From: a virus
Length of the DNA: 64,000 nucleotides
Direction: 5' to 3' (one strand)
IMG/VR virus record: IMGVR_UViG_3300042898_006156
Span: 1 to 64,000 of that record
The notes beneath the pieces are model-generated. The model worked only from the letters and a program-made list of their open reading frames with translations. It was not told where the DNA came from and did no database searches. A program made the translations under genes and the position numbers. Shown in pieces: positions 1-64,000 of the stretch. How positions within the stretch are numbered: the first letter of the stretch is position 1; the number at the start of each line of letters is the position of its first letter.

Positions 1-241
1 TTTTATAATCAATTGGCTTTGATTTTTTTTCAAACGATGTAAGTTTCTTATTCTTAATAATCCAACGTCCTACTAATTCACCAGCCGGATTCTCATTGTC
101 TGCTACATAAATAGCACAATAGTCATTGTTGTAAGCCCTTGATAGGATATATTCTTTGGCTTCCTTAAGGGTCTTCTCAGTGCCAATAGGTCTAGTGCTG
201 TTAGGGTCTTGACCAAGAATCATTCTGTATACTTTGCTCAT
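1..241 (-). CDS. hypothetical protein, partial (runs off the window edge), MSKVYRMILGQDPNSTRPIG...
   Basis: Open frame from ATG at 241 to the window edge, translated by hand; leaderless promoter directly upstream; absent from the ORF track. Confidence 0.75.
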   Translation of the reverse strand, partial: MSKVYRMILGQDPNSTRPIGTEKTLKEAKEYILSRAYNNDYCAIYVADNENPAGELVGRWIIKNKKLTSFEKKSKPIDYK

Positions 242-247
242 AGGGTT

Positions 248-275
248 AGTATATCATATTGTATATACTATGCAA
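248..275 (-). promoter_or_regulatory. sigma70-type promoter, leaderless
   Basis: TTGCAT-N16-TATACT with extended TG; ATG 6 nt after the -10 box. Confidence 0.75.
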
Positions 276-289
276 GAAAAATAAATTTA

Positions 290-365
290 TTTGACAAAAT
301 TTCAAAGGTCTGGTAAAAACCAGACCTAAAGATAAATCTCAAGTTTTTTTCTTGAGATTTATCTT
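290..365 (+). repeat. conserved intergenic element copy 1 (TTGACA + palindrome + terminator-like hairpin)
   Basis: TTGACA 291-296; AGGTCTGGT-AAAA-ACCAGACCT 306-327; second hairpin 329-365. Confidence 0.85.
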
Positions 366-372
366 ATTTATA

Positions 373-699
373 TTATGAAAGTTTAGATGATTGGCAAATG
401 ATGCACTTACCAATAATGCCTACTTCATTAGTACCGTATGCCTCTTGATACATATTTGTGGCAATCATATTTACTACAGGATGTGCCTTGTACAAAGCCT
501 CTTCATCACAAATGAGAATCATATCATCCTTAAGGTTCACCACCTCAATCATTTCGCAGTCTAATGCCTCATATAGCGAATCAAGCGTAAACTCACCCTT
601 GTATTCATAAACGTCTGAATTAGTATTGATAACAAATGACTTGCCAGAATTAATCTGCTCGTTCATTACATTCAAAGCCAACAATGGAAGTCCAATCAT
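373..699 (-). CDS. DUF3846-like protein
   Basis: CDEEALYK..VN..AT...IIG pattern; GAGGT SD; promoter TTGCAC-N16-TATACT upstream. Confidence 0.65.
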   Translation of the reverse strand: MIGLPLLALNVMNEQINSGKSFVINTNSDVYEYKGEFTLDSLYEALDCEMIEVVNLKDDMILICDEEALYKAHPVVNMIATNMYQEAYGTNEVGIIGKCIICQSSKLS

Positions 700-774
700 T
701 CTCTTACCTCACTTACAAGAATAGTATATCATCAATTATATACTGTGCAAGAAAATAAATTTATTAAATAATCC

Positions 775-803
775 TTGCAATACTATATACCAGATGGTAT
801 ATT
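775..803 (+). promoter_or_regulatory. sigma70-type promoter, leaderless
   Basis: TTGCAA-N17-TATATT, ATG at 810 six nt downstream. Confidence 0.75.
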
Positions 804-809
804 ATTGGT

Positions 810-998
810 ATGAACGAAATGCAAACAGCCACAGCCTATAACATCGAAGCCGGTATGCAAAAAGCATATGTGATGATTCTCCACAGAATCATCAAGAATA
901 GCATCAAGAATAAATTTGTTCTTGCTGAGGCAGACAATATACTTGAAATGTCAAACACTGCCTATGACCGTGCAAAAGCCAAAGCGATGGAGATGTAG
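810..998 (+). CDS. hypothetical protein
   Basis: 62-aa ORF behind its own promoter. Confidence 0.75.
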   Translation: MNEMQTATAYNIEAGMQKAYVMILHRIIKNSIKNKFVLAEADNILEMSNTAYDRAKAKAMEM

Positions 999-1039
999 AC
1001 TCTACCATACTTCCTAAATTTTGTCAAGTAAAAAAATTA

Positions 1040-1084
1040 TTTGACAAGATTTTTTAGGTACGGTATTTACCGTACCTAAAGATA
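1040..1084 (+). repeat. conserved intergenic element copy 2
   Basis: TTGACA 1041-1046; TTTAGGTACGGTA-TT-TACCGTACCTAAA 1053-1080. Confidence 0.85.
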
Positions 1085-1143
1085 GATTGCAAAAAAATAT
1101 TTAAATAAATATACCTTGACAAATGTCAAGGTATATGATCAGC

Positions 1144-1338
1144 CTACCACTCTTGGTAGGATTGATCCCTGTCCCATTCTTCAAGGGCAGATTCTGTTGC
1201 ATCTTGTAGCAGATCTGCAAGGGACATTGTAGGATTCTGTTTTACCAGATCCTTCAACTCACTGACAACGTATCCTTTGAATGCTGGATCGCCTTCGACG
1301 TTGTCGCTTACGAATTGGGAGATTGTAGTGTTTTCCAT
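1144..1338 (-). CDS. hypothetical acidic protein
   Basis: 64 aa; TTGCAA-N17-TAATAT-N6-ATG upstream. Confidence 0.75.
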   Translation of the reverse strand: MENTTISQFVSDNVEGDPAFKGYVVSELKDLVKQNPTMSLADLLQDATESALEEWDRDQSYQEW

Positions 1339-1427
1339 ACCTGTATATTATCCTGTTTTATATCACTTTGCAATACTAAAAATAAATATAATTATCCCTA
1401 AACTTTCATCAAGGGATATGGTAGAGG

Positions 1428-1895
1428 CTAGGCAAACCGTTTTGCCATACAGTCTACAAAGTAGCTACGCTCTGCTTCAAGGTCACCAGATGAGATGAGG
1501 TTTTTGATAGCATTCTCAGGTGTATCAAAGCACACGTTTTGATGTACTACAATGTGAGCCGTCATAGCACTTTTCATCTCATAACGGCGCAAGACATACA
1601 GTTGGTTATGGTTTTGCTGTTTTCTACCGGAAGCGTAAGGGGAAAAGTATAAACCTTCTTCCATACCATCCTTCAACTTGGTGAATGCCATAGCCTTGCC
1701 TACAGAATTGAATCTTTCCATGTAGTACATGAAGGTGTCTACGATACCTTCATAGGCGTAAACGTAGAGGGTGTTTGCGTCCCAAGCGCATCCAACACAG
1801 TCCTGACCGTTGGCGGTCTTACCGAAGAACAGAACCTTGACCGACGATGACTGGAAGCCCTTGACTTCCCAGAGTTGCATAGTAGTGTTTTCCAT
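1428..1895 (-). CDS. hypothetical protein
   Basis: 155 aa; TTGCAA-N17-TAATAT-N6-ATG upstream; starts MENTT like its neighbour. Confidence 0.8.
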   Translation of the reverse strand: MENTTMQLWEVKGFQSSSVKVLFFGKTANGQDCVGCAWDANTLYVYAYEGIVDTFMYYMERFNSVGKAMAFTKLKDGMEEGLYFSPYASGRKQQNHNQLYVLRRYEMKSAMTAHIVVHQNVCFDTPENAIKNLISSGDLEAERSYFVDCMAKRFA

Positions 1896-2013
1896 GACTA
1901 CATATTACAGCATAATATAGCACATTGCAATACTTATTTAGTTATTAACTAAAAACAATTATTTTCTTGACAACGGATCGGATCTATGGTAGTGATCCAG
2001 GCCAAAGAATTTG

Positions 2014-2058
2014 TTTGACAAAATTTTATAGGTACGGTATTTACCGTACCTTAAGATA
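2014..2058 (+). repeat. conserved intergenic element copy 3
   Basis: TTGACA 2015-2020; AGGTACGGTA-TT-TACCGTACCT 2030-2051. Confidence 0.85.
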
Positions 2059-2096
2059 ATTGACAATAAAAAATTCCCCATTTCTGGGGAACTTTT

Positions 2097-2441
2097 TTAC
2101 TTTGCGTAGTCAGTGCTTTGTCTGGTAGTTCTTGCAAATATATCAGCAACTTTGAACGCTTCAGACAAATATGTATGAATTGCGCTAGTTAATGACAAAG
2201 ATGAAATGTAGCTAGCAGTGAGGGATTTGATTGGCATAGTATATTTCAATTCTGTTTCATCATTGAGAAAATGATATACGTCTGCTTCAATAGCATCCAT
2301 AGTTGGACTTACAACTATATCAATAACACCATTGCTATGTGTTACGCTTAAGACTATGTCTTTTTGACCAAATTCCATGACTTGCTTTACGAATTCTTCG
2401 GTCGTGTCAACTGTCTTGAAACCTTGCTTAGAGAACAACAT
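2097..2441 (-). CDS. hypothetical protein
   Basis: Start moved to ATG 2441 (MLFSKQ), AAGGA upstream, overlaps the upstream gene end. Confidence 0.7.
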   Translation of the reverse strand: MLFSKQGFKTVDTTEEFVKQVMEFGQKDIVLSVTHSNGVIDIVVSPTMDAIEADVYHFLNDETELKYTMPIKSLTASYISSLSLTSAIHTYLSEAFKVADIFARTTRQSTDYAK

Positions 2442-2748
2442 ATTTGTATTGCTTCTTTCCTTGTAACTCTCTAGATGATTGTACCATAACCATCCAAATA
2501 CCACACAATAAACCTACACCAGCAAGACATCCTACAAACATCATAGTAGTGTGAATGTTGCCACCCAAGATGTATTCAATTATCATAGCAATTGGAGTGA
2601 GCAACAAAACACTACAAGCCATAACAGAAATGCATTCAAGCAATGTATATAATGCTTTTGGCATATGCTTTGTAATCTGCCAAAAAGCCACGATGCCACC
2701 AGTGTAAATTACTACCTGCATCACTCTGTGTAATATCTCTTCGTTCAT
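2428..2748 (-). CDS. membrane protein (about 3 TM)
   Basis: Hydrophobic stretches; TTGACA-N16-TATACT-N6-ATG upstream. Confidence 0.75.
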   Translation of the reverse strand: MNEEILHRVMQVVIYTGGIVAFWQITKHMPKALYTLLECISVMACSVLLLTPIAMIIEYILGGNIHTTMMFVGCLAGVGLLCGIWMVMVQSSRELQGKKQYKYVVL

Positions 2749-2850
2749 AACAGTAGTATATCACAAAAGATATACTTGTCAAATTTAAAAAATTACTTGC
2801 GAGACATAGTGTAGGTGATATAATTAGACATCGAACCAAGGAGTTTGGAA

Positions 2851-3192
2851 ATGACAAAAAAAGAAGTTATCACGATGTTTATGAATGCAGTAGGACAATA
2901 CACCACTGCAATTGACAAGACCGCAGATTCTAATATCAATTACAGGAAGAGTGTTTATGCTCTTGAAGATGCTGTAAACCTTATCTATCGTGAAGTAGAC
3001 CCAAAAGAACTGGGTAGCAATGCAGAATCCCGTAATGCTAAGGTTTCTGAAAAGACACAAGATTTGATTTATGCAAAGCGTGAAGCAGAATTTCTCTTGG
3101 AAACTGCTCGTGCTAATGAATCACGAATCAAAGCTGAAGTAGACCAAATCAAGTACATCATCCGTGCGCTTGAAGTAAAAGAAGAAGCATAA
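2851..3192 (+). CDS. coiled-coil hypothetical protein
   Basis: AGGAG SD before ATG 2851; TTGCGA-N16-TATAAT promoter; terminator follows. Confidence 0.8.
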   Translation: MTKKEVITMFMNAVGQYTTAIDKTADSNINYRKSVYALEDAVNLIYREVDPKELGSNAESRNAKVSEKTQDLIYAKREAEFLLETARANESRIKAEVDQIKYIIRALEVKEEA

Positions 3193-3195
3193 TCA

Positions 3196-3224
3196 AAAAG
3201 GGGGTTGAAAAACCCCCTTTTTTT
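3196..3224 (+). terminator. rho-independent terminator
   Basis: AAAAGGGGGTT-GAAA-AACCCCCTTTT followed by a T run. Confidence 0.8.
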
Positions 3225-3225
3225 A

Positions 3226-3300
3226 TTTGACAAAATTTTTTAGGTATGGTTTTACCATACCTATAGATATATCCCAAGAATTTTTCTTGGGATATATCTA
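3226..3300 (+). repeat. conserved intergenic element copy 4
   Basis: TTGACA 3227-3232; AGGTATGGT-TTT-ACCATACCT 3242-3262; second hairpin 3264-3300. Confidence 0.85.
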
Positions 3301-3306
3301 TGTAAG

Positions 3307-3588
3307 TTATGAACAGTAGATTTCGCCTTCTTCGTCAAATCCACAGTCAATAGCATACTGGACATCATCACCACCAGTAATAGTATAGGTGATTGACACT
3401 ACTAGTTTCTTGAAAAACCCTTGGGCGTAATTATTCTTAATCATTTCAAGGGTTCTATGAGCAATATCATTCAAATCTTCCCAAGAAAATGGCTTACCTA
3501 CCCAGCTATTAGGGGTTTCAGAACTTGTCTCGCCCTGAATATGACGTGCGCTGACTTCTACTTTTTTAATAAGGTATGTTGTTTCCAT
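3307..3588 (-). CDS. hypothetical protein
   Basis: 93 aa; TTGACA-N16-TATACT-N6-ATG upstream. Confidence 0.8.
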   Translation of the reverse strand: METTYLIKKVEVSARHIQGETSSETPNSWVGKPFSWEDLNDIAHRTLEMIKNNYAQGFFKKLVVSITYTITGGDDVQYAIDCGFDEEGEIYCS

Positions 3589-3641
3589 ACCGTCAGTATA
3601 TCATATTGTGTATACCTGTCAAGATATTTTATAAATATATT

Positions 3642-3920
3642 ATGAATAATGCAGAACCAGAACTATACCCTGTTGATTTTTTAAATATGATATTTGACGT
3701 GTGGATATATGTTAACCCGCTTACTGGAAAACACGCAAAAACTACAAAGGATGGTAAACTTGCTGTATTCCTAAATGAAGACATAGGTAGGAGCTGGGAA
3801 ACAATTTCTACAGCGTTAAAAGGTATGGTAGGATATAAAGCTACTTGGGATGAAATGATAGAAATTTCTACTAAGCAGACAGGGGGACAATATGAACTAT
3901 TTACTACTCATAATAACTAA
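3642..3920 (+). CDS. hypothetical protein
   Basis: Start moved to ATG 3642 (MNNAEPELYP). Confidence 0.65.
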   Translation: MNNAEPELYPVDFLNMIFDVWIYVNPLTGKHAKTTKDGKLAVFLNEDIGRSWETISTALKGMVGYKATWDEMIEISTKQTGGQYELFTTHNN

Positions 3921-3979
3921 TTTCTTATGTTTATGTATGTTGATGTGGTTGTGTATATTTACGTATATGGTATGGAAGA

Positions 3980-4339
3980 ATGGCAAAGATAATAAATAAG
4001 ACGGATCACGTTATAGCATTGATGATAGATGGATCTTGGCAGACAATTATGCCCCAAGGTTTATCTTGTAAGTTAGTAGGTGATAAGCTAGAACCTATAG
4101 TGAAGGATGGTATACAATTTAATCCTATACGTTATGATCGTGTAGTACAATTACCAGATAGAGCTAAGGGTACTATTATCATTGTAGAGAAAGAAGTAGC
4201 CTTGTTCTTATGGAAGAGTAGTTGTAGAGAAGATGTCTGTTATTTAGATCACCCTATTGTTAGAGATGATAAGTATACTAGTCTTGCTGCTTTGAGCTTA
4301 GTATGTATGAGTGAAGCATTAGTACGTTATTGTTTGTAA
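3980..4339 (+). CDS. conserved phage hypothetical protein
   Basis: IINxTxHxI...LP...GT..IV...VA pattern seen in small phage proteins. Confidence 0.7.
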   Translation: MAKIINKTDHVIALMIDGSWQTIMPQGLSCKLVGDKLEPIVKDGIQFNPIRYDRVVQLPDRAKGTIIIVEKEVALFLWKSSCREDVCYLDHPIVRDDKYTSLAALSLVCMSEALVRYCL

Positions 4340-4364
4340 GATTTATCTATTGTTTTTTTCTAGA

Positions 4365-4770
4365 GACTGGTAGGGGGGTATATTAGAATAATCGTTGGGT
4401 TCCCGCTACCCCCCGTCTTAAAAAAGGCCATATGTGAAGAAATCGTGAGCTATATTTTGGGGCAAGGGTAGGGGGGCTTTAGGTTTTTCTGTTTTCCCCT
4501 AGATATAACCATCCTTTTTGCCCTAGTATATATATAAATTTTTGTAGGAATATTCTTGCCCGGTAATTTGTGGGTGAAGGGTAGGGGGTAGGAAGAAAAA
4601 ACAGTTTTGCCCAGGGATTAGGTATCTTTTTTGCCCTGTTATATATATTAAATTTTCTCCCCTACATTTTGGCCCAGGATTGTTGGGGGGCTTATAATTT
4701 TTGGCTTGTCCTAAAATTATCACCATCCTTTTTGTTTTGGTATTGGTATATATTTTTTGGGCCAATATTT
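4365..4770. repeat. non-coding island of short direct repeats and G-runs
   Basis: GGTAGGGGG x3 (about 4369, 4467, 4580); TTTTG(G)CCC-like x5 (4515, 4553, 4605, 4627, 4667); ACCATCCTTTTTG x2 (4508, 4722). Confidence 0.7.
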
Positions 4771-4878
4771 TCTGATAAATATTCTGACAAAGATTTTATA
4801 ATCTTTGTTATTTTTTTGTCAGAGTTTTATCAGATTTTAGGGGAGACAGTTTGTTAATCTTGATTGTATAAGATTTAA

Positions 4879-5814
4879 ATGTCAAGAGCTATAGATTTCA
4901 GTGTTGGTGAGTTGTTGGGTAGAAATGATTTAAATAATTTTTACACGAGAGTTGAGTATGACAAATCTGGCAACATAATTTACACTCCTTTATGGGTTGA
5001 AGATGGAGAGAAAAAAGTTGTTGAATTTTCTTATCAATATATTATAGGAAATCACAATTTGGGTGTAAATAATATAGAATTATTTATTGGATTTACAAAT
5101 ACTAAATCAAATCTTTACAAATTGTGTAATCAAGCTGATAAAAACAATAAAACAATTTTAGGGTTTATGGGTAATAAGTACAAGCAGAATTTTTGGTTAG
5201 TCAAGTGTAATATTTGTGAATTTGAAACTGTTCAACATATTTCTGCATTTAAAAGATGTAAAAATTGCAGTATTTTAAAATCTCGTGATTCATTTGAACA
5301 ATTTGAAAAAAAAGCAATTAAAGCTCACGGCAATAAATATTCTTACGATGATGTAAAGTATAGTTGTAGTAAAGATAAAGTCAAAATTTTTTGCAATCGC
5401 TGTAAAAGAGTATTTTGGCAAAGACCTTCAGATCATTTATTTGGCTGTGGTTGCCCTTTTTGCAATGAATCTAAGGGTGAAAGGGCTGTTATAGCTTATT
5501 GTGTTGAAAACAATATAAGATTTGAAAAATATAAGAAATTTGATGGCTTAGTATATAAGAAGCAGTTAAATTATGATTTTTATTTTATAGATGAAAATAT
5601 ATTAGTAGAATTTGATGGTGATCATCATCGTAAGCCTGTCAATTATAATGGTGATATTGATAAGGCAAATAAAGATTTTGAAGTTAGAAAAAAAAGAGAT
5701 ATAAGAAAAAATGAGTATGCTTTAAAACATAACATCCCTCTTTTAAGAATTTCAAATATAAAGAGGGTTAAAGAAGATTTGGATAATTTCCGTGCAAATT
5801 ATAATAAACTTTAA
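4879..5814 (+). CDS. free-standing (homing-type) endonuclease, Zn fingers plus Vsr/PD-(D/E)XK-like domain
   Basis: CxxC pairs; HG.KY.Y..V.Y repeat (DUF723-like); SKGE...YDFY...VEFDGDHH catalytic pattern. Confidence 0.75.
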   Translation: MSRAIDFSVGELLGRNDLNNFYTRVEYDKSGNIIYTPLWVEDGEKKVVEFSYQYIIGNHNLGVNNIELFIGFTNTKSNLYKLCNQADKNNKTILGFMGNKYKQNFWLVKCNICEFETVQHISAFKRCKNCSILKSRDSFEQFEKKAIKAHGNKYSYDDVKYSCSKDKVKIFCNRCKRVFWQRPSDHLFGCGCPFCNESKGERAVIAYCVENNIRFEKYKKFDGLVYKKQLNYDFYFIDENILVEFDGDHHRKPVNYNGDIDKANKDFEVRKKRDIRKNEYALKHNIPLLRISNIKRVKEDLDNFRANYNKL

Positions 5815-5816
5815 AT

Positions 5817-5849
5817 AAAAAAGAGGGAGAATAAAATCTCCCTCTTTTT
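5817..5849. terminator. bidirectional terminator
   Basis: AAAAAGAGGGAGA...TCTCCCTCTTTTT between convergent genes. Confidence 0.75.
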
Positions 5850-5850
5850 A

Positions 5851-6207
5851 TTAGTCTCTTGGATCCCAGAATGGATTTTTTCTTTTATATTTTTCTTCTG
5901 CAATAGCCACGCCCATATTGTTTGAGAATCCATCAATCATTCTTCCTATGAGTGATTTCCATTGTGATGAATATGATTCTTTGCTTGCGCTTCCACCTTT
6001 TTCTTTATATGCTTCGAATGCTTTTTCTATGCCTTGTTCAGACATTGCTTCTTGGAGTTCTTCTTCTGAATGTTTGGTTTTCATTTTTTCCTCTTCGGCT
6101 AATTTTACCATAATTTTGGTTATAGTACTAGCTTCAAGGTAAAAATTTGAATTATCAAGTTCGTTTGCAATATTATTTAATGATGCAATAATATATTTTT
6201 TATTCAT
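5851..6207 (-). CDS. hypothetical protein with N-terminal shared module
   Basis: Start moved to ATG 6207 (AAGGA SD); MNKKYIIASLNNIANELDNSNFYLEA. Confidence 0.8.
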   Translation of the reverse strand: MNKKYIIASLNNIANELDNSNFYLEASTITKIMVKLAEEEKMKTKHSEEELQEAMSEQGIEKAFEAYKEKGGSASKESYSSQWKSLIGRMIDGFSNNMGVAIAEEKYKRKNPFWDPRD

Positions 6208-6277
6208 CTGTTTTTCCTTAAAAAAATAAGTGGCAAAATTATGTTTTTGCCACTTATTCAAACAAGTCTTATTTGTT

Positions 6278-6736
6278 TTAGTTAATTGGTGTATATGATC
6301 TCATAATTCGTCTTTTTATTTCATCATATCTTTTTTGATCTCTTGGACTAAGCATAGAATCTTCAATCATGGTATCTAATTCGTCAAAGACATTTTCTAA
6401 ATCACTTACTCTTGGCTTATTATAATCTTTAGCGTGATGACTTAAAATATCATCAGCTCTATTGCTTGTACCCATTGGATCAAGCATATCGCTTACTTGC
6501 ATCATATCACTATCTAATTCTTCACGCATGGAAGGTTCACGTTTAGTTTCATATTCGTCATCATCACCATCTGGATCGCCATATGGGAAATAGTCTTCCA
6601 TATTGTATTCATCGTTTTCGTCCATAGCAATCTTGGACATAACTTTGGTTACTGTGTTCGCTTCGTTGTAGAGGCCATTGTTGTCGAGTTCATTTGCAAT
6701 CTTGTTTAGGGATGCTACGATTTGTCTTTTATTCAT
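6278..6736 (-). CDS. acidic protein with N-terminal shared module
   Basis: MNKRQIVASLNKIANELDNNGLYNEA; remainder unrelated to neighbour. Confidence 0.8.
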   Translation of the reverse strand: MNKRQIVASLNKIANELDNNGLYNEANTVTKVMSKIAMDENDEYNMEDYFPYGDPDGDDDEYETKREPSMREELDSDMMQVSDMLDPMGTSNRADDILSHHAKDYNKPRVSDLENVFDELDTMIEDSMLSPRDQKRYDEIKRRIMRSYTPIN

Positions 6737-6806
6737 ATTTTTTCCTTTTGCAGGGTGATATCATATTTTTACAACTCCTAATGTTTTTTTCCTTTTTACG
6801 AGCCTT

Positions 6807-7040
6807 ATGTATTATTTCAAAGCTATGGAATCACTGACAGAATTCAAAGATTATATTTTAGATAATCTGGGAGAAGAAATCTTTTTTGGAAATATGGAAT
6901 TTTACTATATTTTAGGCTCAAATTATTACTTGAAGATATATGAAGTGGATTTAGACGAATTTGGTTTTCCTGCGCCGATATGGAAAGGATGTTTCGGTAC
7001 AAATATAAGTGTGTTGATTAAAGAATGGAATGGAGAATAA
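6807..7040 (+). CDS. hypothetical protein
   Basis: 77-aa ORF, first of three overlapping genes; start may be 6825. Confidence 0.65.
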   Translation: MYYFKAMESLTEFKDYILDNLGEEIFFGNMEFYYILGSNYYLKIYEVDLDEFGFPAPIWKGCFGTNISVLIKEWNGE

Positions 7041-7455
7041 TATGATTTATCTTTTAGTTGTTCCAGTGGTTATTTCAATGGTTTTTATTTGGCTTTATAT
7101 GTCTTCTTTAGATAATAATAAATCTTTGATGAGATTGAATAAAAGTCTTGATGATGAAATTACAAGTTACAAGAGTGCTCAAAGTAATATGTTGGTTAAG
7201 ATTAGTAAATTAACTAGTGTGTCAGAAGATAATAAAGAAGAGATCAAAAGATTATTATCTGAAATTGAAGTGCATAATTTTAAAGTTGGCAGTAAAGTGA
7301 AATGGTTGGATAGAAGTGGAGAAGAAGAATTTGGTATTGTTTGTGATGATTTCTTTTCTGATAAGAAGCATTTTGTAGTTGTTCGTGGTGTAAAGAATGG
7401 CAAGGTTTCTGGTCGTTATTTTACAATTAGTGCGGAGAAAATAGTTTCCGAATGA
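7030..7455 (+). CDS. membrane-anchored coiled-coil protein with SH3/KOW-like C-terminus
   Basis: N-terminal TM, heptads, FKVGSKVKW motif. Confidence 0.65.
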   Translation: MENNMIYLLVVPVVISMVFIWLYMSSLDNNKSLMRLNKSLDDEITSYKSAQSNMLVKISKLTSVSEDNKEEIKRLLSEIEVHNFKVGSKVKWLDRSGEEEFGIVCDDFFSDKKHFVVVRGVKNGKVSGRYFTISAEKIVSE

Positions 7456-7694
7456 GATTAGTCTTTGCAATTCAATTATATTTTTATTTCGTATGGGCTT
7501 TAGGTAGTGAAGATATAATTGAATGGTTTCTTTATGCTTTATTGATGTGGACTTCTACATATTATTTGCATAGATATAACTGGGAAAAAAGAAAGAGCTA
7601 TAGAATGGCTATAGCTCTTTACAGTACGATGATTTATTGTTTTATATTTTTGTGTAGATTCGTTTCACTCGTCGGGAATAATATCGCTTTCTAA
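7452..7694 (+). CDS. small membrane protein
   Basis: Hydrophobic, ATGA overlap with previous gene. Confidence 0.6.
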   Translation: MRLVFAIQLYFYFVWALGSEDIIEWFLYALLMWTSTYYLHRYNWEKRKSYRMAIALYSTMIYCFIFLCRFVSLVGNNIAF

Positions 7695-8123
7695 GTTTTG
7701 TATTTTCTTTTGTTGTTCTCTTTGAGCGTCATGTGCATTTGCTATTGATATTTGAAATTTGTCTATAAATTCTATTGTTTTCATAATAGAAGCTTTTACA
7801 TCTTCTAAATTTTGATAATTATTATTTCCAGATTTTGTTGGTAAATCTATTGGTGATGTTGATTCTATGTTATTAAGTTCTTGCATCAATTGGTTGTAGT
7901 CAAATGGGCGAGAAGATACATCACCATCGTTTTCTAATATATTTGTTTGTTTGAGTAATCTTGTTAGTGTTCTTTCATCAAAATAATTATATAAAGCCCT
8001 AATGCCATCTTCTAGATCTTGTTTATATTGTATGGCCATAAGTAAAATGGATGCTACTTTATCTGCAGCTTTATATTGGCCATTTTTGTCTAATTTTTGG
8101 GCTATTCTTACTAATTTATTCAT
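7665..8123 (-). CDS. hypothetical protein with N-terminal shared module
   Basis: MNKLVRIAQKLDKNGQYKAADKV. Confidence 0.8.
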   Translation of the reverse strand: MNKLVRIAQKLDKNGQYKAADKVASILLMAIQYKQDLEDGIRALYNYFDERTLTRLLKQTNILENDGDVSSRPFDYNQLMQELNNIESTSPIDLPTKSGNNNYQNLEDVKASIMKTIEFIDKFQISIANAHDAQREQQKKIQNLESDIIPDE

Positions 8124-8460
8124 ATCTTCTTGGTTCTAATTGAGTCTCTATAATATCTTCAGGAAAACCTTTTTCAATTTCTTCTAAAATTTCTGTGAAT
8201 GTTTTATCTTGTTCAATATTTTTATGTGAATATAAGCCTTTTTTAGCTAGTTGGACCTCTATTGGATCGCTTGGGTTGCCTTTTCTCACTGATGAGAAAA
8301 GATCTTCAAAATTCTTAGGATCGATTGTTTTGTGATGTTTTGAAAGGCCATCTTGTAATGATTTATAAAGTTCGCCTTTTCTCACTTCTTCCAATTGTAC
8401 TTCTTGTTGTTCCAATCTTTCTTTTTGTTGGAGAAGCGCTGTTTTTATAAATTTACTCAT
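8116..8460 (-). CDS. hypothetical protein
   Basis: 114 aa, overlaps both neighbours; MSKFIKTA leader. Confidence 0.75.
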   Translation of the reverse strand: MSKFIKTALLQQKERLEQQEVQLEEVRKGELYKSLQDGLSKHHKTIDPKNFEDLFSSVRKGNPSDPIEVQLAKKGLYSHKNIEQDKTFTEILEEIEKGFPEDIIETQLEPRRYE

Positions 8461-8852
8461 TTTAATTTTTCCTCTCTAGATGCTTCAAAATCAAACATTT
8501 CTTGGTCGTCTCTAGTCCAAGATTTACCTGTTGGACCCACTCTTCTTGGTCTAATTACTGGAACCTCTGCATTTGGGTCTATTCTTTTTGCATAATTGAT
8601 TGCATGTTGTAGGTTATTGAAATACTGAAATTCACCATTTATTTTATAACCGAGTCTTCTTTCGAAATTACCATTAGCACGAGTTATAATTACAACTGGT
8701 TTTCCATCAAATTGGACTTCTACTGTTGCTCTATCGCCTCTAGCAGCAATCTTTTTCATTACATCGGTTAAATTACTAGCTTCTTTGTGCATACCTATAG
8801 CTTCTAATTCTTCGCAAATTGTGTTGATTGATTCTAATACTGTTTTATTCAT
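8457..8852 (-). CDS. hypothetical protein with divergent N-terminal shared module
   Basis: MNKTVLESINTICEELEAIGMHKEASNLTDVMKKIA. Confidence 0.8.
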   Translation of the reverse strand: MNKTVLESINTICEELEAIGMHKEASNLTDVMKKIAARGDRATVEVQFDGKPVVIITRANGNFERRLGYKINGEFQYFNNLQHAINYAKRIDPNAEVPVIRPRRVGPTGKSWTRDDQEMFDFEASREEKLK

Positions 8853-8898
8853 TTGTCTTCATCATAGATTGTAATATTATATATATTGAAAGATCTAA

Positions 8899-9057
8899 TT
8901 ATTTTCCCCTACTTCCACTTCTTCTAATAGATGGTTTCAGCGCATTTGACTGAGCTTTTTCATTCTTATTATCTATGGATGTTTTTGCGCCACTTTTATC
9001 TGTATTTTGGAATTTATTCAATAGCGCTTCTTGTTCAGGAGATAATTTCTTTTTCAT
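8899..9057 (-). CDS. small basic protein (52 aa)
   Basis: Hand translation MKKKLSPEQEALLNKF...RRSGSRGK; TATAAT-N6-ATG; below the ORF-track cutoff. Confidence 0.6.
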   Translation of the reverse strand: MKKKLSPEQEALLNKFQNTDKSGAKTSIDNKNEKAQSNALKPSIRRSGSRGK

Positions 9058-9179
9058 ATTACTATTATAAAGTTTTCATTGCTTGTGTTCCTACTTATTA
9101 AGAAACATTATTTATTACTTAATATTTCCTCACCTATTTAGTGGAATAATATAAACAAGATTTCTAAAAGGAAACTAAT

Positions 9180-10145
9180 ATGAAAAAAGCGTTTACTCTT
9201 ATTGAATTACTCGTTGTCATTGCAATCATCGCTATTTTAGCTGCAATCCTCTTCCCTGTTTTTGCCCAGGCTCGTGATAAGGCTCGTTCTTCTTCCTGCT
9301 TATCTAATGAGAAACAAATTGGTCTTGGTCTTATGATGTATACACAAGACTATGATGAGACTTATCCAACTGCATATATGTACAAGAACAACACTGCTAC
9401 TACTAATGGTGGAAGTACAGGTGGATATGTTCACTATTCAGCTATGATACATCCTTATATCAAGAACGATAAGGTTTGGGTATGTCCATCTGATAAGTTA
9501 GGTGGAATAGCTCCAGACAATGCTCCTTGCTTACCTTGGACTGATACAAACACTATGGGATGTGAAGCTCAAGTACCACGCTTGTCTTACATTCCTAATT
9601 CAGCTGTTCTGCCACGAAAAAGAGGCCCACAAGATGCGCCAAGCGTTGTATCAATTGCTGCTGTAGATTTCCCAGCTGACGTTATTGCAATTGCTGAATC
9701 TACTAATCACTTGAGCTGTATTTTCTTAGGTAGTTCTGGACAGCTTAATGTTGAGAGAAGAAATAAATCTCATAGACCAACAAACGCTATGATGAGAACA
9801 ATTAGTGGCGGACAGTGGGCAGGGCAAAACGTGGCAGACGCTACAGGACCAATTTTTGCAATTACCAAGGCTGCTGCTGAAAGTGCTGAAGGTTGGGGTG
9901 GTCCATCTGATTCCGGCGTTACGAATGGTACTGGCTGTCGATCAGTTGCTGCAGACGGTGGATTACATATTAGATTTATGGAACCAGGTCGTCATACAGG
10001 TGGAAGCAATTATGTCTTCGCTGATGGCCACGCAAAGTTCTTTAGATTTGAAACCACAATCAATCCAAACAATTTCCTCTGGGGGAAAACTTATTATCCA
10101 ACAGGTCAGGCAATTCTTGATCAACTTGGAAATCCAGTCCGATAA
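9180..10145 (+). CDS. DUF1559-family prepilin-type N-terminal cleavage/methylation protein with H-X9-DG motif
   Basis: [32 protein letters not shown]; CLSNEKQ...QDYDE; CPSD; [13 protein letters not shown]. Confidence 0.93.
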
Positions 10146-10262
10146 TCTTAAAAAAAGATCTACGAAAGTAGATCTTTTTTTTCTTATAGATCTATCTTAA
10201 TCTTTCTTTCATTTATTGAACATATAATACTATTGTTCGTCTAATCAACAGAGGTAAAAATT

Positions 10263-10574
10263 ATGAATAAAGTACTCGTTTCTCTTGCAGCTTCTTTGGC
10301 TGTCCTTGGTGTTGTTTTCGCACAGGTTCCAGGTGGTTTTCAGGAAGCTCCACGTCCAGGGCAAGTTCCATTTCCTCTTGGACAGGTTGGTGGAATGAAA
10401 ACAGGTGGTGGAAGTGTTGCTGCTTCTGGCAATTTTGTTTATGTTCTTTCTGGCAACACTCTTTATCAATTTAGTGTTGATGGTTTGAAGCTTGTGGCAA
10501 AGACTACTCTTCCACTTTCAGATCGTGGTCAGGGTGGTCGTGGGCAAGGTCGTCCTGATGGTGTTCAAAAGTAA
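10263..10574 (+). CDS. small secreted Gly-rich protein
   Basis: Signal peptide ending VFA-Q; GAGGT SD. Confidence 0.75.
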   Translation: MNKVLVSLAASLAVLGVVFAQVPGGFQEAPRPGQVPFPLGQVGGMKTGGGSVAASGNFVYVLSGNTLYQFSVDGLKLVAKTTLPLSDRGQGGRGQGRPDGVQK

Positions 10575-10589
10575 TAGAAGCAGACCAAC

Positions 10590-10638
10590 AAACACAAAAA
10601 CAGGGGCTTTGAAAAAGCAGCCCCTGTTTTTGTGTTTT
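10590..10638 (+). terminator. long-stem terminator/inverted repeat
   Basis: AAACACAAAAACAGGGGCT / AGCCCCTGTTTTTGTGTTT. Confidence 0.75.
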
Positions 10639-10686
10639 GGGATGCGAAATAGGAAACTGTATACTAAATAATGGAATAAAAAAGAT

Positions 10687-13600
10687 ATGAAAAGGTATAG
10701 TTTTAGGATCATCACAGCTGGCATAAAAGAAGATATTTTGGGAATTTGTAATTTTCTGAATAAAGATGCAGAATATTATCAAGACTTAAGAGAAACAGTA
10801 AAGCAATATGATCAAAAGTATCAAGTATTTGCTGCTTGGTTATTGGCCCGTAATATTGAACCAAATGAATATATTGAAGCTATACAAAAATATATTGACT
10901 CAAGAAGAATTACTAAATTTTCAGTTGGCGCAAAAGCTGTCAAAATAAACGATGAAGTTTTTGATGATGCAATTAAACTAACAGAATATATCCACGCTCA
11001 ATTTCCTATTTTGCAAGCTGAAAAACAGGCTGAAAATACTGAAATTGAAGATGTTCCTGTTGTAGCAAATAAAGATAATTCCATTAAGATATTTGAGATA
11101 AATGATGCCAACGATGGTAGAAGATTAGTTGGTGATGATACAAGCTGGTGTATCGGCTATAAAGGCCCAAATAATATGTGGCAATCTTATAGAGATAGTC
11201 ATGATGCTTCTTTTTTTGTTGTTGTTGATAATAATCCTCCTACAGAAAATCAAAGAAAAGTTGCAATTGATTTTGCTTCAAGTAATGTTTTATTAACAGA
11301 CATTCCAAATGTTACAGGACATCAACTTTCAAATGGATGGGATTGGGATAAGTATTCTGAATATTTATCTAGCAAGGGAATAAATTTACAAGCAACAAGG
11401 CCAAATCCTGAAACTGGTCAAGAAGAATTAATTCTCAAGAACAAACCCAAAACTACAGAAGAAAGATTACAAAATGGCACATTCAATTATATAGCTGCTT
11501 TGGGTGTGGAAGATATTCTTTTATGGCAATCTGGAAAATCTAAAGTCAATGGTGAAGATAGAGACATAGAAAGAATAGATAAAAATAGTTTAGATATTAT
11601 AGAAGAGATTTCAAGTAGATCTGGTATTGCGTACATCCTTAATAACCCTGATGCTAAATTCTATACTTCAAGATGGATGGGATTAGGCAAACGTGTAAAA
11701 GATGAAGTTTTAGAATATTTATCTAGAAGTGTTGGTGGTGAAGATTTGTTGATGAAATATGTCAACACTGGGTTGGGAATTCCTGAAACGCAATATCAAT
11801 TTATTAGAAAAAACAAAAATTTACTTACTTCATACTTGAGAAGTCTAATTATAGGCGGTAGAAATTTTAGTCCTGCTATGCAAATTGATTTAATGAACTT
11901 AAATAGAAAAGATTTATTTAAACAATTAATTGAAAAACAGGGTGGTATTTCTGAATTTGCTAAACCAACCTTAGAAGAAAAACCAGATTTTTTGAGAATT
12001 TATCTTGAAACTTTGATTGAAAATAACAATTTACAAACTGGTATGCGAGCTGACCTTTCTGATGCAGATTTATTATTAAAGTTAAACGACAGAGATTTAT
12101 TGATAAAATATATTAGCACTGTAAAAACTTTTGTTCCAAATGGTGTACGAAATTTTATTTTCGAAGATCCTAAATTTCCTGAATTATATTTATTATATGC
12201 AAAAAATAGATTGACAGATGATAATTTAGTAGATTACACTTCGGCTTTTGACAAACAAGATTTAAAAAATGTCGTATTGCAATCAGGGGATAAATCACTT
12301 ATCAAAGAAGTGGCTATGGCAACTGGTTTCAATGAAGAAGATTTTGAAAAAGCAAAAGAACTTGGGGTATTGGAAGAAGTAAAGTATTCAATATTATGTC
12401 CAAAACCTTCCGAAAAAATTGCTAAATATTACAATCCTAACGATCCATTTGATCTTTCGTTAATTGCCCAAATTAAAGATGTAGATGTTTTACGTGAATT
12501 TTCTCTTAATAACTTTGATGAATATAGTGAAACTTATCATAATGATTGGAGTAATAATCCAACCATAAATTTTGCATTTGATCTTAAAGAACACGAACAA
12601 ACAATCAAAAAAGATGCTCATTATGCATACAAAGATAGACCAGAAGAAATTGTTCCTAATAATGCAAATCAAACTTTATTATGGGCTATTTATAATGATG
12701 GCAAATTATTTAAGAAATTTGAAGAATTAGAGATGAGTGATGAAGCAAAAGAAAATTTCAGAGATGCAATCCAAGAATTTCAAAATGCAATACAAGATAT
12801 AAATTTTTGGAAAAATTTCTTTAAGAATATAGATCATTTTGCTGATTGGATAGGTAGTGAACTTAATTTTAATGAAAATGATTTTGCAAACATTTTAAAG
12901 TTTATTCCACAAGAATTTTTAGAAGATCCAGAAATTAAAGAATTTTTGCAGAGAAATATGAACAGCATTTCTACTAAGAATTTTATGAATAATATAGACA
13001 TTGAAAAAACACCTTGGCTATATGAAGACTATATAAATCAATTTGTAGATGGTGAAAGAAATGTAAGATCTGAATTTTACAGAGTATTATATCGTGGTAG
13101 AAGTTATGCATTTGAATTCCTTTCAAAAATACTTGAAAAAAGAAAATTTAGTGATGAAGAAATTGATTCATTTAACAACTTTACACCAGATATTATGTTA
13201 GAATTTTTGGATATATATACACATCATTATCCAGAAGTAAAAGAAGATCCAAATTTTTATAATTTAGGAATATTTAGTTATTTTAGAAATCGTCCAAATT
13301 TAAATCATCAATTACATTTATTGAGAAATTATCCTAAATATTTTGAAACGAGAATTTTAGAGAGAGATGTTTATGTGGATATATTGCCAGAAATAAGGGC
13401 AGCATTAGTTCATATGTATCCTAACCTTGCTCCGAAAATTCTTGCATATGAAAGACAATCAAAATATGGCCCTGGATATTTTGATGAAGAAGCTGGCCAA
13501 GTGATGAAAGGAAAAAGACCAACACCGCCTGGGACACAAGAAGAATTACCTGATCCATTTGCGTCAGAAGAACCTGAAGAAGATGAAGAAGAAGAACCTA

Positions 13601-13710
13601 TCACTGCTTTTGTAAAATCTATGGTGAAAATAGCTCAGAAATTAGATTTTAATTATCAATACAAGTTAGCAGATAAGTTTACACATATATTGAGAAAATA
13701 CAATGTTTAA
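10687..13710 (+). CDS. large protein, WC-motif N-terminal domain, C-terminal shared module; putative virion internal protein
   Basis: DTSWCIGYKGPNNMWQSYR; paralogue of next gene; ends SMVKIAQKLDFNYQYKLADKF. Confidence 0.8.
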   Translation: MKRYSFRIITAGIKEDILGICNFLNKDAEYYQDLRETVKQYDQKYQVFAAWLLARNIEPNEYIEAIQKYIDSRRITKFSVGAKAVKINDEVFDDAIKLTEYIHAQFPILQAEKQAENTEIEDVPVVANKDNSIKIFEINDANDGRRLVGDDTSWCIGYKGPNNMWQSYRDSHDASFFVVVDNNPPTENQRKVAIDFASSNVLLTDIPNVTGHQLSNGWDWDKYSEYLSSKGINLQATRPNPETGQEELILKNKPKTTEERLQNGTFNYIAALGVEDILLWQSGKSKVNGEDRDIERIDKNSLDIIEEISSRSGIAYILNNPDAKFYTSRWMGLGKRVKDEVLEYLSRSVGGEDLLMKYVNTGLGIPETQYQFIRKNKNLLTSYLRSLIIGGRNFSPAMQIDLMNLNRKDLFKQLIEKQGGISEFAKPTLEEKPDFLRIYLETLIENNNLQTGMRADLSDADLLLKLNDRDLLIKYISTVKTFVPNGVRNFIFEDPKFPELYLLYAKNRLTDDNLVDYTSAFDKQDLKNVVLQSGDKSLIKEVAMATGFNEEDFEKAKELGVLEEVKYSILCPKPSEKIAKYYNPNDPFDLSLIAQIKDVDVLREFSLNNFDEYSETYHNDWSNNPTINFAFDLKEHEQTIKKDAHYAYKDRPEEIVPNNANQTLLWAIYNDGKLFKKFEELEMSDEAKENFRDAIQEFQNAIQDINFWKNFFKNIDHFADWIGSELNFNENDFANILKFIPQEFLEDPEIKEFLQRNMNSISTKNFMNNIDIEKTPWLYEDYINQFVDGERNVRSEFYRVLYRGRSYAFEFLSKILEKRKFSDEEIDSFNNFTPDIMLEFLDIYTHHYPEVKEDPNFYNLGIFSYFRNRPNLNHQLHLLRNYPKYFETRILERDVYVDILPEIRAALVHMYPNLAPKILAYERQSKYGPGYFDEEAGQVMKGKRPTPPGTQEELPDPFASEEPEEDEEEEPITAFVKSMVKIAQKLDFNYQYKLADKFTHILRKYNV

Positions 13711-16507
13711 TAATCGTATAGTAATAGCAAATAAAGAATTATTTATTTCAATTTTCAAGTCTGTTGGAAAAGATTATAACAGCTATAAAGAAATTGTAAA
13801 TAAATATAATTCAGTATTTAAGCCTCTTGCTGCTTGGATGTTGGCAAGAGATTCTGATGAAAATGCTATTAACGATATTGTTAGTCATTTAACCCAATAT
13901 ATAAATCGTAAAAAATTAAATCCGGCCAATATCAAAGTATCTAAAAGTTTTGTTGTTATAAATGACGAGCAATTTGATGACTTGATGGCACTTATTGATT
14001 TTGTTCACGGTAATTTCCCTATAGCAAAAAAACAAGAAGAAAGAGTAGAACAATCTGAAACTAGTCATACTCCTATCCTCACTGGCGACGGAATTAAGGT
14101 TTTTAAAGTAGAAAAAGCTCAAGACAGCAAACAATTAGCTGCAGATACTTCTTGGTGTATTGCTTATCCAGGCGAAAATAATATGTGGCAAAGTTATAGA
14201 AGCAATCAAGCTGCTACATTTTATATTGTATGGGACGAAAATCCACCCACTCCTAATCAAAGAAAAGTGGCTCTGCAATTTAATAATAACAACGTTCAAA
14301 TTACTGATATTCCCAATAGAACAGGTTTTAATTTATCTGATGACATTTCTTTCCAATATGAAGGAAAAATGATTACCGGAAGAGATATTCCCACATATCT
14401 TACTTATTTAAAAAGTAAAGGAGTGGATATAGATGCTACAACAACTAATCCTGAAACTGGCGAAGAAGAAAAAATATTAATAAATAAACCTCTTACACCA
14501 GAAGAAAAATTAGAAACTGGTTTAGGTAATTACGTTAAACGCCAAGATATAAATGTTGATGATGTAAAAAGTTGGTCTACTGGAAAATTTGTTTTAAGAA
14601 GTACTACAAAAGATGGATTTATCAAAGACAATGGAGATAATACTTATTTACTTTCTAATCAAAGGTATGTAGTAAAACCAATTGAAATCCCTGAAGAAAT
14701 GATTGCTGAAAAAACGCATTTAGGCAAAAGTGCAGGAATGTTGCCTTCAGATTCAACGGCTCATTTATTAGAATCTATAACCATTGAATCTGATAGCGTC
14801 AAAACATATCTTTCCAAATTCATCGGTATGGGTTGGATATTACCCAATGATATTTTTGAATATTTATTTGATGTTCCTGGTGGCAAAGATTATTTAATTC
14901 AATATGTAAATACTGGATTAGAATTACCTCGCACTCAAAGAGAAAAAATAAAAACCAATAATCAATTATTTAATTCATATGTCAAGCAACAATTATCTGC
15001 TTGGGAACTGGGACATAATAATGGTGAGATATTAGAATATCTCGACCCTAACAACCCTAGTGATAAAGAAAAAGTTTTAAAAGCATTTTCTAAAACCAAA
15101 AATTTTAGTGGAATTCCTCAAAATTGGAAAGAGAATGTACCTCAAATTGGAGTATCTGTTGCTACCGCTGGCGATGATTTTAATTTCAATGATCCTTTAG
15201 CTGAAAAATTAGCTATTGCTAAAGGTTTGTTTAAAGTTTATCAAAAAAATCCAACTTTAGAAAATACAAGAATTTATCTACATACTCCAGAAGCTATTGA
15301 ACCTTTAAGAGCACAAGCAGAAGCAGATGGATATAATGCTGAAGTTCTTAATTCTCCAAGTAATTTTGCTTCATTTGCTGGAAGATTTACATTAATTCCT
15401 GATGAATTTAAGAATCTTCCTGAATTTTATGAAATATCTAAAATTGCAGTAGCTTCTTACAAAACAAGACTTGACTTTATTCAAAAAATTAGAAGTAAAG
15501 ATGAATCTGAACTAACTCAAGATGATTTAGAAACTGGTGTTGCATTAGTTTTAGTAACTGGGCAAGGTGTTCAATATACTGCATTAGAAAATTCTGGAAA
15601 ATTCTGGAATTATTTATATGATAATTTTGAAAGATATTATAGTGGTAGATTTAGTAGAGTTGGATTAGAAAAGAGAGAAATTCCAGACGATGTTGATCAG
15701 GAAGATGAAGACTTTGATGAGGAAGAATATCCAACTTATGATGACCCTGGTGAACAAAAATGGATAATTAATGCAAGTTTATCTAAAATTCCAAAATATG
15801 CATTGATAAATGAGCCTGATTTAAGAGAAAAATTCTTAAGTAGATTTAGTCCAAAGCTTCTTGTCCATAAACTTTTAGAATCTCCAAGTTCTGAAAATGG
15901 GGCCAATTTAGCTGCAGAATATATAAACAGTATCGAAGATCTTCCAATTTCAATAACAATGTACTTAACATATAATAAAAATCCTATAACAGAAAAAATA
16001 TTAAAAACGTCAAGTTTAGATGAATATAATAATTATATGAAAAAGAATCGTAGTCAATTAGATATAAGAGACTATGCAAGATTATTAAATTTTTATCCTT
16101 TTATTAGTGATCAAATTTCAGACCAGATGTTATTAAGACAATGGAAAAATATGAAATCTGTAGGTATTAATAATACTGAACAATTTGAAGTGTTTAATTC
16201 TTTAATTAATACAAGACCAGAATTTTTTAGAAATCATTGGCAAGAAATAGATTTATTTCCTGTTTGGATAAATGAATTAAAAGAAAGAAATATTATCGGT
16301 ACACAAAAACCTCAACCAATTCAAGAAACTGATGAACAGATGCAAGAAAGCTTAAATAATGTTTTCAAGAATATGTCTGCTTTACCTAATGATGAAGATG
16401 TATTAGCTTCTGTTAAATCTATGCTGAAAATCGCTCAAAAACTTGATATTAAAAAAGAATATAGGTTAGCAGATAAACTAACCTATATATTGACAAAAAA
16501 GATATAA
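13703..16507 (+). CDS. large paralogue of 10687-13710; putative virion internal protein
   Basis: DTSWCIAYPGENNMWQSYR, NQRKVA, TDIPN, NPETG, YVNTGL shared; ends SMLKIAQKLDIKKEYRLADKL. Confidence 0.8.
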   Translation: MFNNRIVIANKELFISIFKSVGKDYNSYKEIVNKYNSVFKPLAAWMLARDSDENAINDIVSHLTQYINRKKLNPANIKVSKSFVVINDEQFDDLMALIDFVHGNFPIAKKQEERVEQSETSHTPILTGDGIKVFKVEKAQDSKQLAADTSWCIAYPGENNMWQSYRSNQAATFYIVWDENPPTPNQRKVALQFNNNNVQITDIPNRTGFNLSDDISFQYEGKMITGRDIPTYLTYLKSKGVDIDATTTNPETGEEEKILINKPLTPEEKLETGLGNYVKRQDINVDDVKSWSTGKFVLRSTTKDGFIKDNGDNTYLLSNQRYVVKPIEIPEEMIAEKTHLGKSAGMLPSDSTAHLLESITIESDSVKTYLSKFIGMGWILPNDIFEYLFDVPGGKDYLIQYVNTGLELPRTQREKIKTNNQLFNSYVKQQLSAWELGHNNGEILEYLDPNNPSDKEKVLKAFSKTKNFSGIPQNWKENVPQIGVSVATAGDDFNFNDPLAEKLAIAKGLFKVYQKNPTLENTRIYLHTPEAIEPLRAQAEADGYNAEVLNSPSNFASFAGRFTLIPDEFKNLPEFYEISKIAVASYKTRLDFIQKIRSKDESELTQDDLETGVALVLVTGQGVQYTALENSGKFWNYLYDNFERYYSGRFSRVGLEKREIPDDVDQEDEDFDEEEYPTYDDPGEQKWIINASLSKIPKYALINEPDLREKFLSRFSPKLLVHKLLESPSSENGANLAAEYINSIEDLPISITMYLTYNKNPITEKILKTSSLDEYNNYMKKNRSQLDIRDYARLLNFYPFISDQISDQMLLRQWKNMKSVGINNTEQFEVFNSLINTRPEFFRNHWQEIDLFPVWINELKERNIIGTQKPQPIQETDEQMQESLNNVFKNMSALPNDEDVLASVKSMLKIAQKLDIKKEYRLADKLTYILTKKI

Positions 16508-16510
16508 TTC

Positions 16511-18286
16511 TTATTCAAAATCATCTGGAAGTACGAGTTCTTCCTCACCATCTTCCAGTTGTTTCTTTCTATGTCTAGCTAAATTAAAAGATTCACCTTC
16601 TGGAAGGTCCTGGAATCTTAATTGAGCTGGATCTTCAGTATACATTTGAGAGCCAGTGATATAACTCATTTTTGGTTTGTATTCAACATCATAATCTTGT
16701 AAATTAGGCAAAGTGAATTGGACACCTAATAATTCTTCAAACTTTTGCACTGATTCATTATTCTCATATGTTGCAAAAATCTTTTTAGCTATTTCTAAAC
16801 TTAATTTATCTGAAGAAGTATCCATAGCCCCATAGGTAGATTGATCTAAATCAAATTCATTTTCATCTAAGCTGAAACCAAAATTATCATTCATATATCT
16901 TGCATGCTCATCATATTGATCAGCGAAATGATAAAGCAAATCTGTCAATGGATTATTTCTTAATAGATTTTCTGCTGTCTTGAGCTTGTATGCATCTACA
17001 CCACCACGAAGCTCATAAAATTCTTGTTCTTGTGCTAGATCAGGTAAATAAATATCATCAACTTCTCTTTTTAATTTATCAAAAGCAACACTTACAACAG
17101 TGTCTGCTAATTCATTGATGTCATAATCTTCTAAAGAAAAAGTTCTTCCATAGGGTTTGCTTTTTAATCCTTCTTCTATAGCACTTGTAGCTTCTTTGAC
17201 AAGATCAACCATATTAGCATTTCTTATATTTTGCTCAGTAAATTCATCTTGGTTAAAATCTTCAGAAGTAATTCCAAATCTAGCAAAATCTCCATTGTCA
17301 TCATCATCGCCATAGTCTTCAAGATATGGCCCATAAGCAGATTCAGTTATAGAATATCTTAAATCATCAGGATAAGTAGACCAATCTACTTCACTCGGAT
17401 CCCATTCACTAGCTCTTTGATGAACCCAACCTTCACCAGCTTTTTTGTTAATATCATCTCTGCCTTCAAAGAATTCTGCAATTTTTTCTACTTTATCTTC
17501 ATCGTGAATTTCAGAATTGTTTGGGCCTTTAATTTGCTTTACTTTTCCATCTCTGCCAACTTCAATTGTAGCTTCTGGATTGTTAAACTTATTACGCAAA
17601 GAGTAAATTGTGCAATCTCCATATTCAACAGATTTAGCATATGAACCAACACAGTGATGCATAAAATTGCCTTCAACATCTAAATCATTCGGATCTTCCA
17701 CTCTTACTATCATAGAACCGTCTTCAAATCTGTGAACAATCTTTTCATCAACTAATTGCCCAGATTCATCTCTCTTAAATGGTAAATAGAATTTTCCAGA
17801 TCCTCTTTCTGTCATAGCTCTGTGCCATTCATTAGAATCTTCGTATGCTTCTTCAAGTGATTTTGTCCCAATGTTATAGTTAGGATTATCTAAAGTATGT
17901 GCTCTAAAGAAGTCTTGAATCTCATCCAGGTTGTCTTTTATATCACGTAATGGTTTATTGTAATCCCACCTATCATCTCTTGGATCATCTGAAAGTTTAT
18001 TAGCTCTTTGAAGTTTATATTGATATAATGCCCAACTTTGAAATCTTGGATCATAATCTTGAACAAGTTGTTTTTCAGTTCCAGATGGCTTATATCCAGA
18101 TTCAAATAAACTTTTTAAATCATCTATCATCATAGAAGGATTCTGATTCAATGCACCAATAGCTTTACCTTTTTTGTCATTAGGTAAACTATGCACAAAC
18201 TGAATAATCTGATCACTCACGCCTTTTGATTGCAAGGCATTGATTGCATCTTCTATCGCTGCTAAAATTGTTCTGTTATACCACAT
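16511..18286 (-). CDS. PcfJ-like domain protein
   Basis: DLDVEGNFMHHCVGSY...IYSLR...ATIEV...QIKGPNN; MWYNRTILAA leader. Confidence 0.75.
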   Translation of the reverse strand: MWYNRTILAAIEDAINALQSKGVSDQIIQFVHSLPNDKKGKAIGALNQNPSMMIDDLKSLFESGYKPSGTEKQLVQDYDPRFQSWALYQYKLQRANKLSDDPRDDRWDYNKPLRDIKDNLDEIQDFFRAHTLDNPNYNIGTKSLEEAYEDSNEWHRAMTERGSGKFYLPFKRDESGQLVDEKIVHRFEDGSMIVRVEDPNDLDVEGNFMHHCVGSYAKSVEYGDCTIYSLRNKFNNPEATIEVGRDGKVKQIKGPNNSEIHDEDKVEKIAEFFEGRDDINKKAGEGWVHQRASEWDPSEVDWSTYPDDLRYSITESAYGPYLEDYGDDDDNGDFARFGITSEDFNQDEFTEQNIRNANMVDLVKEATSAIEEGLKSKPYGRTFSLEDYDINELADTVVSVAFDKLKREVDDIYLPDLAQEQEFYELRGGVDAYKLKTAENLLRNNPLTDLLYHFADQYDEHARYMNDNFGFSLDENEFDLDQSTYGAMDTSSDKLSLEIAKKIFATYENNESVQKFEELLGVQFTLPNLQDYDVEYKPKMSYITGSQMYTEDPAQLRFQDLPEGESFNLARHRKKQLEDGEEELVLPDDFE

Positions 18287-18681
18287 TATGTTTTACTCAA
18301 TATATTATTTAAATGCTTATGTAATTCTGGTTCTATTTCAGAAAGAGCTTTTATATCATTCCTATTGTTATTAATTTGGTCATAATGATCTCTATACACA
18401 TTAATCATATTTGCGAAAGAAGATTGATCCATTTTATAATCAGGATCATTTAATATAGTGTCCAACATTATTTTTGATTGTGCGTGGTCAAATAATAATG
18501 GATCTATTACCATTTGTTGTAAATATATATTTGCATCCTGACCAAATTTATTGTCAATTTCTGGTTGAGAATCACCTTTGAAATTTTTATTCATGGGTAA
18601 TCTATTTTTATAATCATCTTTCTGTTGTGTTGGATATCTATAAAATGGAACAGACATATCTTGAGCTTTTCGATACCACAT
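18286..18681 (-). CDS. hypothetical protein with MWY leader
   Basis: MWYRKAQ; stop overlaps next start. Confidence 0.75.
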   Translation of the reverse strand: MWYRKAQDMSVPFYRYPTQQKDDYKNRLPMNKNFKGDSQPEIDNKFGQDANIYLQQMVIDPLLFDHAQSKIMLDTILNDPDYKMDQSSFANMINVYRDHYDQINNNRNDIKALSEIEPELHKHLNNILSKT

Positions 18682-18716
18682 ATTAATAAGTTTCTTACAA
18701 AAAAAGAAGCCCCCCT

Positions 18717-19079
18717 TTATTGGGAGGCTTCTTTTTCACATAACCAAAGATAATTATTTATTTTTTGGACTACATCACAACTTGTTTCGTAAAATCCACC
18801 TAAAGAATTTTCCACTTCTAAATGTAAATCTAATTCATCTATTATATTGGATATCGCTTTGTGAGAAACGAATGATCCTTTAGGCTGCCAAATATTATCT
18901 ATTTTTTCATATGAATTTAATTCAAATTCGATAAGAAATTCTTTCATTATTTCATTGAAATTTATTTTTGAAGAATCTAATCTTTGTGTTTTAAGTAAAT
19001 TATAAAAATCTTTTTCTGAAAAACATCTATTATTTTCCATCATACACTCGATGAAAACTACAGCAAAGAATTCTTCCAT
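18717..19079 (-). CDS. hypothetical protein
   Basis: 120-aa ORF; start uncertain. Confidence 0.65.
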   Translation of the reverse strand: MEEFFAVVFIECMMENNRCFSEKDFYNLLKTQRLDSSKINFNEIMKEFLIEFELNSYEKIDNIWQPKGSFVSHKAISNIIDELDLHLEVENSLGGFYETSCDVVQKINNYLWLCEKEASQ

Positions 19080-20143
19080 AAATTAATTCTACCACTCTTT
19101 GCAGTGATGACAGGATTACGAGGATCAAATTCAAGATTTTCTCTGGCGTGTTTTATGTTTTCCGGATCCCAAGTAATGTAATGTTTTATTGGTTTATCCT
19201 CTGAATACGACCTGAAAAATTCATTAGGATCCATAATAATACTGTCATACCCTAATGAATTTAAGAATCTTTGAATAATCTCACCCTTGAAATCTTTGCT
19301 GTCATCATCAAAAGCTGCAAGAAATCCTTTTAAATAATCCATCATCATTACAGCTGAAACTTTGCCGTCAACAGATCCAGTCGTCGTTTGAATCAAATCT
19401 TCACACATTTGATATGCATCACTTGAGTTCATATAATCCATCAAAATATTGTAAAGTTTTAGAATAACTGTCTTGTATGAATTATTATCAGACTCATCAA
19501 CGTCATTTTCATTCAAAAATTCTAATGTTTCGTTTGTATCATCAACAAAAGTTTTTTCTGGATGTTCTGTATCATTTTCAGAAGTTAAATGAATTGGATT
19601 TTTCATTCTTATGTGAGCGGGAATTACTCTTGGTTTATTTGAGCCTAAAACAGTATCTTTTGCAATTTTTTCTACTAAGTATTGTAGGCTTGCAACAGTA
19701 CCATCTTCGTTAAAATAAGGGCGATATCTTGGATCATCACCATATAAGTTCCATAGATAATAAGAGTCTTCATTATCTTCATCAATCAATTCATATTGCA
19801 AATCTGTAATTTTTAATTTTTGATCTTTTCCAGAACCAGTGTAATTCTGTGTGGCATCTTGCTCATCACTTGTGAAATAAAATCCTTGACCAAAAGCATT
19901 AGATGAGACACCTTTATTTATGTCAAATCTGTCAAATTCGTGTGTAGTTCCATGATAGACAGTTTGCTCTGGCACGTAATGATCTTTAGCCCAATCATTG
20001 AAGAATAAACTTTGAGGTTCTTTTTGTGTTTCTAAAAGCTCTGGAGATTTCGCTTTCTGTTCTGATTTTTCTTTACTTTTAGGCTGGGATTGTTCTACAT
20101 CTAAACCAGGAAGTTGTAATTGTTGTGCTAATTTATACCACAT
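19058..20143 (-). CDS. putative ADP-ribosyltransferase (ART-PolyVal-like) with MWY leader
   Basis: VYHGT..FDRFD...FGQGFYFTSD...A..Y; IRMKNP; LGYDSII. Confidence 0.7.
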   Translation of the reverse strand: MWYKLAQQLQLPGLDVEQSQPKSKEKSEQKAKSPELLETQKEPQSLFFNDWAKDHYVPEQTVYHGTTHEFDRFDINKGVSSNAFGQGFYFTSDEQDATQNYTGSGKDQKLKITDLQYELIDEDNEDSYYLWNLYGDDPRYRPYFNEDGTVASLQYLVEKIAKDTVLGSNKPRVIPAHIRMKNPIHLTSENDTEHPEKTFVDDTNETLEFLNENDVDESDNNSYKTVILKLYNILMDYMNSSDAYQMCEDLIQTTTGSVDGKVSAVMMMDYLKGFLAAFDDDSKDFKGEIIQRFLNSLGYDSIIMDPNEFFRSYSEDKPIKHYITWDPENIKHARENLEFDPRNPVITAKSGRINLWKNSLL

Positions 20144-20185
20144 AATTTTTTCTTATTACCTATACTATCTCTGTACAAATTATCT

Positions 20186-20557
20186 ATGCTTAAAAAATCT
20201 TGTACTATCCAAGAACCATTTTCCGCAAATAAGATGTATGCTCCTGTTGCTCGTGGAAAAATGGTGAAAAGCAAAAAATATAATGATTGGATAGAAAAGA
20301 ATGTCTCAATCATTAAAGATAATTTATTACCAGCAACAAATTATCCAATAGAAATAGAAATTCTTATTCTTGCTAACACTCAATGGAAAATGAGAAGCGA
20401 TCCAGATAATATTATAAAACCTATTGTTGATCTACTTGTAAGAGCAGAAATAATACCCGATGATACAAGCCGATTTGTTGAATCAGTCAAAGTAAGATAT
20501 TTGCAAGGATTCGGTTCTCCCACCACTTGCATTTCTTATTCTATTGTTGATAATTAA
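20186..20557 (+). CDS. rusA: RusA-family Holliday junction resolvase
   Basis: PFSANKMY; DPDNIIKPIVDLL...IIPDD. Confidence 0.85.
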   Translation: MLKKSCTIQEPFSANKMYAPVARGKMVKSKKYNDWIEKNVSIIKDNLLPATNYPIEIEILILANTQWKMRSDPDNIIKPIVDLLVRAEIIPDDTSRFVESVKVRYLQGFGSPTTCISYSIVDN

Positions 20558-20661
20558 TAAATTGACCAAGCTAAAATAAATATTGGAATGAAAATTGCCA
20601 ATAGTGTTAAGACCACCATTAAACAAATTATCAACTCCATCGGTGATAATTTAAACCTCAT
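20554..20661 (-). CDS. 35-aa pilin-alpha1-like hydrophobic peptide
   Basis: Hand translation MRFKLSPMELIICLMVVLTLLAIFIPIFILAWSIY; GGAGG SD; not in the ORF track. Confidence 0.65.
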   Translation of the reverse strand: MRFKLSPMELIICLMVVLTLLAIFIPIFILAWSIY

Positions 20662-20771
20662 AAGAATACCCTCCAAAAGTTATATTCTTATTCTATTTAA
20701 TTGCTTTGGATGCTTCTAAAAAAATAATTCTTAAATAGAAATATCCCCTATATTATAGGGGATATTTTTAG

Positions 20772-20843
20772 TAGCTCCATTAAGAATCGAACTTAAAATT
20801 AAACTTTAGAAGAGTCTTGTTATATCCGTTTAACTATAGAGCC
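20772..20843 (-). tRNA. tRNA-Arg (TCT)
   Basis: Cloverleaf GGCTCTA...TGGAGCTA; loop CT-TCT-AA; GTTCGATTC T-arm; TGG-TATAAT promoter upstream. Confidence 0.85.
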
Positions 20844-20876
20844 GTATCAAACTTACAAACTAATTATACCACAACT

Positions 20877-21056
20877 TTACATCTGCGCACTAACAACTTC
20901 AACTTTTTTCTTTGATTTTTCAAGTTTATATTCAATTGTTTTGCCGGTGTTTAAATATATATTTAACCAACGATTTAATTCTTTTAATTGAGCATAAGTC
21001 ATTTCAAGAGTCTTCTCCTCAAAATTTTCATCAATAATTGTGATCTTGTGTTTCAT
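20877..21056 (-). CDS. hypothetical protein (59 aa)
   Basis: Hand translation MKHKITIIDENFEEK...; TGG-TATGCT-N6-ATG. Confidence 0.6.
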   Translation of the reverse strand: MKHKITIIDENFEEKTLEMTYAQLKELNRWLNIYLNTGKTIEYKLEKSKKKVEVVSAQM

Positions 21057-21095
21057 AAGGATAGCATACCACGATTTAGGTATAATGCAAGTAAG

Positions 21096-21503
21096 ATGAA
21101 AATAATTGATATCTATAATTTATCCAGAAAAACCTCATTCCCAATTGAAGATATATTTAATTTAAAAGATTATGGCAGAAAAATCTTTTTAATACATAAC
21201 AATATTGGAGCTGATTGGGAAATGTTAAAGAAAAATGTCCCTGGTTTACAAGGACATTTTATAGAAACAAATTTAAATAAATTTTATATTGTTAGTTTGA
21301 ATGACAAACCGTTCATTCTTGTTAATTATGATAAAGTTTTACAGTATTTCACACCATATTCCACAGATCCATCTCTATATCAAACTTTTATGAAACTACT
21401 GATCGCTCATTCTGATTTATCATATTGTCATTTTGCTGCAGACAAAGATTTGAATATTCTTTTACCTGATGAAGATGGATATGATCAACAATTTGAAGAT
21501 TGA
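21096..21503 (+). CDS. hypothetical protein
   Basis: Start moved to ATG 21096 behind TATAAT. Confidence 0.7.
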   Translation: MKIIDIYNLSRKTSFPIEDIFNLKDYGRKIFLIHNNIGADWEMLKKNVPGLQGHFIETNLNKFYIVSLNDKPFILVNYDKVLQYFTPYSTDPSLYQTFMKLLIAHSDLSYCHFAADKDLNILLPDEDGYDQQFED

Positions 21504-21527
21504 AATTTTGAAATGTATAATACAATA

Positions 21528-22472
21528 ATGAAAAAAGCACTCATCACTGGAATAAATGGAAGCGGAGCAACTTATTTAGCAGAACATCTTTCTAATATTC
21601 CTGACATACAAATTCAAGGTATTTCTAGATGGCATACAGACAGAAAAATTAAATCTGGGTTTTCAAAGATCCAAATGTTTGAATGCGATTTGACAGATCT
21701 TGGAAGTGTAATTAGAACTCTTGAAATTGCAAAACCAGACTTTATATTTCACCTAGCATCAAACGCTAATGTGAAATTATCATTTACAACTCCAATCTCA
21801 GTCTTCAATAATAATGTAAATGGAACACTTAATTTATTAGAAGCTTTAAGAATTTTAAATCAAAAACCAATGCTTCAATTTTGTGGTACTTCTGAAGTTT
21901 ATGGACAAGTAAGACCAGATGAAATTCCAATCAAAGAAACTCAAAGCATAGACCCTGTAAATGTTTATGCTATCAGCAAACTGACACAAGAGAAATTGGT
22001 AAAATCATATTTTAAATCTTACAATATTCCTTGTGTTATTACTCGATCTTTTGGCTACATTAATCCAAGAAGACCAGATATCTTTTCTAGCGCATTTGCA
22101 AAACAAATTGTTGATATTGAAAATGGCAAACAAGATATTCTCTATCATGGAAATTTAGATTCAGTCAGAACTTTACTTGATGTAAGAGATATTGTTGAAG
22201 CTTATTGGGTGTCTGCTGAAAAATGCGATCTTGGAGAAGCATACAATATTGGTAGTACAGTTCCAGTAAGAGTTGGAGATTTTCTTGAAGAACTCAAAAA
22301 ACAAGCTAAATGCAAGATTGTTTCAAAAGAAGATCCTAATTTATTAAGACCTGTAGACGTTACCCTTCAAATTCCAAGTGTAGATAAATTTTATGAAAAA
22401 ACAAAGTGGAAACCTAAATATACTTTGGAAGATAGCGTAAAGTTACTTTTAGACTACTACAGAAATCAATAA
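21528..22472 (+). CDS. gmd: GDP-mannose 4,6-dehydratase-like extended SDR enzyme
   Basis: ALITGINGSG, FHLAS, GTSEVYG, YAISK, GNLDSVR, LLRPVD. Confidence 0.8.
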   Translation: MKKALITGINGSGATYLAEHLSNIPDIQIQGISRWHTDRKIKSGFSKIQMFECDLTDLGSVIRTLEIAKPDFIFHLASNANVKLSFTTPISVFNNNVNGTLNLLEALRILNQKPMLQFCGTSEVYGQVRPDEIPIKETQSIDPVNVYAISKLTQEKLVKSYFKSYNIPCVITRSFGYINPRRPDIFSSAFAKQIVDIENGKQDILYHGNLDSVRTLLDVRDIVEAYWVSAEKCDLGEAYNIGSTVPVRVGDFLEELKKQAKCKIVSKEDPNLLRPVDVTLQIPSVDKFYEKTKWKPKYTLEDSVKLLLDYYRNQ

Positions 22473-22498
22473 AAAAGGGGAGCTTTGCTCCCCTTTTT
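22471..22498. terminator. bidirectional terminator
   Basis: AAAAAAGGGGAGC-TTT-GCTCCCCTTTTTT. Confidence 0.8.
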
Positions 22499-22728
22499 TA
22501 TTGATTTTTATCATCTTCCTTTTCTATCTTAAAATAAACTTTTTCCTCACCATACTCATAAACTAAATAATCTGGACTATTTACAAGATCATTTAATTTT
22601 TCACTCAAAACAAAATTAGGAAAAATAGCTTTCATAATTGCATCTCTTTCTGTTAGTATCCAATTATAATCACTATTTGAGCCCCCAACTTTGCCATTTT
22701 TACCCTCTATAGTGTATTTATATGTCAT
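22498..22728 (-). CDS. hypothetical protein
   Basis: 76 aa, ATGA overlap. Confidence 0.65.
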   Translation of the reverse strand: MTYKYTIEGKNGKVGGSNSDYNWILTERDAIMKAIFPNFVLSEKLNDLVNSPDYLVYEYGEEKVYFKIEKEDDKNQ

Positions 22729-23039
22729 CTCTTTACTTTCTTATAATAAAAATCCCAAAGCTCTTTAAAGCCATTTTTACCAATGTTGTGCTCTATATGA
22801 TAATCAATAACTAAAGGGGCTCGAGATTCTTTATTATTTCTAGAATAAAAATTATCATAGAAACGCTCATATTTCAACTTATCAATAATGTCAACACTCA
22901 TAAAACGCTTATTAAGAGAAACAATACCAATCCTACTTCCACTTCTCCCAACTAATTGAATCGCATATCTAGTGTCAAAATTACCAACATTCAAGACACA
23001 TTCTTTTTTAATCTTCTCAACCCACTCACGTTCAGTCAT
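22725..23039 (-). CDS. hypothetical protein
   Basis: 104 aa, TAAAAT box just upstream of ATG. Confidence 0.7.
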   Translation of the reverse strand: MTEREWVEKIKKECVLNVGNFDTRYAIQLVGRSGSRIGIVSLNKRFMSVDIIDKLKYERFYDNFYSRNNKESRAPLVIDYHIEHNIGKNGFKELWDFYYKKVKR

Positions 23040-23091
23040 AATTTATTTTACCTTAAATTTTTAAACCCATCGATTTCGATGGGTTTAAAAA

Positions 23092-23229
23092 TTATTCTGG
23101 TCGATCTGTAATCATACTATCGAGTATCTTTATCAATCTATTTAAACGATAATTGAAATAAAGAGAAAATGCCATAACAGATACAAAAATAACAAAACAG
23201 TTAATCCAAGTTGCAGTGTAAATATTCAT
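23092..23229 (-). CDS. small single-TM protein (45 aa)
   Basis: Hand translation MNIYTATWINCFVIFVSVMAFSLYF...; GGAG SD; hairpin 23053-23092 follows. Confidence 0.55.
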   Translation of the reverse strand: MNIYTATWINCFVIFVSVMAFSLYFNYRLNRLIKILDSMITDRPE

Positions 23230-23231
23230 AT

Positions 23232-23387
23232 CTACTCCACCATTTTCGCTGTCTTCTTATTCAATGCTTCAAAATTATTATCATAAGACTTCAAGATTTT
23301 TTTAACCTGAAAAATTACGACAAATATCAAGACGAAAATTATTGCCACTAAAGCAAATAAAATTGATAGTAAAATTGTTAAGTTCAT
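23232..23387 (-). CDS. small single-TM protein (51 aa)
   Basis: Hand translation MNLTILLSILFALVAIIFVLIFVVIF...; TGA-TATAAT-N6-ATG. Confidence 0.6.
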   Translation of the reverse strand: MNLTILLSILFALVAIIFVLIFVVIFQVKKILKSYDNNFEALNKKTAKMVE

Positions 23388-23417
23388 ATCTTTATTATAT
23401 CACAGAAAAGGGAAAGG

Positions 23418-23488
23418 AGCACTATAGACGAATCGAACGCCTGAAATCACATTACAAGTGTGATGTTTTACCCCTAAACTAATAGTGC
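23418..23488 (-). tRNA. tRNA-Thr (TGT)
   Basis: GCACTAT...ATAGTGCT; anticodon arm TCACA-CTTGTAA-TGTGA. Confidence 0.9.
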
Positions 23489-23495
23489 TGGTAAA

Positions 23496-23566
23496 TTCTC
23501 CGGTAAAGATTCGAACTTCAACTAAAGGCACCAAAAACCTCTGTGCTACCGTTACACCACCAGAGA
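23496..23566 (-). tRNA. tRNA-Gln (TTG)
   Basis: TCTCTGG...CCGGAGAA; arm GAGGT-TTTTGGT-GCCTT; GTTCGAATC. Confidence 0.9.
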
Positions 23567-23592
23567 ACAACAAATATATTATACCACAAGAA

Positions 23593-23665
23593 TAGCCTGT
23601 AGGGGTATCGAACCCCTGGTCTCCTCCGTGAAAGGGAGGCATCTTAACCACTCGACTAACAGGCC
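23593..23665 (-). tRNA. tRNA-Glu (TTC)
   Basis: GGCCTGT...ACAGGCTA; arm CCTCC-CTTTCAC-GGAGG. Confidence 0.92.
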
Positions 23666-23708
23666 TTATCAAAATTAATCCCTATACGATTTGTATAGGG
23701 ATTATACA

Positions 23709-23780
23709 CTCCTTAAATAGGATTCGAACCTATGACCGTTCGGTTAACAGCCGAATGCTCTACCGCTGAGCTATTAAGGA
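23709..23780 (-). tRNA. tRNA-Asn (GTT)
   Basis: TCCTTAA...TTAAGGAG; arm TTCGG-CTGTTAA-CCGAA. Confidence 0.93.
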
Positions 23781-23878
23781 CCATCAAAACAATTATACCT
23801 TAAAATTAATAGCAAGCAACTTTTAGGATAATAATTGTTGATACTACTACGATTAGTCCGAATATAAAATCTACGAGT

Positions 23879-24106
23879 TTACGCTGTTGTATCATTCTTG
23901 CTATCAGAATATCTATCAAATCTGTTTGAGAGGATCATAAATGTAGGAGCCCAGAGTCCGACAAAGATTCCAAATCTTTCTCCGTGTGCTTGTGCTTCCA
24001 TTGATTTTCCGCCAGTGAGATACCAGATTGCGATTGACCCTACGATTGATGCAAAGCCAAGTACTAAACATACAAGACTTAATTGTTTGAATTGATTTGT
24101 GTTCAT
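23879..24106 (-). CDS. small 2-TM membrane protein
   Basis: HGERFGIFVGLWAPTF motif of a widespread small bacterial family; TATGAT-N6-ATG. Confidence 0.75.
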   Translation of the reverse strand: MNTNQFKQLSLVCLVLGFASIVGSIAIWYLTGGKSMEAQAHGERFGIFVGLWAPTFMILSNRFDRYSDSKNDTTA

Positions 24107-24187
24107 ATCTTTATCATACCTTACAAATTGAGAAAATAATATTAAGTTCTTTCATAATTTACTCTACCATATTTGTATAAGTTATGT

Positions 24188-24946
24188 ATGCCTGAACCTA
24201 ATTTTGATTGTAATTATTGTGGAGCTCCTGGTTATAACTCTCCTGCAAAAATGAAGAGGAACAATAATAATTTTTGTTCTAAAGACTGTTCTATCAAGTA
24301 TAGTACCAAAAAGATTGAAATTTTTTGTAATGGTTGTGGGAAGAACACTTTAAAGAGTTTATATCAATTTGTGAGAAGTAAAAAACTTTTCTGCAGTAGT
24401 GAGTGTCATAATAAATATAAGAATAAGAAAGTAGAGGTTGAGTGTTTAGTTTGTAAAAAACTATTTCTTAAAGATTTATTTGAGGTGAATCGTAGTCCTA
24501 GAAATTGTTGTTCTCAAGATTGTTATAAAATTCTTCAAAAATATCACAAAGATTGGGGTAGTAATCGTAGTAAGTTGGAATGCGCTATTGAAAAAAATCT
24601 TTACAATATTTTTTCTTTTGAAATCATTTATAACAAGACTCATATAGGTTATGAGTTAGATATTAATATTCCTTCGTTAAGTTTAGCATTTGAGTTTAAT
24701 GGTATTTTTCATTACAAACCTATTTATGGAATTGAAAAACTCTTGAGAGTTCAGCAAATTGATAGAGAAAAAGTAGCGGAATGTAAAAAAAGAAACATCA
24801 AACTTATAGTTATTGATGTTTCGGAAGACAAATCTACGAAGAAAGTGATAAGAGAAAGATTTGAACAAGTTTTGTCTATAATCAATGAAAGAATTGAAGA
24901 ATTGAATTTTCCATCTGACACCTATCAATTCTCTATGATGTTATAA
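24188..24946 (+). CDS. free-standing endonuclease: CxxC...CSxxC Zn-finger repeats plus PD-(D/E)XK-like domain
   Basis: Three Zn-finger repeats; RSKLE...ELDINIP...AFEFNGIFHY; leaderless start at 24188. Confidence 0.75.
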   Translation: MPEPNFDCNYCGAPGYNSPAKMKRNNNNFCSKDCSIKYSTKKIEIFCNGCGKNTLKSLYQFVRSKKLFCSSECHNKYKNKKVEVECLVCKKLFLKDLFEVNRSPRNCCSQDCYKILQKYHKDWGSNRSKLECAIEKNLYNIFSFEIIYNKTHIGYELDINIPSLSLAFEFNGIFHYKPIYGIEKLLRVQQIDREKVAECKKRNIKLIVIDVSEDKSTKKVIRERFEQVLSIINERIEELNFPSDTYQFSMML

Positions 24947-25070
24947 ATTTAGTTAATCTTAAATTTAATTAGATTATCTATAACTTGCCAAATATGTACA
25001 TCTTTTTCTTCTTTCTTTTTTTCATCTGATATAAAAGAAAAAAGAATAAATGATAGTAATTGAGTGTTCA

Positions 25071-25301
25071 TTAGTTGCTCATCATCCTTTCTATTGCTAC
25101 TTGTTTTTTTGATTTGGCTGTTGAAGTGTAATAATTTTTCTTTGATGCGTTAGACATCATATGCATAGCTTGAACACATTCTCGAATTTGAGATGAATTT
25201 GAATTTTCTTTCACTGGTTCTGGTTTAATTGCATATCCAATACTGCCACTTACCACGATGAGCATAAAGTAAAAAAATATTTTTTCAATGTTAGTTTTCA
25301 T
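25071..25301 (-). CDS. small membrane-anchored protein
   Basis: GGAGG SD before ATG 25301; N-terminal TM. Confidence 0.65.
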   Translation of the reverse strand: MKTNIEKIFFYFMLIVVSGSIGYAIKPEPVKENSNSSQIRECVQAMHMMSNASKKNYYTSTAKSKKQVAIERMMSN

Positions 25302-25378
25302 AATACCCTCCTTCAAATAAAAAAGCCCTATTCGAAAAAGAATAGGGCTTCAATGCACTGTAAATAGTATACAGTGTT

Positions 25379-26164
25379 TTAGGTTTGATTGCCTGGTAGT
25401 TTTATTAAGTTATTGTTATATTGTTGTCCAGTGAGCTCGGTATATCTTGTTATTGATTGTTCATAGTAATCAGGATCTATTTCGCATCCTTTAAAATTTC
25501 TTCCAGTATTTTCGCAAGCTATCATTGTGGATCCAGCGCCATTAAAGATATCTAATACTGTTTCTCCTGGGTTTGTGTAAGCTTCTATAAATCTTTCTAG
25601 TATGCTGATTGGTTTTTGTGTAGGATGCCAATTACAATATTCTTTGCTAGTTGTGTGGTTATTCTTTTCCCATACACAGGTTGGGATAGTTCCTTGTTCG
25701 TATTCTTTTCCCGTTCTAATGTTTACTTTTTGTTTTCTTTCAGTTCTTACTTTATCAGCATTAAAAGTAAAAGTTTTTTCTTTAGAGTAGCACCAAATAA
25801 ATTCGTGTTTTCTAGCAAAGTTTGTTTTGCTTCTTCCTCCCCAATTGTAAGACCATATAATTTCTGGCTGTTGGAAGAAGTTTGGTAGTTTGTCTAATAT
25901 TTCTAATCTATAGCGCAAAAAAGTATTGTATTTTAAAGTTCCAAATACACACATCATCTTATTGGGTTTTAAGATTCTAGCGCATTCTTTGGTCCATTTT
26001 TCGCACCAATCTAAATAATCTTGATCTGAATTCCATTGTTTGTCCCATCCTTTTCCTCCATCAAATCCAATAAAGTATGGTGGATCGGTGAGGATAAGAT
26101 CAATAGAATTGTCTTTAAGTGTTTCAAGGTATTCAATACAATCTAAATTGAGGTATTCGTGCAT
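25379..26164 (-). CDS. DNA N6-adenine/N4-cytosine methyltransferase (beta class), orphan
   Basis: TDPPY, HPTQKP, VLDIFNGAGST, GCEID. Confidence 0.92.
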   Translation of the reverse strand: MHEYLNLDCIEYLETLKDNSIDLILTDPPYFIGFDGGKGWDKQWNSDQDYLDWCEKWTKECARILKPNKMMCVFGTLKYNTFLRYRLEILDKLPNFFQQPEIIWSYNWGGRSKTNFARKHEFIWCYSKEKTFTFNADKVRTERKQKVNIRTGKEYEQGTIPTCVWEKNNHTTSKEYCNWHPTQKPISILERFIEAYTNPGETVLDIFNGAGSTMIACENTGRNFKGCEIDPDYYEQSITRYTELTGQQYNNNLIKLPGNQT

Positions 26165-26244
26165 TCTTATCTTATACTTAAAAAGGTGAGTTGAAAATAT
26201 TCTGTAATATAAAATTAGAAGTGTTTATTTTACAGGATCACAGT

Positions 26245-27429
26245 ATGAAAGAAACTCAATTACATAAATATATTAAATTAGCAATGGAAGCTGACATTGA
26301 TGGAGACTATAAATCAGCTGATGAAATTGACAATTTTATCAAACATGCTCAAAATCCTCTTCAAACTGGTTGGAGAAGTTTTGTCAATAGAATGCGTGGA
26401 ATGGGTGACGAAACAGGAAGAGCTAGAAGACAGGTACGTGATCTAAGAAGAGGTCCAAATACTGTAGATCGAATGAGATCTCAACCATCTTATGATGAAG
26501 CTTTAGGATTACTTGAAGATGGTAAAAATATAAGTGGTCATAATCCTATGAAGTTGAGAAGTAATGCAACACTTACTGATCGCATAATCAATGCTCTACA
26601 ACCAGCTTACAGACAAGTACAAACCAAGCAAAAAGAATTTCCTGAATTATATAAAAAGTGGGAAGCTATTTATGATGCAAAAATAGCAGAATTGAAAAAA
26701 AAGAATGGCCTAAGCGATGATGAAATTAATGATTGGTTAGATAATCATCCACAAGAAAGAGAAAATTTAGTAAGTCCTTTAGAAAGTCAGCTCGTGAGGA
26801 TGAGAGATGCTCATGCTGCACTCATAGAAAATGCCATAGATCAAGTATGTAGTGCTTATCAGATTCCAAGAAATATGGAAAATTTAAATCGAATAAAAGC
26901 TCGTATTGCTTCTGATAGACAATTGAGAGGAATGTTATATGATAATTCTTTTACTACAGATAGTATGATTGAGCAAGTACTTCAAAATAGCACAATTCCT
27001 ATGAGAAGTTACTTAAATAATATGGGACCTTGGAAAGCATCTATGAGTCCTGCGGTTACTGGTTTACTTTTATTTGGTGCTGGAGTTGGTGTAGGATCTG
27101 TTGGCAAAGGAAAATCTCAACCTCAAGCTCCAAAGGGATTAGCCGCATCGCCGTTTGTAGGTGTATTAACAAATGAACTTCTCGCTGATAGAAAAAAAGC
27201 AAAGTTATTTGACACTCCTATCGAAACTATGGAAAAATATATCAAAAGAAAGAAAGACAATGGATCTATCAAACCAGGCATAACAAAAAAAGAACTTTAT
27301 AATATGGCATTAATTGATTTAGGTGAACATGTTGCAAACAATTTAATTCAATATGTTATGGACAAATATGGCTTTACAATTCCAAAAGATTCAACTGAAA
27401 AAGATTTTGTTGTAAATCTTTTCAAATAA
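26245..27429 (+). CDS. hypothetical protein with N-terminal shared module and one hydrophobic Gly-rich segment
   Basis: Start moved to 26245; KYIKLAMEADIDGDYKSADEID...KHAQ. Confidence 0.75.
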   Translation: MKETQLHKYIKLAMEADIDGDYKSADEIDNFIKHAQNPLQTGWRSFVNRMRGMGDETGRARRQVRDLRRGPNTVDRMRSQPSYDEALGLLEDGKNISGHNPMKLRSNATLTDRIINALQPAYRQVQTKQKEFPELYKKWEAIYDAKIAELKKKNGLSDDEINDWLDNHPQERENLVSPLESQLVRMRDAHAALIENAIDQVCSAYQIPRNMENLNRIKARIASDRQLRGMLYDNSFTTDSMIEQVLQNSTIPMRSYLNNMGPWKASMSPAVTGLLLFGAGVGVGSVGKGKSQPQAPKGLAASPFVGVLTNELLADRKKAKLFDTPIETMEKYIKRKKDNGSIKPGITKKELYNMALIDLGEHVANNLIQYVMDKYGFTIPKDSTEKDFVVNLFK

Positions 27430-27451
27430 ATAACCCCCCCTGTAAGGGGGT

Positions 27452-28486
27452 TTATTTATTTGATTTCTTTTTTCCAGCTAACTTTCTTAAAATCACCACT
27501 ATTTGCATAAGCTTATTGTATTTCAAGTTATCTTCAGGGGCAACATGAGAGTTTACCCAAGGGTATTGTTTCAATTCTTCTAATGCAAAAATTTCAGGGA
27601 ATTTTGCTGATGGGTTATTCACAAGATGTTTCGATACAATTTTGGCAGCACTTTTAACATCTTGGCTAACGCCTTGTAAAATTGTGCTAAATTCATTTTC
27701 TAAAGAATAATCATCTTTGCTTATTTGTTCAATTACAGAATTCTTTTCCCCTGTGCCAACTAAATAAGCATCAATAGCTGTACGTCCCAAACTCAATGCA
27801 CTTGAAGCTGCATATAAAGCAGTTCCAGTTGCAAACATAATTTGTCCATATACAGGAATAGCTGCAATAACAGGTAGTGTTAAGGCACCTGCAATTGTCA
27901 TTAATACAATTTCGATAAATTTGGATCTTTCTTCAGGATCATTCCAAATTTCATTAAATTTTCCATTATTAATTAAGTCAAAATATTTTGCTATCTCTTG
28001 CCTTGTTAAATACAAATTGATAAGAACACCTATAAAAGGTGCTATAGACATAAGTTTGCCTAATACTGGCACTTTAGTAGAAATTTGTTGAGCTGCTTTT
28101 TTAGTAGATTCTGCTGCAGCTGGATTATTTTTTAATAATGTTGATAATTCTTGAGCTTTTTTAGCAGCTTGAATTGCTTGTGGAGTTGAAAATGCAATGT
28201 CTGCTGCGTCTAATGAACCAAATATTGCATCCGTAGTAAGATCTTTTTGTTTGGTGGAAAGATTGGATTTTTCTAATTTAGTAACTGGATATTGGAGTGT
28301 TTTATAAAAAGCTTTCTCCGGGAATGATTGTTCTCTGATCCAAGCCGGTTGTTTATTGTAATTATAATTTACTTGAGACAACCTTGTATTAACTAAATTT
28401 TCATAAAAATCTGCTTGTTCGTAAAATCCATACGAGTCACAAAGTTTAGCGTATGACAAACAAGCAGATGAGGAAATTTTTAACAT
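27452..28486 (-). CDS. hydrophobic-helix protein with divergent N-terminal shared module
   Basis: LSYAKLCDSYGFYEQADFYE; several Ala-rich hydrophobic helices. Confidence 0.75.
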   Translation of the reverse strand: MLKISSSACLSYAKLCDSYGFYEQADFYENLVNTRLSQVNYNYNKQPAWIREQSFPEKAFYKTLQYPVTKLEKSNLSTKQKDLTTDAIFGSLDAADIAFSTPQAIQAAKKAQELSTLLKNNPAAAESTKKAAQQISTKVPVLGKLMSIAPFIGVLINLYLTRQEIAKYFDLINNGKFNEIWNDPEERSKFIEIVLMTIAGALTLPVIAAIPVYGQIMFATGTALYAASSALSLGRTAIDAYLVGTGEKNSVIEQISKDDYSLENEFSTILQGVSQDVKSAAKIVSKHLVNNPSAKFPEIFALEELKQYPWVNSHVAPEDNLKYNKLMQIVVILRKLAGKKKSNK

Positions 28487-28533
28487 AATTAATTAATTTA
28501 TAATTTTCTAATTTATAACCTTTTACAAATTAT

Positions 28534-28623
28534 TTATCTTGTCGCTATTAGAATTATCAAGTATCCTATGACGCTGTATCCTATAACAAATAAAGCATCA
28601 CGTTTTCTGTCTCTATCGTTCAT
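28534..28623 (-). CDS. 29-aa single-TM peptide
   Basis: MNDRDRKRDALFVIGYSVIGYLIILIATR; GGAGG SD. Confidence 0.5.
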   Translation of the reverse strand: MNDRDRKRDALFVIGYSVIGYLIILIATR

Positions 28624-28716
28624 ACTTTCCCTCCAGATTAATCTTTTATTTCATTGTTAATAAAAGATAAGTGATGAAACCGATTACAATAAAAACAAAC
28701 AGTCTACGAGCTTTGT

Positions 28717-28911
28717 TCAACTTCTTTTTTCTAATTCATTATTGCAGACATCTATAAGTCTTTTGATTGATTCTTTTGGAAGTTGTTTAACAAGATCTTC
28801 CATACTTTTGCTTTCCCAATCCCCGACAATTTTGTTTGCGAAAGGAAGTTTGTTGATATTAACTTCTGGAATGCCTACAGTTTTCTTCAATAATTTTGAA
28901 AAGATTGACAT
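28717..28911 (-). CDS. hypothetical protein
   Basis: 64 aa; AAGGAG SD. Confidence 0.7.
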   Translation of the reverse strand: MSIFSKLLKKTVGIPEVNINKLPFANKIVGDWESKSMEDLVKQLPKESIKRLIDVCNNELEKRS

Positions 28912-29021
28912 AATTTTTTCTCCTTTTTTGTATTGTGATTTAAAATTTGTATCACATTAATATATTCTGTTATATTGTGGTGTTTGCTTCTGTGTGATAT
29001 TAAGAATTTGAGGTGTGAAAA

Positions 29022-29651
29022 ATGTTTGCTAAATCTTGGAAACATATATTAGTTTGTGAGAGTAATATGATTGATCCGCAGCCAGGTTATATGGGTAATT
29101 ATCCTGGTTGCCATATGTATGATAATCATCTTAAAGCTCTCAATTTTGCTTTGTCTGATGGTTGGGAATTAAGTAAGAATACCCCATTAGACATTCATAG
29201 GTTTCTTACTCGTGGTATTCCTTATTTTGAAGAGAGGAATAGTTCTGGTCAATATCGTCTTGTGGATGTATGGATTGGGCACGAATTATGTCCAAATTCC
29301 TTACTAATACCTTCTCTTATGGAGCGTTGGTATCAGTTTGCCACAGACATAATGAAAGAGGTTGAAAGTAGTTCAATTAATCCTCTTGACGCTGCTTTGT
29401 ACATTCATCATTTCTTTCAAGTGGTGCATCCTTTTATTGATGGAAATGGTCGTACTGGTAGATTGTTGATGCAGAAAATTCTTAATGATTTGGGAGAAGA
29501 TCCTGTCATCATTAGTTTTGATGCTCGTTCAGAATATTATGAATCAATTCAATATTTCCGTGATAGTTATTGGGCAGATAATTCTTTAGATTATGATAAG
29601 ATATTGTCAGATTTGAAGATGGGAAATTTACTTAATGACTTTCAATTGTGA
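29022..29651 (+). CDS. Fic-domain protein (putative AMP-transferase)
   Basis: Canonical HPFIDGNGRTGR; GQYR upstream. Confidence 0.9.
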   Translation: MFAKSWKHILVCESNMIDPQPGYMGNYPGCHMYDNHLKALNFALSDGWELSKNTPLDIHRFLTRGIPYFEERNSSGQYRLVDVWIGHELCPNSLLIPSLMERWYQFATDIMKEVESSSINPLDAALYIHHFFQVVHPFIDGNGRTGRLLMQKILNDLGEDPVIISFDARSEYYESIQYFRDSYWADNSLDYDKILSDLKMGNLLNDFQL

Positions 29652-30192
29652 TCAGATTGTAATATTTGATCTTGAGGCTACTTGTTGGGAAGGGCGAGAA
29701 CATTTTCATAAGTATCGTGAAGTTATCGCCCTTGGAGCTTGTATTTTAGATTTGAAAACTTTAACAATTAGCAACAAATTTAATGTTGTTTGTAAGCCTA
29801 TAAGAAGTGAAATTTCTGAATACTGCACAAAAATCACTGGCATTACTAAAGAACAAGCTGAAAATGGCGAAGACTTTGGTGAGATGTGCAAGATGGTGAT
29901 GAAAGAATTAAACACAAAATCTATACCTTGTGCAGCTTGGGGTAATGATGATGAGAAGATGTATTCTGAATGTCGAGAAAAGCAGTGCAGATATCCTTTC
30001 TCTAATGAGTATTTAAATATATCTTTGCTTTACAGTTTGGTGATGGGAAAGCCTTACAATAATGGGCTGGAACGATCTCTTGCTGAATTGGGAATAAAGT
30101 TTGTTGGCGAAAAGCACGATCCTTTTTGGGATGCTTATAATGCTGCAATCGTCTTAAAGCATATTGTGGAGAAATGTCGTGAAGCTGTTTAG
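29635..30192 (+). CDS. DEDDh 3'-5' exonuclease (ERI-1/KapD-like)
   Basis: IFDLEATCW, CTKITGIT, WGNDD, HDPFWDAYN. Confidence 0.88.
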   Translation: MTFNCDQIVIFDLEATCWEGREHFHKYREVIALGACILDLKTLTISNKFNVVCKPIRSEISEYCTKITGITKEQAENGEDFGEMCKMVMKELNTKSIPCAAWGNDDEKMYSECREKQCRYPFSNEYLNISLLYSLVMGKPYNNGLERSLAELGIKFVGEKHDPFWDAYNAAIVLKHIVEKCREAV

Positions 30193-30412
30193 TCAAATCA
30201 CCCGCCCATTAATTTCGCTTAATTTAAAAGTTAGATATAAAAGATGGCCTGAAGCTTATTACATTTACAGGGATGAAGAAAAACTTATGGACAGTTTAGG
30301 AAATCTGTTTTATTATTCCTGGGAAGATTTTATTAGGCTACATCAACACGTCTTAAATAATGCTGGGCCTGTTTGGGAAATTTATGAAGAAGTGGAATTC
30401 GACAATCTATAA
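30179..30412 (+). CDS. hypothetical protein, possible divergent DUF2829/Tad2-like
   Basis: KVRYKRW and terminal WEIYEE; GTG start inferred. Confidence 0.5.
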   Translation: MKLFSQITRPLISLNLKVRYKRWPEAYYIYRDEEKLMDSLGNLFYYSWEDFIRLHQHVLNNAGPVWEIYEEVEFDNL

Positions 30413-30484
30413 GTAGAGGTGTCTTAAAAACAGAATAAAACAATAGCTCTCGTTCTAAAAAATAAACCTGGGGAGGGATTTTAA

Positions 30485-33184
30485 ATGAAGAAAGCTATTG
30501 TTTTATCGTGTGTTTTATACATAATTATTTCGTGTGCGTGGGCTCAAAAACCGCCACAAGTGAAAAATTTTTCATCACAAGTAGAATTATGCTATTGCGT
30601 GGGGACACCTAGCAATTATCACGTCAAAATGCGTTGGGATTTGATACCCAAATGTACTCGCTATTTTGTATATAGAGTTGGCCAAGGTTTAAAGCCTGAT
30701 TACAATAAACCTTATGCTAAACTTACAAATAATGAAAATATTTTCATTGATAGAAATGTCAAGTATCAGCAAAAATGGGACTATTATGTTTGCGGTGTAG
30801 TGCCTAGTGGATACTTACAATTTTCAAATAAATCTACTGCAATCATTCCATTATTAGATCTTAAGAATCCCGAAGCTCCCACAAACTTAAGATCATTTGG
30901 TTTATGGAATAATGGTGCTTACGATCAATTGGTTTGGGATGCTAATTCTGATGCTGTATCTTACAATATTTATAGATATAGTCAAAAAATTGGTTCTTCT
31001 AATACTAACTCATTTACTGTCAGTCAACTTATATTTGGTGAAGGCTGGACATATACAGTTACAGCAGTTGATAAAAATGGATTAGAATCCTTTCCATCTG
31101 CTTTGAGTTTAGCTAGAGGTGAGTTTGCTCCAAATTATAATTTTGGATGGACCACTAGACCACCATCAACTCCTGGAAAATATGTTTCTGTGGCTGAATG
31201 GAATAATGCGAAACCAAGAAATTTCATTAAGTGGCAAGATCAACAAGTATATGGTCAAGATGCTCCTGGTGCATATAACATTTATAGAGATGGAAAACTA
31301 ATTGCATCTAATTTATGGTCTCAATATTATATAGACAAAGATGTAATGTCTGGCAAAACTTACAGATATGTTGTTGCTTCTTTAAATAAGAATCATTTTA
31401 CAACACAAGAAACATTTGGTCCGGCAACAGATATCACTACAAGATTTGGTCCTCCAGATCCATTATCAACTCCTGTAAATATTACTGGATTTACTTCAAA
31501 TGATGACAGTGTTGTTGTAAAATTTGATTTAGTTCCTGGTGCTGTTGACTACAAAGTTTATGTAGAAAACAATCCAAATACAGTCAAATATTCTTCTGGC
31601 TACAATATGGTCGAGATGAATGGTTTAGTAAGTAATCAATCATATAATCTTATTGTCGAAGCCTTAGATAAGTTTGGGCCATATCAACAAATTGATGGTG
31701 TCATAGGCCCTGGTGCTAGTGGTCCAAGTGGTGAAGTTCATGCTGGCATTAATGGACACGGCGATCCATCTAATAACCCGATAGTGCTTACAAAATCAGC
31801 GCCATATAAAGTAACCACTATACAAAAAACTCTAAATGGTGAGCAAGTTTTCTTTGACAATTTTAGAAACTTCCAACCAATTGTTCAAATGCCACAAAAA
31901 ATGGATGTTGTTGCTCAAAGATTTGGACCTAATTGGCAATATTGGAATAAAAGTGATGTCATTTTAAGATGGTATGAAAATGATAAATGGTCATTCTTTT
32001 TAGATGATCTTGACACATCTGCTTCAACTGTCTTTTTGATGGGTTCTCACTTTATGGACACTATTTATGATGGTGGAACTTTAGGTCAGTCTTCTACACC
32101 TTCTCACGTTAGTAATGGTGTAATGTTGATGAGCCCAAAGAAAACTGCAAATATAGCTGGAGACAAAGTTCTTCACTTAACATTTGAAGTTGACCCGCAC
32201 TTTTCAGGAAGAAGATGGTGTGACATCCTTTTATTACCTGCGGGAGAAGTTGTATATTCCGGAAAAGCAGCAGACAAAATTGAACAGAATACAAAATCTG
32301 GCAAATTATTTAGATGGGCAATTAATGCTGGTGGACACACTATGAATGTGGACACTGGATATAATCTTGATGGTTCTAGAAAATCTTATAATATTCCAGT
32401 AAAGTATTCGGGCAGAGACCATATGCCTTGGAATTTACCGGCACCTTATAGAAAAGTAAATGATCTTACTGAATATAAAGTTGGAACATTCAAAGTTAAT
32501 TCTATAACTGAAACATCTAGCGAAGTAGATATTAAGTGGACTGCTAATTTCAATGATAATGGTAAGTTTCCAGCCTTTACTATGAATACTGGAGCTAGAC
32601 CAAAATCTGGATGGATTAGATTTTCTGACTTTGGTGGCGCAGATGAATATGTACTTACTTCTGAAACATTAAAAGTTTTAGATAATATTAATTTTGATCC
32701 CGACTATTGGTGGATTAGTCAAGATTCAAAAAATAAATTAACAAAGCTAATGGATGCTTATTGTACTTCTCGTTCTGGTGCAATAATCTATAAGGCTACA
32801 AAAAATCCAACTACAGGATTATTTGAGGGTGATATTTTCTTCAGACCTAGTGTTGAAAGACAAAAAGAGCCATTGAATAGAACTTGGCAAGGATTGGATA
32901 GAAGAGCACAGTTTGATTTATATATATCTAAAAATAGAGTGGTGGCAATTGAAGATGGTTATTTAGTAGCTGATTCTCCGTTACCAGTTGATTTCCCATT
33001 TGAAGATATAAATGTCAATTTTACTCACTTGATTTATCATACTTGGAATGAAATTGGTGAAATCAGAACTTGGTTGCCAGACAATGCATACTGGATAAAC
33101 TTCAGACCTTTTGCTGATGAAAGGCATTGGGACAATATGGGATTTGAAGTACTTACAAGTTTTCCTAATGTAAAATTATTGTAG
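30485..33184 (+). CDS. secreted fibronectin type III repeat protein
   Basis: Signal peptide AWA-Q; APTNL..W....SYNIYR..YTVTAVD.GLES FN3 pattern repeated; large unassigned C-terminal domain. Confidence 0.8.
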   Translation: MKKAIVLSCVLYIIISCAWAQKPPQVKNFSSQVELCYCVGTPSNYHVKMRWDLIPKCTRYFVYRVGQGLKPDYNKPYAKLTNNENIFIDRNVKYQQKWDYYVCGVVPSGYLQFSNKSTAIIPLLDLKNPEAPTNLRSFGLWNNGAYDQLVWDANSDAVSYNIYRYSQKIGSSNTNSFTVSQLIFGEGWTYTVTAVDKNGLESFPSALSLARGEFAPNYNFGWTTRPPSTPGKYVSVAEWNNAKPRNFIKWQDQQVYGQDAPGAYNIYRDGKLIASNLWSQYYIDKDVMSGKTYRYVVASLNKNHFTTQETFGPATDITTRFGPPDPLSTPVNITGFTSNDDSVVVKFDLVPGAVDYKVYVENNPNTVKYSSGYNMVEMNGLVSNQSYNLIVEALDKFGPYQQIDGVIGPGASGPSGEVHAGINGHGDPSNNPIVLTKSAPYKVTTIQKTLNGEQVFFDNFRNFQPIVQMPQKMDVVAQRFGPNWQYWNKSDVILRWYENDKWSFFLDDLDTSASTVFLMGSHFMDTIYDGGTLGQSSTPSHVSNGVMLMSPKKTANIAGDKVLHLTFEVDPHFSGRRWCDILLLPAGEVVYSGKAADKIEQNTKSGKLFRWAINAGGHTMNVDTGYNLDGSRKSYNIPVKYSGRDHMPWNLPAPYRKVNDLTEYKVGTFKVNSITETSSEVDIKWTANFNDNGKFPAFTMNTGARPKSGWIRFSDFGGADEYVLTSETLKVLDNINFDPDYWWISQDSKNKLTKLMDAYCTSRSGAIIYKATKNPTTGLFEGDIFFRPSVERQKEPLNRTWQGLDRRAQFDLYISKNRVVAIEDGYLVADSPLPVDFPFEDINVNFTHLIYHTWNEIGEIRTWLPDNAYWINFRPFADERHWDNMGFEVLTSFPNVKLL

Positions 33185-33244
33185 TTATCAATCTTTTTGA
33201 AAATGAACTTGTAAGGATTACTTACAAGTTCATTTTTTGTTTAA

Positions 33245-35590
33245 TTAGACAGGTTTAATATATTCAATAAACTTAGCTAAATAAGCAGACAATTTTGCTA
33301 CAGTTGGTGCTTTGAGCATAATTCTATAGTCATTCAAAGCCTTATTATATAATTCAGCTCTAAACTTAGCTATTTCTTTGCCTGACAACGCTGACACTTC
33401 ACTCACATCTGTATATTTAGCATCAATTTCAGCAATATCAACAAGCTCTAAATTACCTACCGCAGATTCGAAAAATTGTTTCGTTTCTTGATCTTGAAGA
33501 GCGTCATAGCTATCCAAAGAAGTTTTAACATACAATTTAAAATCTTCATTTAAGGAGGTAAATCCTTCAACAAGCTTAACGCTCAGTAAATCATCAACTT
33601 CTAATTTTGTATAGGTGTCAACGAGTTTTGGAACAGGTTGTGGTGCAGGGGCTGGTTGAGGTTGAGGCGTTGGTTGTGGAGTTGGTTGAACGACATTACC
33701 ATCACCAATAAAATTACCACTGTCCCAAGTTTGTAAATCCTTTGCTTGCATTTGGCCTGTAGCGGTTAATTTAACATTTGCTAGATTACCATCTTCAACC
33801 ATTGGACAAGCATCTTCTCCCATTCTTGTCCAGGCCCAAGAGGCAAATGCTATAAGGTTTGGATATAATTTTGAAAGCTTTTGCATTTCTATGTTAATGG
33901 ATTTTTGCCATTCAACATCTCCACATCCATATTCTTCAACAATTACTGCTACGCCCTTATCCAAAAGAGGCTTAAGATTTGGAATTACATCAGCAGCATT
34001 GTTGTATGCATGATAAGCATATGCATCAACTAAAACAGGATCAATTAAGTCATTTGCTTCTGGTGTTGTATTTTCTTTTGACCACTTTGAAGTTGGACAG
34101 ATAATAAATGCATCTACATCAATAGATCTATAGATTGCTGAAGCTTTTTCAAGAATAGGCTTACACAAACTCCAGTCACCAATATCGTTAGGCTCATTTG
34201 TAATACTGACCCAGACTGGCATTCCCTTCCAATTGTTTGCCATAAGTTCAACAAGTTTATAGAAAGCTTCAGACTTTTCATACAAATCGTTGCCTGTTGG
34301 AATATGTTGAGGTCCTGCAATTACATGGCATCCAGCAGTAAGCATTTTACCAATAGTGTCTTGGATTCTATTTCTATAAATGTGATCAGAAATATATTTA
34401 TCTGGATTGAACAAAAGTCTTAAGAACTTATGTCCAAGATACTTCAATGAACCAAAATATCCAATTCTATTATAATCAGGTGATTCTGACCATAAATATT
34501 GGTTGCCATAATTGCCACCTCTAATAGCTGTAATTGCACTAGCTCCAGTTGTGCCTTCATAAATATTGTATGGCGTACCATCAAGCTTTACTAACTTTCC
34601 ATCAACAACTCTAAGTCTTGGTGGCAATTTAGATTCTGGGCATTTAGTGACCCAGGAGTCTCCGCCAACTTGAACGTTGATACCTGGCCAAATCCAGTTT
34701 TGCAGTTTCCAGTTATAATCAAATAATCCAAACTGTAGATTATGAATACCACCTTCTTTTGGATAATCAAAGACTATTTCGCCTTCTGAATACCAATATG
34801 GGTCAGGTCCATCAGCTACCTTTGTTGCACCATCTGGAAGAACATTTGCTCCATCTCTTCTAGCATATGCAATCCAAGGTTGTTGAAACATTGAAGCACC
34901 TTTAGCTAATAAGAACCAACCACCCCAAGTAGTAAATGTCTTAGCTGGCATCTTGATAATATATGGAATGTGTAATTTACCATCAGGAGCCGGATCTTGA
35001 ATTTTATTAGATAAAATTTCTACAAATGGAGTCTTGACTCTCTTTTGCTTAGTAGTAATCTCAAATGAAACATTTTCAGCCATTTGATCTGCAAGCACTG
35101 CCCAATGGTAAGTAAAGAAAATAAATCTAAAACTGTCATATTTTCCAACATCAAATGTGCTTATATCAAAGTTGAAAGTTTGAGTTTCTCCAGAGAATAA
35201 ACTAAATTTGAAATATTTTTTAGCTGCATCATCATTAGGAACCCAGTTAATCCATTGTTCAGTAGTTTGTCCAGTTGTTGGATTTGTGTAAGTTCTTCTC
35301 ATCCAAACTTGGCATAAATCTGCATCAATTGGAGCTGATGGATTTGTAGTTCTGATCTTTAAATTTACATCTCCAAGATCTACAGTTGGAATCAATTCAA
35401 GTTTTTCAAAAAATGATGCAAATGAAGATACTTGAAAATCTTCGAATTTGCTCTTATTTACTTTGTCAATTAGGTTGAAATCTTGTTGCAATTCTTGTGT
35501 TGGCTTGAAAAAAATTTCACCAATTTCTCTGCCTTTGTCTTTTACCTGGTCAAAATCAGTAGGTAGTTTCTTGTTAAAAAAATTAAACAT
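33245..35590 (-). CDS. multi-domain protein with GH5-like (clan GH-A) glycoside hydrolase domain
   Basis: ITNEPND acid/base, YHAY, VIVEEYG nucleophile, WAW; PQPTP linker; AGGAG SD before ATG 35590. Confidence 0.75.
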   Translation of the reverse strand: MFNFFNKKLPTDFDQVKDKGREIGEIFFKPTQELQQDFNLIDKVNKSKFEDFQVSSFASFFEKLELIPTVDLGDVNLKIRTTNPSAPIDADLCQVWMRRTYTNPTTGQTTEQWINWVPNDDAAKKYFKFSLFSGETQTFNFDISTFDVGKYDSFRFIFFTYHWAVLADQMAENVSFEITTKQKRVKTPFVEILSNKIQDPAPDGKLHIPYIIKMPAKTFTTWGGWFLLAKGASMFQQPWIAYARRDGANVLPDGATKVADGPDPYWYSEGEIVFDYPKEGGIHNLQFGLFDYNWKLQNWIWPGINVQVGGDSWVTKCPESKLPPRLRVVDGKLVKLDGTPYNIYEGTTGASAITAIRGGNYGNQYLWSESPDYNRIGYFGSLKYLGHKFLRLLFNPDKYISDHIYRNRIQDTIGKMLTAGCHVIAGPQHIPTGNDLYEKSEAFYKLVELMANNWKGMPVWVSITNEPNDIGDWSLCKPILEKASAIYRSIDVDAFIICPTSKWSKENTTPEANDLIDPVLVDAYAYHAYNNAADVIPNLKPLLDKGVAVIVEEYGCGDVEWQKSINIEMQKLSKLYPNLIAFASWAWTRMGEDACPMVEDGNLANVKLTATGQMQAKDLQTWDSGNFIGDGNVVQPTPQPTPQPQPAPAPQPVPKLVDTYTKLEVDDLLSVKLVEGFTSLNEDFKLYVKTSLDSYDALQDQETKQFFESAVGNLELVDIAEIDAKYTDVSEVSALSGKEIAKFRAELYNKALNDYRIMLKAPTVAKLSAYLAKFIEYIKPV

Positions 35591-35675
35591 ATACACTCCT
35601 TTAAGCCGTAAAGCTATGTGTTATATTATTGTTGTAAATGTTTTTCAATTTAATTATTTATGGTATGATATTAAA

Positions 35676-35921
35676 ATGGAAACAACTATAATCAATTGTG
35701 ACTGTATGTGTCATTCTTTACATGTACGTCCGGATGTAGAATTAAAAACTGTAGATATTTCACTTTGGAATTATGGTTTTAATGATGGTAAGTTGAATTG
35801 GAAAAAAAGATTGAAAATTCTTTTTGATGGTTTTGCTTACTCTGATTTAGTTGTTTTAGATAAAGAAGAACTTGATAAATTAATTGCTGTATTGGAGGAA
35901 GCTCGTGGAAAACTTACCTAA
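35676..35921 (+). CDS. hypothetical protein
   Basis: Start moved to ATG 35676 (TATGAT-N6); CDCMCH motif. Confidence 0.7.
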   Translation: METTIINCDCMCHSLHVRPDVELKTVDISLWNYGFNDGKLNWKKRLKILFDGFAYSDLVVLDKEELDKLIAVLEEARGKLT

Positions 35922-36756
35922 AAATCAAAAAGAGTATTATCATAACAAAGTTCGTGAGTTTGAGAAGCGCACAGGAAAAAGTATGAACGTCAAAGGTGTA
36001 AGTAAAATTTACGATTACAATATTGAGAATTGTGAATATAATACTCCAGCCGCTATGGATATGATGCAAAAACATGGATGCTATATTTATCACGGTTTAT
36101 TAGCAGAAGAAGATCCTCGTTCTAATGGTACAAACTGGCAAATGTATGGTTTTGCTCATGTAAATGGTAAGACATACAAATATTATTATGAAACGAAACA
36201 GTGGGGTGCAGAAGTTAAAGATTTTACACATCACCAAAATAAAGACAAAACTTGGAAAGCAGCAAAGTTAGATAAGACTAATTTCCCATATACTTTAGAT
36301 CCAGGTGAAGATTATTTACCTTATGCAATTGAGAACAAGCATATTGGTTCTAATTTTGATGATTTCTTGAAGACAAATAATATTGAACTTAAGAGAGATA
36401 TAAACTGGGCTGTAAAAATGCTCAATGCTGGAAAGATGATGTCTAGAGAAGGTAATCCTAGTCTTACTCTATTTCCAAAAAAATATGACCACGCTGAATC
36501 TACAATAACAACCGCAGACCTTTTTGCTGAGGATTGGGTGGTTGTTCCTACTAAATTATTCAAAGATGTTTTGGATGATTTAAATTCTGGAAAAACAATC
36601 AGACGTAAAAGCTGGCATCCTGATTGGGGTGTTGGTAAATATTCTAGATATGGTAAAATTATTTATCTAGATTTAATTGCTGATGATTGGGAAGTTGTTG
36701 ATGTCGTAGCTGAAGTGGATAAAAATCAACAGGATATCAAAGATGGAAAATATTAA
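35905..36756 (+). CDS. fusion protein with two C-terminal DUF2829/Tad2-like units
   Basis: AVKMLNAGKMMSREG...DLFAEDW and VLDDLNSGKTIRRKSW...DLIADDW; GGAGG SD before GTG 35905. Confidence 0.7.
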   Translation: MENLPKNQKEYYHNKVREFEKRTGKSMNVKGVSKIYDYNIENCEYNTPAAMDMMQKHGCYIYHGLLAEEDPRSNGTNWQMYGFAHVNGKTYKYYYETKQWGAEVKDFTHHQNKDKTWKAAKLDKTNFPYTLDPGEDYLPYAIENKHIGSNFDDFLKTNNIELKRDINWAVKMLNAGKMMSREGNPSLTLFPKKYDHAESTITTADLFAEDWVVVPTKLFKDVLDDLNSGKTIRRKSWHPDWGVGKYSRYGKIIYLDLIADDWEVVDVVAEVDKNQQDIKDGKY

Positions 36757-36943
36757 GATTGTAATTCTTTCCATTGTTTTCTTATTTGCTCTTATGAGTT
36801 GGGTTTACTTTCTCGTAGGAGCTTACAAGACAGTGATTGTTAGAGATCGATCTTTTTTACAATTTACTTCCTCTCTTCTTATTATTAGTGGAATGTTAAG
36901 TACTTTGTTTTTCTTATTATTGCGAGTGTTAAATGGAAGCTGA
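36743..36943 (+). CDS. small 2-TM membrane protein
   Basis: Hydrophobic, overlapping operon gene. Confidence 0.65.
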   Translation: MENIKIVILSIVFLFALMSWVYFLVGAYKTVIVRDRSFLQFTSSLLIISGMLSTLFFLLLRVLNGS

Positions 36944-37202
36944 TCCAAAGATATTAAGTGAACAATATATAAGAGGGCGTATTTATAGTTTTGTTAAATT
37001 CAGGAAATATTTACAAGAAATTGCCTATATTTTTTGTGAAGAATTTCAATACGACAAAGATGATATTATCGAAGTAAGTCTTTCTGATGATGGTAAGACA
37101 GTTTGGATTCATTTTGATTCTGGTACTATTGGTTTTGCATCTGAGTTGTTGTGGGATCAACATATAAGAGAAACTTTCAAGAAAAACTTTGAGGTTGATT
37201 GA
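36933..37202 (+). CDS. hypothetical protein
   Basis: 89 aa in overlapping operon. Confidence 0.7.
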   Translation: MEADPKILSEQYIRGRIYSFVKFRKYLQEIAYIFCEEFQYDKDDIIEVSLSDDGKTVWIHFDSGTIGFASELLWDQHIRETFKKNFEVD

Positions 37203-37417
37203 TGCTACCTGTACCAACACAAGTTATTGAAATTTTGAGTTCTGGTCATATTTTATGTATTAAAGATGAGAAGAATACCACATATTGGAGATTTCAGGAT
37301 AACAAGCTTCAGAATAAAGTTAAGCATAAATCTGGTGAGACTGACTGGATGGATATAAAATTTCTCATATTACCTATGGAAGCAAAATACACTTTCAAGA
37401 AAGTTGCTGAAGAATGA
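37199..37417 (+). CDS. hypothetical protein, paralogue of 38745-38975
   Basis: Shared L..G....YWR...L..K....DW....L.LP pattern. Confidence 0.7.
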   Translation: MMLPVPTQVIEILSSGHILCIKDEKNTTYWRFQDNKLQNKVKHKSGETDWMDIKFLILPMEAKYTFKKVAEE

Positions 37418-37683
37418 CAGGCAAAGAAGCAATAAAATATCTACACGCTGGCTACACTCTTAGGCGAAAAGAATGGGAACCTCATAAAAAATGTAAGGCT
37501 TATTTTAGTGATGATATGTGGACTGTTAAGATTGATATCAATGATCCAATTTTAGGAGCTTTAGACACTCATTTAGTTCCACAATGGGTTCCTGAAAAGC
37601 CTGAGTTTTCCAATTATATATGCTACTATGATATTATTGATAGTGGCGATTTATTAGAAGATGACTGGGAAATAGTGGAATGA
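37414..37683 (+). CDS. DUF2829/Tad2-like protein
   Basis: EAIKYLHAGYTLRRKEW...DLLEDDWEIVE. Confidence 0.7.
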   Translation: MTGKEAIKYLHAGYTLRRKEWEPHKKCKAYFSDDMWTVKIDINDPILGALDTHLVPQWVPEKPEFSNYICYYDIIDSGDLLEDDWEIVE

Positions 37684-37961
37684 AATTATCTGAAGTATTA
37701 GATGCTTTAATGGAAGGCAAACCAATCACAAGAGCTGCCTGGGAACAAAAATATATGTATTACGACAAAGATGACAATTGTTTTGTGTATGTATATCGTG
37801 ACAATTATTTTGTGTCTGTATATAATCTAGATGAACCAGATGAAATTGGAAGTAAATATGAATTGGCATCAATGGGTCTTGATTTAGAACCTGGTGATGT
37901 TATTGCTGATGATTGGGACATTGATTATTGGGATACAGAAGATAGCAAGGAAGAAGTCTGA
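37680..37961 (+). CDS. DUF2829/Tad2-like protein
   Basis: EVLDALMEGKPITRAAW...DVIADDWDI. Confidence 0.72.
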   Translation: MKLSEVLDALMEGKPITRAAWEQKYMYYDKDDNCFVYVYRDNYFVSVYNLDEPDEIGSKYELASMGLDLEPGDVIADDWDIDYWDTEDSKEEV

Positions 37962-38173
37962 TGGCTAAATACAGATTGAATTTATCTTTTGATATTGATA
38001 TAACTGCTGATGAAGATTCAGAAGTGGCAGAAGAAGAAATGGTCAAGATGCTTCAAAAGCTTTATTACAATGACAGAAAAGAATTTTTGGATTCATTAAG
38101 ATATTGTTTTGAAGAAGAGAAAGTGGCTTATCATGTAACAATAGAGCCACAGAAAATATCTAGTGACGATTAA
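37961..38173 (+). CDS. hypothetical protein
   Basis: 70 aa, TGATG overlap. Confidence 0.65.
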   Translation: MAKYRLNLSFDIDITADEDSEVAEEEMVKMLQKLYYNDRKEFLDSLRYCFEEEKVAYHVTIEPQKISSDD

Positions 38174-38174
38174 T

Positions 38175-38327
38175 ATGGAAGATTTTCTTAACACAGCTGC
38201 TATGCTTTTGATTCCTTTCGGGCCTTTTATTTTAGTTATTTTAGTTGCAATACCCGGAGTAATTTTAGCCTTGCTAGTTAAGATTATAAGCAAGCTCATC
38301 AAAATGACCAAAAAGGAAAATAAATAA
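38175..38327 (+). CDS. small membrane protein (50 aa)
   Basis: Hand translation MEDFLNTAAMLLIPFGPFILVILVAIPGVILALLVKII...; fills the operon gap. Confidence 0.6.
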   Translation: MEDFLNTAAMLLIPFGPFILVILVAIPGVILALLVKIISKLIKMTKKENK

Positions 38328-38329
38328 TT

Positions 38330-38737
38330 ATGGAAAAAATTATAATTCAAACTATAGATTGTGGTAGACACGATTATTGGAAAGTTGATCTCGAACTTAT
38401 TAGTGATTTAAATATCATTGACATTATCAGTGATTGTTCTTATCTTGGCACCAGTAGAGATCCTTTAAATGAAGAAGGCTATGCTTATCTTGAAATTGAT
38501 AGTGATTGTCGATATTTTGATAAAGCAATGAAATTCTACAAGAAAGAATATCAATTGGACTTTGACACTCTTCAAGATGCTTACAACGAAAAATATGAAG
38601 ATTATCGAGAATGGCTTGAAGAATTGGAACCTTGGAACACAGATACTCTTGAAGATAAGGGTTTTATGTGGGATACTATTCCAGGAGATTTGGCTGTAGC
38701 GTTAGATGATTCTGATGACGAAGAAGATGAGGATTAG
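38330..38737 (+). CDS. acidic hypothetical protein
   Basis: D.G.H.W.V...I...IS..SY...AYLE.D.D pattern. Confidence 0.75.
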   Translation: MEKIIIQTIDCGRHDYWKVDLELISDLNIIDIISDCSYLGTSRDPLNEEGYAYLEIDSDCRYFDKAMKFYKKEYQLDFDTLQDAYNEKYEDYREWLEELEPWNTDTLEDKGFMWDTIPGDLAVALDDSDDEEDED

Positions 38738-38744
38738 GACGATT

Positions 38745-38975
38745 ATGTTAAATATTAATTTTGATTTATTTTATGAGTTGAAACAAGGTTCTGTAGTTTC
38801 AAATACAAACGAGAATGTTGTGAAATATTGGCGAGTTGTTAATGGAAATTTGGAAGTAAAAACAATTGTTGCTAATGAATTAGAAAATGATTGGCAAGTT
38901 TCTGATTTGCTTGTTTTACCTGTCGATGGAAAGTTTGATATTGAAAATCGGTTCAAAAGATTCAATAATGGATGA
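38745..38975 (+). CDS. hypothetical protein, paralogue of 37199-37417
   Basis: Start moved to 38745; YWR, DW and LVLP shared. Confidence 0.7.
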   Translation: MLNINFDLFYELKQGSVVSNTNENVVKYWRVVNGNLEVKTIVANELENDWQVSDLLVLPVDGKFDIENRFKRFNNG

Positions 38976-39207
38976 AGATAAGAAAAATCGATTAGAAAAT
39001 GCTGGATTCAAGGTCGGATCAATAGAAGAATTTCTTAATCTTACACTAGAAGAAAAAGCAAAAATCGATAATATTATCATAAGAAACGGTAAACCAATTG
39101 GAATTTGTGAATGCCTGGGAAAAGGCAAAAACAAATGTAAAGGTAACGGATGGGTCAGAGATGGATCTGGCTTTCAAAAATGCCCTTATTTCCAAGAATT
39201 CCACTAG
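38968..39207 (+). CDS. small protein: antitoxin-like N-terminus plus Cys4 Zn finger
   Basis: MDEDKKNRLENAGFKVGSIEEFLNLTLEE; CEC...CKGNGW...CP. Confidence 0.65.
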   Translation: MDEDKKNRLENAGFKVGSIEEFLNLTLEEKAKIDNIIIRNGKPIGICECLGKGKNKCKGNGWVRDGSGFQKCPYFQEFH

Positions 39208-39256
39208 ATAAAAAAGAAGGCCTTACAGCCTTCTTTTTTATGATATAATAACTATT

Positions 39257-39457
39257 ATGGAAGATAAAATTGACAACAATAAAGCTGCAGGTCTTGTTTG
39301 GTATGTTATTGGATTGATTGCTTTAACTCACGTTTGGCGAACTACTGGAACATTACCATCAGATTTTCTTTTAGGAGCTCTTTCTGTATGGTGCTTGCGA
39401 AATGGAATGGTCTATTATGATATAGTCAAAGAAGAAGAAAATGAGCGACGAAAATGA
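39257..39457 (+). CDS. small 2-TM membrane protein
   Basis: TGA-TATAAT-N7-ATG; hydrophobic. Confidence 0.7.
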   Translation: MEDKIDNNKAAGLVWYVIGLIALTHVWRTTGTLPSDFLLGALSVWCLRNGMVYYDIVKEEENERRK

Positions 39458-39900
39458 GCCAAAAAGAATCAAAATCGACCCAGAAGAAATCAAAAGACTA
39501 CTTGCAATTATCTATAAAGCCAGAGGGATTAAATAATATTTCCTTTAGTGTAGCTGATGAAATTTATGAAAAAGATCTAGTGAAAAAAGAGCAGTATCGT
39601 CAGCAAAGATTCGAAAGAGGATTTGATGATACTGAAACTTGGCATATGGATCGCACTATGGCATTATTTGTAATTCCTAGATTGAAAAGATTTATTGAAG
39701 TAAATAATGGTATTCCTAATGGTGAAACAATTGAATCTTATGATGAGAAAATAAGATTTATCATTAGTGCTTTTGAAAATTATTATGTTTCAGACCAATA
39801 TTATAATTCAGTAGATATTGAAGAAAGAAAAAAACTCACTGATGATGTTAGGAAAGCAGTGGAAAATCTTTCTAAACTTTGGTTTGAATTGTGGTGGTAG
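39454..39900 (+). CDS. conserved phage hypothetical protein
   Basis: RGFDD.ETW.MD.T.A...PRLK.F...LWW motif common in large phages. Confidence 0.75.
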   Translation: MSQKESKSTQKKSKDYLQLSIKPEGLNNISFSVADEIYEKDLVKKEQYRQQRFERGFDDTETWHMDRTMALFVIPRLKRFIEVNNGIPNGETIESYDEKIRFIISAFENYYVSDQYYNSVDIEERKKLTDDVRKAVENLSKLWFELWW

Positions 39901-39953
39901 GGCTTGTGTTTTGCTTATTATCGTGTTAGAATATTCGCAGGAGAAAGTTAGAT

Positions 39954-40286
39954 ATGAATCGTATTCGTCGTACTGAAACTCATAATGTTTTAGTCAAGAG
40001 AAAGTGGTTTGTCACCAAAAGTATGGCCTGTGCCTTTGTTCTTGAATTGGGATCAAACAAAATAATTAGAGTCAAATTTAATGACACCCATGATGCCGAA
40101 ACCTTAATGTATGACATACCATTGGATTCCAATGTTATTGTTCGTGGTTTTATGGGCGAATTTAATGGAGAGCCAGAATTTACAGTAAATTCTTATGAGA
40201 TTAGAAGCAAAGCTATGAAGACTTTTTATCCATCAGAAGATATTGAGTACGTAGTTGCAAAACCAAAGAAGAAGACATCCAACTAA
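39954..40286 (+). CDS. OB-fold-like protein
   Basis: VIVRGFMGEFNGEPEFTVNSYE beta pattern; AGGAG SD. Confidence 0.55.
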   Translation: MNRIRRTETHNVLVKRKWFVTKSMACAFVLELGSNKIIRVKFNDTHDAETLMYDIPLDSNVIVRGFMGEFNGEPEFTVNSYEIRSKAMKTFYPSEDIEYVVAKPKKKTSN

Positions 40287-40291
40287 ATTTT

Positions 40292-40552
40292 ATGAGCCTT
40301 CTTCGGAAGGCTCTTTTTCTAGGAAAGACTATGACCTTATTTGATGGTTCTGCTGGTGAAACTTATAGGATTGAATCAATTTGCGGAACTGTCAGAACAA
40401 GACTTTCTGAATTAGGTTTCAACCCTGGTTGTGAAATAAAAGTTCTCAACAAACAGCATATGGATATGATGGTTGTAAACTGCAGAGAAAGCCAGATTGC
40501 ATTAAGAAAAGAAGAAGCCCAGTGTATTCATATTACTCCTGTAAAAGAGTAA
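40292..40552 (+). CDS. feoA: FeoA-domain protein
   Basis: RLSELGFNPGCEIKV...IALRKEEA..I; start may be 40331 (MTLFD). Confidence 0.85.
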   Translation: MSLLRKALFLGKTMTLFDGSAGETYRIESICGTVRTRLSELGFNPGCEIKVLNKQHMDMMVVNCRESQIALRKEEAQCIHITPVKE

Positions 40553-40553
40553 T

Positions 40554-41123
40554 ATGACTTGGGAAGAAATTAGACAGCGTAAAGAAGATTCAATTCGAGA
40601 AAGCACAGGTAATCCTATGGTAAAAAAACCTAATCCATTTGTAATAAACGGTAAAACTTATAATTCATACACTGAATATTCAAATTCAGATGAACATAAA
40701 GAATTATTGAAAATTGAAGAAGAAGCTTTGGGGCAATATGAACAAAAGGCTAAAGAGTATTTTGATTCTTTGGAAACAGACGATCAATTATTGTTATTCT
40801 TTCATATTACTAACACAATTTTTAAAAACTATTTTAAAGATAATGGTTCTTATAGAGGCTTACTTTACGATAAATTTAAATTTGGGCCTGAAGCTTACAG
40901 TTTAGGAATGGATAGTGGAATGTTTACTCTTCACAATTCAATTTCTACACCTGATGAAAATGAAGAAAGATTTCAAAAGCTGATGAAGTTTTTAGATCTT
41001 GATTTGACAAAAGAGCAAATGATTTCAGCAAGGAATTATTTTAATCAAGGTTTTGACAATAGTGAACAAATAAATCACATATTTTCTAAACAGCAAGTTC
41101 TTAAATTCGAAGACCCTGAATAA
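40554..41123 (+). CDS. hypothetical protein
   Basis: GSYRGLLYDKFKFGPEAYSLGM motif; terminator follows. Confidence 0.75.
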   Translation: MTWEEIRQRKEDSIRESTGNPMVKKPNPFVINGKTYNSYTEYSNSDEHKELLKIEEEALGQYEQKAKEYFDSLETDDQLLLFFHITNTIFKNYFKDNGSYRGLLYDKFKFGPEAYSLGMDSGMFTLHNSISTPDENEERFQKLMKFLDLDLTKEQMISARNYFNQGFDNSEQINHIFSKQQVLKFEDPE

Positions 41124-41160
41124 TCAGGGTCTTTTTTCTTGCATCCAGTATATATTTACT

Positions 41161-41631
41161 ATGACACAAGAAGAAGCATATTCTTATTTCTTTCCTGAAA
41201 TAAGAGACAATGGACAAGAGTATTTTAAAACTTGTTTAATTTATGCTTATCCTGCCCACTTAAATGAATACATAGAGACTTGGACTGCAGATGGATTAGA
41301 AACTACAAATTACGCAAAAGAAGGCGATTTTATAGTTCAAAATCTGCAAACTGAATGTCAAGAACAATATATAGTTCCTTGTGATATGCTTTTTAGTAGA
41401 TATATATTTTTCTATTACTATGACAAAGGGGCAGTTTACATTCCAAGCGGTAAAATTATCGCTTGTAGATATTATGGGTCAGACTTGGAATTTGTTGCTA
41501 AATGGGGCAGATTGATGTCCTTGAAAACTGGAGATTATATTGTTTCTCCATCTCCTTATTACAGTGAAGTATATAGAATCGCTTCTCAAGAATTTTTTGA
41601 AACTTACCAAAAACTAATTGATCCAGAATAA
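41161..41631 (+). CDS. PGDYG-like internally duplicated protein
   Basis: KEGDFIV...QYIV...F..Y and KTGDYIV...YRI...F.ETY. Confidence 0.6.
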   Translation: MTQEEAYSYFFPEIRDNGQEYFKTCLIYAYPAHLNEYIETWTADGLETTNYAKEGDFIVQNLQTECQEQYIVPCDMLFSRYIFFYYYDKGAVYIPSGKIIACRYYGSDLEFVAKWGRLMSLKTGDYIVSPSPYYSEVYRIASQEFFETYQKLIDPE

Positions 41632-41651
41632 TCTTAATGTAAAATAAGATT

Positions 41652-42206
41652 ATGGGCTACACACTTCTAGTTTTTGAACCTGATATCAAACATCATCCTA
41701 GCACTGAAAATGTTTTGTGGAAAGGGCAAGTAATTCCACCATCAAACTACAGCTCAATTATGATCATTTTATTGCAAGATATTCTAGAATTGAATAACAG
41801 AAGAACAATGAGTGAATGGGAAAAAATTTTAATTAATAATAGTTTCAAATATGAGCTTAATTATGATCACGAATTTTGCCGTGAATATATCATTCAAGAT
41901 AAACCTCTTGTTGCTTATAATTTTCAATTATTTATGTGTGATCTCCAAGATGGCACTAATAGATTAGAAGTTGCTGATGAAAACATACTTCCAATTCTGT
42001 TTTCGTTAAATATTTCTAAAAATAAATCTTACAATCCAGTAGCTTTAAAGAAAAAAATAGAATCAGCTTTGGAATTAATATCAATTTCTGAACCTAAACC
42101 TCTAAATCTTATGATAAAAGGGCAGCTAAATTTATTAGATAAACTTGCAGATGTTTGCATAGATTATGAAGTTGATGTAAAATGTACAATTGAAGTAAGA
42201 GCGTAA
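41652..42206 (+). CDS. hypothetical protein
   Basis: 184 aa; TAAAAT-N6-ATG. Confidence 0.75.
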   Translation: MGYTLLVFEPDIKHHPSTENVLWKGQVIPPSNYSSIMIILLQDILELNNRRTMSEWEKILINNSFKYELNYDHEFCREYIIQDKPLVAYNFQLFMCDLQDGTNRLEVADENILPILFSLNISKNKSYNPVALKKKIESALELISISEPKPLNLMIKGQLNLLDKLADVCIDYEVDVKCTIEVRA

Positions 42207-42233
42207 TTTTGCTTCGGAGTGTACAATAGTTTT

Positions 42234-43151
42234 ATGAAAATTCTATATATTTCTGGAAACCAAAGATCAGAGCAATTTCCTTGGCTAACTGATTATCAAG
42301 ATGACTGTTTGCTTCTTGGACTTAAGGAGCTTTTTGGCAGTGATGTAGTTGATTGTAATAAGAGATTTCATCTTTATTCAGACTATTCTGATGAGCAATT
42401 AGCTACCGAATATGGACGTGGTTTTACTGTTTGTCGAAATATCACTTCTGATGATGCTGATCGTGAAGACATCACAAAGAAGATTCGAAATAAGTACTTT
42501 GATTATGTAATTTATGGAAGTATTTGGCGAAGTCAAGATCATCTTCAACTTGTTCTTGAAAATTATGACAAGAAGAAGATTGTATTTGTTGATGGCGAAG
42601 ATACCAATGCTTTTCATGAAGATCGTTTGAAGGATGGTGTAGTTTACTTTAAGCGTGAATTGTATCCTGATCAAAAGCAAGTTCATCTTCAAGAATACAT
42701 GCAACACGTACTTCCAATTAGCTTTGCTTTCCCAACAAATAAGGTAAATGCTGGTCAAAAGAAAGAGCGTCGTATTGCTCACAGTGATCCTCGTGATCGT
42801 AAGACTTATGTATTCAATACAGAAGCAGAATACTATCAGGATTATATGTTCTCAAAGTATGCTTTTACAATGCCAAAGGCTGGATGGGATTGTTTGAGAC
42901 ATTATGAAATCATGGGTAATGGTTGTATTCCTTTATTCCCTGATATTATGAATTGCCCTAGATATTCAATGATGCGTTTTCCGAAGGCATTGTTGACCAA
43001 GGTTGCATTCTTTGACAAGAATGATCCAAAGTGGCTTGATCAGAATTATGAATATTTCCAAGCTGAAGTGATGGATCATATGAAGAAATACAACACCACT
43101 AAAGCTCTTGCTGAACACGTAATGAAAGAATTATCATTACTCAATAAGTAA
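42234..43151 (+). CDS. putative glycosyltransferase (GT-B-like)
   Basis: FVDGED, YFKRE, GWDCLRHYEIMGNGCIPLF; leaderless start at 42234. Confidence 0.65.
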   Translation: MKILYISGNQRSEQFPWLTDYQDDCLLLGLKELFGSDVVDCNKRFHLYSDYSDEQLATEYGRGFTVCRNITSDDADREDITKKIRNKYFDYVIYGSIWRSQDHLQLVLENYDKKKIVFVDGEDTNAFHEDRLKDGVVYFKRELYPDQKQVHLQEYMQHVLPISFAFPTNKVNAGQKKERRIAHSDPRDRKTYVFNTEAEYYQDYMFSKYAFTMPKAGWDCLRHYEIMGNGCIPLFPDIMNCPRYSMMRFPKALLTKVAFFDKNDPKWLDQNYEYFQAEVMDHMKKYNTTKALAEHVMKELSLLNK

Positions 43152-43167
43152 AACTAAAATGGAGGCA

Positions 43168-43875
43168 TCACATTCGATGCCTCCATTTTTCTATAAAATT
43201 CTTCTCAAGAGCAAATGTATTCTTCATATATTCTTCTTGATTTTTAAACGTTCCATGAGATCTTTGTCCATAATGATCCACTTTAGAAGCTGCAACCATT
43301 CCATGTTTGCAGCCTTTTTCTTGTAATCTCATAATGATATCGTTATCTTGGAAAAAGAAAGCAAATTGTTCATCTAATGGAAAAAGCCAATCTTTGACTT
43401 CTTTCTTCATAATCCAACACCAACCACAGAAATTAATGATTAATTCAAAGCCAACTCTTACCATTGTTTCTGGTGTATATCTGTGCTTAATTTCAGCTCT
43501 TGGAACAATTCCTACTTGCTCTGTTGGCGATCTTGGAGAAGCTGTATCAAGTTCGTGATTGATCATAGCTGCTTCCATTTTAACCCACCAATCTTTATGG
43601 AAATTGACATCATTATTTACAATCGCAATATATTCAGAATCACAGTTTTCAATTGCGATATTTAAATAAGTGTTGTAATTAAAATCAATTGGTGGTTTAA
43701 GATAAAAGTTTACGTGTTGAAAATTCCATTCTCTATCTTTGTTTGATTCCACTAACACTACGTTAAAATTTTCAGATCCAATTGAATTATGAAGAGAATC
43801 TAATGCATTTTGTGTCATTTTGTAAATATCATTGTTTACAGTGTTAGTAAGCATAATAAGCGAAAGTTTTGTCAT
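43168..43875 (-). CDS. glycosyltransferase family 2
   Basis: VVLVES, FNYNTYLN, IVNNDV, LDEQF.FFFQDND, VDHYG. Confidence 0.85.
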   Translation of the reverse strand: MTKLSLIMLTNTVNNDIYKMTQNALDSLHNSIGSENFNVVLVESNKDREWNFQHVNFYLKPPIDFNYNTYLNIAIENCDSEYIAIVNNDVNFHKDWWVKMEAAMINHELDTASPRSPTEQVGIVPRAEIKHRYTPETMVRVGFELIINFCGWCWIMKKEVKDWLFPLDEQFAFFFQDNDIIMRLQEKGCKHGMVAASKVDHYGQRSHGTFKNQEEYMKNTFALEKNFIEKWRHRM

Positions 43876-43902
43876 AAAACTATTATAAATAAAAAACCAG
43901 AT

Positions 43903-44094
43903 CTATTGATCTGGTTTTTGTGCTGTACGATATTCTTTCATATTAAAAGATTTCTTTTTTCTTTTCTTATTTTTATTGTAATTTGAATAAGCTATTGCCC
44001 ATGCTGTAGATTCTCTATCATCCTTGGATTTTTCAGGATAAAAATCAGAATCATCTAATAAAGTATCTACTAAATCATCTACTGGCTTTGGCAT
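43903..44094 (-). CDS. ChaB-like small protein with basic tail
   Basis: MP...ESTAWAIAYS; KKRKKKSFNMKEYRTAQ. Confidence 0.55.
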   Translation of the reverse strand: MPKPVDDLVDTLLDDSDFYPEKSKDDRESTAWAIAYSNYNKNKKRKKKSFNMKEYRTAQKPDQ

Positions 44095-44095
44095 T

Positions 44096-44968
44096 TTAGG
44101 ATCGATTCGGGGCTTGTGTTGGTGGAGTAATTGGTGCTGCTGGTGCTGCTGGAGTTTTAGGTGTTCCAGTTATTGAGGTTAATGGCTTGGCTTCTACACC
44201 ATAAATTTGTGACGCTTGCTGCTTGCCTTCAGAATCTACATTTCCGAAATCACCAACTTGAAGACCTTTTTCTGTTTTTGTTTTACTCAATAACTCTTCT
44301 AGTTTTGTAGTATCTTGGTTGTATTTTTTCATTTCTTGAATTCTTGCTTCTAAACTATCTTTAAAACTATCAGTTTTCAAGTATGAGTTCCACTCTTTAA
44401 CTAAACCTGGTAAGTTTCTATCTTCTCTGTTTGGAAGAGCTTTTTCACCAGCAGCTGTCAAACCTTCAAGAGGAGAAGCTAATTCAATATTAACTCTATT
44501 GCCTTCACTCCCTACTCCAAGTCCCTGTATAGGTGTATCATTGACCATAGATGGGAAAGCTGTTGGATCATTTGGCTTAATTGGAATAGCATTTTGATTG
44601 AAATATGTGTTAAATTCTTTAATCAAGTCTGTGTAAGATTTGTAATCTATAAGATTATTTCTGTATTGTTTTTCAACTGCAGAAATCATATCTTCAAACT
44701 TCGGAGGGTTGGTTCTCTTCAATTGATCCTGAAAATATTTGATGATTGCATTTTGGCTGGTTGGCAGTACGTTGGTAACCGGAGCAGGGGTAGTAGAAGG
44801 TTTGACTGGTTGTTTAGTAGCAGGTTTGACTGGAGTTTTGACAGCTGGTTTGACTGGGGGTTTAGGAGCAGGTTTAGCTTGGGCAATTTTGAGCAAATCA
44901 TCAGCCTGTCTATGCATGCCATGTTGATCAAGTATTTGACTTATTTTAATAAATTCTTTTGTAAACAT
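44096..44968 (-). CDS. Pro/Lys-rich protein with N-terminal shared module
   Basis: FIKISQILDQHGMHRQADDLLKIAQ then PVKP repeats. Confidence 0.8.
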   Translation of the reverse strand: MFTKEFIKISQILDQHGMHRQADDLLKIAQAKPAPKPPVKPAVKTPVKPATKQPVKPSTTPAPVTNVLPTSQNAIIKYFQDQLKRTNPPKFEDMISAVEKQYRNNLIDYKSYTDLIKEFNTYFNQNAIPIKPNDPTAFPSMVNDTPIQGLGVGSEGNRVNIELASPLEGLTAAGEKALPNREDRNLPGLVKEWNSYLKTDSFKDSLEARIQEMKKYNQDTTKLEELLSKTKTEKGLQVGDFGNVDSEGKQQASQIYGVEAKPLTSITGTPKTPAAPAAPITPPTQAPNRS

Positions 44969-45002
44969 AATTTTTATTTTAACAACTTCTTAAAATTGCC
45001 CT

Positions 45003-46001
45003 TTATTTTAATCTTGTAAGCTTGTCACCAGTTGATTTTCCAATGTTAAATTGATCAATAACTTGATTGACTTTATTAGCAACTCCCGATATATCTGTAT
45101 TTTTAGGATTTTTATTTAGAAATTCAGTCTGAAATGTAGAAATTTTTGTTGGTGTGTTTTGTATTTTTAGCTTCTTTTCATCTTCTTTTAATTCTTTAAT
45201 CATTGAAGACTGGATTTCATTAATGATTTGGTCACCCAATGTATACCAATCAGTCACAAATACACTATTTCCAGCAGCAGTCCAGCCTGTTGGGTGCATA
45301 GCATTATTGTAAATAGGAGCTAATGTTTTGAATGTAGTATTGAATTTTTCTAATTTTTCGAAAAACTTTGAATCTGATTTCAATATATTCATAGCATATA
45401 TGACATCATTATATTCATTAGAATATCTTTGTGTGAAAGCTCCGGGTTTAGATTTATCTTCGGAAAGCGTTTTAAGCACAGGAATAATTTGTGTCAAGTA
45501 TGCATCAGCTTGTTCAGGGGTGACTTGTGCTTGTTGCGCCACTTGATTAGGGGATGAAACAGGTACTTGAGCAGAAGGAGTAACTGCAGTACCAGCACCA
45601 GGACTAGCCATAGGAGGTCCAGCTGGTTGTTGAGTACCACCTGCAGGAGCACTGGTTCCCTCATTTTGTTTTAATTTGTTCTTAATAAAGTCAACTGCTT
45701 TTGTGCTAACGTCTTTGTATTTATTTTTGACAGTTATTCTTGGATCTTTATCAATTGCATATATTTTATTTATCATACCCGCTGCTGAACGTGAATTGTA
45801 TACAGTTTTATCATAATTCATACCACTTTTTTTGATTGTTGCTAACTGATCATCGCCAAAATAAACTCTTACAATGTAGTAAACAAATTCTTGAGTTACG
45901 TCGCCAGGTTTTGCTAGCAATTTATTGATATAATCTGCATTAACATCATCTACCTTTTGCGCAAACTTTTTGTGGTTATAAATTGATATACTTTTTCTCA
46001 T
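45003..46001 (-). CDS. hypothetical protein with leader ending KKFAQ and P/A/Q linker
   Basis: MRKSISIYNHKKFAQ. Confidence 0.75.
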   Translation of the reverse strand: MRKSISIYNHKKFAQKVDDVNADYINKLLAKPGDVTQEFVYYIVRVYFGDDQLATIKKSGMNYDKTVYNSRSAAGMINKIYAIDKDPRITVKNKYKDVSTKAVDFIKNKLKQNEGTSAPAGGTQQPAGPPMASPGAGTAVTPSAQVPVSSPNQVAQQAQVTPEQADAYLTQIIPVLKTLSEDKSKPGAFTQRYSNEYNDVIYAMNILKSDSKFFEKLEKFNTTFKTLAPIYNNAMHPTGWTAAGNSVFVTDWYTLGDQIINEIQSSMIKELKEDEKKLKIQNTPTKISTFQTEFLNKNPKNTDISGVANKVNQVIDQFNIGKSTGDKLTRLK

Positions 46002-46052
46002 AGTTAAAAAATCAGAACACTAAATTTCTTATTTAGTATTCTGATACAGTTT

Positions 46053-46742
46053 TTAATCTTCCTCGTATTCAAATCCAAATTGCTTCAGATAAACCCAACA
46101 AGGATCGTCATCAGTTGGAGGTGGTTCTTTTCCAGCGATAAGAGAAATCACTTCTTTTTTGATAAATTCTTCAAATCCATCCAAGTCAAGATCATATTGA
46201 ATATACTTTAACTTTCCACCAAGATTAGCAGATCCATCTTCAGAAATAGAAAATTTATTCGGTTCATATACAAATAAACCAATTTTGTCATTTATCTTTA
46301 CAGAATAATCTGATGCAGAATTTGGATTTGTCATAGCATAACTATAGCAAGATAATTGACGAACATATTTCTGTAAAGTTTTCTCTTGAATTTCACAAGT
46401 TTTGAAATCAATTACAGAATGAGATCCATCAGAAAATTTCAAAACACCATCGATTTTTCCACGTAAAATAACTTCAACATCAGGAAAATCAGGGTTTATG
46501 ATAGGTTTGCTCTTTACCCATTGATCTGCTCCAGTAATAACAGCATCAGGAAAAGATGGATCAAACTCTTTCATATTTTTATTTTCACAGCAAACTTTTG
46601 TTAACACATCAATAACTGTAAAAATACGAGGAATGATTACTGGTGGACGTTTGATACCTAGATTGTACTTCTGATAAAATCCCCAAGGACTATCATCTAG
46701 TAAGAAAGCTAGATCCGATGGGCTTAAAAAAATTGTTTTCAT
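46053..46742 (-). CDS. PD-(D/E)XK nuclease (RecB/Cas4-like superfamily)
   Basis: LSPSDL; LRGKIDGVL...VIDFKT...QLSCY. Confidence 0.85.
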   Translation of the reverse strand: MKTIFLSPSDLAFLLDDSPWGFYQKYNLGIKRPPVIIPRIFTVIDVLTKVCCENKNMKEFDPSFPDAVITGADQWVKSKPIINPDFPDVEVILRGKIDGVLKFSDGSHSVIDFKTCEIQEKTLQKYVRQLSCYSYAMTNPNSASDYSVKINDKIGLFVYEPNKFSISEDGSANLGGKLKYIQYDLDLDGFEEFIKKEVISLIAGKEPPPTDDDPCWVYLKQFGFEYEED

Positions 46743-46866
46743 TTCTTGCCTTTATTGTATAAAGATGTATGGATGATACCTTGTCAATTTTCAGATATCA
46801 AGGGTTGACAAAAGTAATTAATCAGGTATCATAATACAGATCAAGGGATCAAAAGGATATATATCA

Positions 46867-47196
46867 ATGGACGAGTCTACAGACGTTACAGCAGTTGTTA
46901 GTGAGGAGCAGCCAGCAATCTCTCACGATGAGTATCTTGAGTTAGTTTCTATGCGCCAGTCATTACTCGAGCTCAAGGCACAAAAGTCTGATGTTCTTGA
47001 ATTTGTGAACGTTGCTCAACAGTATGCAGCACAACTTCAGCAAGCACAGCAACAATTGACAGCTATTAATGAAGCACTCACCGAGAACACCTCGGCGCTT
47101 CAAGAGCGAATGAAGGAAATTGTTGAGCCTCTTGGTGTTTCTGGTGAGTTTACAATCACTGATACAGAGCCACACTACATCGTAGCTAATTCGTAA
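46867..47196 (+). CDS. coiled-coil hypothetical protein
   Basis: TTGACA-N16-TATCAT promoter at 46805, AAGGA SD, terminator 47210-47240. Confidence 0.8.
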   Translation: MDESTDVTAVVSEEQPAISHDEYLELVSMRQSLLELKAQKSDVLEFVNVAQQYAAQLQQAQQQLTAINEALTENTSALQERMKEIVEPLGVSGEFTITDTEPHYIVANS

Positions 47197-47238
47197 TCTT
47201 TCAAAGCAATAAAAAGCAGGCTGCAAAGCCTGCTTTTT

Positions 47239-47520
47239 TTATGTCTTTATAATTGGAAAGAATGATTGACTTGTAATCAATCCCACTCTACTAGAAGATA
47301 AATCTATAGGTATATCCCATAACCTAGTAATAAAAACTCTTTCTCTTTTAATTTGCAAATAATCTGAAACACATTCAACAAAGAAATCATTCAATTTCCA
47401 CAATTCGGCAGCTTCTTCAAGATAAGAAATCATATTTAAAGTTTGTTTTAAATATGATATATAAGGATGATTTTCAAAGTCTTCATTGTCTCTGAAATCC
47501 ACAATTATAATATTACTCAT
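47239..47520 (-). CDS. hypothetical protein
   Basis: 93 aa. Confidence 0.6.
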   Translation of the reverse strand: MSNIIIVDFRDNEDFENHPYISYLKQTLNMISYLEEAAELWKLNDFFVECVSDYLQIKRERVFITRLWDIPIDLSSSRVGLITSQSFFPIIKT

Positions 47521-47523
47521 ACA

Positions 47524-48066
47524 CTATTCCTTGATTGTTTTATTCTTCTTCTTTGCTTCCTTTATTGCTTCCTTTGCTAATTGTTCATTTCTGAATTGTT
47601 CTTTTGGGTGTCTGTAGCGGAAAATTTCTACTTCAATTCTTGGATTTTCCTTATCATAGTGAATCATATGTGAATCTCTATCTAACCAATGAATCCACAT
47701 ATCGTTAGCAATGATTCCGTGTTTTTGAATAATATCTCCGTTAGCTTGCTGATATCCACATTCATCACCCACAATCCAAGAGTCTAGATAAACTTTGAGT
47801 TTGATACCTATTCCAAAATCGATTGGACTTAATTTAAATCTTTGCCAGAAATATTCACAATATTCTTTACAGTGTAATTCATATCTCTCGTAAAGAGCAG
47901 AAGGTAAAATTTTGGTGAATTTACCCCTTCTAACTACTCTTTGGGAAGTTTTCTTTGTCGATGGTCTACCTGGAATTGTAAATGATAAAATTAATGTATT
48001 ATCTGGTAGGTCTTCATAATTTTTTTCGTCTTCACAAACTAGATGAAATTTTAAAAAATCTTGCAT
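47524..48066 (-). CDS. divergent RusA-like resolvase
   Basis: FTIPGRPSTKK...GDECGY....DII...GIIAND...DKENPRIEVEI. Confidence 0.65.
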   Translation of the reverse strand: MQDFLKFHLVCEDEKNYEDLPDNTLILSFTIPGRPSTKKTSQRVVRRGKFTKILPSALYERYELHCKEYCEYFWQRFKLSPIDFGIGIKLKVYLDSWIVGDECGYQQANGDIIQKHGIIANDMWIHWLDRDSHMIHYDKENPRIEVEIFRYRHPKEQFRNEQLAKEAIKEAKKKNKTIKE

Positions 48067-48085
48067 ACCAAATTTGTACAGGTTG

Positions 48086-49024
48086 CTAGAAAGTTCTTCT
48101 TACAAATGTATTGAAACTAATTCTGGCCGTTATCATTTGACTTGATTTCATATCTAATTCAATTCTTGGCAAAATAAGATAATTTCCAAAATCAATAAAT
48201 CTATGCCCTCTATATGAATCAATCAATCCCATTCCTATAGAATTTTGAAACACATTGAAACTGCCTGGTGCTTGATACAATCTGAAATTCTCAAATTGAA
48301 ATGGAGGTATTGAAATGACAGCATCTCCAGAAATAGAATAACCAGTAATTACATAGTCTGGATTTGTATTTCCATTGTAATAATTATTTCCAACATAAGT
48401 TTTTCTATCACTTACAACACTTATATTGATATTGGCTTGAGTAAGAGCGTAAAAATCACCAAAAATTCTAAATCTGAAATCCCAAAATTTTACTGTTCTT
48501 CCTAAAATTCTTGCTTCTTGAAAACTTTTTCCAGCAGTAGATTTACTGAAACCTAAAGTTTGAGTTCTTTCAAAACCTTGTGGGTATATACTATTTAAAG
48601 TAACTGTAGACATAACTTCCGAAAAATTAAGCGAAAGAGATGCATTGTCTATGAAATAAGGTAAATCTGTTAGTTCATTGACTGGCCTAGATACAAGAGA
48701 TAAATTTTCTAAAATTAAATCAAAAATATCATAAATGCCATATGGAGGAAGATTCTTATTTGCATCTGTGACATTGATGTAAGCATTATCAACAACTTTT
48801 AATTCAGAATCAAGGTCTTTTAATAGTAATATGGGACCAGACATAGTTGCTTGATGTACTGGGTTGCTTACTTCAACAACTCTGTTAGCAATGTCACCTT
48901 GAATGAAAGATTTGCTGTTTACATCTTGTTGTAAATTTTCATTCCAAGAATCAAGTATATATGTTTTACCATTTAGTGATATAGCATAGAAGCTGGATAA
49001 TAATTCTGCAGATAAAATTGGCAT
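48086..49024 (-). CDS. beta-rich structural protein, tail-tube/baseplate-like; paralogue of next gene
   Basis: KSFIQGD, YDIFDL, RTVKFWDFRF, YSISG shared with 49024-49890. Confidence 0.55.
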   Translation of the reverse strand: MPILSAELLSSFYAISLNGKTYILDSWNENLQQDVNSKSFIQGDIANRVVEVSNPVHQATMSGPILLLKDLDSELKVVDNAYINVTDANKNLPPYGIYDIFDLILENLSLVSRPVNELTDLPYFIDNASLSLNFSEVMSTVTLNSIYPQGFERTQTLGFSKSTAGKSFQEARILGRTVKFWDFRFRIFGDFYALTQANINISVVSDRKTYVGNNYYNGNTNPDYVITGYSISGDAVISIPPFQFENFRLYQAPGSFNVFQNSIGMGLIDSYRGHRFIDFGNYLILPRIELDMKSSQMITARISFNTFVRRTF

Positions 49025-49890
49025 TATATTCTTGCATATCCTTTGAATGAAATTTCTGCAGTCATTAAGTTGTCGTTCATTGTAAGATTTAAACTATCTT
49101 CTATTACTGTTTGTCCCAATCTTAAGTATCTATTGCCAACTAATAAAGATATGTTGATATTAGAAACAATTTTAGAATCAAATAAATCTCTCATTTCATA
49201 CCAGTTTTTTGTTGGTACAGTGATAGTTCCTGATACTTCATAAGCTTGAGGAGAATATAATGGATAATCAGACTCTAAATTTAAAAGAAACACCTTGGCA
49301 TATGTTACATTTATATTTATGCTACCAGATAAAACTTTCAACATTTGATCGTTTCCTTCAGTTGCATAAAATCTACAATCATAGTTTTTGGCTGTTCTAG
49401 CTAAAAAATCAAAATTTTGTGGAAAATATTCTGCAAACTCAATTTGCTGAAATAATTGATCAAAATAACAATTGTAATTTAATGTACATCGTATCGAGTT
49501 GCCAATTTGTATAGATGCAGATGTTAGCAAATTTCTTGGTTGTATAAATGTTTGGTTAAATAAGTTTGATTTTACAATTCCAAAATCAGAAATTAATAAA
49601 TCAAAAATATCACGATAACCAGGATTAAATGGCGGAGTCACGACAGTTGGGACGCTACTATTAAGGCTAAATCTTGCTTGTGGAATTTGTAATAAAACAT
49701 CTGAAGACAAAGTACACGTTTGAGTTACTCCATTGTAAGACATCACATTAACACCAGCATCACCTTGAATCAAACTTTTAGCTTGAACGGCTCTAGCAGA
49801 ATTAGATGTAAATTCTTCAACTAAAACTATATTATTGTCATATTTTAGCCAGTGCCATTTACCTATGTGATTAGATGTGTAAATTGCCAT
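49024..49890 (-). CDS. beta-rich structural protein, tail-tube/baseplate-like
   Basis: Start moved to 49890 (MAIYTS); KSLIQGD, RDIFDL, RTAKNYDCRF, YEVSG. Confidence 0.55.
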   Translation of the reverse strand: MAIYTSNHIGKWHWLKYDNNIVLVEEFTSNSARAVQAKSLIQGDAGVNVMSYNGVTQTCTLSSDVLLQIPQARFSLNSSVPTVVTPPFNPGYRDIFDLLISDFGIVKSNLFNQTFIQPRNLLTSASIQIGNSIRCTLNYNCYFDQLFQQIEFAEYFPQNFDFLARTAKNYDCRFYATEGNDQMLKVLSGSININVTYAKVFLLNLESDYPLYSPQAYEVSGTITVPTKNWYEMRDLFDSKIVSNINISLLVGNRYLRLGQTVIEDSLNLTMNDNLMTAEISFKGYARI

Positions 49891-49891
49891 A

Positions 49892-52426
49892 TTATAATTT
49901 TTCTGGATCTGGAACAAATCCAAAAATACCCTCGTCAATTCCCATCAATAATTTTCTCAACTCTTTCAAATCAGCAGGCATATTTCCGCTTTCTATAGCA
50001 TTTTTGAGTCTTTCAAATTGTTGTATTTTTTCGAAATGTTCTTTTTCAGATAAAATTTCATCAACTCTTGATTTGAAAAGTTTCAATGGAGAATTTTCTA
50101 ATGTAGCCAAATCTCTTTGATTAGCTTCTATCATTTTTTGAGCAGAAATCTTTTGTTCTGTTGATGAGTTAGGACTTAAAATTATTCTTGAAGCATTGTC
50201 TATATTGTTTTTGATGCTTTCAACATAGTCATGGTGTTCTTTTATGGTTTTTCTGTCAAACCCAGCTTTGCCAACAAATTCTTTTTTTGCTTGCTTTACT
50301 GCATTTTGTAATTTGTAATGTAAAATTGCAGAATCAATTGCACGAATACATTTTCTTTTATCATCATTTACAATCATCTTGCGAAATTCTGGGTTATCAA
50401 GATTTGCTTGCAATTCAAAATCTACACTATTTTCAATCATCTTTTTAGCTTTACAAAAATTGTTTGTATTGCTACAGCCTGGATAAGAATAGATAATATT
50501 TTTTTCGTCTAATTTCTGGGCAATTGAATTGAATGGAATTTTTAAGTCTTCTTTTTCAAAACTCAAAGCTTCAGTACCCACAATATGAGCAAGTGTAGAG
50601 TAAGTTCTTTTTTTCCATAATGTTTTAAGTTTATATATGTTTCCTATTCTTGTTTTGACACCAGGTACAAGAGGCTCATATTCTTTCATCACTTCACCAG
50701 TTTGAGTACTAATTTTTGGTGGAGGAGTAAACACATTGCCATCAGGATCTAACCAAGGTTTACCCTGGTCTATAATTGTTTTAATATCATCACTATCATA
50801 GCCAAAATATTCTCCAACAAACATTACTTTTGACTTTATAACTGGCTGAAAATTAATTGGATCGATATATTCTAAAACATCTACATATATCATAAAATCT
50901 ATATCAAAATTATTGGCATTAGTTGGACAGTCAGTAGGAATAGGAACTAAAACTTGGTAAGGAATAGCATCAATACCAAATTGCTCTCTTAAAATTTGAA
51001 TAATTTTTGCTTCTTGTTTGGACCTAGTTGTAAGTCCTAAAGCATCATAATTTGGATCAGGAAAATGATTAGAAGATTCTAAAGAATCACTCAACTCTGT
51101 CAAACCTATATCTCTCAAATCACTCCTAAATTGAGTAAGATTACCCTTACAAATACTTACAAAATAAAATCTAATAGCTAAACCTGCTGGGTCTAATGGT
51201 AAAGAATCAGAATGGACTATTTTTGCTAATCCCGGACCATCATAACCTTCTTGAATAAATTCGTAAAGTCTATCTTTTGCGTAGTTGTCTCTTAATGTCA
51301 TTTGAGAGCGTTTAATGAAGTTAACTCTTTTGTCTACTTCAAATGGAATATTTCTGACATCTTGCCCAGGAAAATTTTCTTCAAGGTATTTCATTTCTGA
51401 TGGTGATAAAAAGGGTAAACCTGTACTTGGATCAAATTCTGGTCTGAAAATTCTATAATATGTATTTCTCAATTCTGTACTTCTAAAACCAGTTTGTTTT
51501 ATGACTTCTGGTTTTTCAACTTTTATCTCTTCTATTAATCCAGCGTTCTTAATCATTTCATATAAGTTAAAATTCACTGGATGGTCTATCAATTTCTTCC
51601 ATCTAGCAATTTCTTCTTCATTCATTTTTCCAGATAATGCAAGAATTTTTGTCCAACCACTTTCACCTTTGACATTGGTTTTTTTAACTAGCTTCTGCAC
51701 TTCTTCGTTTATTGCTTCTACGTTTTGAATAACTGTTGGATCAGTAAACTTTGATGGCAGTGGGCTTTTAGATGTCTTTCTTCTGTCTGGGAATAAAATC
51801 TTAAGTGCTTCAACAGGTGTGTTAGTAACCATCACTAATAAATCATTTTCATCAAAATTAGGTATCTGTAAGGCACGACTCTTGATTTCTTTAAATTCAT
51901 CAATAATTTCATTGATTTCTTTTTGAACTTCTTTTGAAATCCAGGTTTTTATAGAAGCGATTTGATCTGGATCTTGATAATCTGGTAGTCTTCCTAAAAT
52001 TTCAGTGGCTTCAGGAGTATTTCTTTTTGATGTTCTACTTAACTCAATCAATTCTGGAATAAATACTTGATTGACACGCTCTAATAATTTCTTGATGATA
52101 ATCTCTGAAACTTGATTTTGATCTAAACCTGTTTGCTCTAATTGTTCTTTGATAGTACAAGCTGATTGAATTAAAGTAGTGATGTTACTTCTGTATTTTT
52201 CAAGGAACTCAAATTGTTGTGGTACACCTGATACTTTTGTTTCTGCTAATAATTTGTATGCAGCCTCAATGCCAATTTCTCCAGCTGCTAATTTTTCACC
52301 AATTTCTCTATCAAGGTATTCAGAAATATAGGCAGCTTTTTCTTCAACTGTTCTTCCTGGAATGTCTTCAGGAGATACTTTAGTGGATAAATCTGCAGCT
52401 AATACGTGTTTGTTTAAATTGAACAT
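49892..52426 (-). CDS. large helical protein with internal PD-(D/E)XK-like nuclease domain and MFN leader
   Basis: TRSKQEAKII..L...FGI....YQ...FDIDFMI...GEYFG...YKLK...K...Y; MFNLNKHVLAA. Confidence 0.65.
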   Translation of the reverse strand: MFNLNKHVLAADLSTKVSPEDIPGRTVEEKAAYISEYLDREIGEKLAAGEIGIEAAYKLLAETKVSGVPQQFEFLEKYRSNITTLIQSACTIKEQLEQTGLDQNQVSEIIIKKLLERVNQVFIPELIELSRTSKRNTPEATEILGRLPDYQDPDQIASIKTWISKEVQKEINEIIDEFKEIKSRALQIPNFDENDLLVMVTNTPVEALKILFPDRRKTSKSPLPSKFTDPTVIQNVEAINEEVQKLVKKTNVKGESGWTKILALSGKMNEEEIARWKKLIDHPVNFNLYEMIKNAGLIEEIKVEKPEVIKQTGFRSTELRNTYYRIFRPEFDPSTGLPFLSPSEMKYLEENFPGQDVRNIPFEVDKRVNFIKRSQMTLRDNYAKDRLYEFIQEGYDGPGLAKIVHSDSLPLDPAGLAIRFYFVSICKGNLTQFRSDLRDIGLTELSDSLESSNHFPDPNYDALGLTTRSKQEAKIIQILREQFGIDAIPYQVLVPIPTDCPTNANNFDIDFMIYVDVLEYIDPINFQPVIKSKVMFVGEYFGYDSDDIKTIIDQGKPWLDPDGNVFTPPPKISTQTGEVMKEYEPLVPGVKTRIGNIYKLKTLWKKRTYSTLAHIVGTEALSFEKEDLKIPFNSIAQKLDEKNIIYSYPGCSNTNNFCKAKKMIENSVDFELQANLDNPEFRKMIVNDDKRKCIRAIDSAILHYKLQNAVKQAKKEFVGKAGFDRKTIKEHHDYVESIKNNIDNASRIILSPNSSTEQKISAQKMIEANQRDLATLENSPLKLFKSRVDEILSEKEHFEKIQQFERLKNAIESGNMPADLKELRKLLMGIDEGIFGFVPDPEKL

Positions 52427-52536
52427 AAATAAAATCCAAATTAGAGATATGATTACTTTTCTTTTTTAGGAGTTTTCAGCCCTTTATATCTAGAATATTA
52501 AAGCTAGTTTAACGTTAGTCCTTGGAGGGTTTAACA

Positions 52537-53382
52537 ATGGCGTTCTCTCTTAAGTTATTTGCTGTGATCAAATGTTTGATTGCGGCTTTATTTATTTTAA
52601 ATTCTCAACAAACATCTTATTTGTTATACTTGAACAACCCAGAAACAATTAATAAGTCAGGAGTACTGCACGATAAAAAATATACACAAAATACAAGAGT
52701 GAGATATTTTGTTCATTATAAGAATGGAACAGATAAGCCACAAAAGTTTTATATGAATTCTGATCTTAAAGTGAAGTCATTGAAAAAATCTTTTAATGCT
52801 CACTATTTGCCTGACAGAGCGGGAGCATATTCGATTAAAAATTTCTTTACAGCCAAACAAAATACTGCTCCTCTTAATGTCTACTGCAAATTAGATCCAG
52901 AAGAAACTATATCTGGCATCATTGAGGGCGAATTTCAACAAAATGACCGGGTCATATGTAGATTAGGTGTAGAGAACAACCCAATAAATTACCTTGATGT
53001 TTTGCAGTTAGATTATAAACTAGAAAAATCTCTTGATGTTTATATGAAAATTCCATCATCAGTTGTTATTGGAGAAAAGATTGAAGGCACAGTTTTAGGT
53101 CAGTATGGTTCTGATATAAAGCTCACTGTAATTCCTCACAAATCAGGAATTATGAAGATGTCTTTCTCTCCTCGTGGTGGTGACGGATTGCTTGTATTTT
53201 CACATAAGGGTAAAATTACAATGACTGAATTTGTATCTGTCAAAAAAGAATCAGATGTATTTCATCTTAAGGTAGAAAAGAATGTACCTGAAGTATTTAC
53301 ATTCATTCCTATTGGTGGATTGAATTACCCAATAAAGATAAATTTCAATCTTTATGATTTTACTGACAAAAATATAGCATAG
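52537..53382 (+). CDS. putative secreted beta-rich protein
   Basis: GGAGG SD; hydrophobic N-terminus; YLNNPE..G.L and GQYG...PRGG motifs. Confidence 0.7.
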   Translation: MAFSLKLFAVIKCLIAALFILNSQQTSYLLYLNNPETINKSGVLHDKKYTQNTRVRYFVHYKNGTDKPQKFYMNSDLKVKSLKKSFNAHYLPDRAGAYSIKNFFTAKQNTAPLNVYCKLDPEETISGIIEGEFQQNDRVICRLGVENNPINYLDVLQLDYKLEKSLDVYMKIPSSVVIGEKIEGTVLGQYGSDIKLTVIPHKSGIMKMSFSPRGGDGLLVFSHKGKITMTEFVSVKKESDVFHLKVEKNVPEVFTFIPIGGLNYPIKINFNLYDFTDKNIA

Positions 53383-53390
53383 GAAACAAG

Positions 53391-53861
53391 ATGGAAGAAC
53401 GAAAAGTTGCTGGCGTAATTGTTGATGAAATGACAGCTGAAGCACAAACAAGAGCTGCTATGGATGAACTTATGGGAGTGGATAGTGATTCCCATAATAT
53501 GAAGTTTGAGAAGATGTATGTTGTCAGAGATGGAGAAACAATCGAAATTGAAGTTCCAGTAGATGACATTGATCTTCTTGATGATATGGATGATGATGAT
53601 CTGACTGAAGAAGGTGAGAGGTCATTAGGAATTATTGATGCTGGTTTTGATACAACAACCAATGAATCTGCATCAAAGAAAAATCGTGATCGTATGGCTG
53701 TAGTTGATGTTGTAATGAATACCAAGGAAGACCAACCAAATATTGTCTGCCCGTATACCGGAAGCACAGATGTTTACCAAGTTAATTCTTCCACTTGGGC
53801 TAGCTACGAAACAGATCAACCATTTTTAGTCAGAGTGCAAATGAACGATGAGGAAGACTAA
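53391..53861 (+). CDS. acidic hypothetical protein
   Basis: 156 aa; CPYTGS near C-terminus. Confidence 0.75.
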   Translation: MEERKVAGVIVDEMTAEAQTRAAMDELMGVDSDSHNMKFEKMYVVRDGETIEIEVPVDDIDLLDDMDDDDLTEEGERSLGIIDAGFDTTTNESASKKNRDRMAVVDVVMNTKEDQPNIVCPYTGSTDVYQVNSSTWASYETDQPFLVRVQMNDEED

Positions 53862-54088
53862 TCTTCCTCATCCTCTAAAATAATTCCAAATCCAAGTTTA
53901 GATTTATCTTCTAATACTTGGATTTCTTTTTTTAAATCACCAATCTCTTCACTAAGATTGTTCATTTGATTTTTGATATCTTTAAAATGTTTGCTGAATG
54001 AAAGAAACAAATCTCCGAGAATTTCACCTAATTCTTCATTAGAAACACTTTCTTTAGACAATATTTCTTCTAATCTTACTTGAGTCAT
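53858..54088 (-). CDS. small coiled-coil protein
   Basis: 76 aa; GAGG SD. Confidence 0.7.
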   Translation of the reverse strand: MTQVRLEEILSKESVSNEELGEILGDLFLSFSKHFKDIKNQMNNLSEEIGDLKKEIQVLEDKSKLGFGIILEDEED

Positions 54089-54291
54089 TATCCTCTCCTT
54101 AATTTCGGCTTTGGATATGATGAATTATTATCTGATTGTGGCGAGTTCATAATCATAGTGAGAATTTCATCAAGTTTCAATTTGCCTTTTCTTGCTTCGT
54201 CTGATTCTAAAGCTGCTTCAGTCAATATTGCTCGTAAATCGTATAATTCAGTAAGTAGCATATCCCGATCAATACTTATTTTCACATTCCC
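54088..54291 (-). CDS. hypothetical protein
   Basis: Probable start near GTG 54285 after GGAGGG SD (track start 54327). Confidence 0.55.
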   Translation of the reverse strand, partial: GNVKISIDRDMLLTELYDLRAILTEAALESDEARKGKLKLDEILTMIMNSPQSDNNSSYPKPKLRRG

Positions 54292-54296
54292 CTCCA

Positions 54297-54782
54297 ATGA
54301 AGAAGCCAGCACAATATAGATTTTCACAAATTAACAATGAGCTCCTATGCTGTTTGGCTAGTCCTGGCATTTTATCAGAAACAAAATTTGTTTTTACGAA
54401 TGATTATGAGATAAAAATACCCAGTACATTATTTGTAGACAACAAGGGAACGACATTTAGAAAAATATGTGATAACTATAAAGACTTCAATAATCAAACA
54501 TATTTAAAATTTAGAAAAATAGAACTTGACATTACAGTTGATTTTTTCATTCCATATTTTAAATCTACAGAATTTCTTTGTATGAGCTGCAATAAATTAC
54601 ATAATGGTAAGACAAACAAATGTTGTCCAATGACTAATAATCCTGTAAAGTTAATCAAAGCGGAATTGTATAAAATTGAGATTCCTAATGTGTTCGATAT
54701 TCCTCATTCTATTGTTAGATCCAGAGCTGAATTTATAGACTTGCATTTTCCAGATATATTGTCTACAATGCTAGTGAGATGA
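54297..54782 (+). CDS. hypothetical protein with Cys cluster
   Basis: CMSC...CC; ATGA overlap with sbcC-N. Confidence 0.65.
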   Translation: MKKPAQYRFSQINNELLCCLASPGILSETKFVFTNDYEIKIPSTLFVDNKGTTFRKICDNYKDFNNQTYLKFRKIELDITVDFFIPYFKSTEFLCMSCNKLHNGKTNKCCPMTNNPVKLIKAELYKIEIPNVFDIPHSIVRSRAEFIDLHFPDILSTMLVR

Positions 54783-55906
54783 ATAGACAAATAAAATCAA
54801 TTCGAATTCAAGACTTTCAAAATCACCAAGATACTTTCTTTGAATTAAAACCTGGTCTGAATATAATCACAGGCAGTTCTGATAATGGTAAGTCAGCAAT
54901 TTCAAGAAGTTTACACCTTGCTTTTTTAGACTCTTTCAGAAAATACGATGTTAGAGAAGGTCAGAAAAATGCAAAAGTGTCAATTACATACAATAATGGT
55001 GATTGGTATTCTCGTACAAAAGGCGATACGAATGAAATAGAATATCAAAGAGAAGGCCAAGAAAAAGTAAAGCACTCTAGATTTTCAAAAAATATTCCAA
55101 CTGATGTTACAGAATTTCTTGGTCATATCCCTAAGACTTTATCTGGCGCACTTCCTTTAGCTAACCAAGAAGAAAAGTTTTTTCTTGTAACCTTAACCGA
55201 CGAAGCATTACCTAAAGAAATATCACGTTTGCTTGGAATTGATGACTTAGAAGAAGCTGCTTCATTACTTGGATCTGATGTCAATAAGATTTCAGGAGAT
55301 ATCAAGAAAGTAGTTTGTGAAATTGAAAGCACTAAAGAAAAACTTGAACCGTATGAAAATCTTGATCAAAAGATTAAAAACTTAAATGAATTCAAGGAAA
55401 TGATTGCGGAATACGAAGCACTTGAAAAAGAAATTAAAGACATAAACGATCTTTGTGCTGAGTATCAAAAGATTGGCAAGCAATATGCTGATTGCAAGGC
55501 TGAAAAAGAAAAATCTGAAAAATTATTCCAATTTCTTTCTGATAATATTCCTGTATTAGAAAAGCAATTTAATGAAATTTCTGATGGTCTTATTTTAAAT
55601 GAGAACATCCTTAAAACACGGGAACAATTCAAAATCACAAAAGAAAAATACAACGTCTTTTATGAAATTGCTGAAGGTGTAATAGGCACTCTAATTTCAG
55701 GATGTGTAAATGAACATACAATCCTAGATGAAATAATCAATCTTGATGATGATTTTAATGAAATTTCTTTGGATATTGATACAAAAAACAATGCAATTCA
55801 AAGTCAAAATAATATCATTGAAGATTGCGATACAAATATCAAAGAACTTGAGCAATACTTGAAAGATAATTTTGAAGTTTGTGATGTTTGTGGAAACGTA
55901 AAATGA
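54779..55906 (+). CDS. sbcC: SbcC/Rad50-like ATPase, N-terminal half
   Basis: IQDFQNH, Walker A GSSDNGKS, Q-loop NQEEKFF, coiled coil, ends at zinc hook CDVCG. Confidence 0.85.
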   Translation: MNRQIKSIRIQDFQNHQDTFFELKPGLNIITGSSDNGKSAISRSLHLAFLDSFRKYDVREGQKNAKVSITYNNGDWYSRTKGDTNEIEYQREGQEKVKHSRFSKNIPTDVTEFLGHIPKTLSGALPLANQEEKFFLVTLTDEALPKEISRLLGIDDLEEAASLLGSDVNKISGDIKKVVCEIESTKEKLEPYENLDQKIKNLNEFKEMIAEYEALEKEIKDINDLCAEYQKIGKQYADCKAEKEKSEKLFQFLSDNIPVLEKQFNEISDGLILNENILKTREQFKITKEKYNVFYEIAEGVIGTLISGCVNEHTILDEIINLDDDFNEISLDIDTKNNAIQSQNNIIEDCDTNIKELEQYLKDNFEVCDVCGNVK

Positions 55907-56889
55907 ATAACCTTATCAAACAAAATAAAGTGATGTTTGTAGGTGATATCCACTTGATGGATAAGCAACCTAAAAACAGACTTGATGATTATAGTTTGGC
56001 AATTAGAACCAAACTCATTGAATGCTTTACAGTTGCTGAAGAAAAGAAAGTTGACGCTGTAGTCCTTCTTGGTGATTTATTCGAAGTTTATGAAGTTGGC
56101 CCACTTCTTCGTAATCAAACTTTAGATATTCTTAAAGGTGGTCCTAATGGCAACAAACCTTGGTCATTTCCTATCTATGTTTGTGTAGGAAACCACGATC
56201 TTGATAGTTCATCTAATCTTGAAAAAACAGCCCTTGGAACTCTTATTTCTGCTGGTTATTTGATCAAAACAGACTACGAACCAACATTAGGAATTTCATT
56301 CGCTCATTATCATCCTTCATTAGATAGAGATATTAAGGCTGGACACTTAACTACTTCACCAGCAATTATCTGGGTTTGTCACGCTTCTATTTCAAATAAA
56401 CTTGATCGCTTTGGAGAATATACTTTTCTTTTTGAAGACACTCCATTGCATCCTAATACTTCTTTGGTTATTTCAGGGCATATTCACCACGAAATGAAGC
56501 AAACTAGAAGTGATGGTAAGCGTTTTATCAACCCAGGTGCAATTAGTCGTTATTCTGCATCAAGAGACAATTTAGAGAAAGATATTGAAATTCTTATCCT
56601 AGATTACACTCTTGATGGTGAAATTCTCAATGAAGAATATCTCAAGCTTAAATCTGCAAAGCCAGCTAGTGAAGTTTTCAAGTTAGATGAAATAAAGGCT
56701 GCTAAAGATTTGAAAAAAGATACTTTAGAATTTAAGATAAAAGTTGCCCAAATGAGAACTCACACTTGGCAATTTACATCTTTGGATGATAAACTAGCTG
56801 CTTTAAAGGTAATGGCAGAACAATCAGAAATTGGTGAAGAAATTACTAACATTGTTGTAGATGCTGTTAAAAAGGTAAATGAAAAATGA
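55903..56889 (+). CDS. sbcD: SbcD/Mre11-like nuclease (metallophosphoesterase)
   Basis: GDIH, GDLF, GNHD, SGHIH, NPGAI. Confidence 0.9.
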   Translation: MNNLIKQNKVMFVGDIHLMDKQPKNRLDDYSLAIRTKLIECFTVAEEKKVDAVVLLGDLFEVYEVGPLLRNQTLDILKGGPNGNKPWSFPIYVCVGNHDLDSSSNLEKTALGTLISAGYLIKTDYEPTLGISFAHYHPSLDRDIKAGHLTTSPAIIWVCHASISNKLDRFGEYTFLFEDTPLHPNTSLVISGHIHHEMKQTRSDGKRFINPGAISRYSASRDNLEKDIEILILDYTLDGEILNEEYLKLKSAKPASEVFKLDEIKAAKDLKKDTLEFKIKVAQMRTHTWQFTSLDDKLAALKVMAEQSEIGEEITNIVVDAVKKVNEK

Positions 56890-57140
56890 CCGCTCAAGAA
56901 ATTTTAGATCAAATCGAATCATACAAGAACAAGAAAGGTAAAGCAGAAGGCAGAGTTCAAACCTTGACTGAACAACTTGATGCTTTAGAAGTTGACTTTC
57001 AAACACTTGTAGATACCTGTGAAGAGAAGTTTGGTTGTAAGCCAAAAGATCTTAAAAAACTTATGGCTACGAAACAATCTGAATTAGAAGCTAAACTTCA
57101 AGAAATTGAAGAGAAACTCCAAGAGCTCACAGGAGAATAA
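56886..57140 (+). CDS. coiled-coil protein, candidate missing SbcC arm segment
   Basis: Heptad pattern; lies between sbcD and sbcC-C. Confidence 0.7.
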   Translation: MTAQEILDQIESYKNKKGKAEGRVQTLTEQLDALEVDFQTLVDTCEEKFGCKPKDLKKLMATKQSELEAKLQEIEEKLQELTGE

Positions 57141-57142
57141 TC

Positions 57143-57856
57143 TTGGACTTATTAGAAATCAAGAAAGAGTGCAACAAAATTGAAAGAAACTTGATTGCAC
57201 TCGAAATTGAAAGAAACGCCCTTGCAGCCCTTTTAGAAGAACAAGAACTTAAATTGCTAGAACTTGAAACTAAAAAAGATCATAATAAAAAGGGGCAGAT
57301 ATTTTTACGTATGAAAGCTGCTGACACTAGAGTTCAAGCCCTTGCATCTATTGAAGAAATCGTCACCGCAGCATTAAAAGAAATGTATGGTGAAGACTAT
57401 GTATTCTCTTTGGAATTGAAAGAAGTAAGTAGCAAAGAAGGCGAAAACACTGGTCTATTTACTATCTTACCTTGTGTTGAGAAATTGCATGATGGCAAAA
57501 GATCTAAGCGCCCAATCAAGGGTTCTAATGGTGGAGGCTTGATGGAGATTGTTAGTGTCCTCTTGCGTTTTGCATTTGGAACCTACAACAACTATGATAG
57601 TGTTTACGTACTTGATGAAGCATTCTCTGCTGTTTCTAAAGATGGAATAATGGGACAATTGCTCATATTTTTAGACAGATATATTGCCGAATTAGGATTG
57701 CAAGTGATATTAATTACCCATTCTGCTGAAAGTTTTTCTCAAATTTCTGCACAGAATTATCTTGTTTATAAAGAGGATGGTATTGCTAAGATCAAACTTG
57801 CATCTAGAGATGATATCCTTGAAATGCAAAGTTTGGCTATAAGCGCAAAAAAATGA
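57143..57856 (+). CDS. sbcC: SbcC/Rad50-like ATPase, C-terminal half
   Basis: Coiled coil, signature-like SNGGG, Walker B YVLDEAF, H-loop LITH; TTG start with AGGAG SD. Confidence 0.85.
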   Translation: MDLLEIKKECNKIERNLIALEIERNALAALLEEQELKLLELETKKDHNKKGQIFLRMKAADTRVQALASIEEIVTAALKEMYGEDYVFSLELKEVSSKEGENTGLFTILPCVEKLHDGKRSKRPIKGSNGGGLMEIVSVLLRFAFGTYNNYDSVYVLDEAFSAVSKDGIMGQLLIFLDRYIAELGLQVILITHSAESFSQISAQNYLVYKEDGIAKIKLASRDDILEMQSLAISAKK

Positions 57857-58695
57857 AAACAGTAAAAGATCCCACTTATGATTTCGTAAAAGGTATTTAT
57901 ATGCAACACGTTCCTCTACAATCTGAATTGGTCAACCCATTTCAAGCTAATAAACGTCAGCGTAAAAAGCCTGTAGTTAAGACACTCAAAGAAGCACCTG
58001 AAGATCTTAAGGATTGGACTGCCAAGCACTTCACTGACTATTTTTTAAATGAATACAAGAAAGCATTTGATGGGGTCTATCGAGTCACTTACACATCTGA
58101 CAATAAAATCATCAACATAATTGCTGATTTTATGGAAGACAATAAGTTAGACAAGAATGAATGGACCAAGAAATTTATTGATTGGTGCTTCACAAACAAG
58201 ACTGTGATTATGCAAAGGTCAGGACATTTCTTACTTATGGAATTTCCTCACTATTTGAATCGTTATTATCAAGACATAATCAACACAAGTAGTACCACTC
58301 CTCTTATTGATATCTATGATGAAGTAAAGAATTTGGCAAAGCTTGGTAGGTCCAAAGAATTGTTTTCAAAGTTTGGAATTCCTATTGTTTGCTCTTACTA
58401 CGCTAATACACAAAATATTAGCAAAGAAGATTTTACCTCTGGCTTGAATCAACTTTTCTTGACACTCTCTAAAGGTAATGCTGAAGAAAAGAAACTGATT
58501 GCTGATACTTTCCAAAAATCTGTTTCTAGATCACCATATCTTCCTGAATTTGAAATGCTTGATTGGCGTGAAATTTTTATTAAATACACTGCTAAATACA
58601 AGGAAGAAACCTGGTGGAGAGATGAAGATTATCCAGGTAATCCAAGATTTCAATTCGATAAGTTTATAAATGGACAGCAATCAAACAATAGATGA
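57853..58695 (+). CDS. hypothetical protein in replication operon
   Basis: 280 aa, overlaps both neighbours. Confidence 0.75.
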   Translation: MKTVKDPTYDFVKGIYMQHVPLQSELVNPFQANKRQRKKPVVKTLKEAPEDLKDWTAKHFTDYFLNEYKKAFDGVYRVTYTSDNKIINIIADFMEDNKLDKNEWTKKFIDWCFTNKTVIMQRSGHFLLMEFPHYLNRYYQDIINTSSTTPLIDIYDEVKNLAKLGRSKELFSKFGIPIVCSYYANTQNISKEDFTSGLNQLFLTLSKGNAEEKKLIADTFQKSVSRSPYLPEFEMLDWREIFIKYTAKYKEETWWRDEDYPGNPRFQFDKFINGQQSNNR

Positions 58696-60274
58696 AATTG
58701 AGCTGCTAATAAGATCTAAAAGAACTGTCTTATATTTAGTATCTCAAGAAGAAAATAGAGTAATATCAGCTTTGGAAAATTTATGTTCCAAAGCTGATAC
58801 TTCTTGGGATCTCGTAAAATGGGATATTGTTTCTGGACTTCATTCAACTTTCCCAGAATTTTTACCCGCAAAAGCTTCTGATTGTGTACTAGATCAAGAA
58901 GAAGTATTGGGCTGGTTCAAAAAACTTATAGTACCAAAGAATAAATTTTGTATACTGGTACTTAAAGATTACAACAAATTTTTTGGTTCTGGAAACTATC
59001 GTGGACAAGTTGAAATAAAAGTTGTCCGCCAATTGAAAAACTTAAGCTTTGATTTTTCCACAGAGAACAAAGCAATAATTATTCTTTCTTCAATACTAGA
59101 ATTACCAACAGATCTAGAAAAGTCTGTTCCTGTAATTGATTTCCCACTTCCTAGTAAAGATGAAATAACAGAAAAAATTACATATCTTTTAGAAAAAGCA
59201 TCTAAAAGACCTGACCTTGCTGCTAAATTTCAAACATCATACATCAAAGAAGAATTAGACAATGTAGTCAATTGTTTCAGAGGTTTGACCATATCTGAAT
59301 GTGAGCAAGTTTGTACATATTGTATGATCAAGCACACTTCTTTATTACCAGAATCAATTATCCAACAAAAGAAAGATATTATCCGTAAGTCAGGTTTATT
59401 AGATTGGATTGATGATCCCACTGATATGAATAGTATTGGTGGTTTGTCAGGTTTAAAATCTTGGCTTGAAAAACGTAAAGATGCTTTTTCATTAGAAGCA
59501 TTGGACTATGGATTGCCAGCAAATCCTAAAGGCATATTACTTGTAGGTATTCAAGGTGCTGGCAAATCATTATTCGCCAAAGCAATATCATCATTCTGGA
59601 ATTTCCCCTTATTAAGACTTGATATGGGCAAAGTATTTTCTGGTCTTGTTGGAAGTTCTGAACAAAATATGCGACAGGTTTTCAAAGTGGCTGAATCTGT
59701 TGCCCCCTGTATTCTTTGGTGTGATGAAATTGATAAGGGTATGTCTGGATCAAAAGCATCTAGCACAACTGATGGCGGTACAACTTCAAGAGTTTTGGGT
59801 TCTTGGCTCACATGGATGCAGGATAGAAAATCTCCAGTATTTGTTGTTGCTACTGCCAATGATGTTTCTTCCTTACCGCCAGAATTATTAAGAAAAGGTA
59901 GATTTGATGAGATTTTCTTTGTAGATCTTCCTAAATTACTGGAAAGAAAAACTATATTTAAAATCCACCTTGAAAAAAGAAACAGAAATCCTAAGAATTT
60001 TAATTTGGAATTATTAGCAGATTTATCTGAAAGTTTTACTGGAGCTGAAATCGAAGCAGCCATAGAAGCAGCATTATATGAAGCATTTAGTGATAACAAA
60101 AGAGAAATTATTACATCCGATATAGCAGACGCAATTAAAGATTCCGTTCCCATTTCTAAATTGATGAAAGAAGAGATACAATACTTGAGATCTTGGGCTA
60201 GTGAAAGAGCACGAAATGCATCCAGTAGCAATTCTGAAATTAAGAGATACAATGGGAACGAGGATGATTTGTAA
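58670..60274 (+). CDS. Ycf46/SpoVK-type AAA+ ATPase
   Basis: EENRV, degenerate first AAA; IGGL..LK, GIQGAGKS, WCDEIDK, ATAN, LLRKGRFDEIFFVDLP. Confidence 0.92.
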   Translation: MDSNQTIDEIELLIRSKRTVLYLVSQEENRVISALENLCSKADTSWDLVKWDIVSGLHSTFPEFLPAKASDCVLDQEEVLGWFKKLIVPKNKFCILVLKDYNKFFGSGNYRGQVEIKVVRQLKNLSFDFSTENKAIIILSSILELPTDLEKSVPVIDFPLPSKDEITEKITYLLEKASKRPDLAAKFQTSYIKEELDNVVNCFRGLTISECEQVCTYCMIKHTSLLPESIIQQKKDIIRKSGLLDWIDDPTDMNSIGGLSGLKSWLEKRKDAFSLEALDYGLPANPKGILLVGIQGAGKSLFAKAISSFWNFPLLRLDMGKVFSGLVGSSEQNMRQVFKVAESVAPCILWCDEIDKGMSGSKASSTTDGGTTSRVLGSWLTWMQDRKSPVFVVATANDVSSLPPELLRKGRFDEIFFVDLPKLLERKTIFKIHLEKRNRNPKNFNLELLADLSESFTGAEIEAAIEAALYEAFSDNKREIITSDIADAIKDSVPISKLMKEEIQYLRSWASERARNASSSNSEIKRYNGNEDDL

Positions 60275-61071
60275 TGGCTGAACCTAATTTTGAAGATATA
60301 TTGGGTCTAAATGATTTAAAAGAAAACTTACAAAATAGCGCTAGAAACCTTAGAATGAATAAAGGTATTGGCTGTGCTCTTTGTGATTATTTTGGTTACA
60401 CTACAAATTACAAGGGTAAATCTGTAATGTGTTCTTGTGAGAAAGAAAAATTTCTCCGAGAATTATATGTCAAGGCCAATGTTCCAAGAGTTTATATTGG
60501 TAAAAGCTTGGATGATTGGAACATTCGTGCAGACGCTCATGGAAGAGATCTTGGCCAAGAATCTAAAACTAGTGAACGAGTATTACTTTTACTAAAGTAT
60601 TTTGAGAAGTTTTTGATTGATATTGTCAATAATGATCCTCCAAATATTCGTCATACCGGAAACATCAGGACACCACTTACTTCAATTATTTTTGATGGCA
60701 AGAATGGTAGTGGCAAAACATTCATAGGTGCTGTTTTAGTTCAATCTGCTATCAAAAAAGGCTTGTCTTCCAAGTATTATGATTGGACTGAAATTATAAG
60801 CATCTTAAGTGATTTTGATAAAAAAGATGAATTTGACAAGATGAACGAAGAATTCAAAAATCTTGATTTTATCGTTATTGATGGTATTGAACAATACAAG
60901 CAAACCCACCCTCAATTCCCACAAAATTTGGATAGACTATCAAAATCGAGAGTAAATTCTGGTAAACCTTTTATTTTATTGACGTATGGAACTTCAAACA
61001 TCTCAACAGGATCAGGATGGAATTCTTTACTTCGCAGTTGTATTACGATAAGGTTGCCTTACGCAAGATGA
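60274..61071 (+). CDS. DnaC/IstB-like helicase loader
   Basis: CALC...CSC Zn motif; GKNGSGKT; FIVIDGI; precedes the helicase. Confidence 0.75.
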   Translation: MAEPNFEDILGLNDLKENLQNSARNLRMNKGIGCALCDYFGYTTNYKGKSVMCSCEKEKFLRELYVKANVPRVYIGKSLDDWNIRADAHGRDLGQESKTSERVLLLLKYFEKFLIDIVNNDPPNIRHTGNIRTPLTSIIFDGKNGSGKTFIGAVLVQSAIKKGLSSKYYDWTEIISILSDFDKKDEFDKMNEEFKNLDFIVIDGIEQYKQTHPQFPQNLDRLSKSRVNSGKPFILLTYGTSNISTGSGWNSLLRSCITIRLPYAR

Positions 61072-62666
61072 AATTAGATCAACGTTCATTAGAAATTATG
61101 TTTTTATCATCCATCACTAAAAGTACAAAGTGTATGGATAAGGCTCTTGCACGTCAAATTACAAAAGATCATTTCGTTCACATAGAGCCTAGCGACACTT
61201 CTTCTTACACCCAGAAAATGTACGATTTTATAATGAAGTACTGGGAAAGAAGTGGTGGAAGTTTGCTCACTGGCTTTGTTCTTGAATCTTCTTTAAATGA
61301 AAGCAATATTAAAGATTACACTCGTAGAAAATATATTTCTTTATGGGATGAGATTGAGAATTTTGATTTTGATGAGAATGATTTTCATGAGGTTACTAGT
61401 TTATTAAAGAAAAATAAGGGTCTGCGTACACTTACTAAAACTTTTGAATCTTCCAATTCTTTTCTTGCTAATGGCGATCTTTCTAAAACTGTAGAAGCTA
61501 TTCAAAAAGATCTTGATGATATACAAGATGAACTTTCTGAAAAATTTTCAGAGATTCAGAACTTTGATGTTTCTAATAGCGCTGATTTTTTCAAGAAAGA
61601 ATATGAAAAGCGTCTTACACAGCCTGAATTATTTAAAGGTATTGAGTGTGGGATAAGCAACATTGACTCTAAAACTTTTGGATGGATGCCTGGACAAATT
61701 ATTGTTTTTCTAGCTCCTTCTTCTGGTGGTAAGAGTGTAATGCTCTTAAACTCTGCTCTTCATGCTAATAAAGTTGGCAAGAAGAAAGTTTTGTATCTCT
61801 CTTTTGAAATGAACTCTTGGCTTTGTTTGCTTCGCCATGTTTCATTAAATTTCGAAATTCCTTATGATCAAATCAAAGGCACAGATCTTTCTCCTGATGA
61901 AATGAAGACAATTTATGATGGATTAAAAACACAAGAGAATGGTCCATATTTTGAATATGATGTCAATATGGAAGATCCTACGCCAGAGTATATTGATCAG
62001 AAAATTAGAGAGTTGATTAACACTAAAGGCAAGCCAGATCTTCTTGTTGTTGACTATATCGGAAATATGACTGTACGTAAGGCAGTTAATGGAGCAAAAG
62101 ATTGGGAAAATCAATCTCAAGCAGTTAAGGGATTATTCTTACTAGCTAAAAGATATAACATTCCAGTGCTTACTGCTCAACAGATTAATCGGGATACAAT
62201 TAGAGATTCTCGTAAGTCTAAAGATGAGAAGAAATTCATGTCTTATGATCAGGCTGCAGCATCTGGAGGTCAAAACCTTATGCACCTTTGTACCTATGCT
62301 ATTGCCATGGAACCTAATCGTGAGCACGGATATTGCATTCTTCATCCTGTAAAAATGCGTGATGCTTGGTTTAATCCATTTCCTATTCGTATGAACAGAG
62401 AATATAACAAAGTCACTGAATTAGATGAAGAAGAGCAACAACAGATATTAGCATTGCACGGTGTTGCAACTGGTAATACAGTTGTCAAGGAAGTTCCCAA
62501 AACAGATCGCCCAGATGGCAAAACTCCTATAAGACGACCTACTATTATTTCAAATGATGGCACTGTTGTTGATAATGTGCTTGAACTAGATGAAGAAGAA
62601 TTTGTACCTTTGAATCTTGATGATAATAGAGAACTTTCAGTGCCAGACTGGATGATTTATGAATAA
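61068..62666 (+). CDS. dnaB: DnaB-like replicative helicase
   Basis: APSSGGKS, YLSFEM, VVDYIG, TAQQINR, K.R finger; start moved to 61068. Confidence 0.9.
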   Translation: MKLDQRSLEIMFLSSITKSTKCMDKALARQITKDHFVHIEPSDTSSYTQKMYDFIMKYWERSGGSLLTGFVLESSLNESNIKDYTRRKYISLWDEIENFDFDENDFHEVTSLLKKNKGLRTLTKTFESSNSFLANGDLSKTVEAIQKDLDDIQDELSEKFSEIQNFDVSNSADFFKKEYEKRLTQPELFKGIECGISNIDSKTFGWMPGQIIVFLAPSSGGKSVMLLNSALHANKVGKKKVLYLSFEMNSWLCLLRHVSLNFEIPYDQIKGTDLSPDEMKTIYDGLKTQENGPYFEYDVNMEDPTPEYIDQKIRELINTKGKPDLLVVDYIGNMTVRKAVNGAKDWENQSQAVKGLFLLAKRYNIPVLTAQQINRDTIRDSRKSKDEKKFMSYDQAAASGGQNLMHLCTYAIAMEPNREHGYCILHPVKMRDAWFNPFPIRMNREYNKVTELDEEEQQQILALHGVATGNTVVKEVPKTDRPDGKTPIRRPTIISNDGTVVDNVLELDEEEFVPLNLDDNRELSVPDWMIYE

Positions 62667-63291
62667 AGCTACAATCACACGTAATTTTATTGATAATTTA
62701 GTAAAATCGATTGATATCATGGAGTTTATGGAGTCTGAGTATGATTCTGACTTCATAATATCAAAACATACTGATTGGGCTAATACAAGATGTCCCATGC
62801 CAAATCACGATGATGGTAACCCTTCTTTTGGTGTCAATACCAAAACTAACACCTACAATTGTTTTGGCTGTGGTGCTACTGGAGACTTAATTCAACTTGT
62901 TCAGGATGTTGAAGGATTGAATTTTGTAGAAGCAATACATAAACTCTCTGTATTTGCTAAAATTGATGTCGAAACTGTTGATTTTGATGTCAAATATCTT
63001 ATGAGAGAAGTAAGCAATACAATCAAGAAATATCTAGAGAAAGAAAATAATGCTAGTAATTATCCTGGCGGTTTATCAGAGGTAGATTTCTTAATTTCTT
63101 TTTCTGAAAAGATTAAAAAATACGAACGGCTTAATAATTATAATCCTGAATTCATCACTTGGACTGATAGTGTTTATAAGCAGATAGATGAAGACTTACA
63201 CAAAGAAAACTTTAAGAATTTAAATATCTTATGGAAAAATTTTATCAAGAGTGCAAAAATAAAGATGGGAGAACTAAATGAACAGCATTGA
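62659..63291 (+). CDS. stand-alone CHC2 zinc-finger (primase zinc-binding domain)
   Basis: CPMPNHDDGNPSF...YNCFGCGATGDLI..V...EGL.F.EA; no TOPRIM motifs. Confidence 0.85.
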   Translation: MNKATITRNFIDNLVKSIDIMEFMESEYDSDFIISKHTDWANTRCPMPNHDDGNPSFGVNTKTNTYNCFGCGATGDLIQLVQDVEGLNFVEAIHKLSVFAKIDVETVDFDVKYLMREVSNTIKKYLEKENNASNYPGGLSEVDFLISFSEKIKKYERLNNYNPEFITWTDSVYKQIDEDLHKENFKNLNILWKNFIKSAKIKMGELNEQH

Positions 63292-63523
63292 AATTATTGA
63301 AAAACTAAAACAAACTTTTAATGATGCTCCTGATGAAATTCCAGTGAACATTCTTGTTAATGGGCATTTAGCTAATAAAATCTATTTTATTCATCAGCTA
63401 ATGTTGGCTGAAAATCCAGGATATACTGAAGAAGATGTTTACAAGTATATTTTCTGGTCTGGTTCAAATAAAATTTTAGAAGATCTAGCTAATAATGTCC
63501 AAAACGATTATCCTGAATCCTGA
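63278..63523 (+). CDS. hypothetical protein
   Basis: 81 aa; GGAG SD. Confidence 0.7.
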   Translation: MNSIEIIEKLKQTFNDAPDEIPVNILVNGHLANKIYFIHQLMLAENPGYTEEDVYKYIFWSGSNKILEDLANNVQNDYPES

Positions 63524-64000
63524 AGTTATAGCTCAAGTTTTAAAACACAACGAAGTGGATGTTTATATTCTTTGGGCTATCTCTAAATTGGTTGATGAGA
63601 ATAATTCAGGTATTGTTCCTATCGAAGAAATCATTAACATAGCTAAAATTGTATTTCAGTATTCCTCTACTTTTGTTTATGACAAAATCAAAAAAGGAAC
63701 AGATCTTTATTGGACAGCTCCTCACGGTAAATTTGGCAAAAAGAGTGTCTGTTTATTTTCTATCAACAAAATTATTAATCGCTTAAAGCCCGAAATCACA
63801 AGATCAAAACCTGTAGCTGTCCCATTATCGGCTCTTCAAAGTCAAAGCTCTAAATATGTCAAAGAACTTTTGATTTGTATTTTTGCTGCTAGATATGAAG
63901 ATGAAAGACCAGTAGCTATAGAAACTATTTCTATCTACACTGGGCAAAGTGAATCTACAGTGAGAAATGCCATAAAAAGCTGCAAATATATATCTTCAAG
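63495..64000 (+). CDS. partial protein with winged-HTH-like segment
   Basis: Hand translation open from ATG 63495 to the edge: MSKTIILNPEVIAQ...IETISIYTGQSESTVRNAIK. Confidence 0.7.
   Translation, partial: MSKTIILNPEVIAQVLKHNEVDVYILWAISKLVDENNSGIVPIEEIINIAKIVFQYSSTFVYDKIKKGTDLYWTAPHGKFGKKSVCLFSINKIINRLKPEITRSKPVAVPLSALQSQSSKYVKELLICIFAARYEDERPVAIETISIYTGQSESTVRNAIKSCKYISS

Follow-up and report, generated by a model that had tools for sequence, protein, structure and literature searches.

A solitary TPR-like module at the ends of otherwise unrelated huge-phage proteins, a candidate docking handle

A dozen otherwise unrelated proteins encoded on a contig fragment of an uncultured huge phage carry the same helix-turn-helix of about 34 residues, a single tetratricopeptide-like (TPR-like) repeat that is placed at the start or the end of a protein and most likely acts as a common docking handle. 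In sequence this lone repeat comes nearest to the TPR_10/TPR_12 type (PF13374, PF13424), and it follows the pattern h-x-x-L-h-K-I-A-x-x-L-D-x-x-G-x-Y-x-x-A-D-x-h-x-x-h-h-x-K-h-A. Here we describe its occurrence in a window of 64,000 nucleotides and in related genomes, together with the functions that it may serve.

Results

The first-pass annotation of the window had listed nine proteins with a shared terminal motif. All nine copies were found at the positions, on the strands and at the protein ends that it gave, seven N-terminal and two at the extreme C-terminus. On the minus strand, N-terminal modules lie at 6088–6198 in the 118-aa ORF 5851–6207 (14.8 bits with paralogues omitted, versus 8.7 bits for the best shuffle), at 6617–6727 in the 152-aa ORF 6278–6736 (24.9 bits), at 8028–8123 in the 152-aa ORF 7665–8123, where the module starts from Met1 (23.1 bits), at 8733–8843 in the 131-aa ORF 8457–8852 (19.0 bits), at 28367–28477 in the 344-aa ORF 27452–28486, and at 44867–44968 in the 290-aa ORF 44096–44968 (16.6 bits). 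On the plus strand, the 394-aa ORF 26245–27429 has an N-terminal module at 26254–26364. The two C-terminal modules, also on the plus strand, are located at 13603–13707 in the 1007-aa protein 10687–13710, as seen by leave-out profile and AlphaFold2, and at 16403–16504 in its 934-aa paralogue 13703–16507 (16.2 bits). The ATG starts at 6207 and 26245, which give the shorter versions, are consistent with the paralogues. The linker between module and body is often disordered, acidic or Pro-rich, as in ORF 6278–6736, where an acidic low-complexity stretch follows the module, and ORF 44096–44968, where the linker is Pro/Lys/Thr-rich. The count of nine proved an underestimate: the same 113.6-kb contig encodes two further clear N-terminal copies beyond the window, in 86194–86826 and 99698–100156. 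Three divergent look-alikes are also present on the contig.

Leave-one-out profiles, from which close paralogues were also omitted, recovered seven of the nine modules at 14–25 bits, whereas none of 2,625 shuffled ORFs exceeded 10.4 bits. The module of 26245 scored 5.5 bits with a small in-genome profile and 20.4 bits, versus 10.3 bits for the background, with a cross-genome profile built without 26245 and without its orthologue. Only the module of 27452, the weakest of the nine, is marginal on leave-out (7.1 versus 7.8 bits); its orthologue in genome G002 retains this N-terminus. Overall, the profile outscores shuffled background; the first-pass annotation had named a failure to do so among the results that would refute its proposal. 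BLAST among the module-stripped bodies found no similarity except between the paralogues 10687 and 13703 (E 3e-73) and in a weak match of 31 residues between 26191 and 27452 (E 0.003), in agreement with the claim that the bodies are unrelated save for the paralogous pair. Pairs of modules share the same codon at just 46% of identical residues, and their DNA identity is mostly about 50%. A DNA repeat or a linker for recombination was therefore rejected, and the module is conserved as protein rather than as DNA.

Profile comparison revealed that the module, previously assigned to no named family, is not family-less. The top matches of its profile include true TPR_10/TPR_12 arrays. In hhalign, columns 4–30 (27 columns) of module profile A2 matched 54 TPR_10 units with a probability of 96.5% and an E-value of 9e-10, these units coming from proteins picked because the A2 profile matched them. 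In a canonical TPR, 34 residues form a helix-turn-helix whose signature residues are small or hydrophobic at positions 4, 7, 8, 11, 20, 24 and 27, together with Pro32. Columns 7, 10, 11, 14, 18, 20 and 23 of A2 (L, I, A, L, G, Y and A) correspond to TPR positions 4, 7, 8, 11, 15, 17 and 20, and positions 24, 27 and 32 match only in a subset with a short helix B, e.g., KIAQxxP. The module thus combines similarity at the profile level with the TPR sequence signature, in which a turn at Gly joins helix A to helix B. It differs from TPR_10/TPR_12 proteins in that many members extend helix B by one turn, and in that TPRs act as tandem arrays of at least three repeats forming a superhelix, whereas each copy here is a lone repeat at a protein end. 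Pfam returned no TPR family for the nine whole proteins at E ≤ 0.1, and two of 59 isolated segments matched TPR_10 with a best E-value of 0.004, which falls below the cut-off of the curated profile. Pfam and PHROGs yielded nothing useful for the nine proteins and 10 further tagged proteins, and the sole PHROGs matches among 50 tagged proteins were attributed to the LysM repeats of one member. A known enzymatic or DNA-binding domain, named beforehand as grounds for abandoning the tag proposal, did not emerge; the motif maps to a protein-interaction repeat.

In the AlphaFold2 model of the 1007-aa protein, helices 973–986 and 994–1004 follow a disordered stretch of about 45 residues (928–972). 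The model is mediocre (pLDDT 63.7), and Foldseek retrieved only generic alpha-solenoids with it. The two big paralogues had no match among PDB sequences, and the ESM Atlas gave no useful lead.

Related genomes of 260–360 kb contain 7–21 module copies apiece. Across four genomes, 57 of 59 copies are terminal, compared to 13 expected by chance, and 57 of 58 phage ORFs bear one copy each. Single-linkage BLAST divides these 58 proteins into about 27 body groups, throughout which the signature columns recur (D15 in 54 and A23 in 51 of the 59 copies). A profile search of 1.84 billion representative proteins returned 1,563 matching clusters, and the best 150 of them are mostly small unannotated proteins with a single N-terminal copy. 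The earlier description of a portable helix-turn-helix of about 30 residues at either protein end is therefore well founded. Internal copies also exist among the public proteins, a few of which have two or three spaced copies; P0121, P0130, P0131, P0139 and P0140 have either two or three modules or a module at both termini. In the public relative P0003, the module is fused to a fragment resembling ribosomal protein S21, and another member comprises the module and two LysM repeats in the absence of a signal peptide. ORF 6278–6736 has 76 full-length homologues in public data. The module is kept across relatives whose portals are just 49% identical and whose hosts probably differ, and its conservation does not always exceed that of the body. 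No match to cultured phages was found by megablast with 20 kb or tblastn with four tagged proteins, nor did an IMG/VR scan with P0124 give any; no relative turned up in 185,579 genomes of bacteria and archaea. In head block, GC content and genome size there is a likeness to the bS21 huge phages from freshwater (Chen et al. 2022; PMC9723584). Membership of the same clade was not established, bS21 being found in G005 only.

In all four genomes, the head gene block encodes, between the TerL and portal genes, a protein of about 150 aa with the module, which 89 of its 93 full-length homologues keep. No other head-block protein scored in ORF scans with the module profile at E ≤ 1, and most tagged genes sit outside this block. 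The phage further encodes a prohead protease with a long fused C-terminal extension and a capsid protein of small size (284 aa), whose match to the family profile runs from position 35 onward; an acidic 562-aa scaffold candidate lies nearby, and the head block also encodes proteins of 329 aa and 177 aa. No scaffold, capsid or portal protein was found to carry the module or to match it. A module on the scaffold candidate was rejected, given that hhalign of A2 against the N-terminus of the scaffold candidate of the clade gave a probability of 0.5%.

The module genes occupy variable islands beside genes with a second leader, MWY[KR]xA[Q], a clustering also seen in G001 and G002. In the window, the MWY-leader genes span 16511–20143 on the minus strand and comprise a PcfJ-like gene (16511–18286), 18286–18681, and an ART-PolyVal gene (19058–20143). 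The motif [KR]x[AS]Q is enriched at ORF residues ≤8 in G000 (10 versus 1.2 expected). Scoring of the MWY leader against helix A of the module gave a weak score shift (median –2.6 versus –6.4 bits, p 9e-6), which does not establish homology. The ART-PolyVal and PcfJ-like families were reportedly predicted by Iyer and colleagues in 2017 to be packaged and injected. A promoter search found no motif common to module genes and head genes; TTGTAAA precedes a few module genes and also unrelated genes.

Discussion

A lone TPR hairpin would expose hydrophobic faces, and the module may therefore be read as a docking handle, which would bind either a single shared partner surface or further modules. We consider it probable that the module is a shared docking tag. 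As its target we prefer, tentatively and by analogy, the core or scaffold of the prohead. On this reading, accessory proteins with the tag would end up inside the capsid and leave it together with the DNA, and the prohead protease might trim the tag near the K-h-A junction. The evidence for capsid loading is circumstantial, consisting of the conserved head-block member, the polyvalent-type neighbours with MWY leaders and the precedent of phage T4; the LysM member without a signal peptide fits a protein that reaches the cell wall from the virion. On the other side, TPR-like hairpins are generic interaction motifs that elsewhere also occur internally and in several copies, the scaffold candidate has no tag, the K-h-A-x junction at the module end is loosely conserved, the body is in some cases conserved at least as well as the module, and module and head genes share no late promoter that we could find.

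In T4, capsid-targeting sequences (CTS) are borne by non-conserved internal proteins, and both ends of the ADP-ribosyltransferase Alt undergo processing (PMC9026906). The present module resembles the CTS of IPI, IPII, IPIII and Alt in being a short terminal peptide on unrelated, poorly conserved proteins with gene turnover, in a large phage with a prohead protease. Moreover, the ART-PolyVal protein is encoded in the same island as module genes and bears its own leader. However, a CTS has 10–19 residues, is N-terminal and does not fold as a hairpin, whereas the module has 34–40 residues, is TPR-like and is also found at the C-terminus and occasionally at internal positions. The two have no sequence resemblance by eye, and packaging and cleavage, proven in T4, are proposals for the module.

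The P22 scaffolding protein likewise ends, at its C-terminus, in a coat-binding hairpin of two helices and about 30 residues; such a hairpin would dock on a capsid protein without the delta domain, and the phage studied here has a small capsid protein and a separate scaffold candidate. However, this candidate lacks the module, and a relation to the gp8 C-terminus was rejected, given a probability of 0.6% in hhalign with A2. The 80alpha scaffold and SaPI1 CpmB have capsid-binding ends in common. In dockerin-cohesin systems and encapsulin cargo loading, a small terminal module or peptide sends many unrelated proteins to a common scaffold or shell. The module would share this arrangement with them, but differs in sequence and fold, and neither a cohesin-like repeat receptor nor a shell pocket was found here.

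The hairpins may instead pair or stack, with each other or on a hub, to assemble a complex outside the virion, such as a host-takeover or replication complex. This reading is conceivable, if rather doubtful. A lone TPR hairpin requires a partner, proteins such as P0121 and P0140 with more than one module are what cross-linkers would look like, and the location of most tagged genes outside the head block agrees with it. However, it leaves the conserved head-block member unexplained, the AlphaFold2 model of P0140, a poor one with a mean pLDDT of 54.7, displays no confident packing between modules, and no hub with repeat receptors was detected, as proteins of at least 250 aa in G000 and G001 lack internal repeats at E < 1e-3. 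A combination with capsid loading, in which single hairpins would stack in trans into a shared solenoid, is improbable; this solenoid would form a capsid internal protein body carrying changeable effectors for ejection, with a tag that works at either end and is clipped at K-h-A by the prohead protease.

It is unlikely that the module brings diverse effectors to a single host machine by binding, for instance, a chaperone, the ribosome, a protease or RNA polymerase. TPR domains commonly bind chaperone tails, P0003 joins the module to an S21-like fragment, and the bodies are small, acidic, fast-evolving and arranged in tandem arrays, as is typical of host-takeover and anti-defence genes. Nevertheless, known TPR clamps require three repeats, the module persists across relatives with divergent portals and probably different hosts, and bacterial and archaeal genomes offered no relative. 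The absence of any common function is very unlikely: an amphipathic helix-Gly-helix cap could recur by descent in one expanding family plus convergence, as the pattern behind the TPR signature is structurally simple and several small tagged proteins, in the largest linkage group, may have arisen by divergence of paralogues within a single tandem family, but the many body groups with the same conserved columns, the use of both protein ends, the almost exclusively terminal position and the retention in distant relatives argue against it. Least likely is that a phage enzyme recognises the module, either as a degron or adaptor site for the AAA+ ATPase (58670–60274) or as a leader for a modifying enzyme. 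Unfoldase tags typically sit at the extreme end of either terminus, and this ATPase has an AAA_lid_3 lid domain. However, a folded 34-residue hairpin is unlike known degrons, and the module clusters of G000, G001 and G002 show no consistent linkage to any enzyme gene.

In summary, at the minimum this study describes a recurrent solitary TPR-like module that escapes Pfam and PHROGs. Should the tag direct proteins to a shared site, a large number of accessory proteins of huge phages would belong to one functional class, amounting to more than 1,500 sequence clusters that are nearly all unannotated and have been overlooked by curated family models. If that site is the capsid, the module would be a case of a repeat unit serving singly as an address and a natural cargo-loading handle for phage engineering, usable at either protein end, and the repertoire of injected proteins of uncultured phages would be readable from sequence.

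The window carries nine copies of a helix-turn-helix module of about 34 residues, all found where the first-pass annotation had placed them: at the N-termini of the proteins encoded from 5851, 6278, 7665, 8457, 26245, 27452 and 44096, and at the C-termini of those encoded from 10687 and 13703. A profile of the nine segments revealed two further N-terminal copies on the rest of the contig (86194–86826 and 99698–100156), scoring ~14 bits against at most 7.4 bits for shuffled ORFs. Recovery above shuffled background held for most members rather than for all nine. In leave-out profiles, built without the tested member and its close paralogues, seven of the nine were recovered at 14–25 bits, the best among 2,625 shuffled ORFs reaching 10.4 bits; member 26245 was recovered only by a larger cross-genome profile (20.4 vs 10.3 bits), and 27452 scored marginally. 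As had been claimed, the protein bodies are unrelated apart from one paralogous pair: after removal of the module, BLAST linked 10687 with 13703 and otherwise gave a single weak 31-residue match. Identical residues are encoded by the same codon at only 46% of positions between copies, indicating selection on the peptide rather than a DNA repeat. The N-terminal copies mostly lead into acidic or Pro-rich low-complexity sequence. Within the tagged cluster lies an untagged 114-aa gene (8116–8460, minus strand), kept in the relative G002 (32945–33295), whose product begins MSKFIKTALLQQ, a short K-x-A leader-like start.

The module had been assigned to no named family; this is now corrected to a solitary TPR-like repeat. 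Its profile matched 1,563 clusters at E ≤ 0.001 among 1.84 billion representative proteins, and the best 150 of these are mostly small proteins with a single copy at residues 4–42. Matches with five to eight stretches are fungal NLR-type proteins, the repeats of which belong to TPR_10/TPR_12 (Pfam E down to 1e-158). Against 54 TPR_10/TPR_12 units, the module profile aligned over columns 4–30 with a probability of 96.5%, the E-value being optimistic because the same profile had picked those units. The module columns fit TPR signature positions 4, 7, 8, 11, 15, 17 and 20, and members with a short helix B add Ala27 and Pro31/32 (e.g., KIAQAKP and KIAQYYP). None of the curated TPR models passed threshold on the module. 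Given this column fit and profile match, yet sub-threshold curated models, the module is, judged by its sequence, a solitary TPR-like hairpin, with membership of a Pfam TPR family not demonstrated. For the 1,007-aa protein encoded from 10687, AlphaFold2 predicted helices at residues 973–986 and 994–1004 following a disordered stretch (928–972), at low confidence throughout.

Five large relatives contain 9–22 profile matches per genome at E ≤ 1. In the present contig (G000) and three of these relatives taken whole (G001, G002 and G005), an iterated profile identified 59 copies on 58 ORFs, split 11, 21, 20 and 7. Of these, 48 start no more than 30 residues from the N-terminus, nine end no more than 8 residues from the C-terminus and two do neither, against 13 terminal copies expected under uniform placement. 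The tagged bodies form ~27 families by single-linkage BLAST, with almost no Pfam or PHROG matches; in one protein, the module is followed by two LysM repeats. These are peptidoglycan-binding repeats, and the protein (L091:8453–8947, minus strand; G001 208450–208947) lacks a signal peptide. The tagged genes sit in variable islands, and their sets differ even among ~90% identical contigs. In relatives of the small tagged proteins (public proteins P0003, P0109, P0070 and P0001), the module is joined to a ribosomal protein S21-like fragment, or to an acidic stretch plus a CxxC...CxxC zinc ribbon.

The source is a single virus contig of 113,559 bp (GC ~33%; CheckV completeness 32%), the first 64 kb of which form the window. 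Its many IMG/VR relatives include contigs of 261–358 kb, so that the contig represents part of a huge phage not yet in culture. No similar genome is present in a set of 50,697 deposited phage genomes, where the sole match was a remote TerL of ~24–27% identity. The contig encodes a DnaE-type polymerase, sliding clamp, clamp loader, RecA, RecJ, ribonucleotide reductase and DnaB-like helicase, in addition to TerL (contig 96525–98636), the portal (contig 106317–108680) and a head-maturation protease forming the N-terminus of a 1,383-aa protein, just past the gene of which the contig ends. Five tRNA genes (Arg-tct, Thr-tgt, Gln-ttg, Glu-ttc and Asn-gtt) lie on the minus strand at window 20771–20843 and 23416–23780. 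RGI-lyase/fn3-like and GH5 cellulase domains occur on two large proteins that lack the module (window 30485–33184, plus strand; 33245–35596, minus strand); these may be glycan degraders that serve in receptor binding or as depolymerases. The phage also encodes a type IV pilin-like protein (window 9180–10145, plus strand; N_methyl and DUF1559/SBP_bac_10, E 3e-10), which neighbors a small secreted-looking product (10263–10574, plus strand). The pair is kept beside the tagged-gene island in G001, both genes also have copies in G002 and G005, and its presence gives a hint that the host is not a typical member of the Bacteroidota. The capsid gene and other head genes of all four genomes have strong AAGGAG-type ribosome-binding sites upstream, which is unexpected for a Bacteroidota host; such a host was proposed for similar bS21 lake phages (PMC9723584).

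The module is probably a shared docking handle. A single TPR hairpin would leave bare the hydrophobic faces that adjacent repeats normally cover, so that it should bind something, whether a surface on a shared partner or further copies of the module. Some public proteins have two or three spaced copies and some have one copy at each end; certain "internal" copies open with the usual MNKRQ start and resemble fused neighboring genes.

Regarding the target, the original proposal of a tag loading diverse cargo into the prohead core remains the leading, if tentative, reading from sequence analysis. In each of the four genomes, the head gene block contains, between the TerL and portal genes, a gene for a tagged protein of ~150 aa; 89 of the 93 full-length homologues of this protein retain the module. 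On the contig this protein (99698–100156; L002:17698–18156) has a C-terminal stretch, GPDxVPGPAYxDPGNxASSPSM ... FTWEE, that is highly conserved in the four genomes. The phage has a small capsid protein of 284 aa (phrog_2522, E 5e-68), whose gene is adjoined by an acidic 562-aa scaffold candidate and the protease fusion. The tagged genes cluster with genes whose products start with another leader, MWY[KR]xA(Q), that is far from random in its occurrence and marks 7, 15, 11 and 9 genes of G000, G001, G002 and G005, respectively. On the present contig it starts 7 of 124 ORFs, including window 16511–18286, 18286–18681 and 19058–20143 (all minus strand) and contig 80051–82349, 88470–91187 and 105750–106283. 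Among the proteins that carry it are ones of PcfJ-like and ART-PolyVal type, along with the product of the gene immediately preceding the portal gene. In the two closer genomes read, the protease fusion opens with MY[KR]VAK; resemblance between the leader and helix A of the module is weak. In phage T4, targeting peptides ride on non-conserved internal proteins and Alt is processed at both ends (PMC9026906), which offers a precedent for the prohead reading.

Several observations argue against a prohead target. Terminal copies in scaffold or head genes had been anticipated; many terminal copies and one head-block protein bear this out, but the module has no similarity to the scaffold candidate, nor to the scaffold hairpin of P22. 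We found no receptor for the module, no hub protein with repeated domains among the G000 and G001 proteins of 250 aa or more, and no demonstrable promoter common to tagged and head genes. The junction motif of the module is loosely conserved, and the module is at times less conserved than the body. A handle for assembly outside the virion is a serious alternative, if a less likely one. Binding of the module to a host target is unlikely, and that the copies have no common function is more improbable still. Least plausible is a recognition site for an enzyme or unfoldase; in the tagged-gene islands of G000, G001 and G002 we found no linked enzyme.

Two known kinds of element meet in the module: a TPR-like unit, here used singly as a terminal tag, and a shared leader as in T4.

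Follow-up and report, generated by a model that had tools for sequence, protein, structure and literature searches.

We found that a 35-codon ORF in a viral genome encodes a headless mini-pilin, that is, a peptide that corresponds to the N-terminal α1 helix of a type IV pilin-like protein and carries lysine at position -1 of the peptidase site. The ORF lies at 20554..20661 on the minus strand of the window, by which we mean the whole 64,000-nucleotide stretch of DNA analysed here. The original prediction, made from the letters of this DNA alone, had described the product as a pilin α1 helix that has neither a head domain nor a usable cleavage site of class III, and comparisons of protein sequence, DNA and synteny now uphold that description. 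Related phages keep the ORF in a manner that points to a real coding gene, and sister phages hold a full-length pseudopilin gene in the same place. What the peptide does is a matter for more tentative argument; a membrane-resident mimic of an unprocessed prepilin is the possibility that we favour.

The mini-pilin gene and its conservation

The ORF starts with an ATG at 20661 and ends with a stop codon at 20556-20554, and its product is the 35-residue peptide MRFKLSPMELIICLMVVLTLLAIFIPIFILAWSIY; the ORF list and translation thus agree with the place and product originally given. The peptide comprises α1-N only, with Lys at -1, Glu at +5 and Pro at +22. It has one predicted membrane helix, a hydrophobic stretch at residues 10 to 32 (GRAVY 1.9) and a short basic N terminus, which would be cytoplasmic by the positive-inside rule. 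An AF2 model of the peptide is a single helix spanning residues 7-34 (pLDDT 88). A TTG codon lies five codons 5′ of the ATG and overlaps the Shine–Dalgarno sequence; it is unlikely to be the start of the mini-pilin, and the 40-residue version that begins there yielded one match when it was used as a protein-homologue query. Facing the mini-pilin gene is a RusA-like gene (20186..20557, plus strand; Pfam RusA E value 5e-4, a match that falls below the cut-off), which served as our synteny anchor. The two genes are convergent, and their stop codons overlap by 4 nt. Upstream of the mini-pilin, also on the minus strand, is a tRNA-Arg(TCT) gene at 20843-20771, which is followed by a GC-cored hairpin at about 20765-20741 (whole element 20741..20843).

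Using the RusA-like protein as bait, we recovered 19 related viral loci. The mini-pilin ORF was intact at 16 of 16 loci, namely that of the window and those of the 15 viral contigs with a RusA-like protein at least 78% identical, and each of the 13 distinct mini-pilin coding sequences was 108 nt, or 35 codons, long, with zero indels. The 4-nt overlap with the stop codon of the RusA-like gene was conserved. Three of the 15 relatives contain an extra gene inserted between the mini-pilin and the RusA-like gene, and the upstream neighbour of the mini-pilin varies among the relatives, being a tRNA, a NUDIX-like gene or a divergent gene. The gene trees of the mini-pilin and the RusA-like gene are not colinear, which indicates that the region is mosaic.

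Pairwise Nei–Gojobori dN/dS of the mini-pilin coding sequences was about 0.33-0.40, and parsimony on a tree counted about 105 changes (39 synonymous, 66 nonsynonymous) and gave an omega of about 0.5-0.6. The binomial P value of the synonymous excess was 0.002-0.008 at a kappa of 2, which is the observed transition/transversion ratio. The probability that 105 neutral changes would produce no stop codon was about 0.002-0.007, and loss of the start codon and indels were likewise absent. The remaining five reading frames at the locus contain many stops. The mini-pilin is fast-evolving, with a mean dN of 0.15 compared with 0.06 for the RusA-like gene, and part of the constraint may be simply to stay hydrophobic, omega being only moderately below 1. 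One frameshifted variant, P0006, exists in public data. Because all 35 codons are retained at this omega without a stop or an indel, the other frames are closed and the Shine–Dalgarno sequence is conserved (see below), we conclude from these comparisons that the ORF is in all probability a genuine protein-coding gene on which purifying selection acts with moderate strength. Conservation and dN/dS in related phages had been named as a check on the original prediction, and this check has given a conserved ORF with a dN/dS below 1. The fallback that accompanied it, a decayed remnant, was not borne out: the ORF is a remnant by origin, yet it is intact at every one of these loci, with an omega and a probability of lacking stops that do not fit decay.

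The Shine–Dalgarno sequence noted at the outset, GGAGG, is at 20670..20674 on the minus strand and lies 8 nt before the mini-pilin ATG. It occurs at the right distance in 12 of the 13 distinct mini-pilin loci; GGAGG at the same position is rare elsewhere in the window, preceding 2 of 43 long ORFs. By contrast with this signal, the candidate promoter of the original prediction did not hold up, as no sigma-70-like site was found upstream of the mini-pilin and a conserved upstream AGAATAT motif recurred in the 113.6-kb record from which the window is taken no more often than in shuffled sequence. This AGAATAT is complementary to the ATATTCT directly before the mini-pilin ATG. At 20660..20691 (minus strand) an AU-rich hairpin could form between a 5′ arm, ATAAGAATAT (20691-20682), and GTATTCTTAT (20669-20660), the loop of which would contain the Shine–Dalgarno sequence, and the stem the AT of the ATG. 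The minimum free energy fold has a z score of -2.2, and 79% of cells are paired over the 13 loci, compared with 43-59% when the partners are slid. Over the same 13 loci we observed no covariation, and RNAalifold returned no consensus. A hairpin over the Shine–Dalgarno sequence and start of the mini-pilin is thus putative but plausible.

Descent from a full-length pseudopilin

Gene 9180 (9180..10145, plus strand) is a full-length pseudopilin gene of the same window, with Pfam N_methyl and DUF1559 matches and an intact, cleavable MKKA/FTLIE sequence (the slash marks the cleavage site). It is the paralogue with which the mini-pilin was originally compared, and each near-complete relative has one orthologue of it. 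The ungapped alignment to its N terminus proved right residue for residue, keeping E5, L6, L16, A18, I19, P22, F24 and A27. A direct BLASTP comparison of the mini-pilin peptide with gene 9180 was not significant (E value 6.1), and the link to pilins is therefore made through the family of another protein, P0007. When a profile of the mini-pilin family was searched against 1.84e9 representative proteins, it retrieved only three family members and one outsider, P0007 (E value 7e-4). P0007 is a 226-residue prepilin/DUF1559-like protein that begins MKKG/FTILEIIICLVVIFTLVAILFPVFFLA. Its ungapped alignment to mini-pilin residues 1-31 shows 48% identity (pairwise BLASTP E value 2e-9), it matches gene 9180 at 44% over the first 70 residues (E value 3e-12), and over its full length it is related to annotated prepilin/DUF1559 proteins. 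Its AF2 model (pLDDT 80) has the ‘lollipop’ form of a pilin, with a globular domain. In VIA-align, nearly all of the best neighbours of this model were type IV pilins or pseudopilins, with modest Z scores (PilA4 5.9, EpsG 5.1 and PulG 4.0), and a Foldseek search of the model against the PDB found nothing significant.

Comparison of the mini-pilin family with an alignment of 22 pseudopilins by hhalign gave a probability of 96.5% and a score of 49.7, in the register first proposed. Column shuffles scored 14.5 +/- 3.5 (maximum 30.1) and shuffles of the hydrophobic core only scored 21.1 +/- 4.5 (maximum 37.2), placing the real score at a z of about 6-10. As the score is far above that of the core-only shuffles, the match to pilins is better than random transmembrane peptides would give, as the original prediction required. 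Scans of all mini-pilin members against Pfam, PHROGs and NCBIfam produced only noise, with no N_methyl or TIGR02532 match even at an E value of 10; the sole related HMM match was to pilin_ComGC (E value 0.58, 2 of 13 members). A search of a phage collection returned only a tRNA match, to IAS virus. Taken together, sequence, DNA and synteny show that the mini-pilin is homologous to genuine prepilins.

The DNA and synteny evidence comes from phages that carry the full-length gene. Relatives of P0007 were found in metagenome contigs and were not found in viral and genome contig collections. Four metagenome fragments (L035-L038) that encode P0007-type proteins belong to the same phage group as the window: their GC content is 27-31%, their flanking genes are 33-90% identical to genes of the window (five at 69-90%), and an orthologue of gene 9180 is present on the fragments at 89%. 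In L035, L037 and L038 the full-length gene is convergent on the RusA-like orthologue, which is the slot of the 35-codon ORF here; the two genes directly adjoin in L035 and L037 and are about 0.6 kb apart in L038. The divergent gene upstream in L037 and L038 is the same as that beside the stub in L004, L008 and L011. DNA identity between the stubs and L035 is 73% over codons 9-31, compared with about 33% when the registers are shifted. In G001, a near-complete relative of 358 kb, the stub and the orthologue of gene 9180 are both present, and a full-length P0007-type gene is absent. The presence of the full-length gene in the same slot of sister phages identifies the mini-pilin as an N-terminal remnant, without a head, that the phages have retained. 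Its derivation from a 226-residue phage DUF1559/PulG-like pseudopilin, as an N-terminal remnant or an allelic replacement with loss of the globular domain, is well supported by these sequence comparisons. The parent sequence after about residue 31 has been lost. A global DNA alignment of stub and parent was uninformative as to the end-points of the deletion. A 9-nt match between the 3′ tail in the window and the 3′ end of the parent was considered as a deletion junction and rejected, being confined to the window copy and at chance level (P about 0.04).

Lysine at -1 had been read from the window sequence, and all 14 distinct sequences of the family turned out to share it; in the full-length relatives the position is taken by Gly or Ala. 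From parent to stub, five consecutive positions, -1 to +4, have changed, and these constitute the peptidase-recognition motif: Gly/Ala to Lys at -1, Phe to Leu at +1, Thr to Ser at +2, Ile/Leu to Pro at +3 and Leu to Met/Thr at +4. Twelve positions of the mini-pilin are invariant (9, 12, 13, 19, 20, 22, 23, 26, 27, 30, 31 and 32), and they lie on one face of the helix with the variable positions opposite (helical moment 0.45, permutation P 0.009). Eight of the invariant residues, E9, I12, C13, T19, L20, A22, I23 and P26 (E5, I8, C9, T15, L16, A18, I19 and P22 in pilin numbering), are also invariant in the full-length parent family. Invariance of one face is what would be expected of a transmembrane helix with a specific partner, and not of a generic anchor.

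The first 31 residues of the mini-pilin are homologous to those of type IV prepilins and pseudopilins (PF07963; PF07596; GspG/PulG-like), with a shared register and predicted topology. All 14 distinct sequences begin with a short basic leader of prepilin type, M-[KR]-x-K, and have the glutamate at +5 (Glu9, invariant) with its hydrophobic helix. By contrast, the residue at -1, which in prepilins is Gly and rarely Ala or Ser, is always Lys, and the globular α-β domain is missing, the product ending 3 residues after the helix. Also missing from the 35-residue product are the DUF1559 (PF07596) body and the C-terminal DGH motif; the body is found in gene 9180, and P0007 has a diverged ADGHA. Having Lys at -1, matching no prepilin HMM and lacking a globular domain, the mini-pilin falls outside formal prepilin membership (PF07963 N_methyl, TIGR02532) and cannot be a filament subunit. 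It is a truncated phage pilin stub, a phage gene for only the N-terminal helix of a pilin. A lipoprotein signal (LIIC) in the peptide was rejected; Ile occupies -1, and the motif also occurs in full-length pilins.

A second stub was found in the relative G003, a jumbo phage (L064:1608..1504; MKKG/LSFLEYLIC...). This 34-residue stub resembles the mini-pilin in its length class, Leu at +1, Ser at +2, Glu at +5, xIC motif and LA(W)SG-type end, as well as in having a strong Shine–Dalgarno sequence and a hairpin over the start. It differs in that Gly at -1 is kept, so that it may be cleavable, in the lack of Pro22 and in its locus. The start hairpin (-30 kcal/mol, z score -3.1) is far stronger than that of the mini-pilin. 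The G003 stub matches P0007 with a BLASTP E value of 1e-7, and hhalign against the mini-pilin family gave a probability of 94% and a score of 33.0, compared with 23.5 +/- 3.5 for core-only shuffles, a signal that comes mostly from the N-terminal motif. These matches give moderate support for its being related to pilins, through P0007. A family-profile match elsewhere in G003 (84030-84074) was dismissed as a chance transmembrane match to the membrane anchor of a signal-peptidase-like protein. The original description of the stub as non-cleavable thus stands for the clade with Lys at -1 and does not extend to all such stubs, as this distant one has kept Gly.

Host machinery and candidate modes of action

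The IMG/VR record to which the window belongs is 113.6 kb long and has a GC content of about 31%; the window covers its first 64 kb. CheckV puts this record at 32% completeness, and a genome of which 113.6 kb is only that fraction is therefore that of a jumbo phage. The source phage is a giant lake phage. One cleavable N_methyl pseudopilin is encoded by the window record and by each of the near-complete relatives G001-G003, and none of these four encodes Peptidase_A24, T2SSE or T2SSF (peptidase, ATPase and platform); a weak T2SSF-like match at 7932-8195 was set aside as noise. The phage pseudopilins must therefore depend on the machinery of the host. Identity of 74-83% between gene 9180 and proteins encoded by Armatimonadota MAGs (contig GC 54-60%) makes an uncultured member of this phylum the likely host. 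Peptidase_A24 matches were present in four of four Armatimonadota MAGs, three of them above the cut-off. Armatimonadota have hundreds of DUF1559 pseudopilins.

Prepilin peptidase requires Gly at -1, and Ala or Ser is poorly tolerated. With Lys in this position, the host peptidase would be unable to cut the mini-pilin, and the uncut peptide would not be polymerisable but would remain in the cytoplasmic membrane, where it would resemble an unprocessed prepilin. Its conserved face might then engage the usual binders of α1-N, be they other pilins, platform or alignment proteins, or a pilin-sensing regulator, and assembly of the host type IV filament (pili or pseudopili) would be lowered during infection. 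The phage could benefit through the exclusion of superinfecting phages or the prevention of wasteful adsorption by its progeny. By analogy with the systems described below, we tentatively favour this reading, in which the mini-pilin resides in the membrane, mimics unprocessed prepilin and disturbs filament assembly, while regarding it as somewhat short of probable. The invariance of one helix face, including the eight residues that are invariant in the parent, suggests a specific partner. As the peptidase-recognition residues are those that have changed most, binding to the peptidase is doubtful. The G003 stub, with Gly at -1 and without Pro22, raises the possibility that the stub family acts independently of uncleavability. 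A more specific version of our preferred reading, which we regard as speculative and rather unlikely in its details, is that the clade evolved from a cleavable mini-pilin like that of G003 to a permanent mimic of unprocessed prepilin, the α1-N face of which (Glu5 and Pro22) jams the platform or trips pilin-pool sensing in Armatimonadota.

A serious rival is a membrane activity independent of the pilus. The stub could be a neofunctionalised peptide with an unrelated target, similar to a holin, an antiholin, a type I toxin or a small regulator of membrane proteins, and its pilin ancestry would be mere history. The small size, single helix and very high hydrophobicity of the mini-pilin (the GRAVY given above) are consistent with this idea, as is the placement of the Shine–Dalgarno sequence and start inside a putative hairpin, the counterpart of which in the G003-type stub is far stronger; hairpins that enclose the start codon are typical of tightly repressed membrane-toxic peptides. 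The complete rewriting of the cleavage motif and the failure to match the N_methyl HMM point the same way, and an ESM Atlas search, which gave no mini-pilin match at >=0.9, had anonymous small membrane proteins as its look-alikes. However, the invariant residues were inherited from the pilin helix and lie on one face, as would be expected if a helix–helix partner had been retained, and a generic pore or anchor would need neither a buried Glu nor a helix-kinking Pro. In addition, a Pfam scan identified no lysis genes beside the mini-pilin. On this evidence we consider a pilus-independent activity unlikely, though it has to be taken seriously.

The two remaining explanations deny the peptide a function or assign it a narrower one. 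The ORF could be a non-functional deletion leftover that has stayed open for lack of time, or one preserved by constraint on the DNA, for example from the RusA-like gene at its 3′ end or from an RNA element. It is indeed a deletion product by origin, its omega is not very low, a frameshifted copy (P0006) exists, and the overlap with the RusA-like stop is conserved. That overlap is just 4 nt, however, and the ORF survives where an inserted gene separates it from the RusA-like gene; its strong Shine–Dalgarno sequence is kept despite shuffled neighbours. Neutrality would be hard to reconcile with roughly 105 substitutions in which synonymous changes are in excess and which have introduced neither a stop nor an indel nor cost the start codon. 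Constraint on the DNA does not produce helix-periodic invariance, and a relative with a RusA-like protein of only 63% identity has a stub of the same length class. We therefore regard a leftover as improbable. The other explanation is the first option of the original prediction, a decoy that blocks prepilin peptidase: the mini-pilin might serve specifically to inhibit the host enzyme by competition, sitting in the active site like a substrate but, with Lys at -1, escaping cleavage. Its topology and spacing are substrate-like (basic leader, Glu at +5 and hydrophobic helix), cleavage requires the Gly that it lacks, and Peptidase_A24 is present in the host lineage and absent from the phage. But all positions from -1 to +4 differ from the parent, with Pro at +3, which resembles lost recognition and not tight binding; the phage’s own pseudopilin, gene 9180, needs the same enzyme and would be disabled; and the related G003 stub keeps Gly at -1. 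Direct inhibition of the peptidase is less likely because the recognition motif has been rewritten and the phage’s pseudopilin needs the enzyme, and we rate it as very improbable.

Known phage pilin derivatives and significance

Truncated phage pilins are already in print. The ‘P-PilA’ proteins of six virulent Pseudomonas phages are truncated PilA-like proteins of about the N-terminal 60 residues, and these stubs have been proposed to enter, poison or inhibit type IV pili; the prophage P-FimU proteins, by contrast, are mimics of minor pilins that act by replacement within the pilus (PMC12952977, Cell Rep 2026). Like P-PilA, the mini-pilin is a phage pilin derivative that consists of the N-terminal helix only, in a phage that is not obviously temperate. 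It is about half as long (35 residues) and has no residue past the membrane helix; its parent is a DUF1559/PulG-like pseudopilin, whereas that of P-PilA is PilA; its likely host phylum is Armatimonadota; and sister phages still carry its full-length ancestor at the corresponding locus. Given the different parent families, DUF1559 and PilA, the two kinds of stub probably arose independently. As Lys at -1 would block maturation and incorporation, the mini-pilin could not act in the manner of P-FimU.

By analogy, the best functional model for how the mini-pilin acts could be PfsE (PA0721) of the Pseudomonas filamentous phage Pf4, a 30-residue N-in inner-membrane peptide that binds PilC and stops pilus extension, resulting in superinfection exclusion (PMC8764522). 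Both peptides are about 30 residues long, with one inner-membrane helix, a cytoplasmic N terminus (predicted for the mini-pilin) and conserved aromatics near the C-terminal end. The YAWGW motif of PfsE and its lack of pilin ancestry set it apart from the mini-pilin, which ends ...LAWS[TSGI][FY] and is pilin-derived; on reading the mini-pilin family sequences we found no PfsE-type YxWGW motif, and there is no sign of homology. A second parallel is offered by P. aeruginosa, in which, according to PMC13170266 (which cites Kilmury & Burrows 2016), uncleaved prepilin accumulates in the inner membrane and represses pilin expression via PilS, leading to phage resistance. There, as in the state that we propose for the mini-pilin, a membrane-resident, unprocessed pilin N-terminal helix is the signal that lowers piliation. 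The PilS system senses the host’s own full-length pilin through a proteobacterial sensor kinase, whereas the mini-pilin is a phage stub.

What is new here, compared with the truncated pilins of PMC12952977, is that the stub has Lys at -1 and is uncleavable, descends from a DUF1559 parent, belongs to an Armatimonadota setting and is paired with a full-length gene at one locus; in the open literature we found no paper linking DUF1559 with phages. Phage mimics of pilins have only recently been recognised as a route by which host pili are remodelled or disabled. Destruction of the peptidase site with conservation of the helix face separates mechanisms based on incorporation into the filament from those that act in the membrane. 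The occurrence of a full-length pseudopilin or a 35-residue stub at the same locus in sister phages provides a before-and-after pair that shows how micro-genes arise. The mini-pilin gene also illustrates that genes of 35 codons, which gene callers overlook, can be conserved phage functions, and it offers a handle on the DUF1559/PulG-like proteins, an enigmatic group that has expanded hugely in Armatimonadota and their phages.

Recombination and insertion at the stub locus

We compared positions 20186-20661 of the window, which hold the stub (the 35-codon headless mini-pilin gene) and its adjoining RusA-like gene, with the related viral loci L002-L016. Divergence of the two genes was discordant. 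Relative to L002, the stub differed at 18% of nucleotides and the RusA-like gene at 5%, whereas relative to L015 the values were 9.5% and 19.5%, respectively. This discordance between neighbouring genes indicates that recombination has occurred within a few hundred bases at this locus. In three relatives (L009, L010 and L012), we also observed an inserted gene that separates the stub from the RusA-like gene and shares the strand of the stub (L009:4356-5044, minus strand). Its open reading frame, of up to 217 codons, encodes a predicted membrane protein, which may have a functional connection with the stub. Additionally, we found that P0006, a public 64-amino-acid protein, represents the stub with a frameshift; its first 23 residues are identical to those of the stub and are followed by read-through, which reflects either an error in sequencing or a natural disruption of the allele.

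A 34-residue stub in a distant relative

G003, a distant relative of the window phage (261 kb), carries a 34-amino-acid stub, MKKGLSFLEYLICGVAFLTIAAFISFVFWLASGS, on the minus strand (L064:1504-1608, corresponding to G003:C1:162420-162527), at a locus that differs from that of the window stub. In this stub the residue at -1 is still glycine, and Pro22 is absent. Its start lies within a strong hairpin (L064:1560-1660, minus strand; -30 kcal/mol, z -3.1), in which the upstream sequence CCCCTTCTT pairs with the Lys-Lys-Gly codons, enclosing the Shine–Dalgarno sequence and the start. Constraint on the RNA may be part of the reason for the conservation of 'KKG' in this stub.

Neighbouring genes and the putative host

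The window encodes five phage tRNA genes (Arg-TCT, Thr, Gln, Glu and Asn) on the minus strand at 20771-20843 and 23416-23780. A search of the phage collection with the tRNA-Arg region gave a single match, to the tRNA-Arg gene of IAS virus from the human gut (87.5% identity over 56 nt). Neighbouring minus-strand genes contain an ART-PolyVal ADP-ribosyltransferase domain (19058-20143) and a PcfJ-like domain (16511-18286).

We also compared the full-length DUF1559 pseudopilin of the phage (9180-10145, plus strand) with the loci L069 and L070 and found a gene of an Armatimonadota metagenome-assembled genome (MAG) with 83% protein identity. The GC content of the contig containing this match is 54%, compared with approximately 31% in the phage. 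The phage gene looks to have been recoded toward phage composition with its protein sequence nearly constant, and the pseudopilin match is a strong clue to Armatimonadota as the host.
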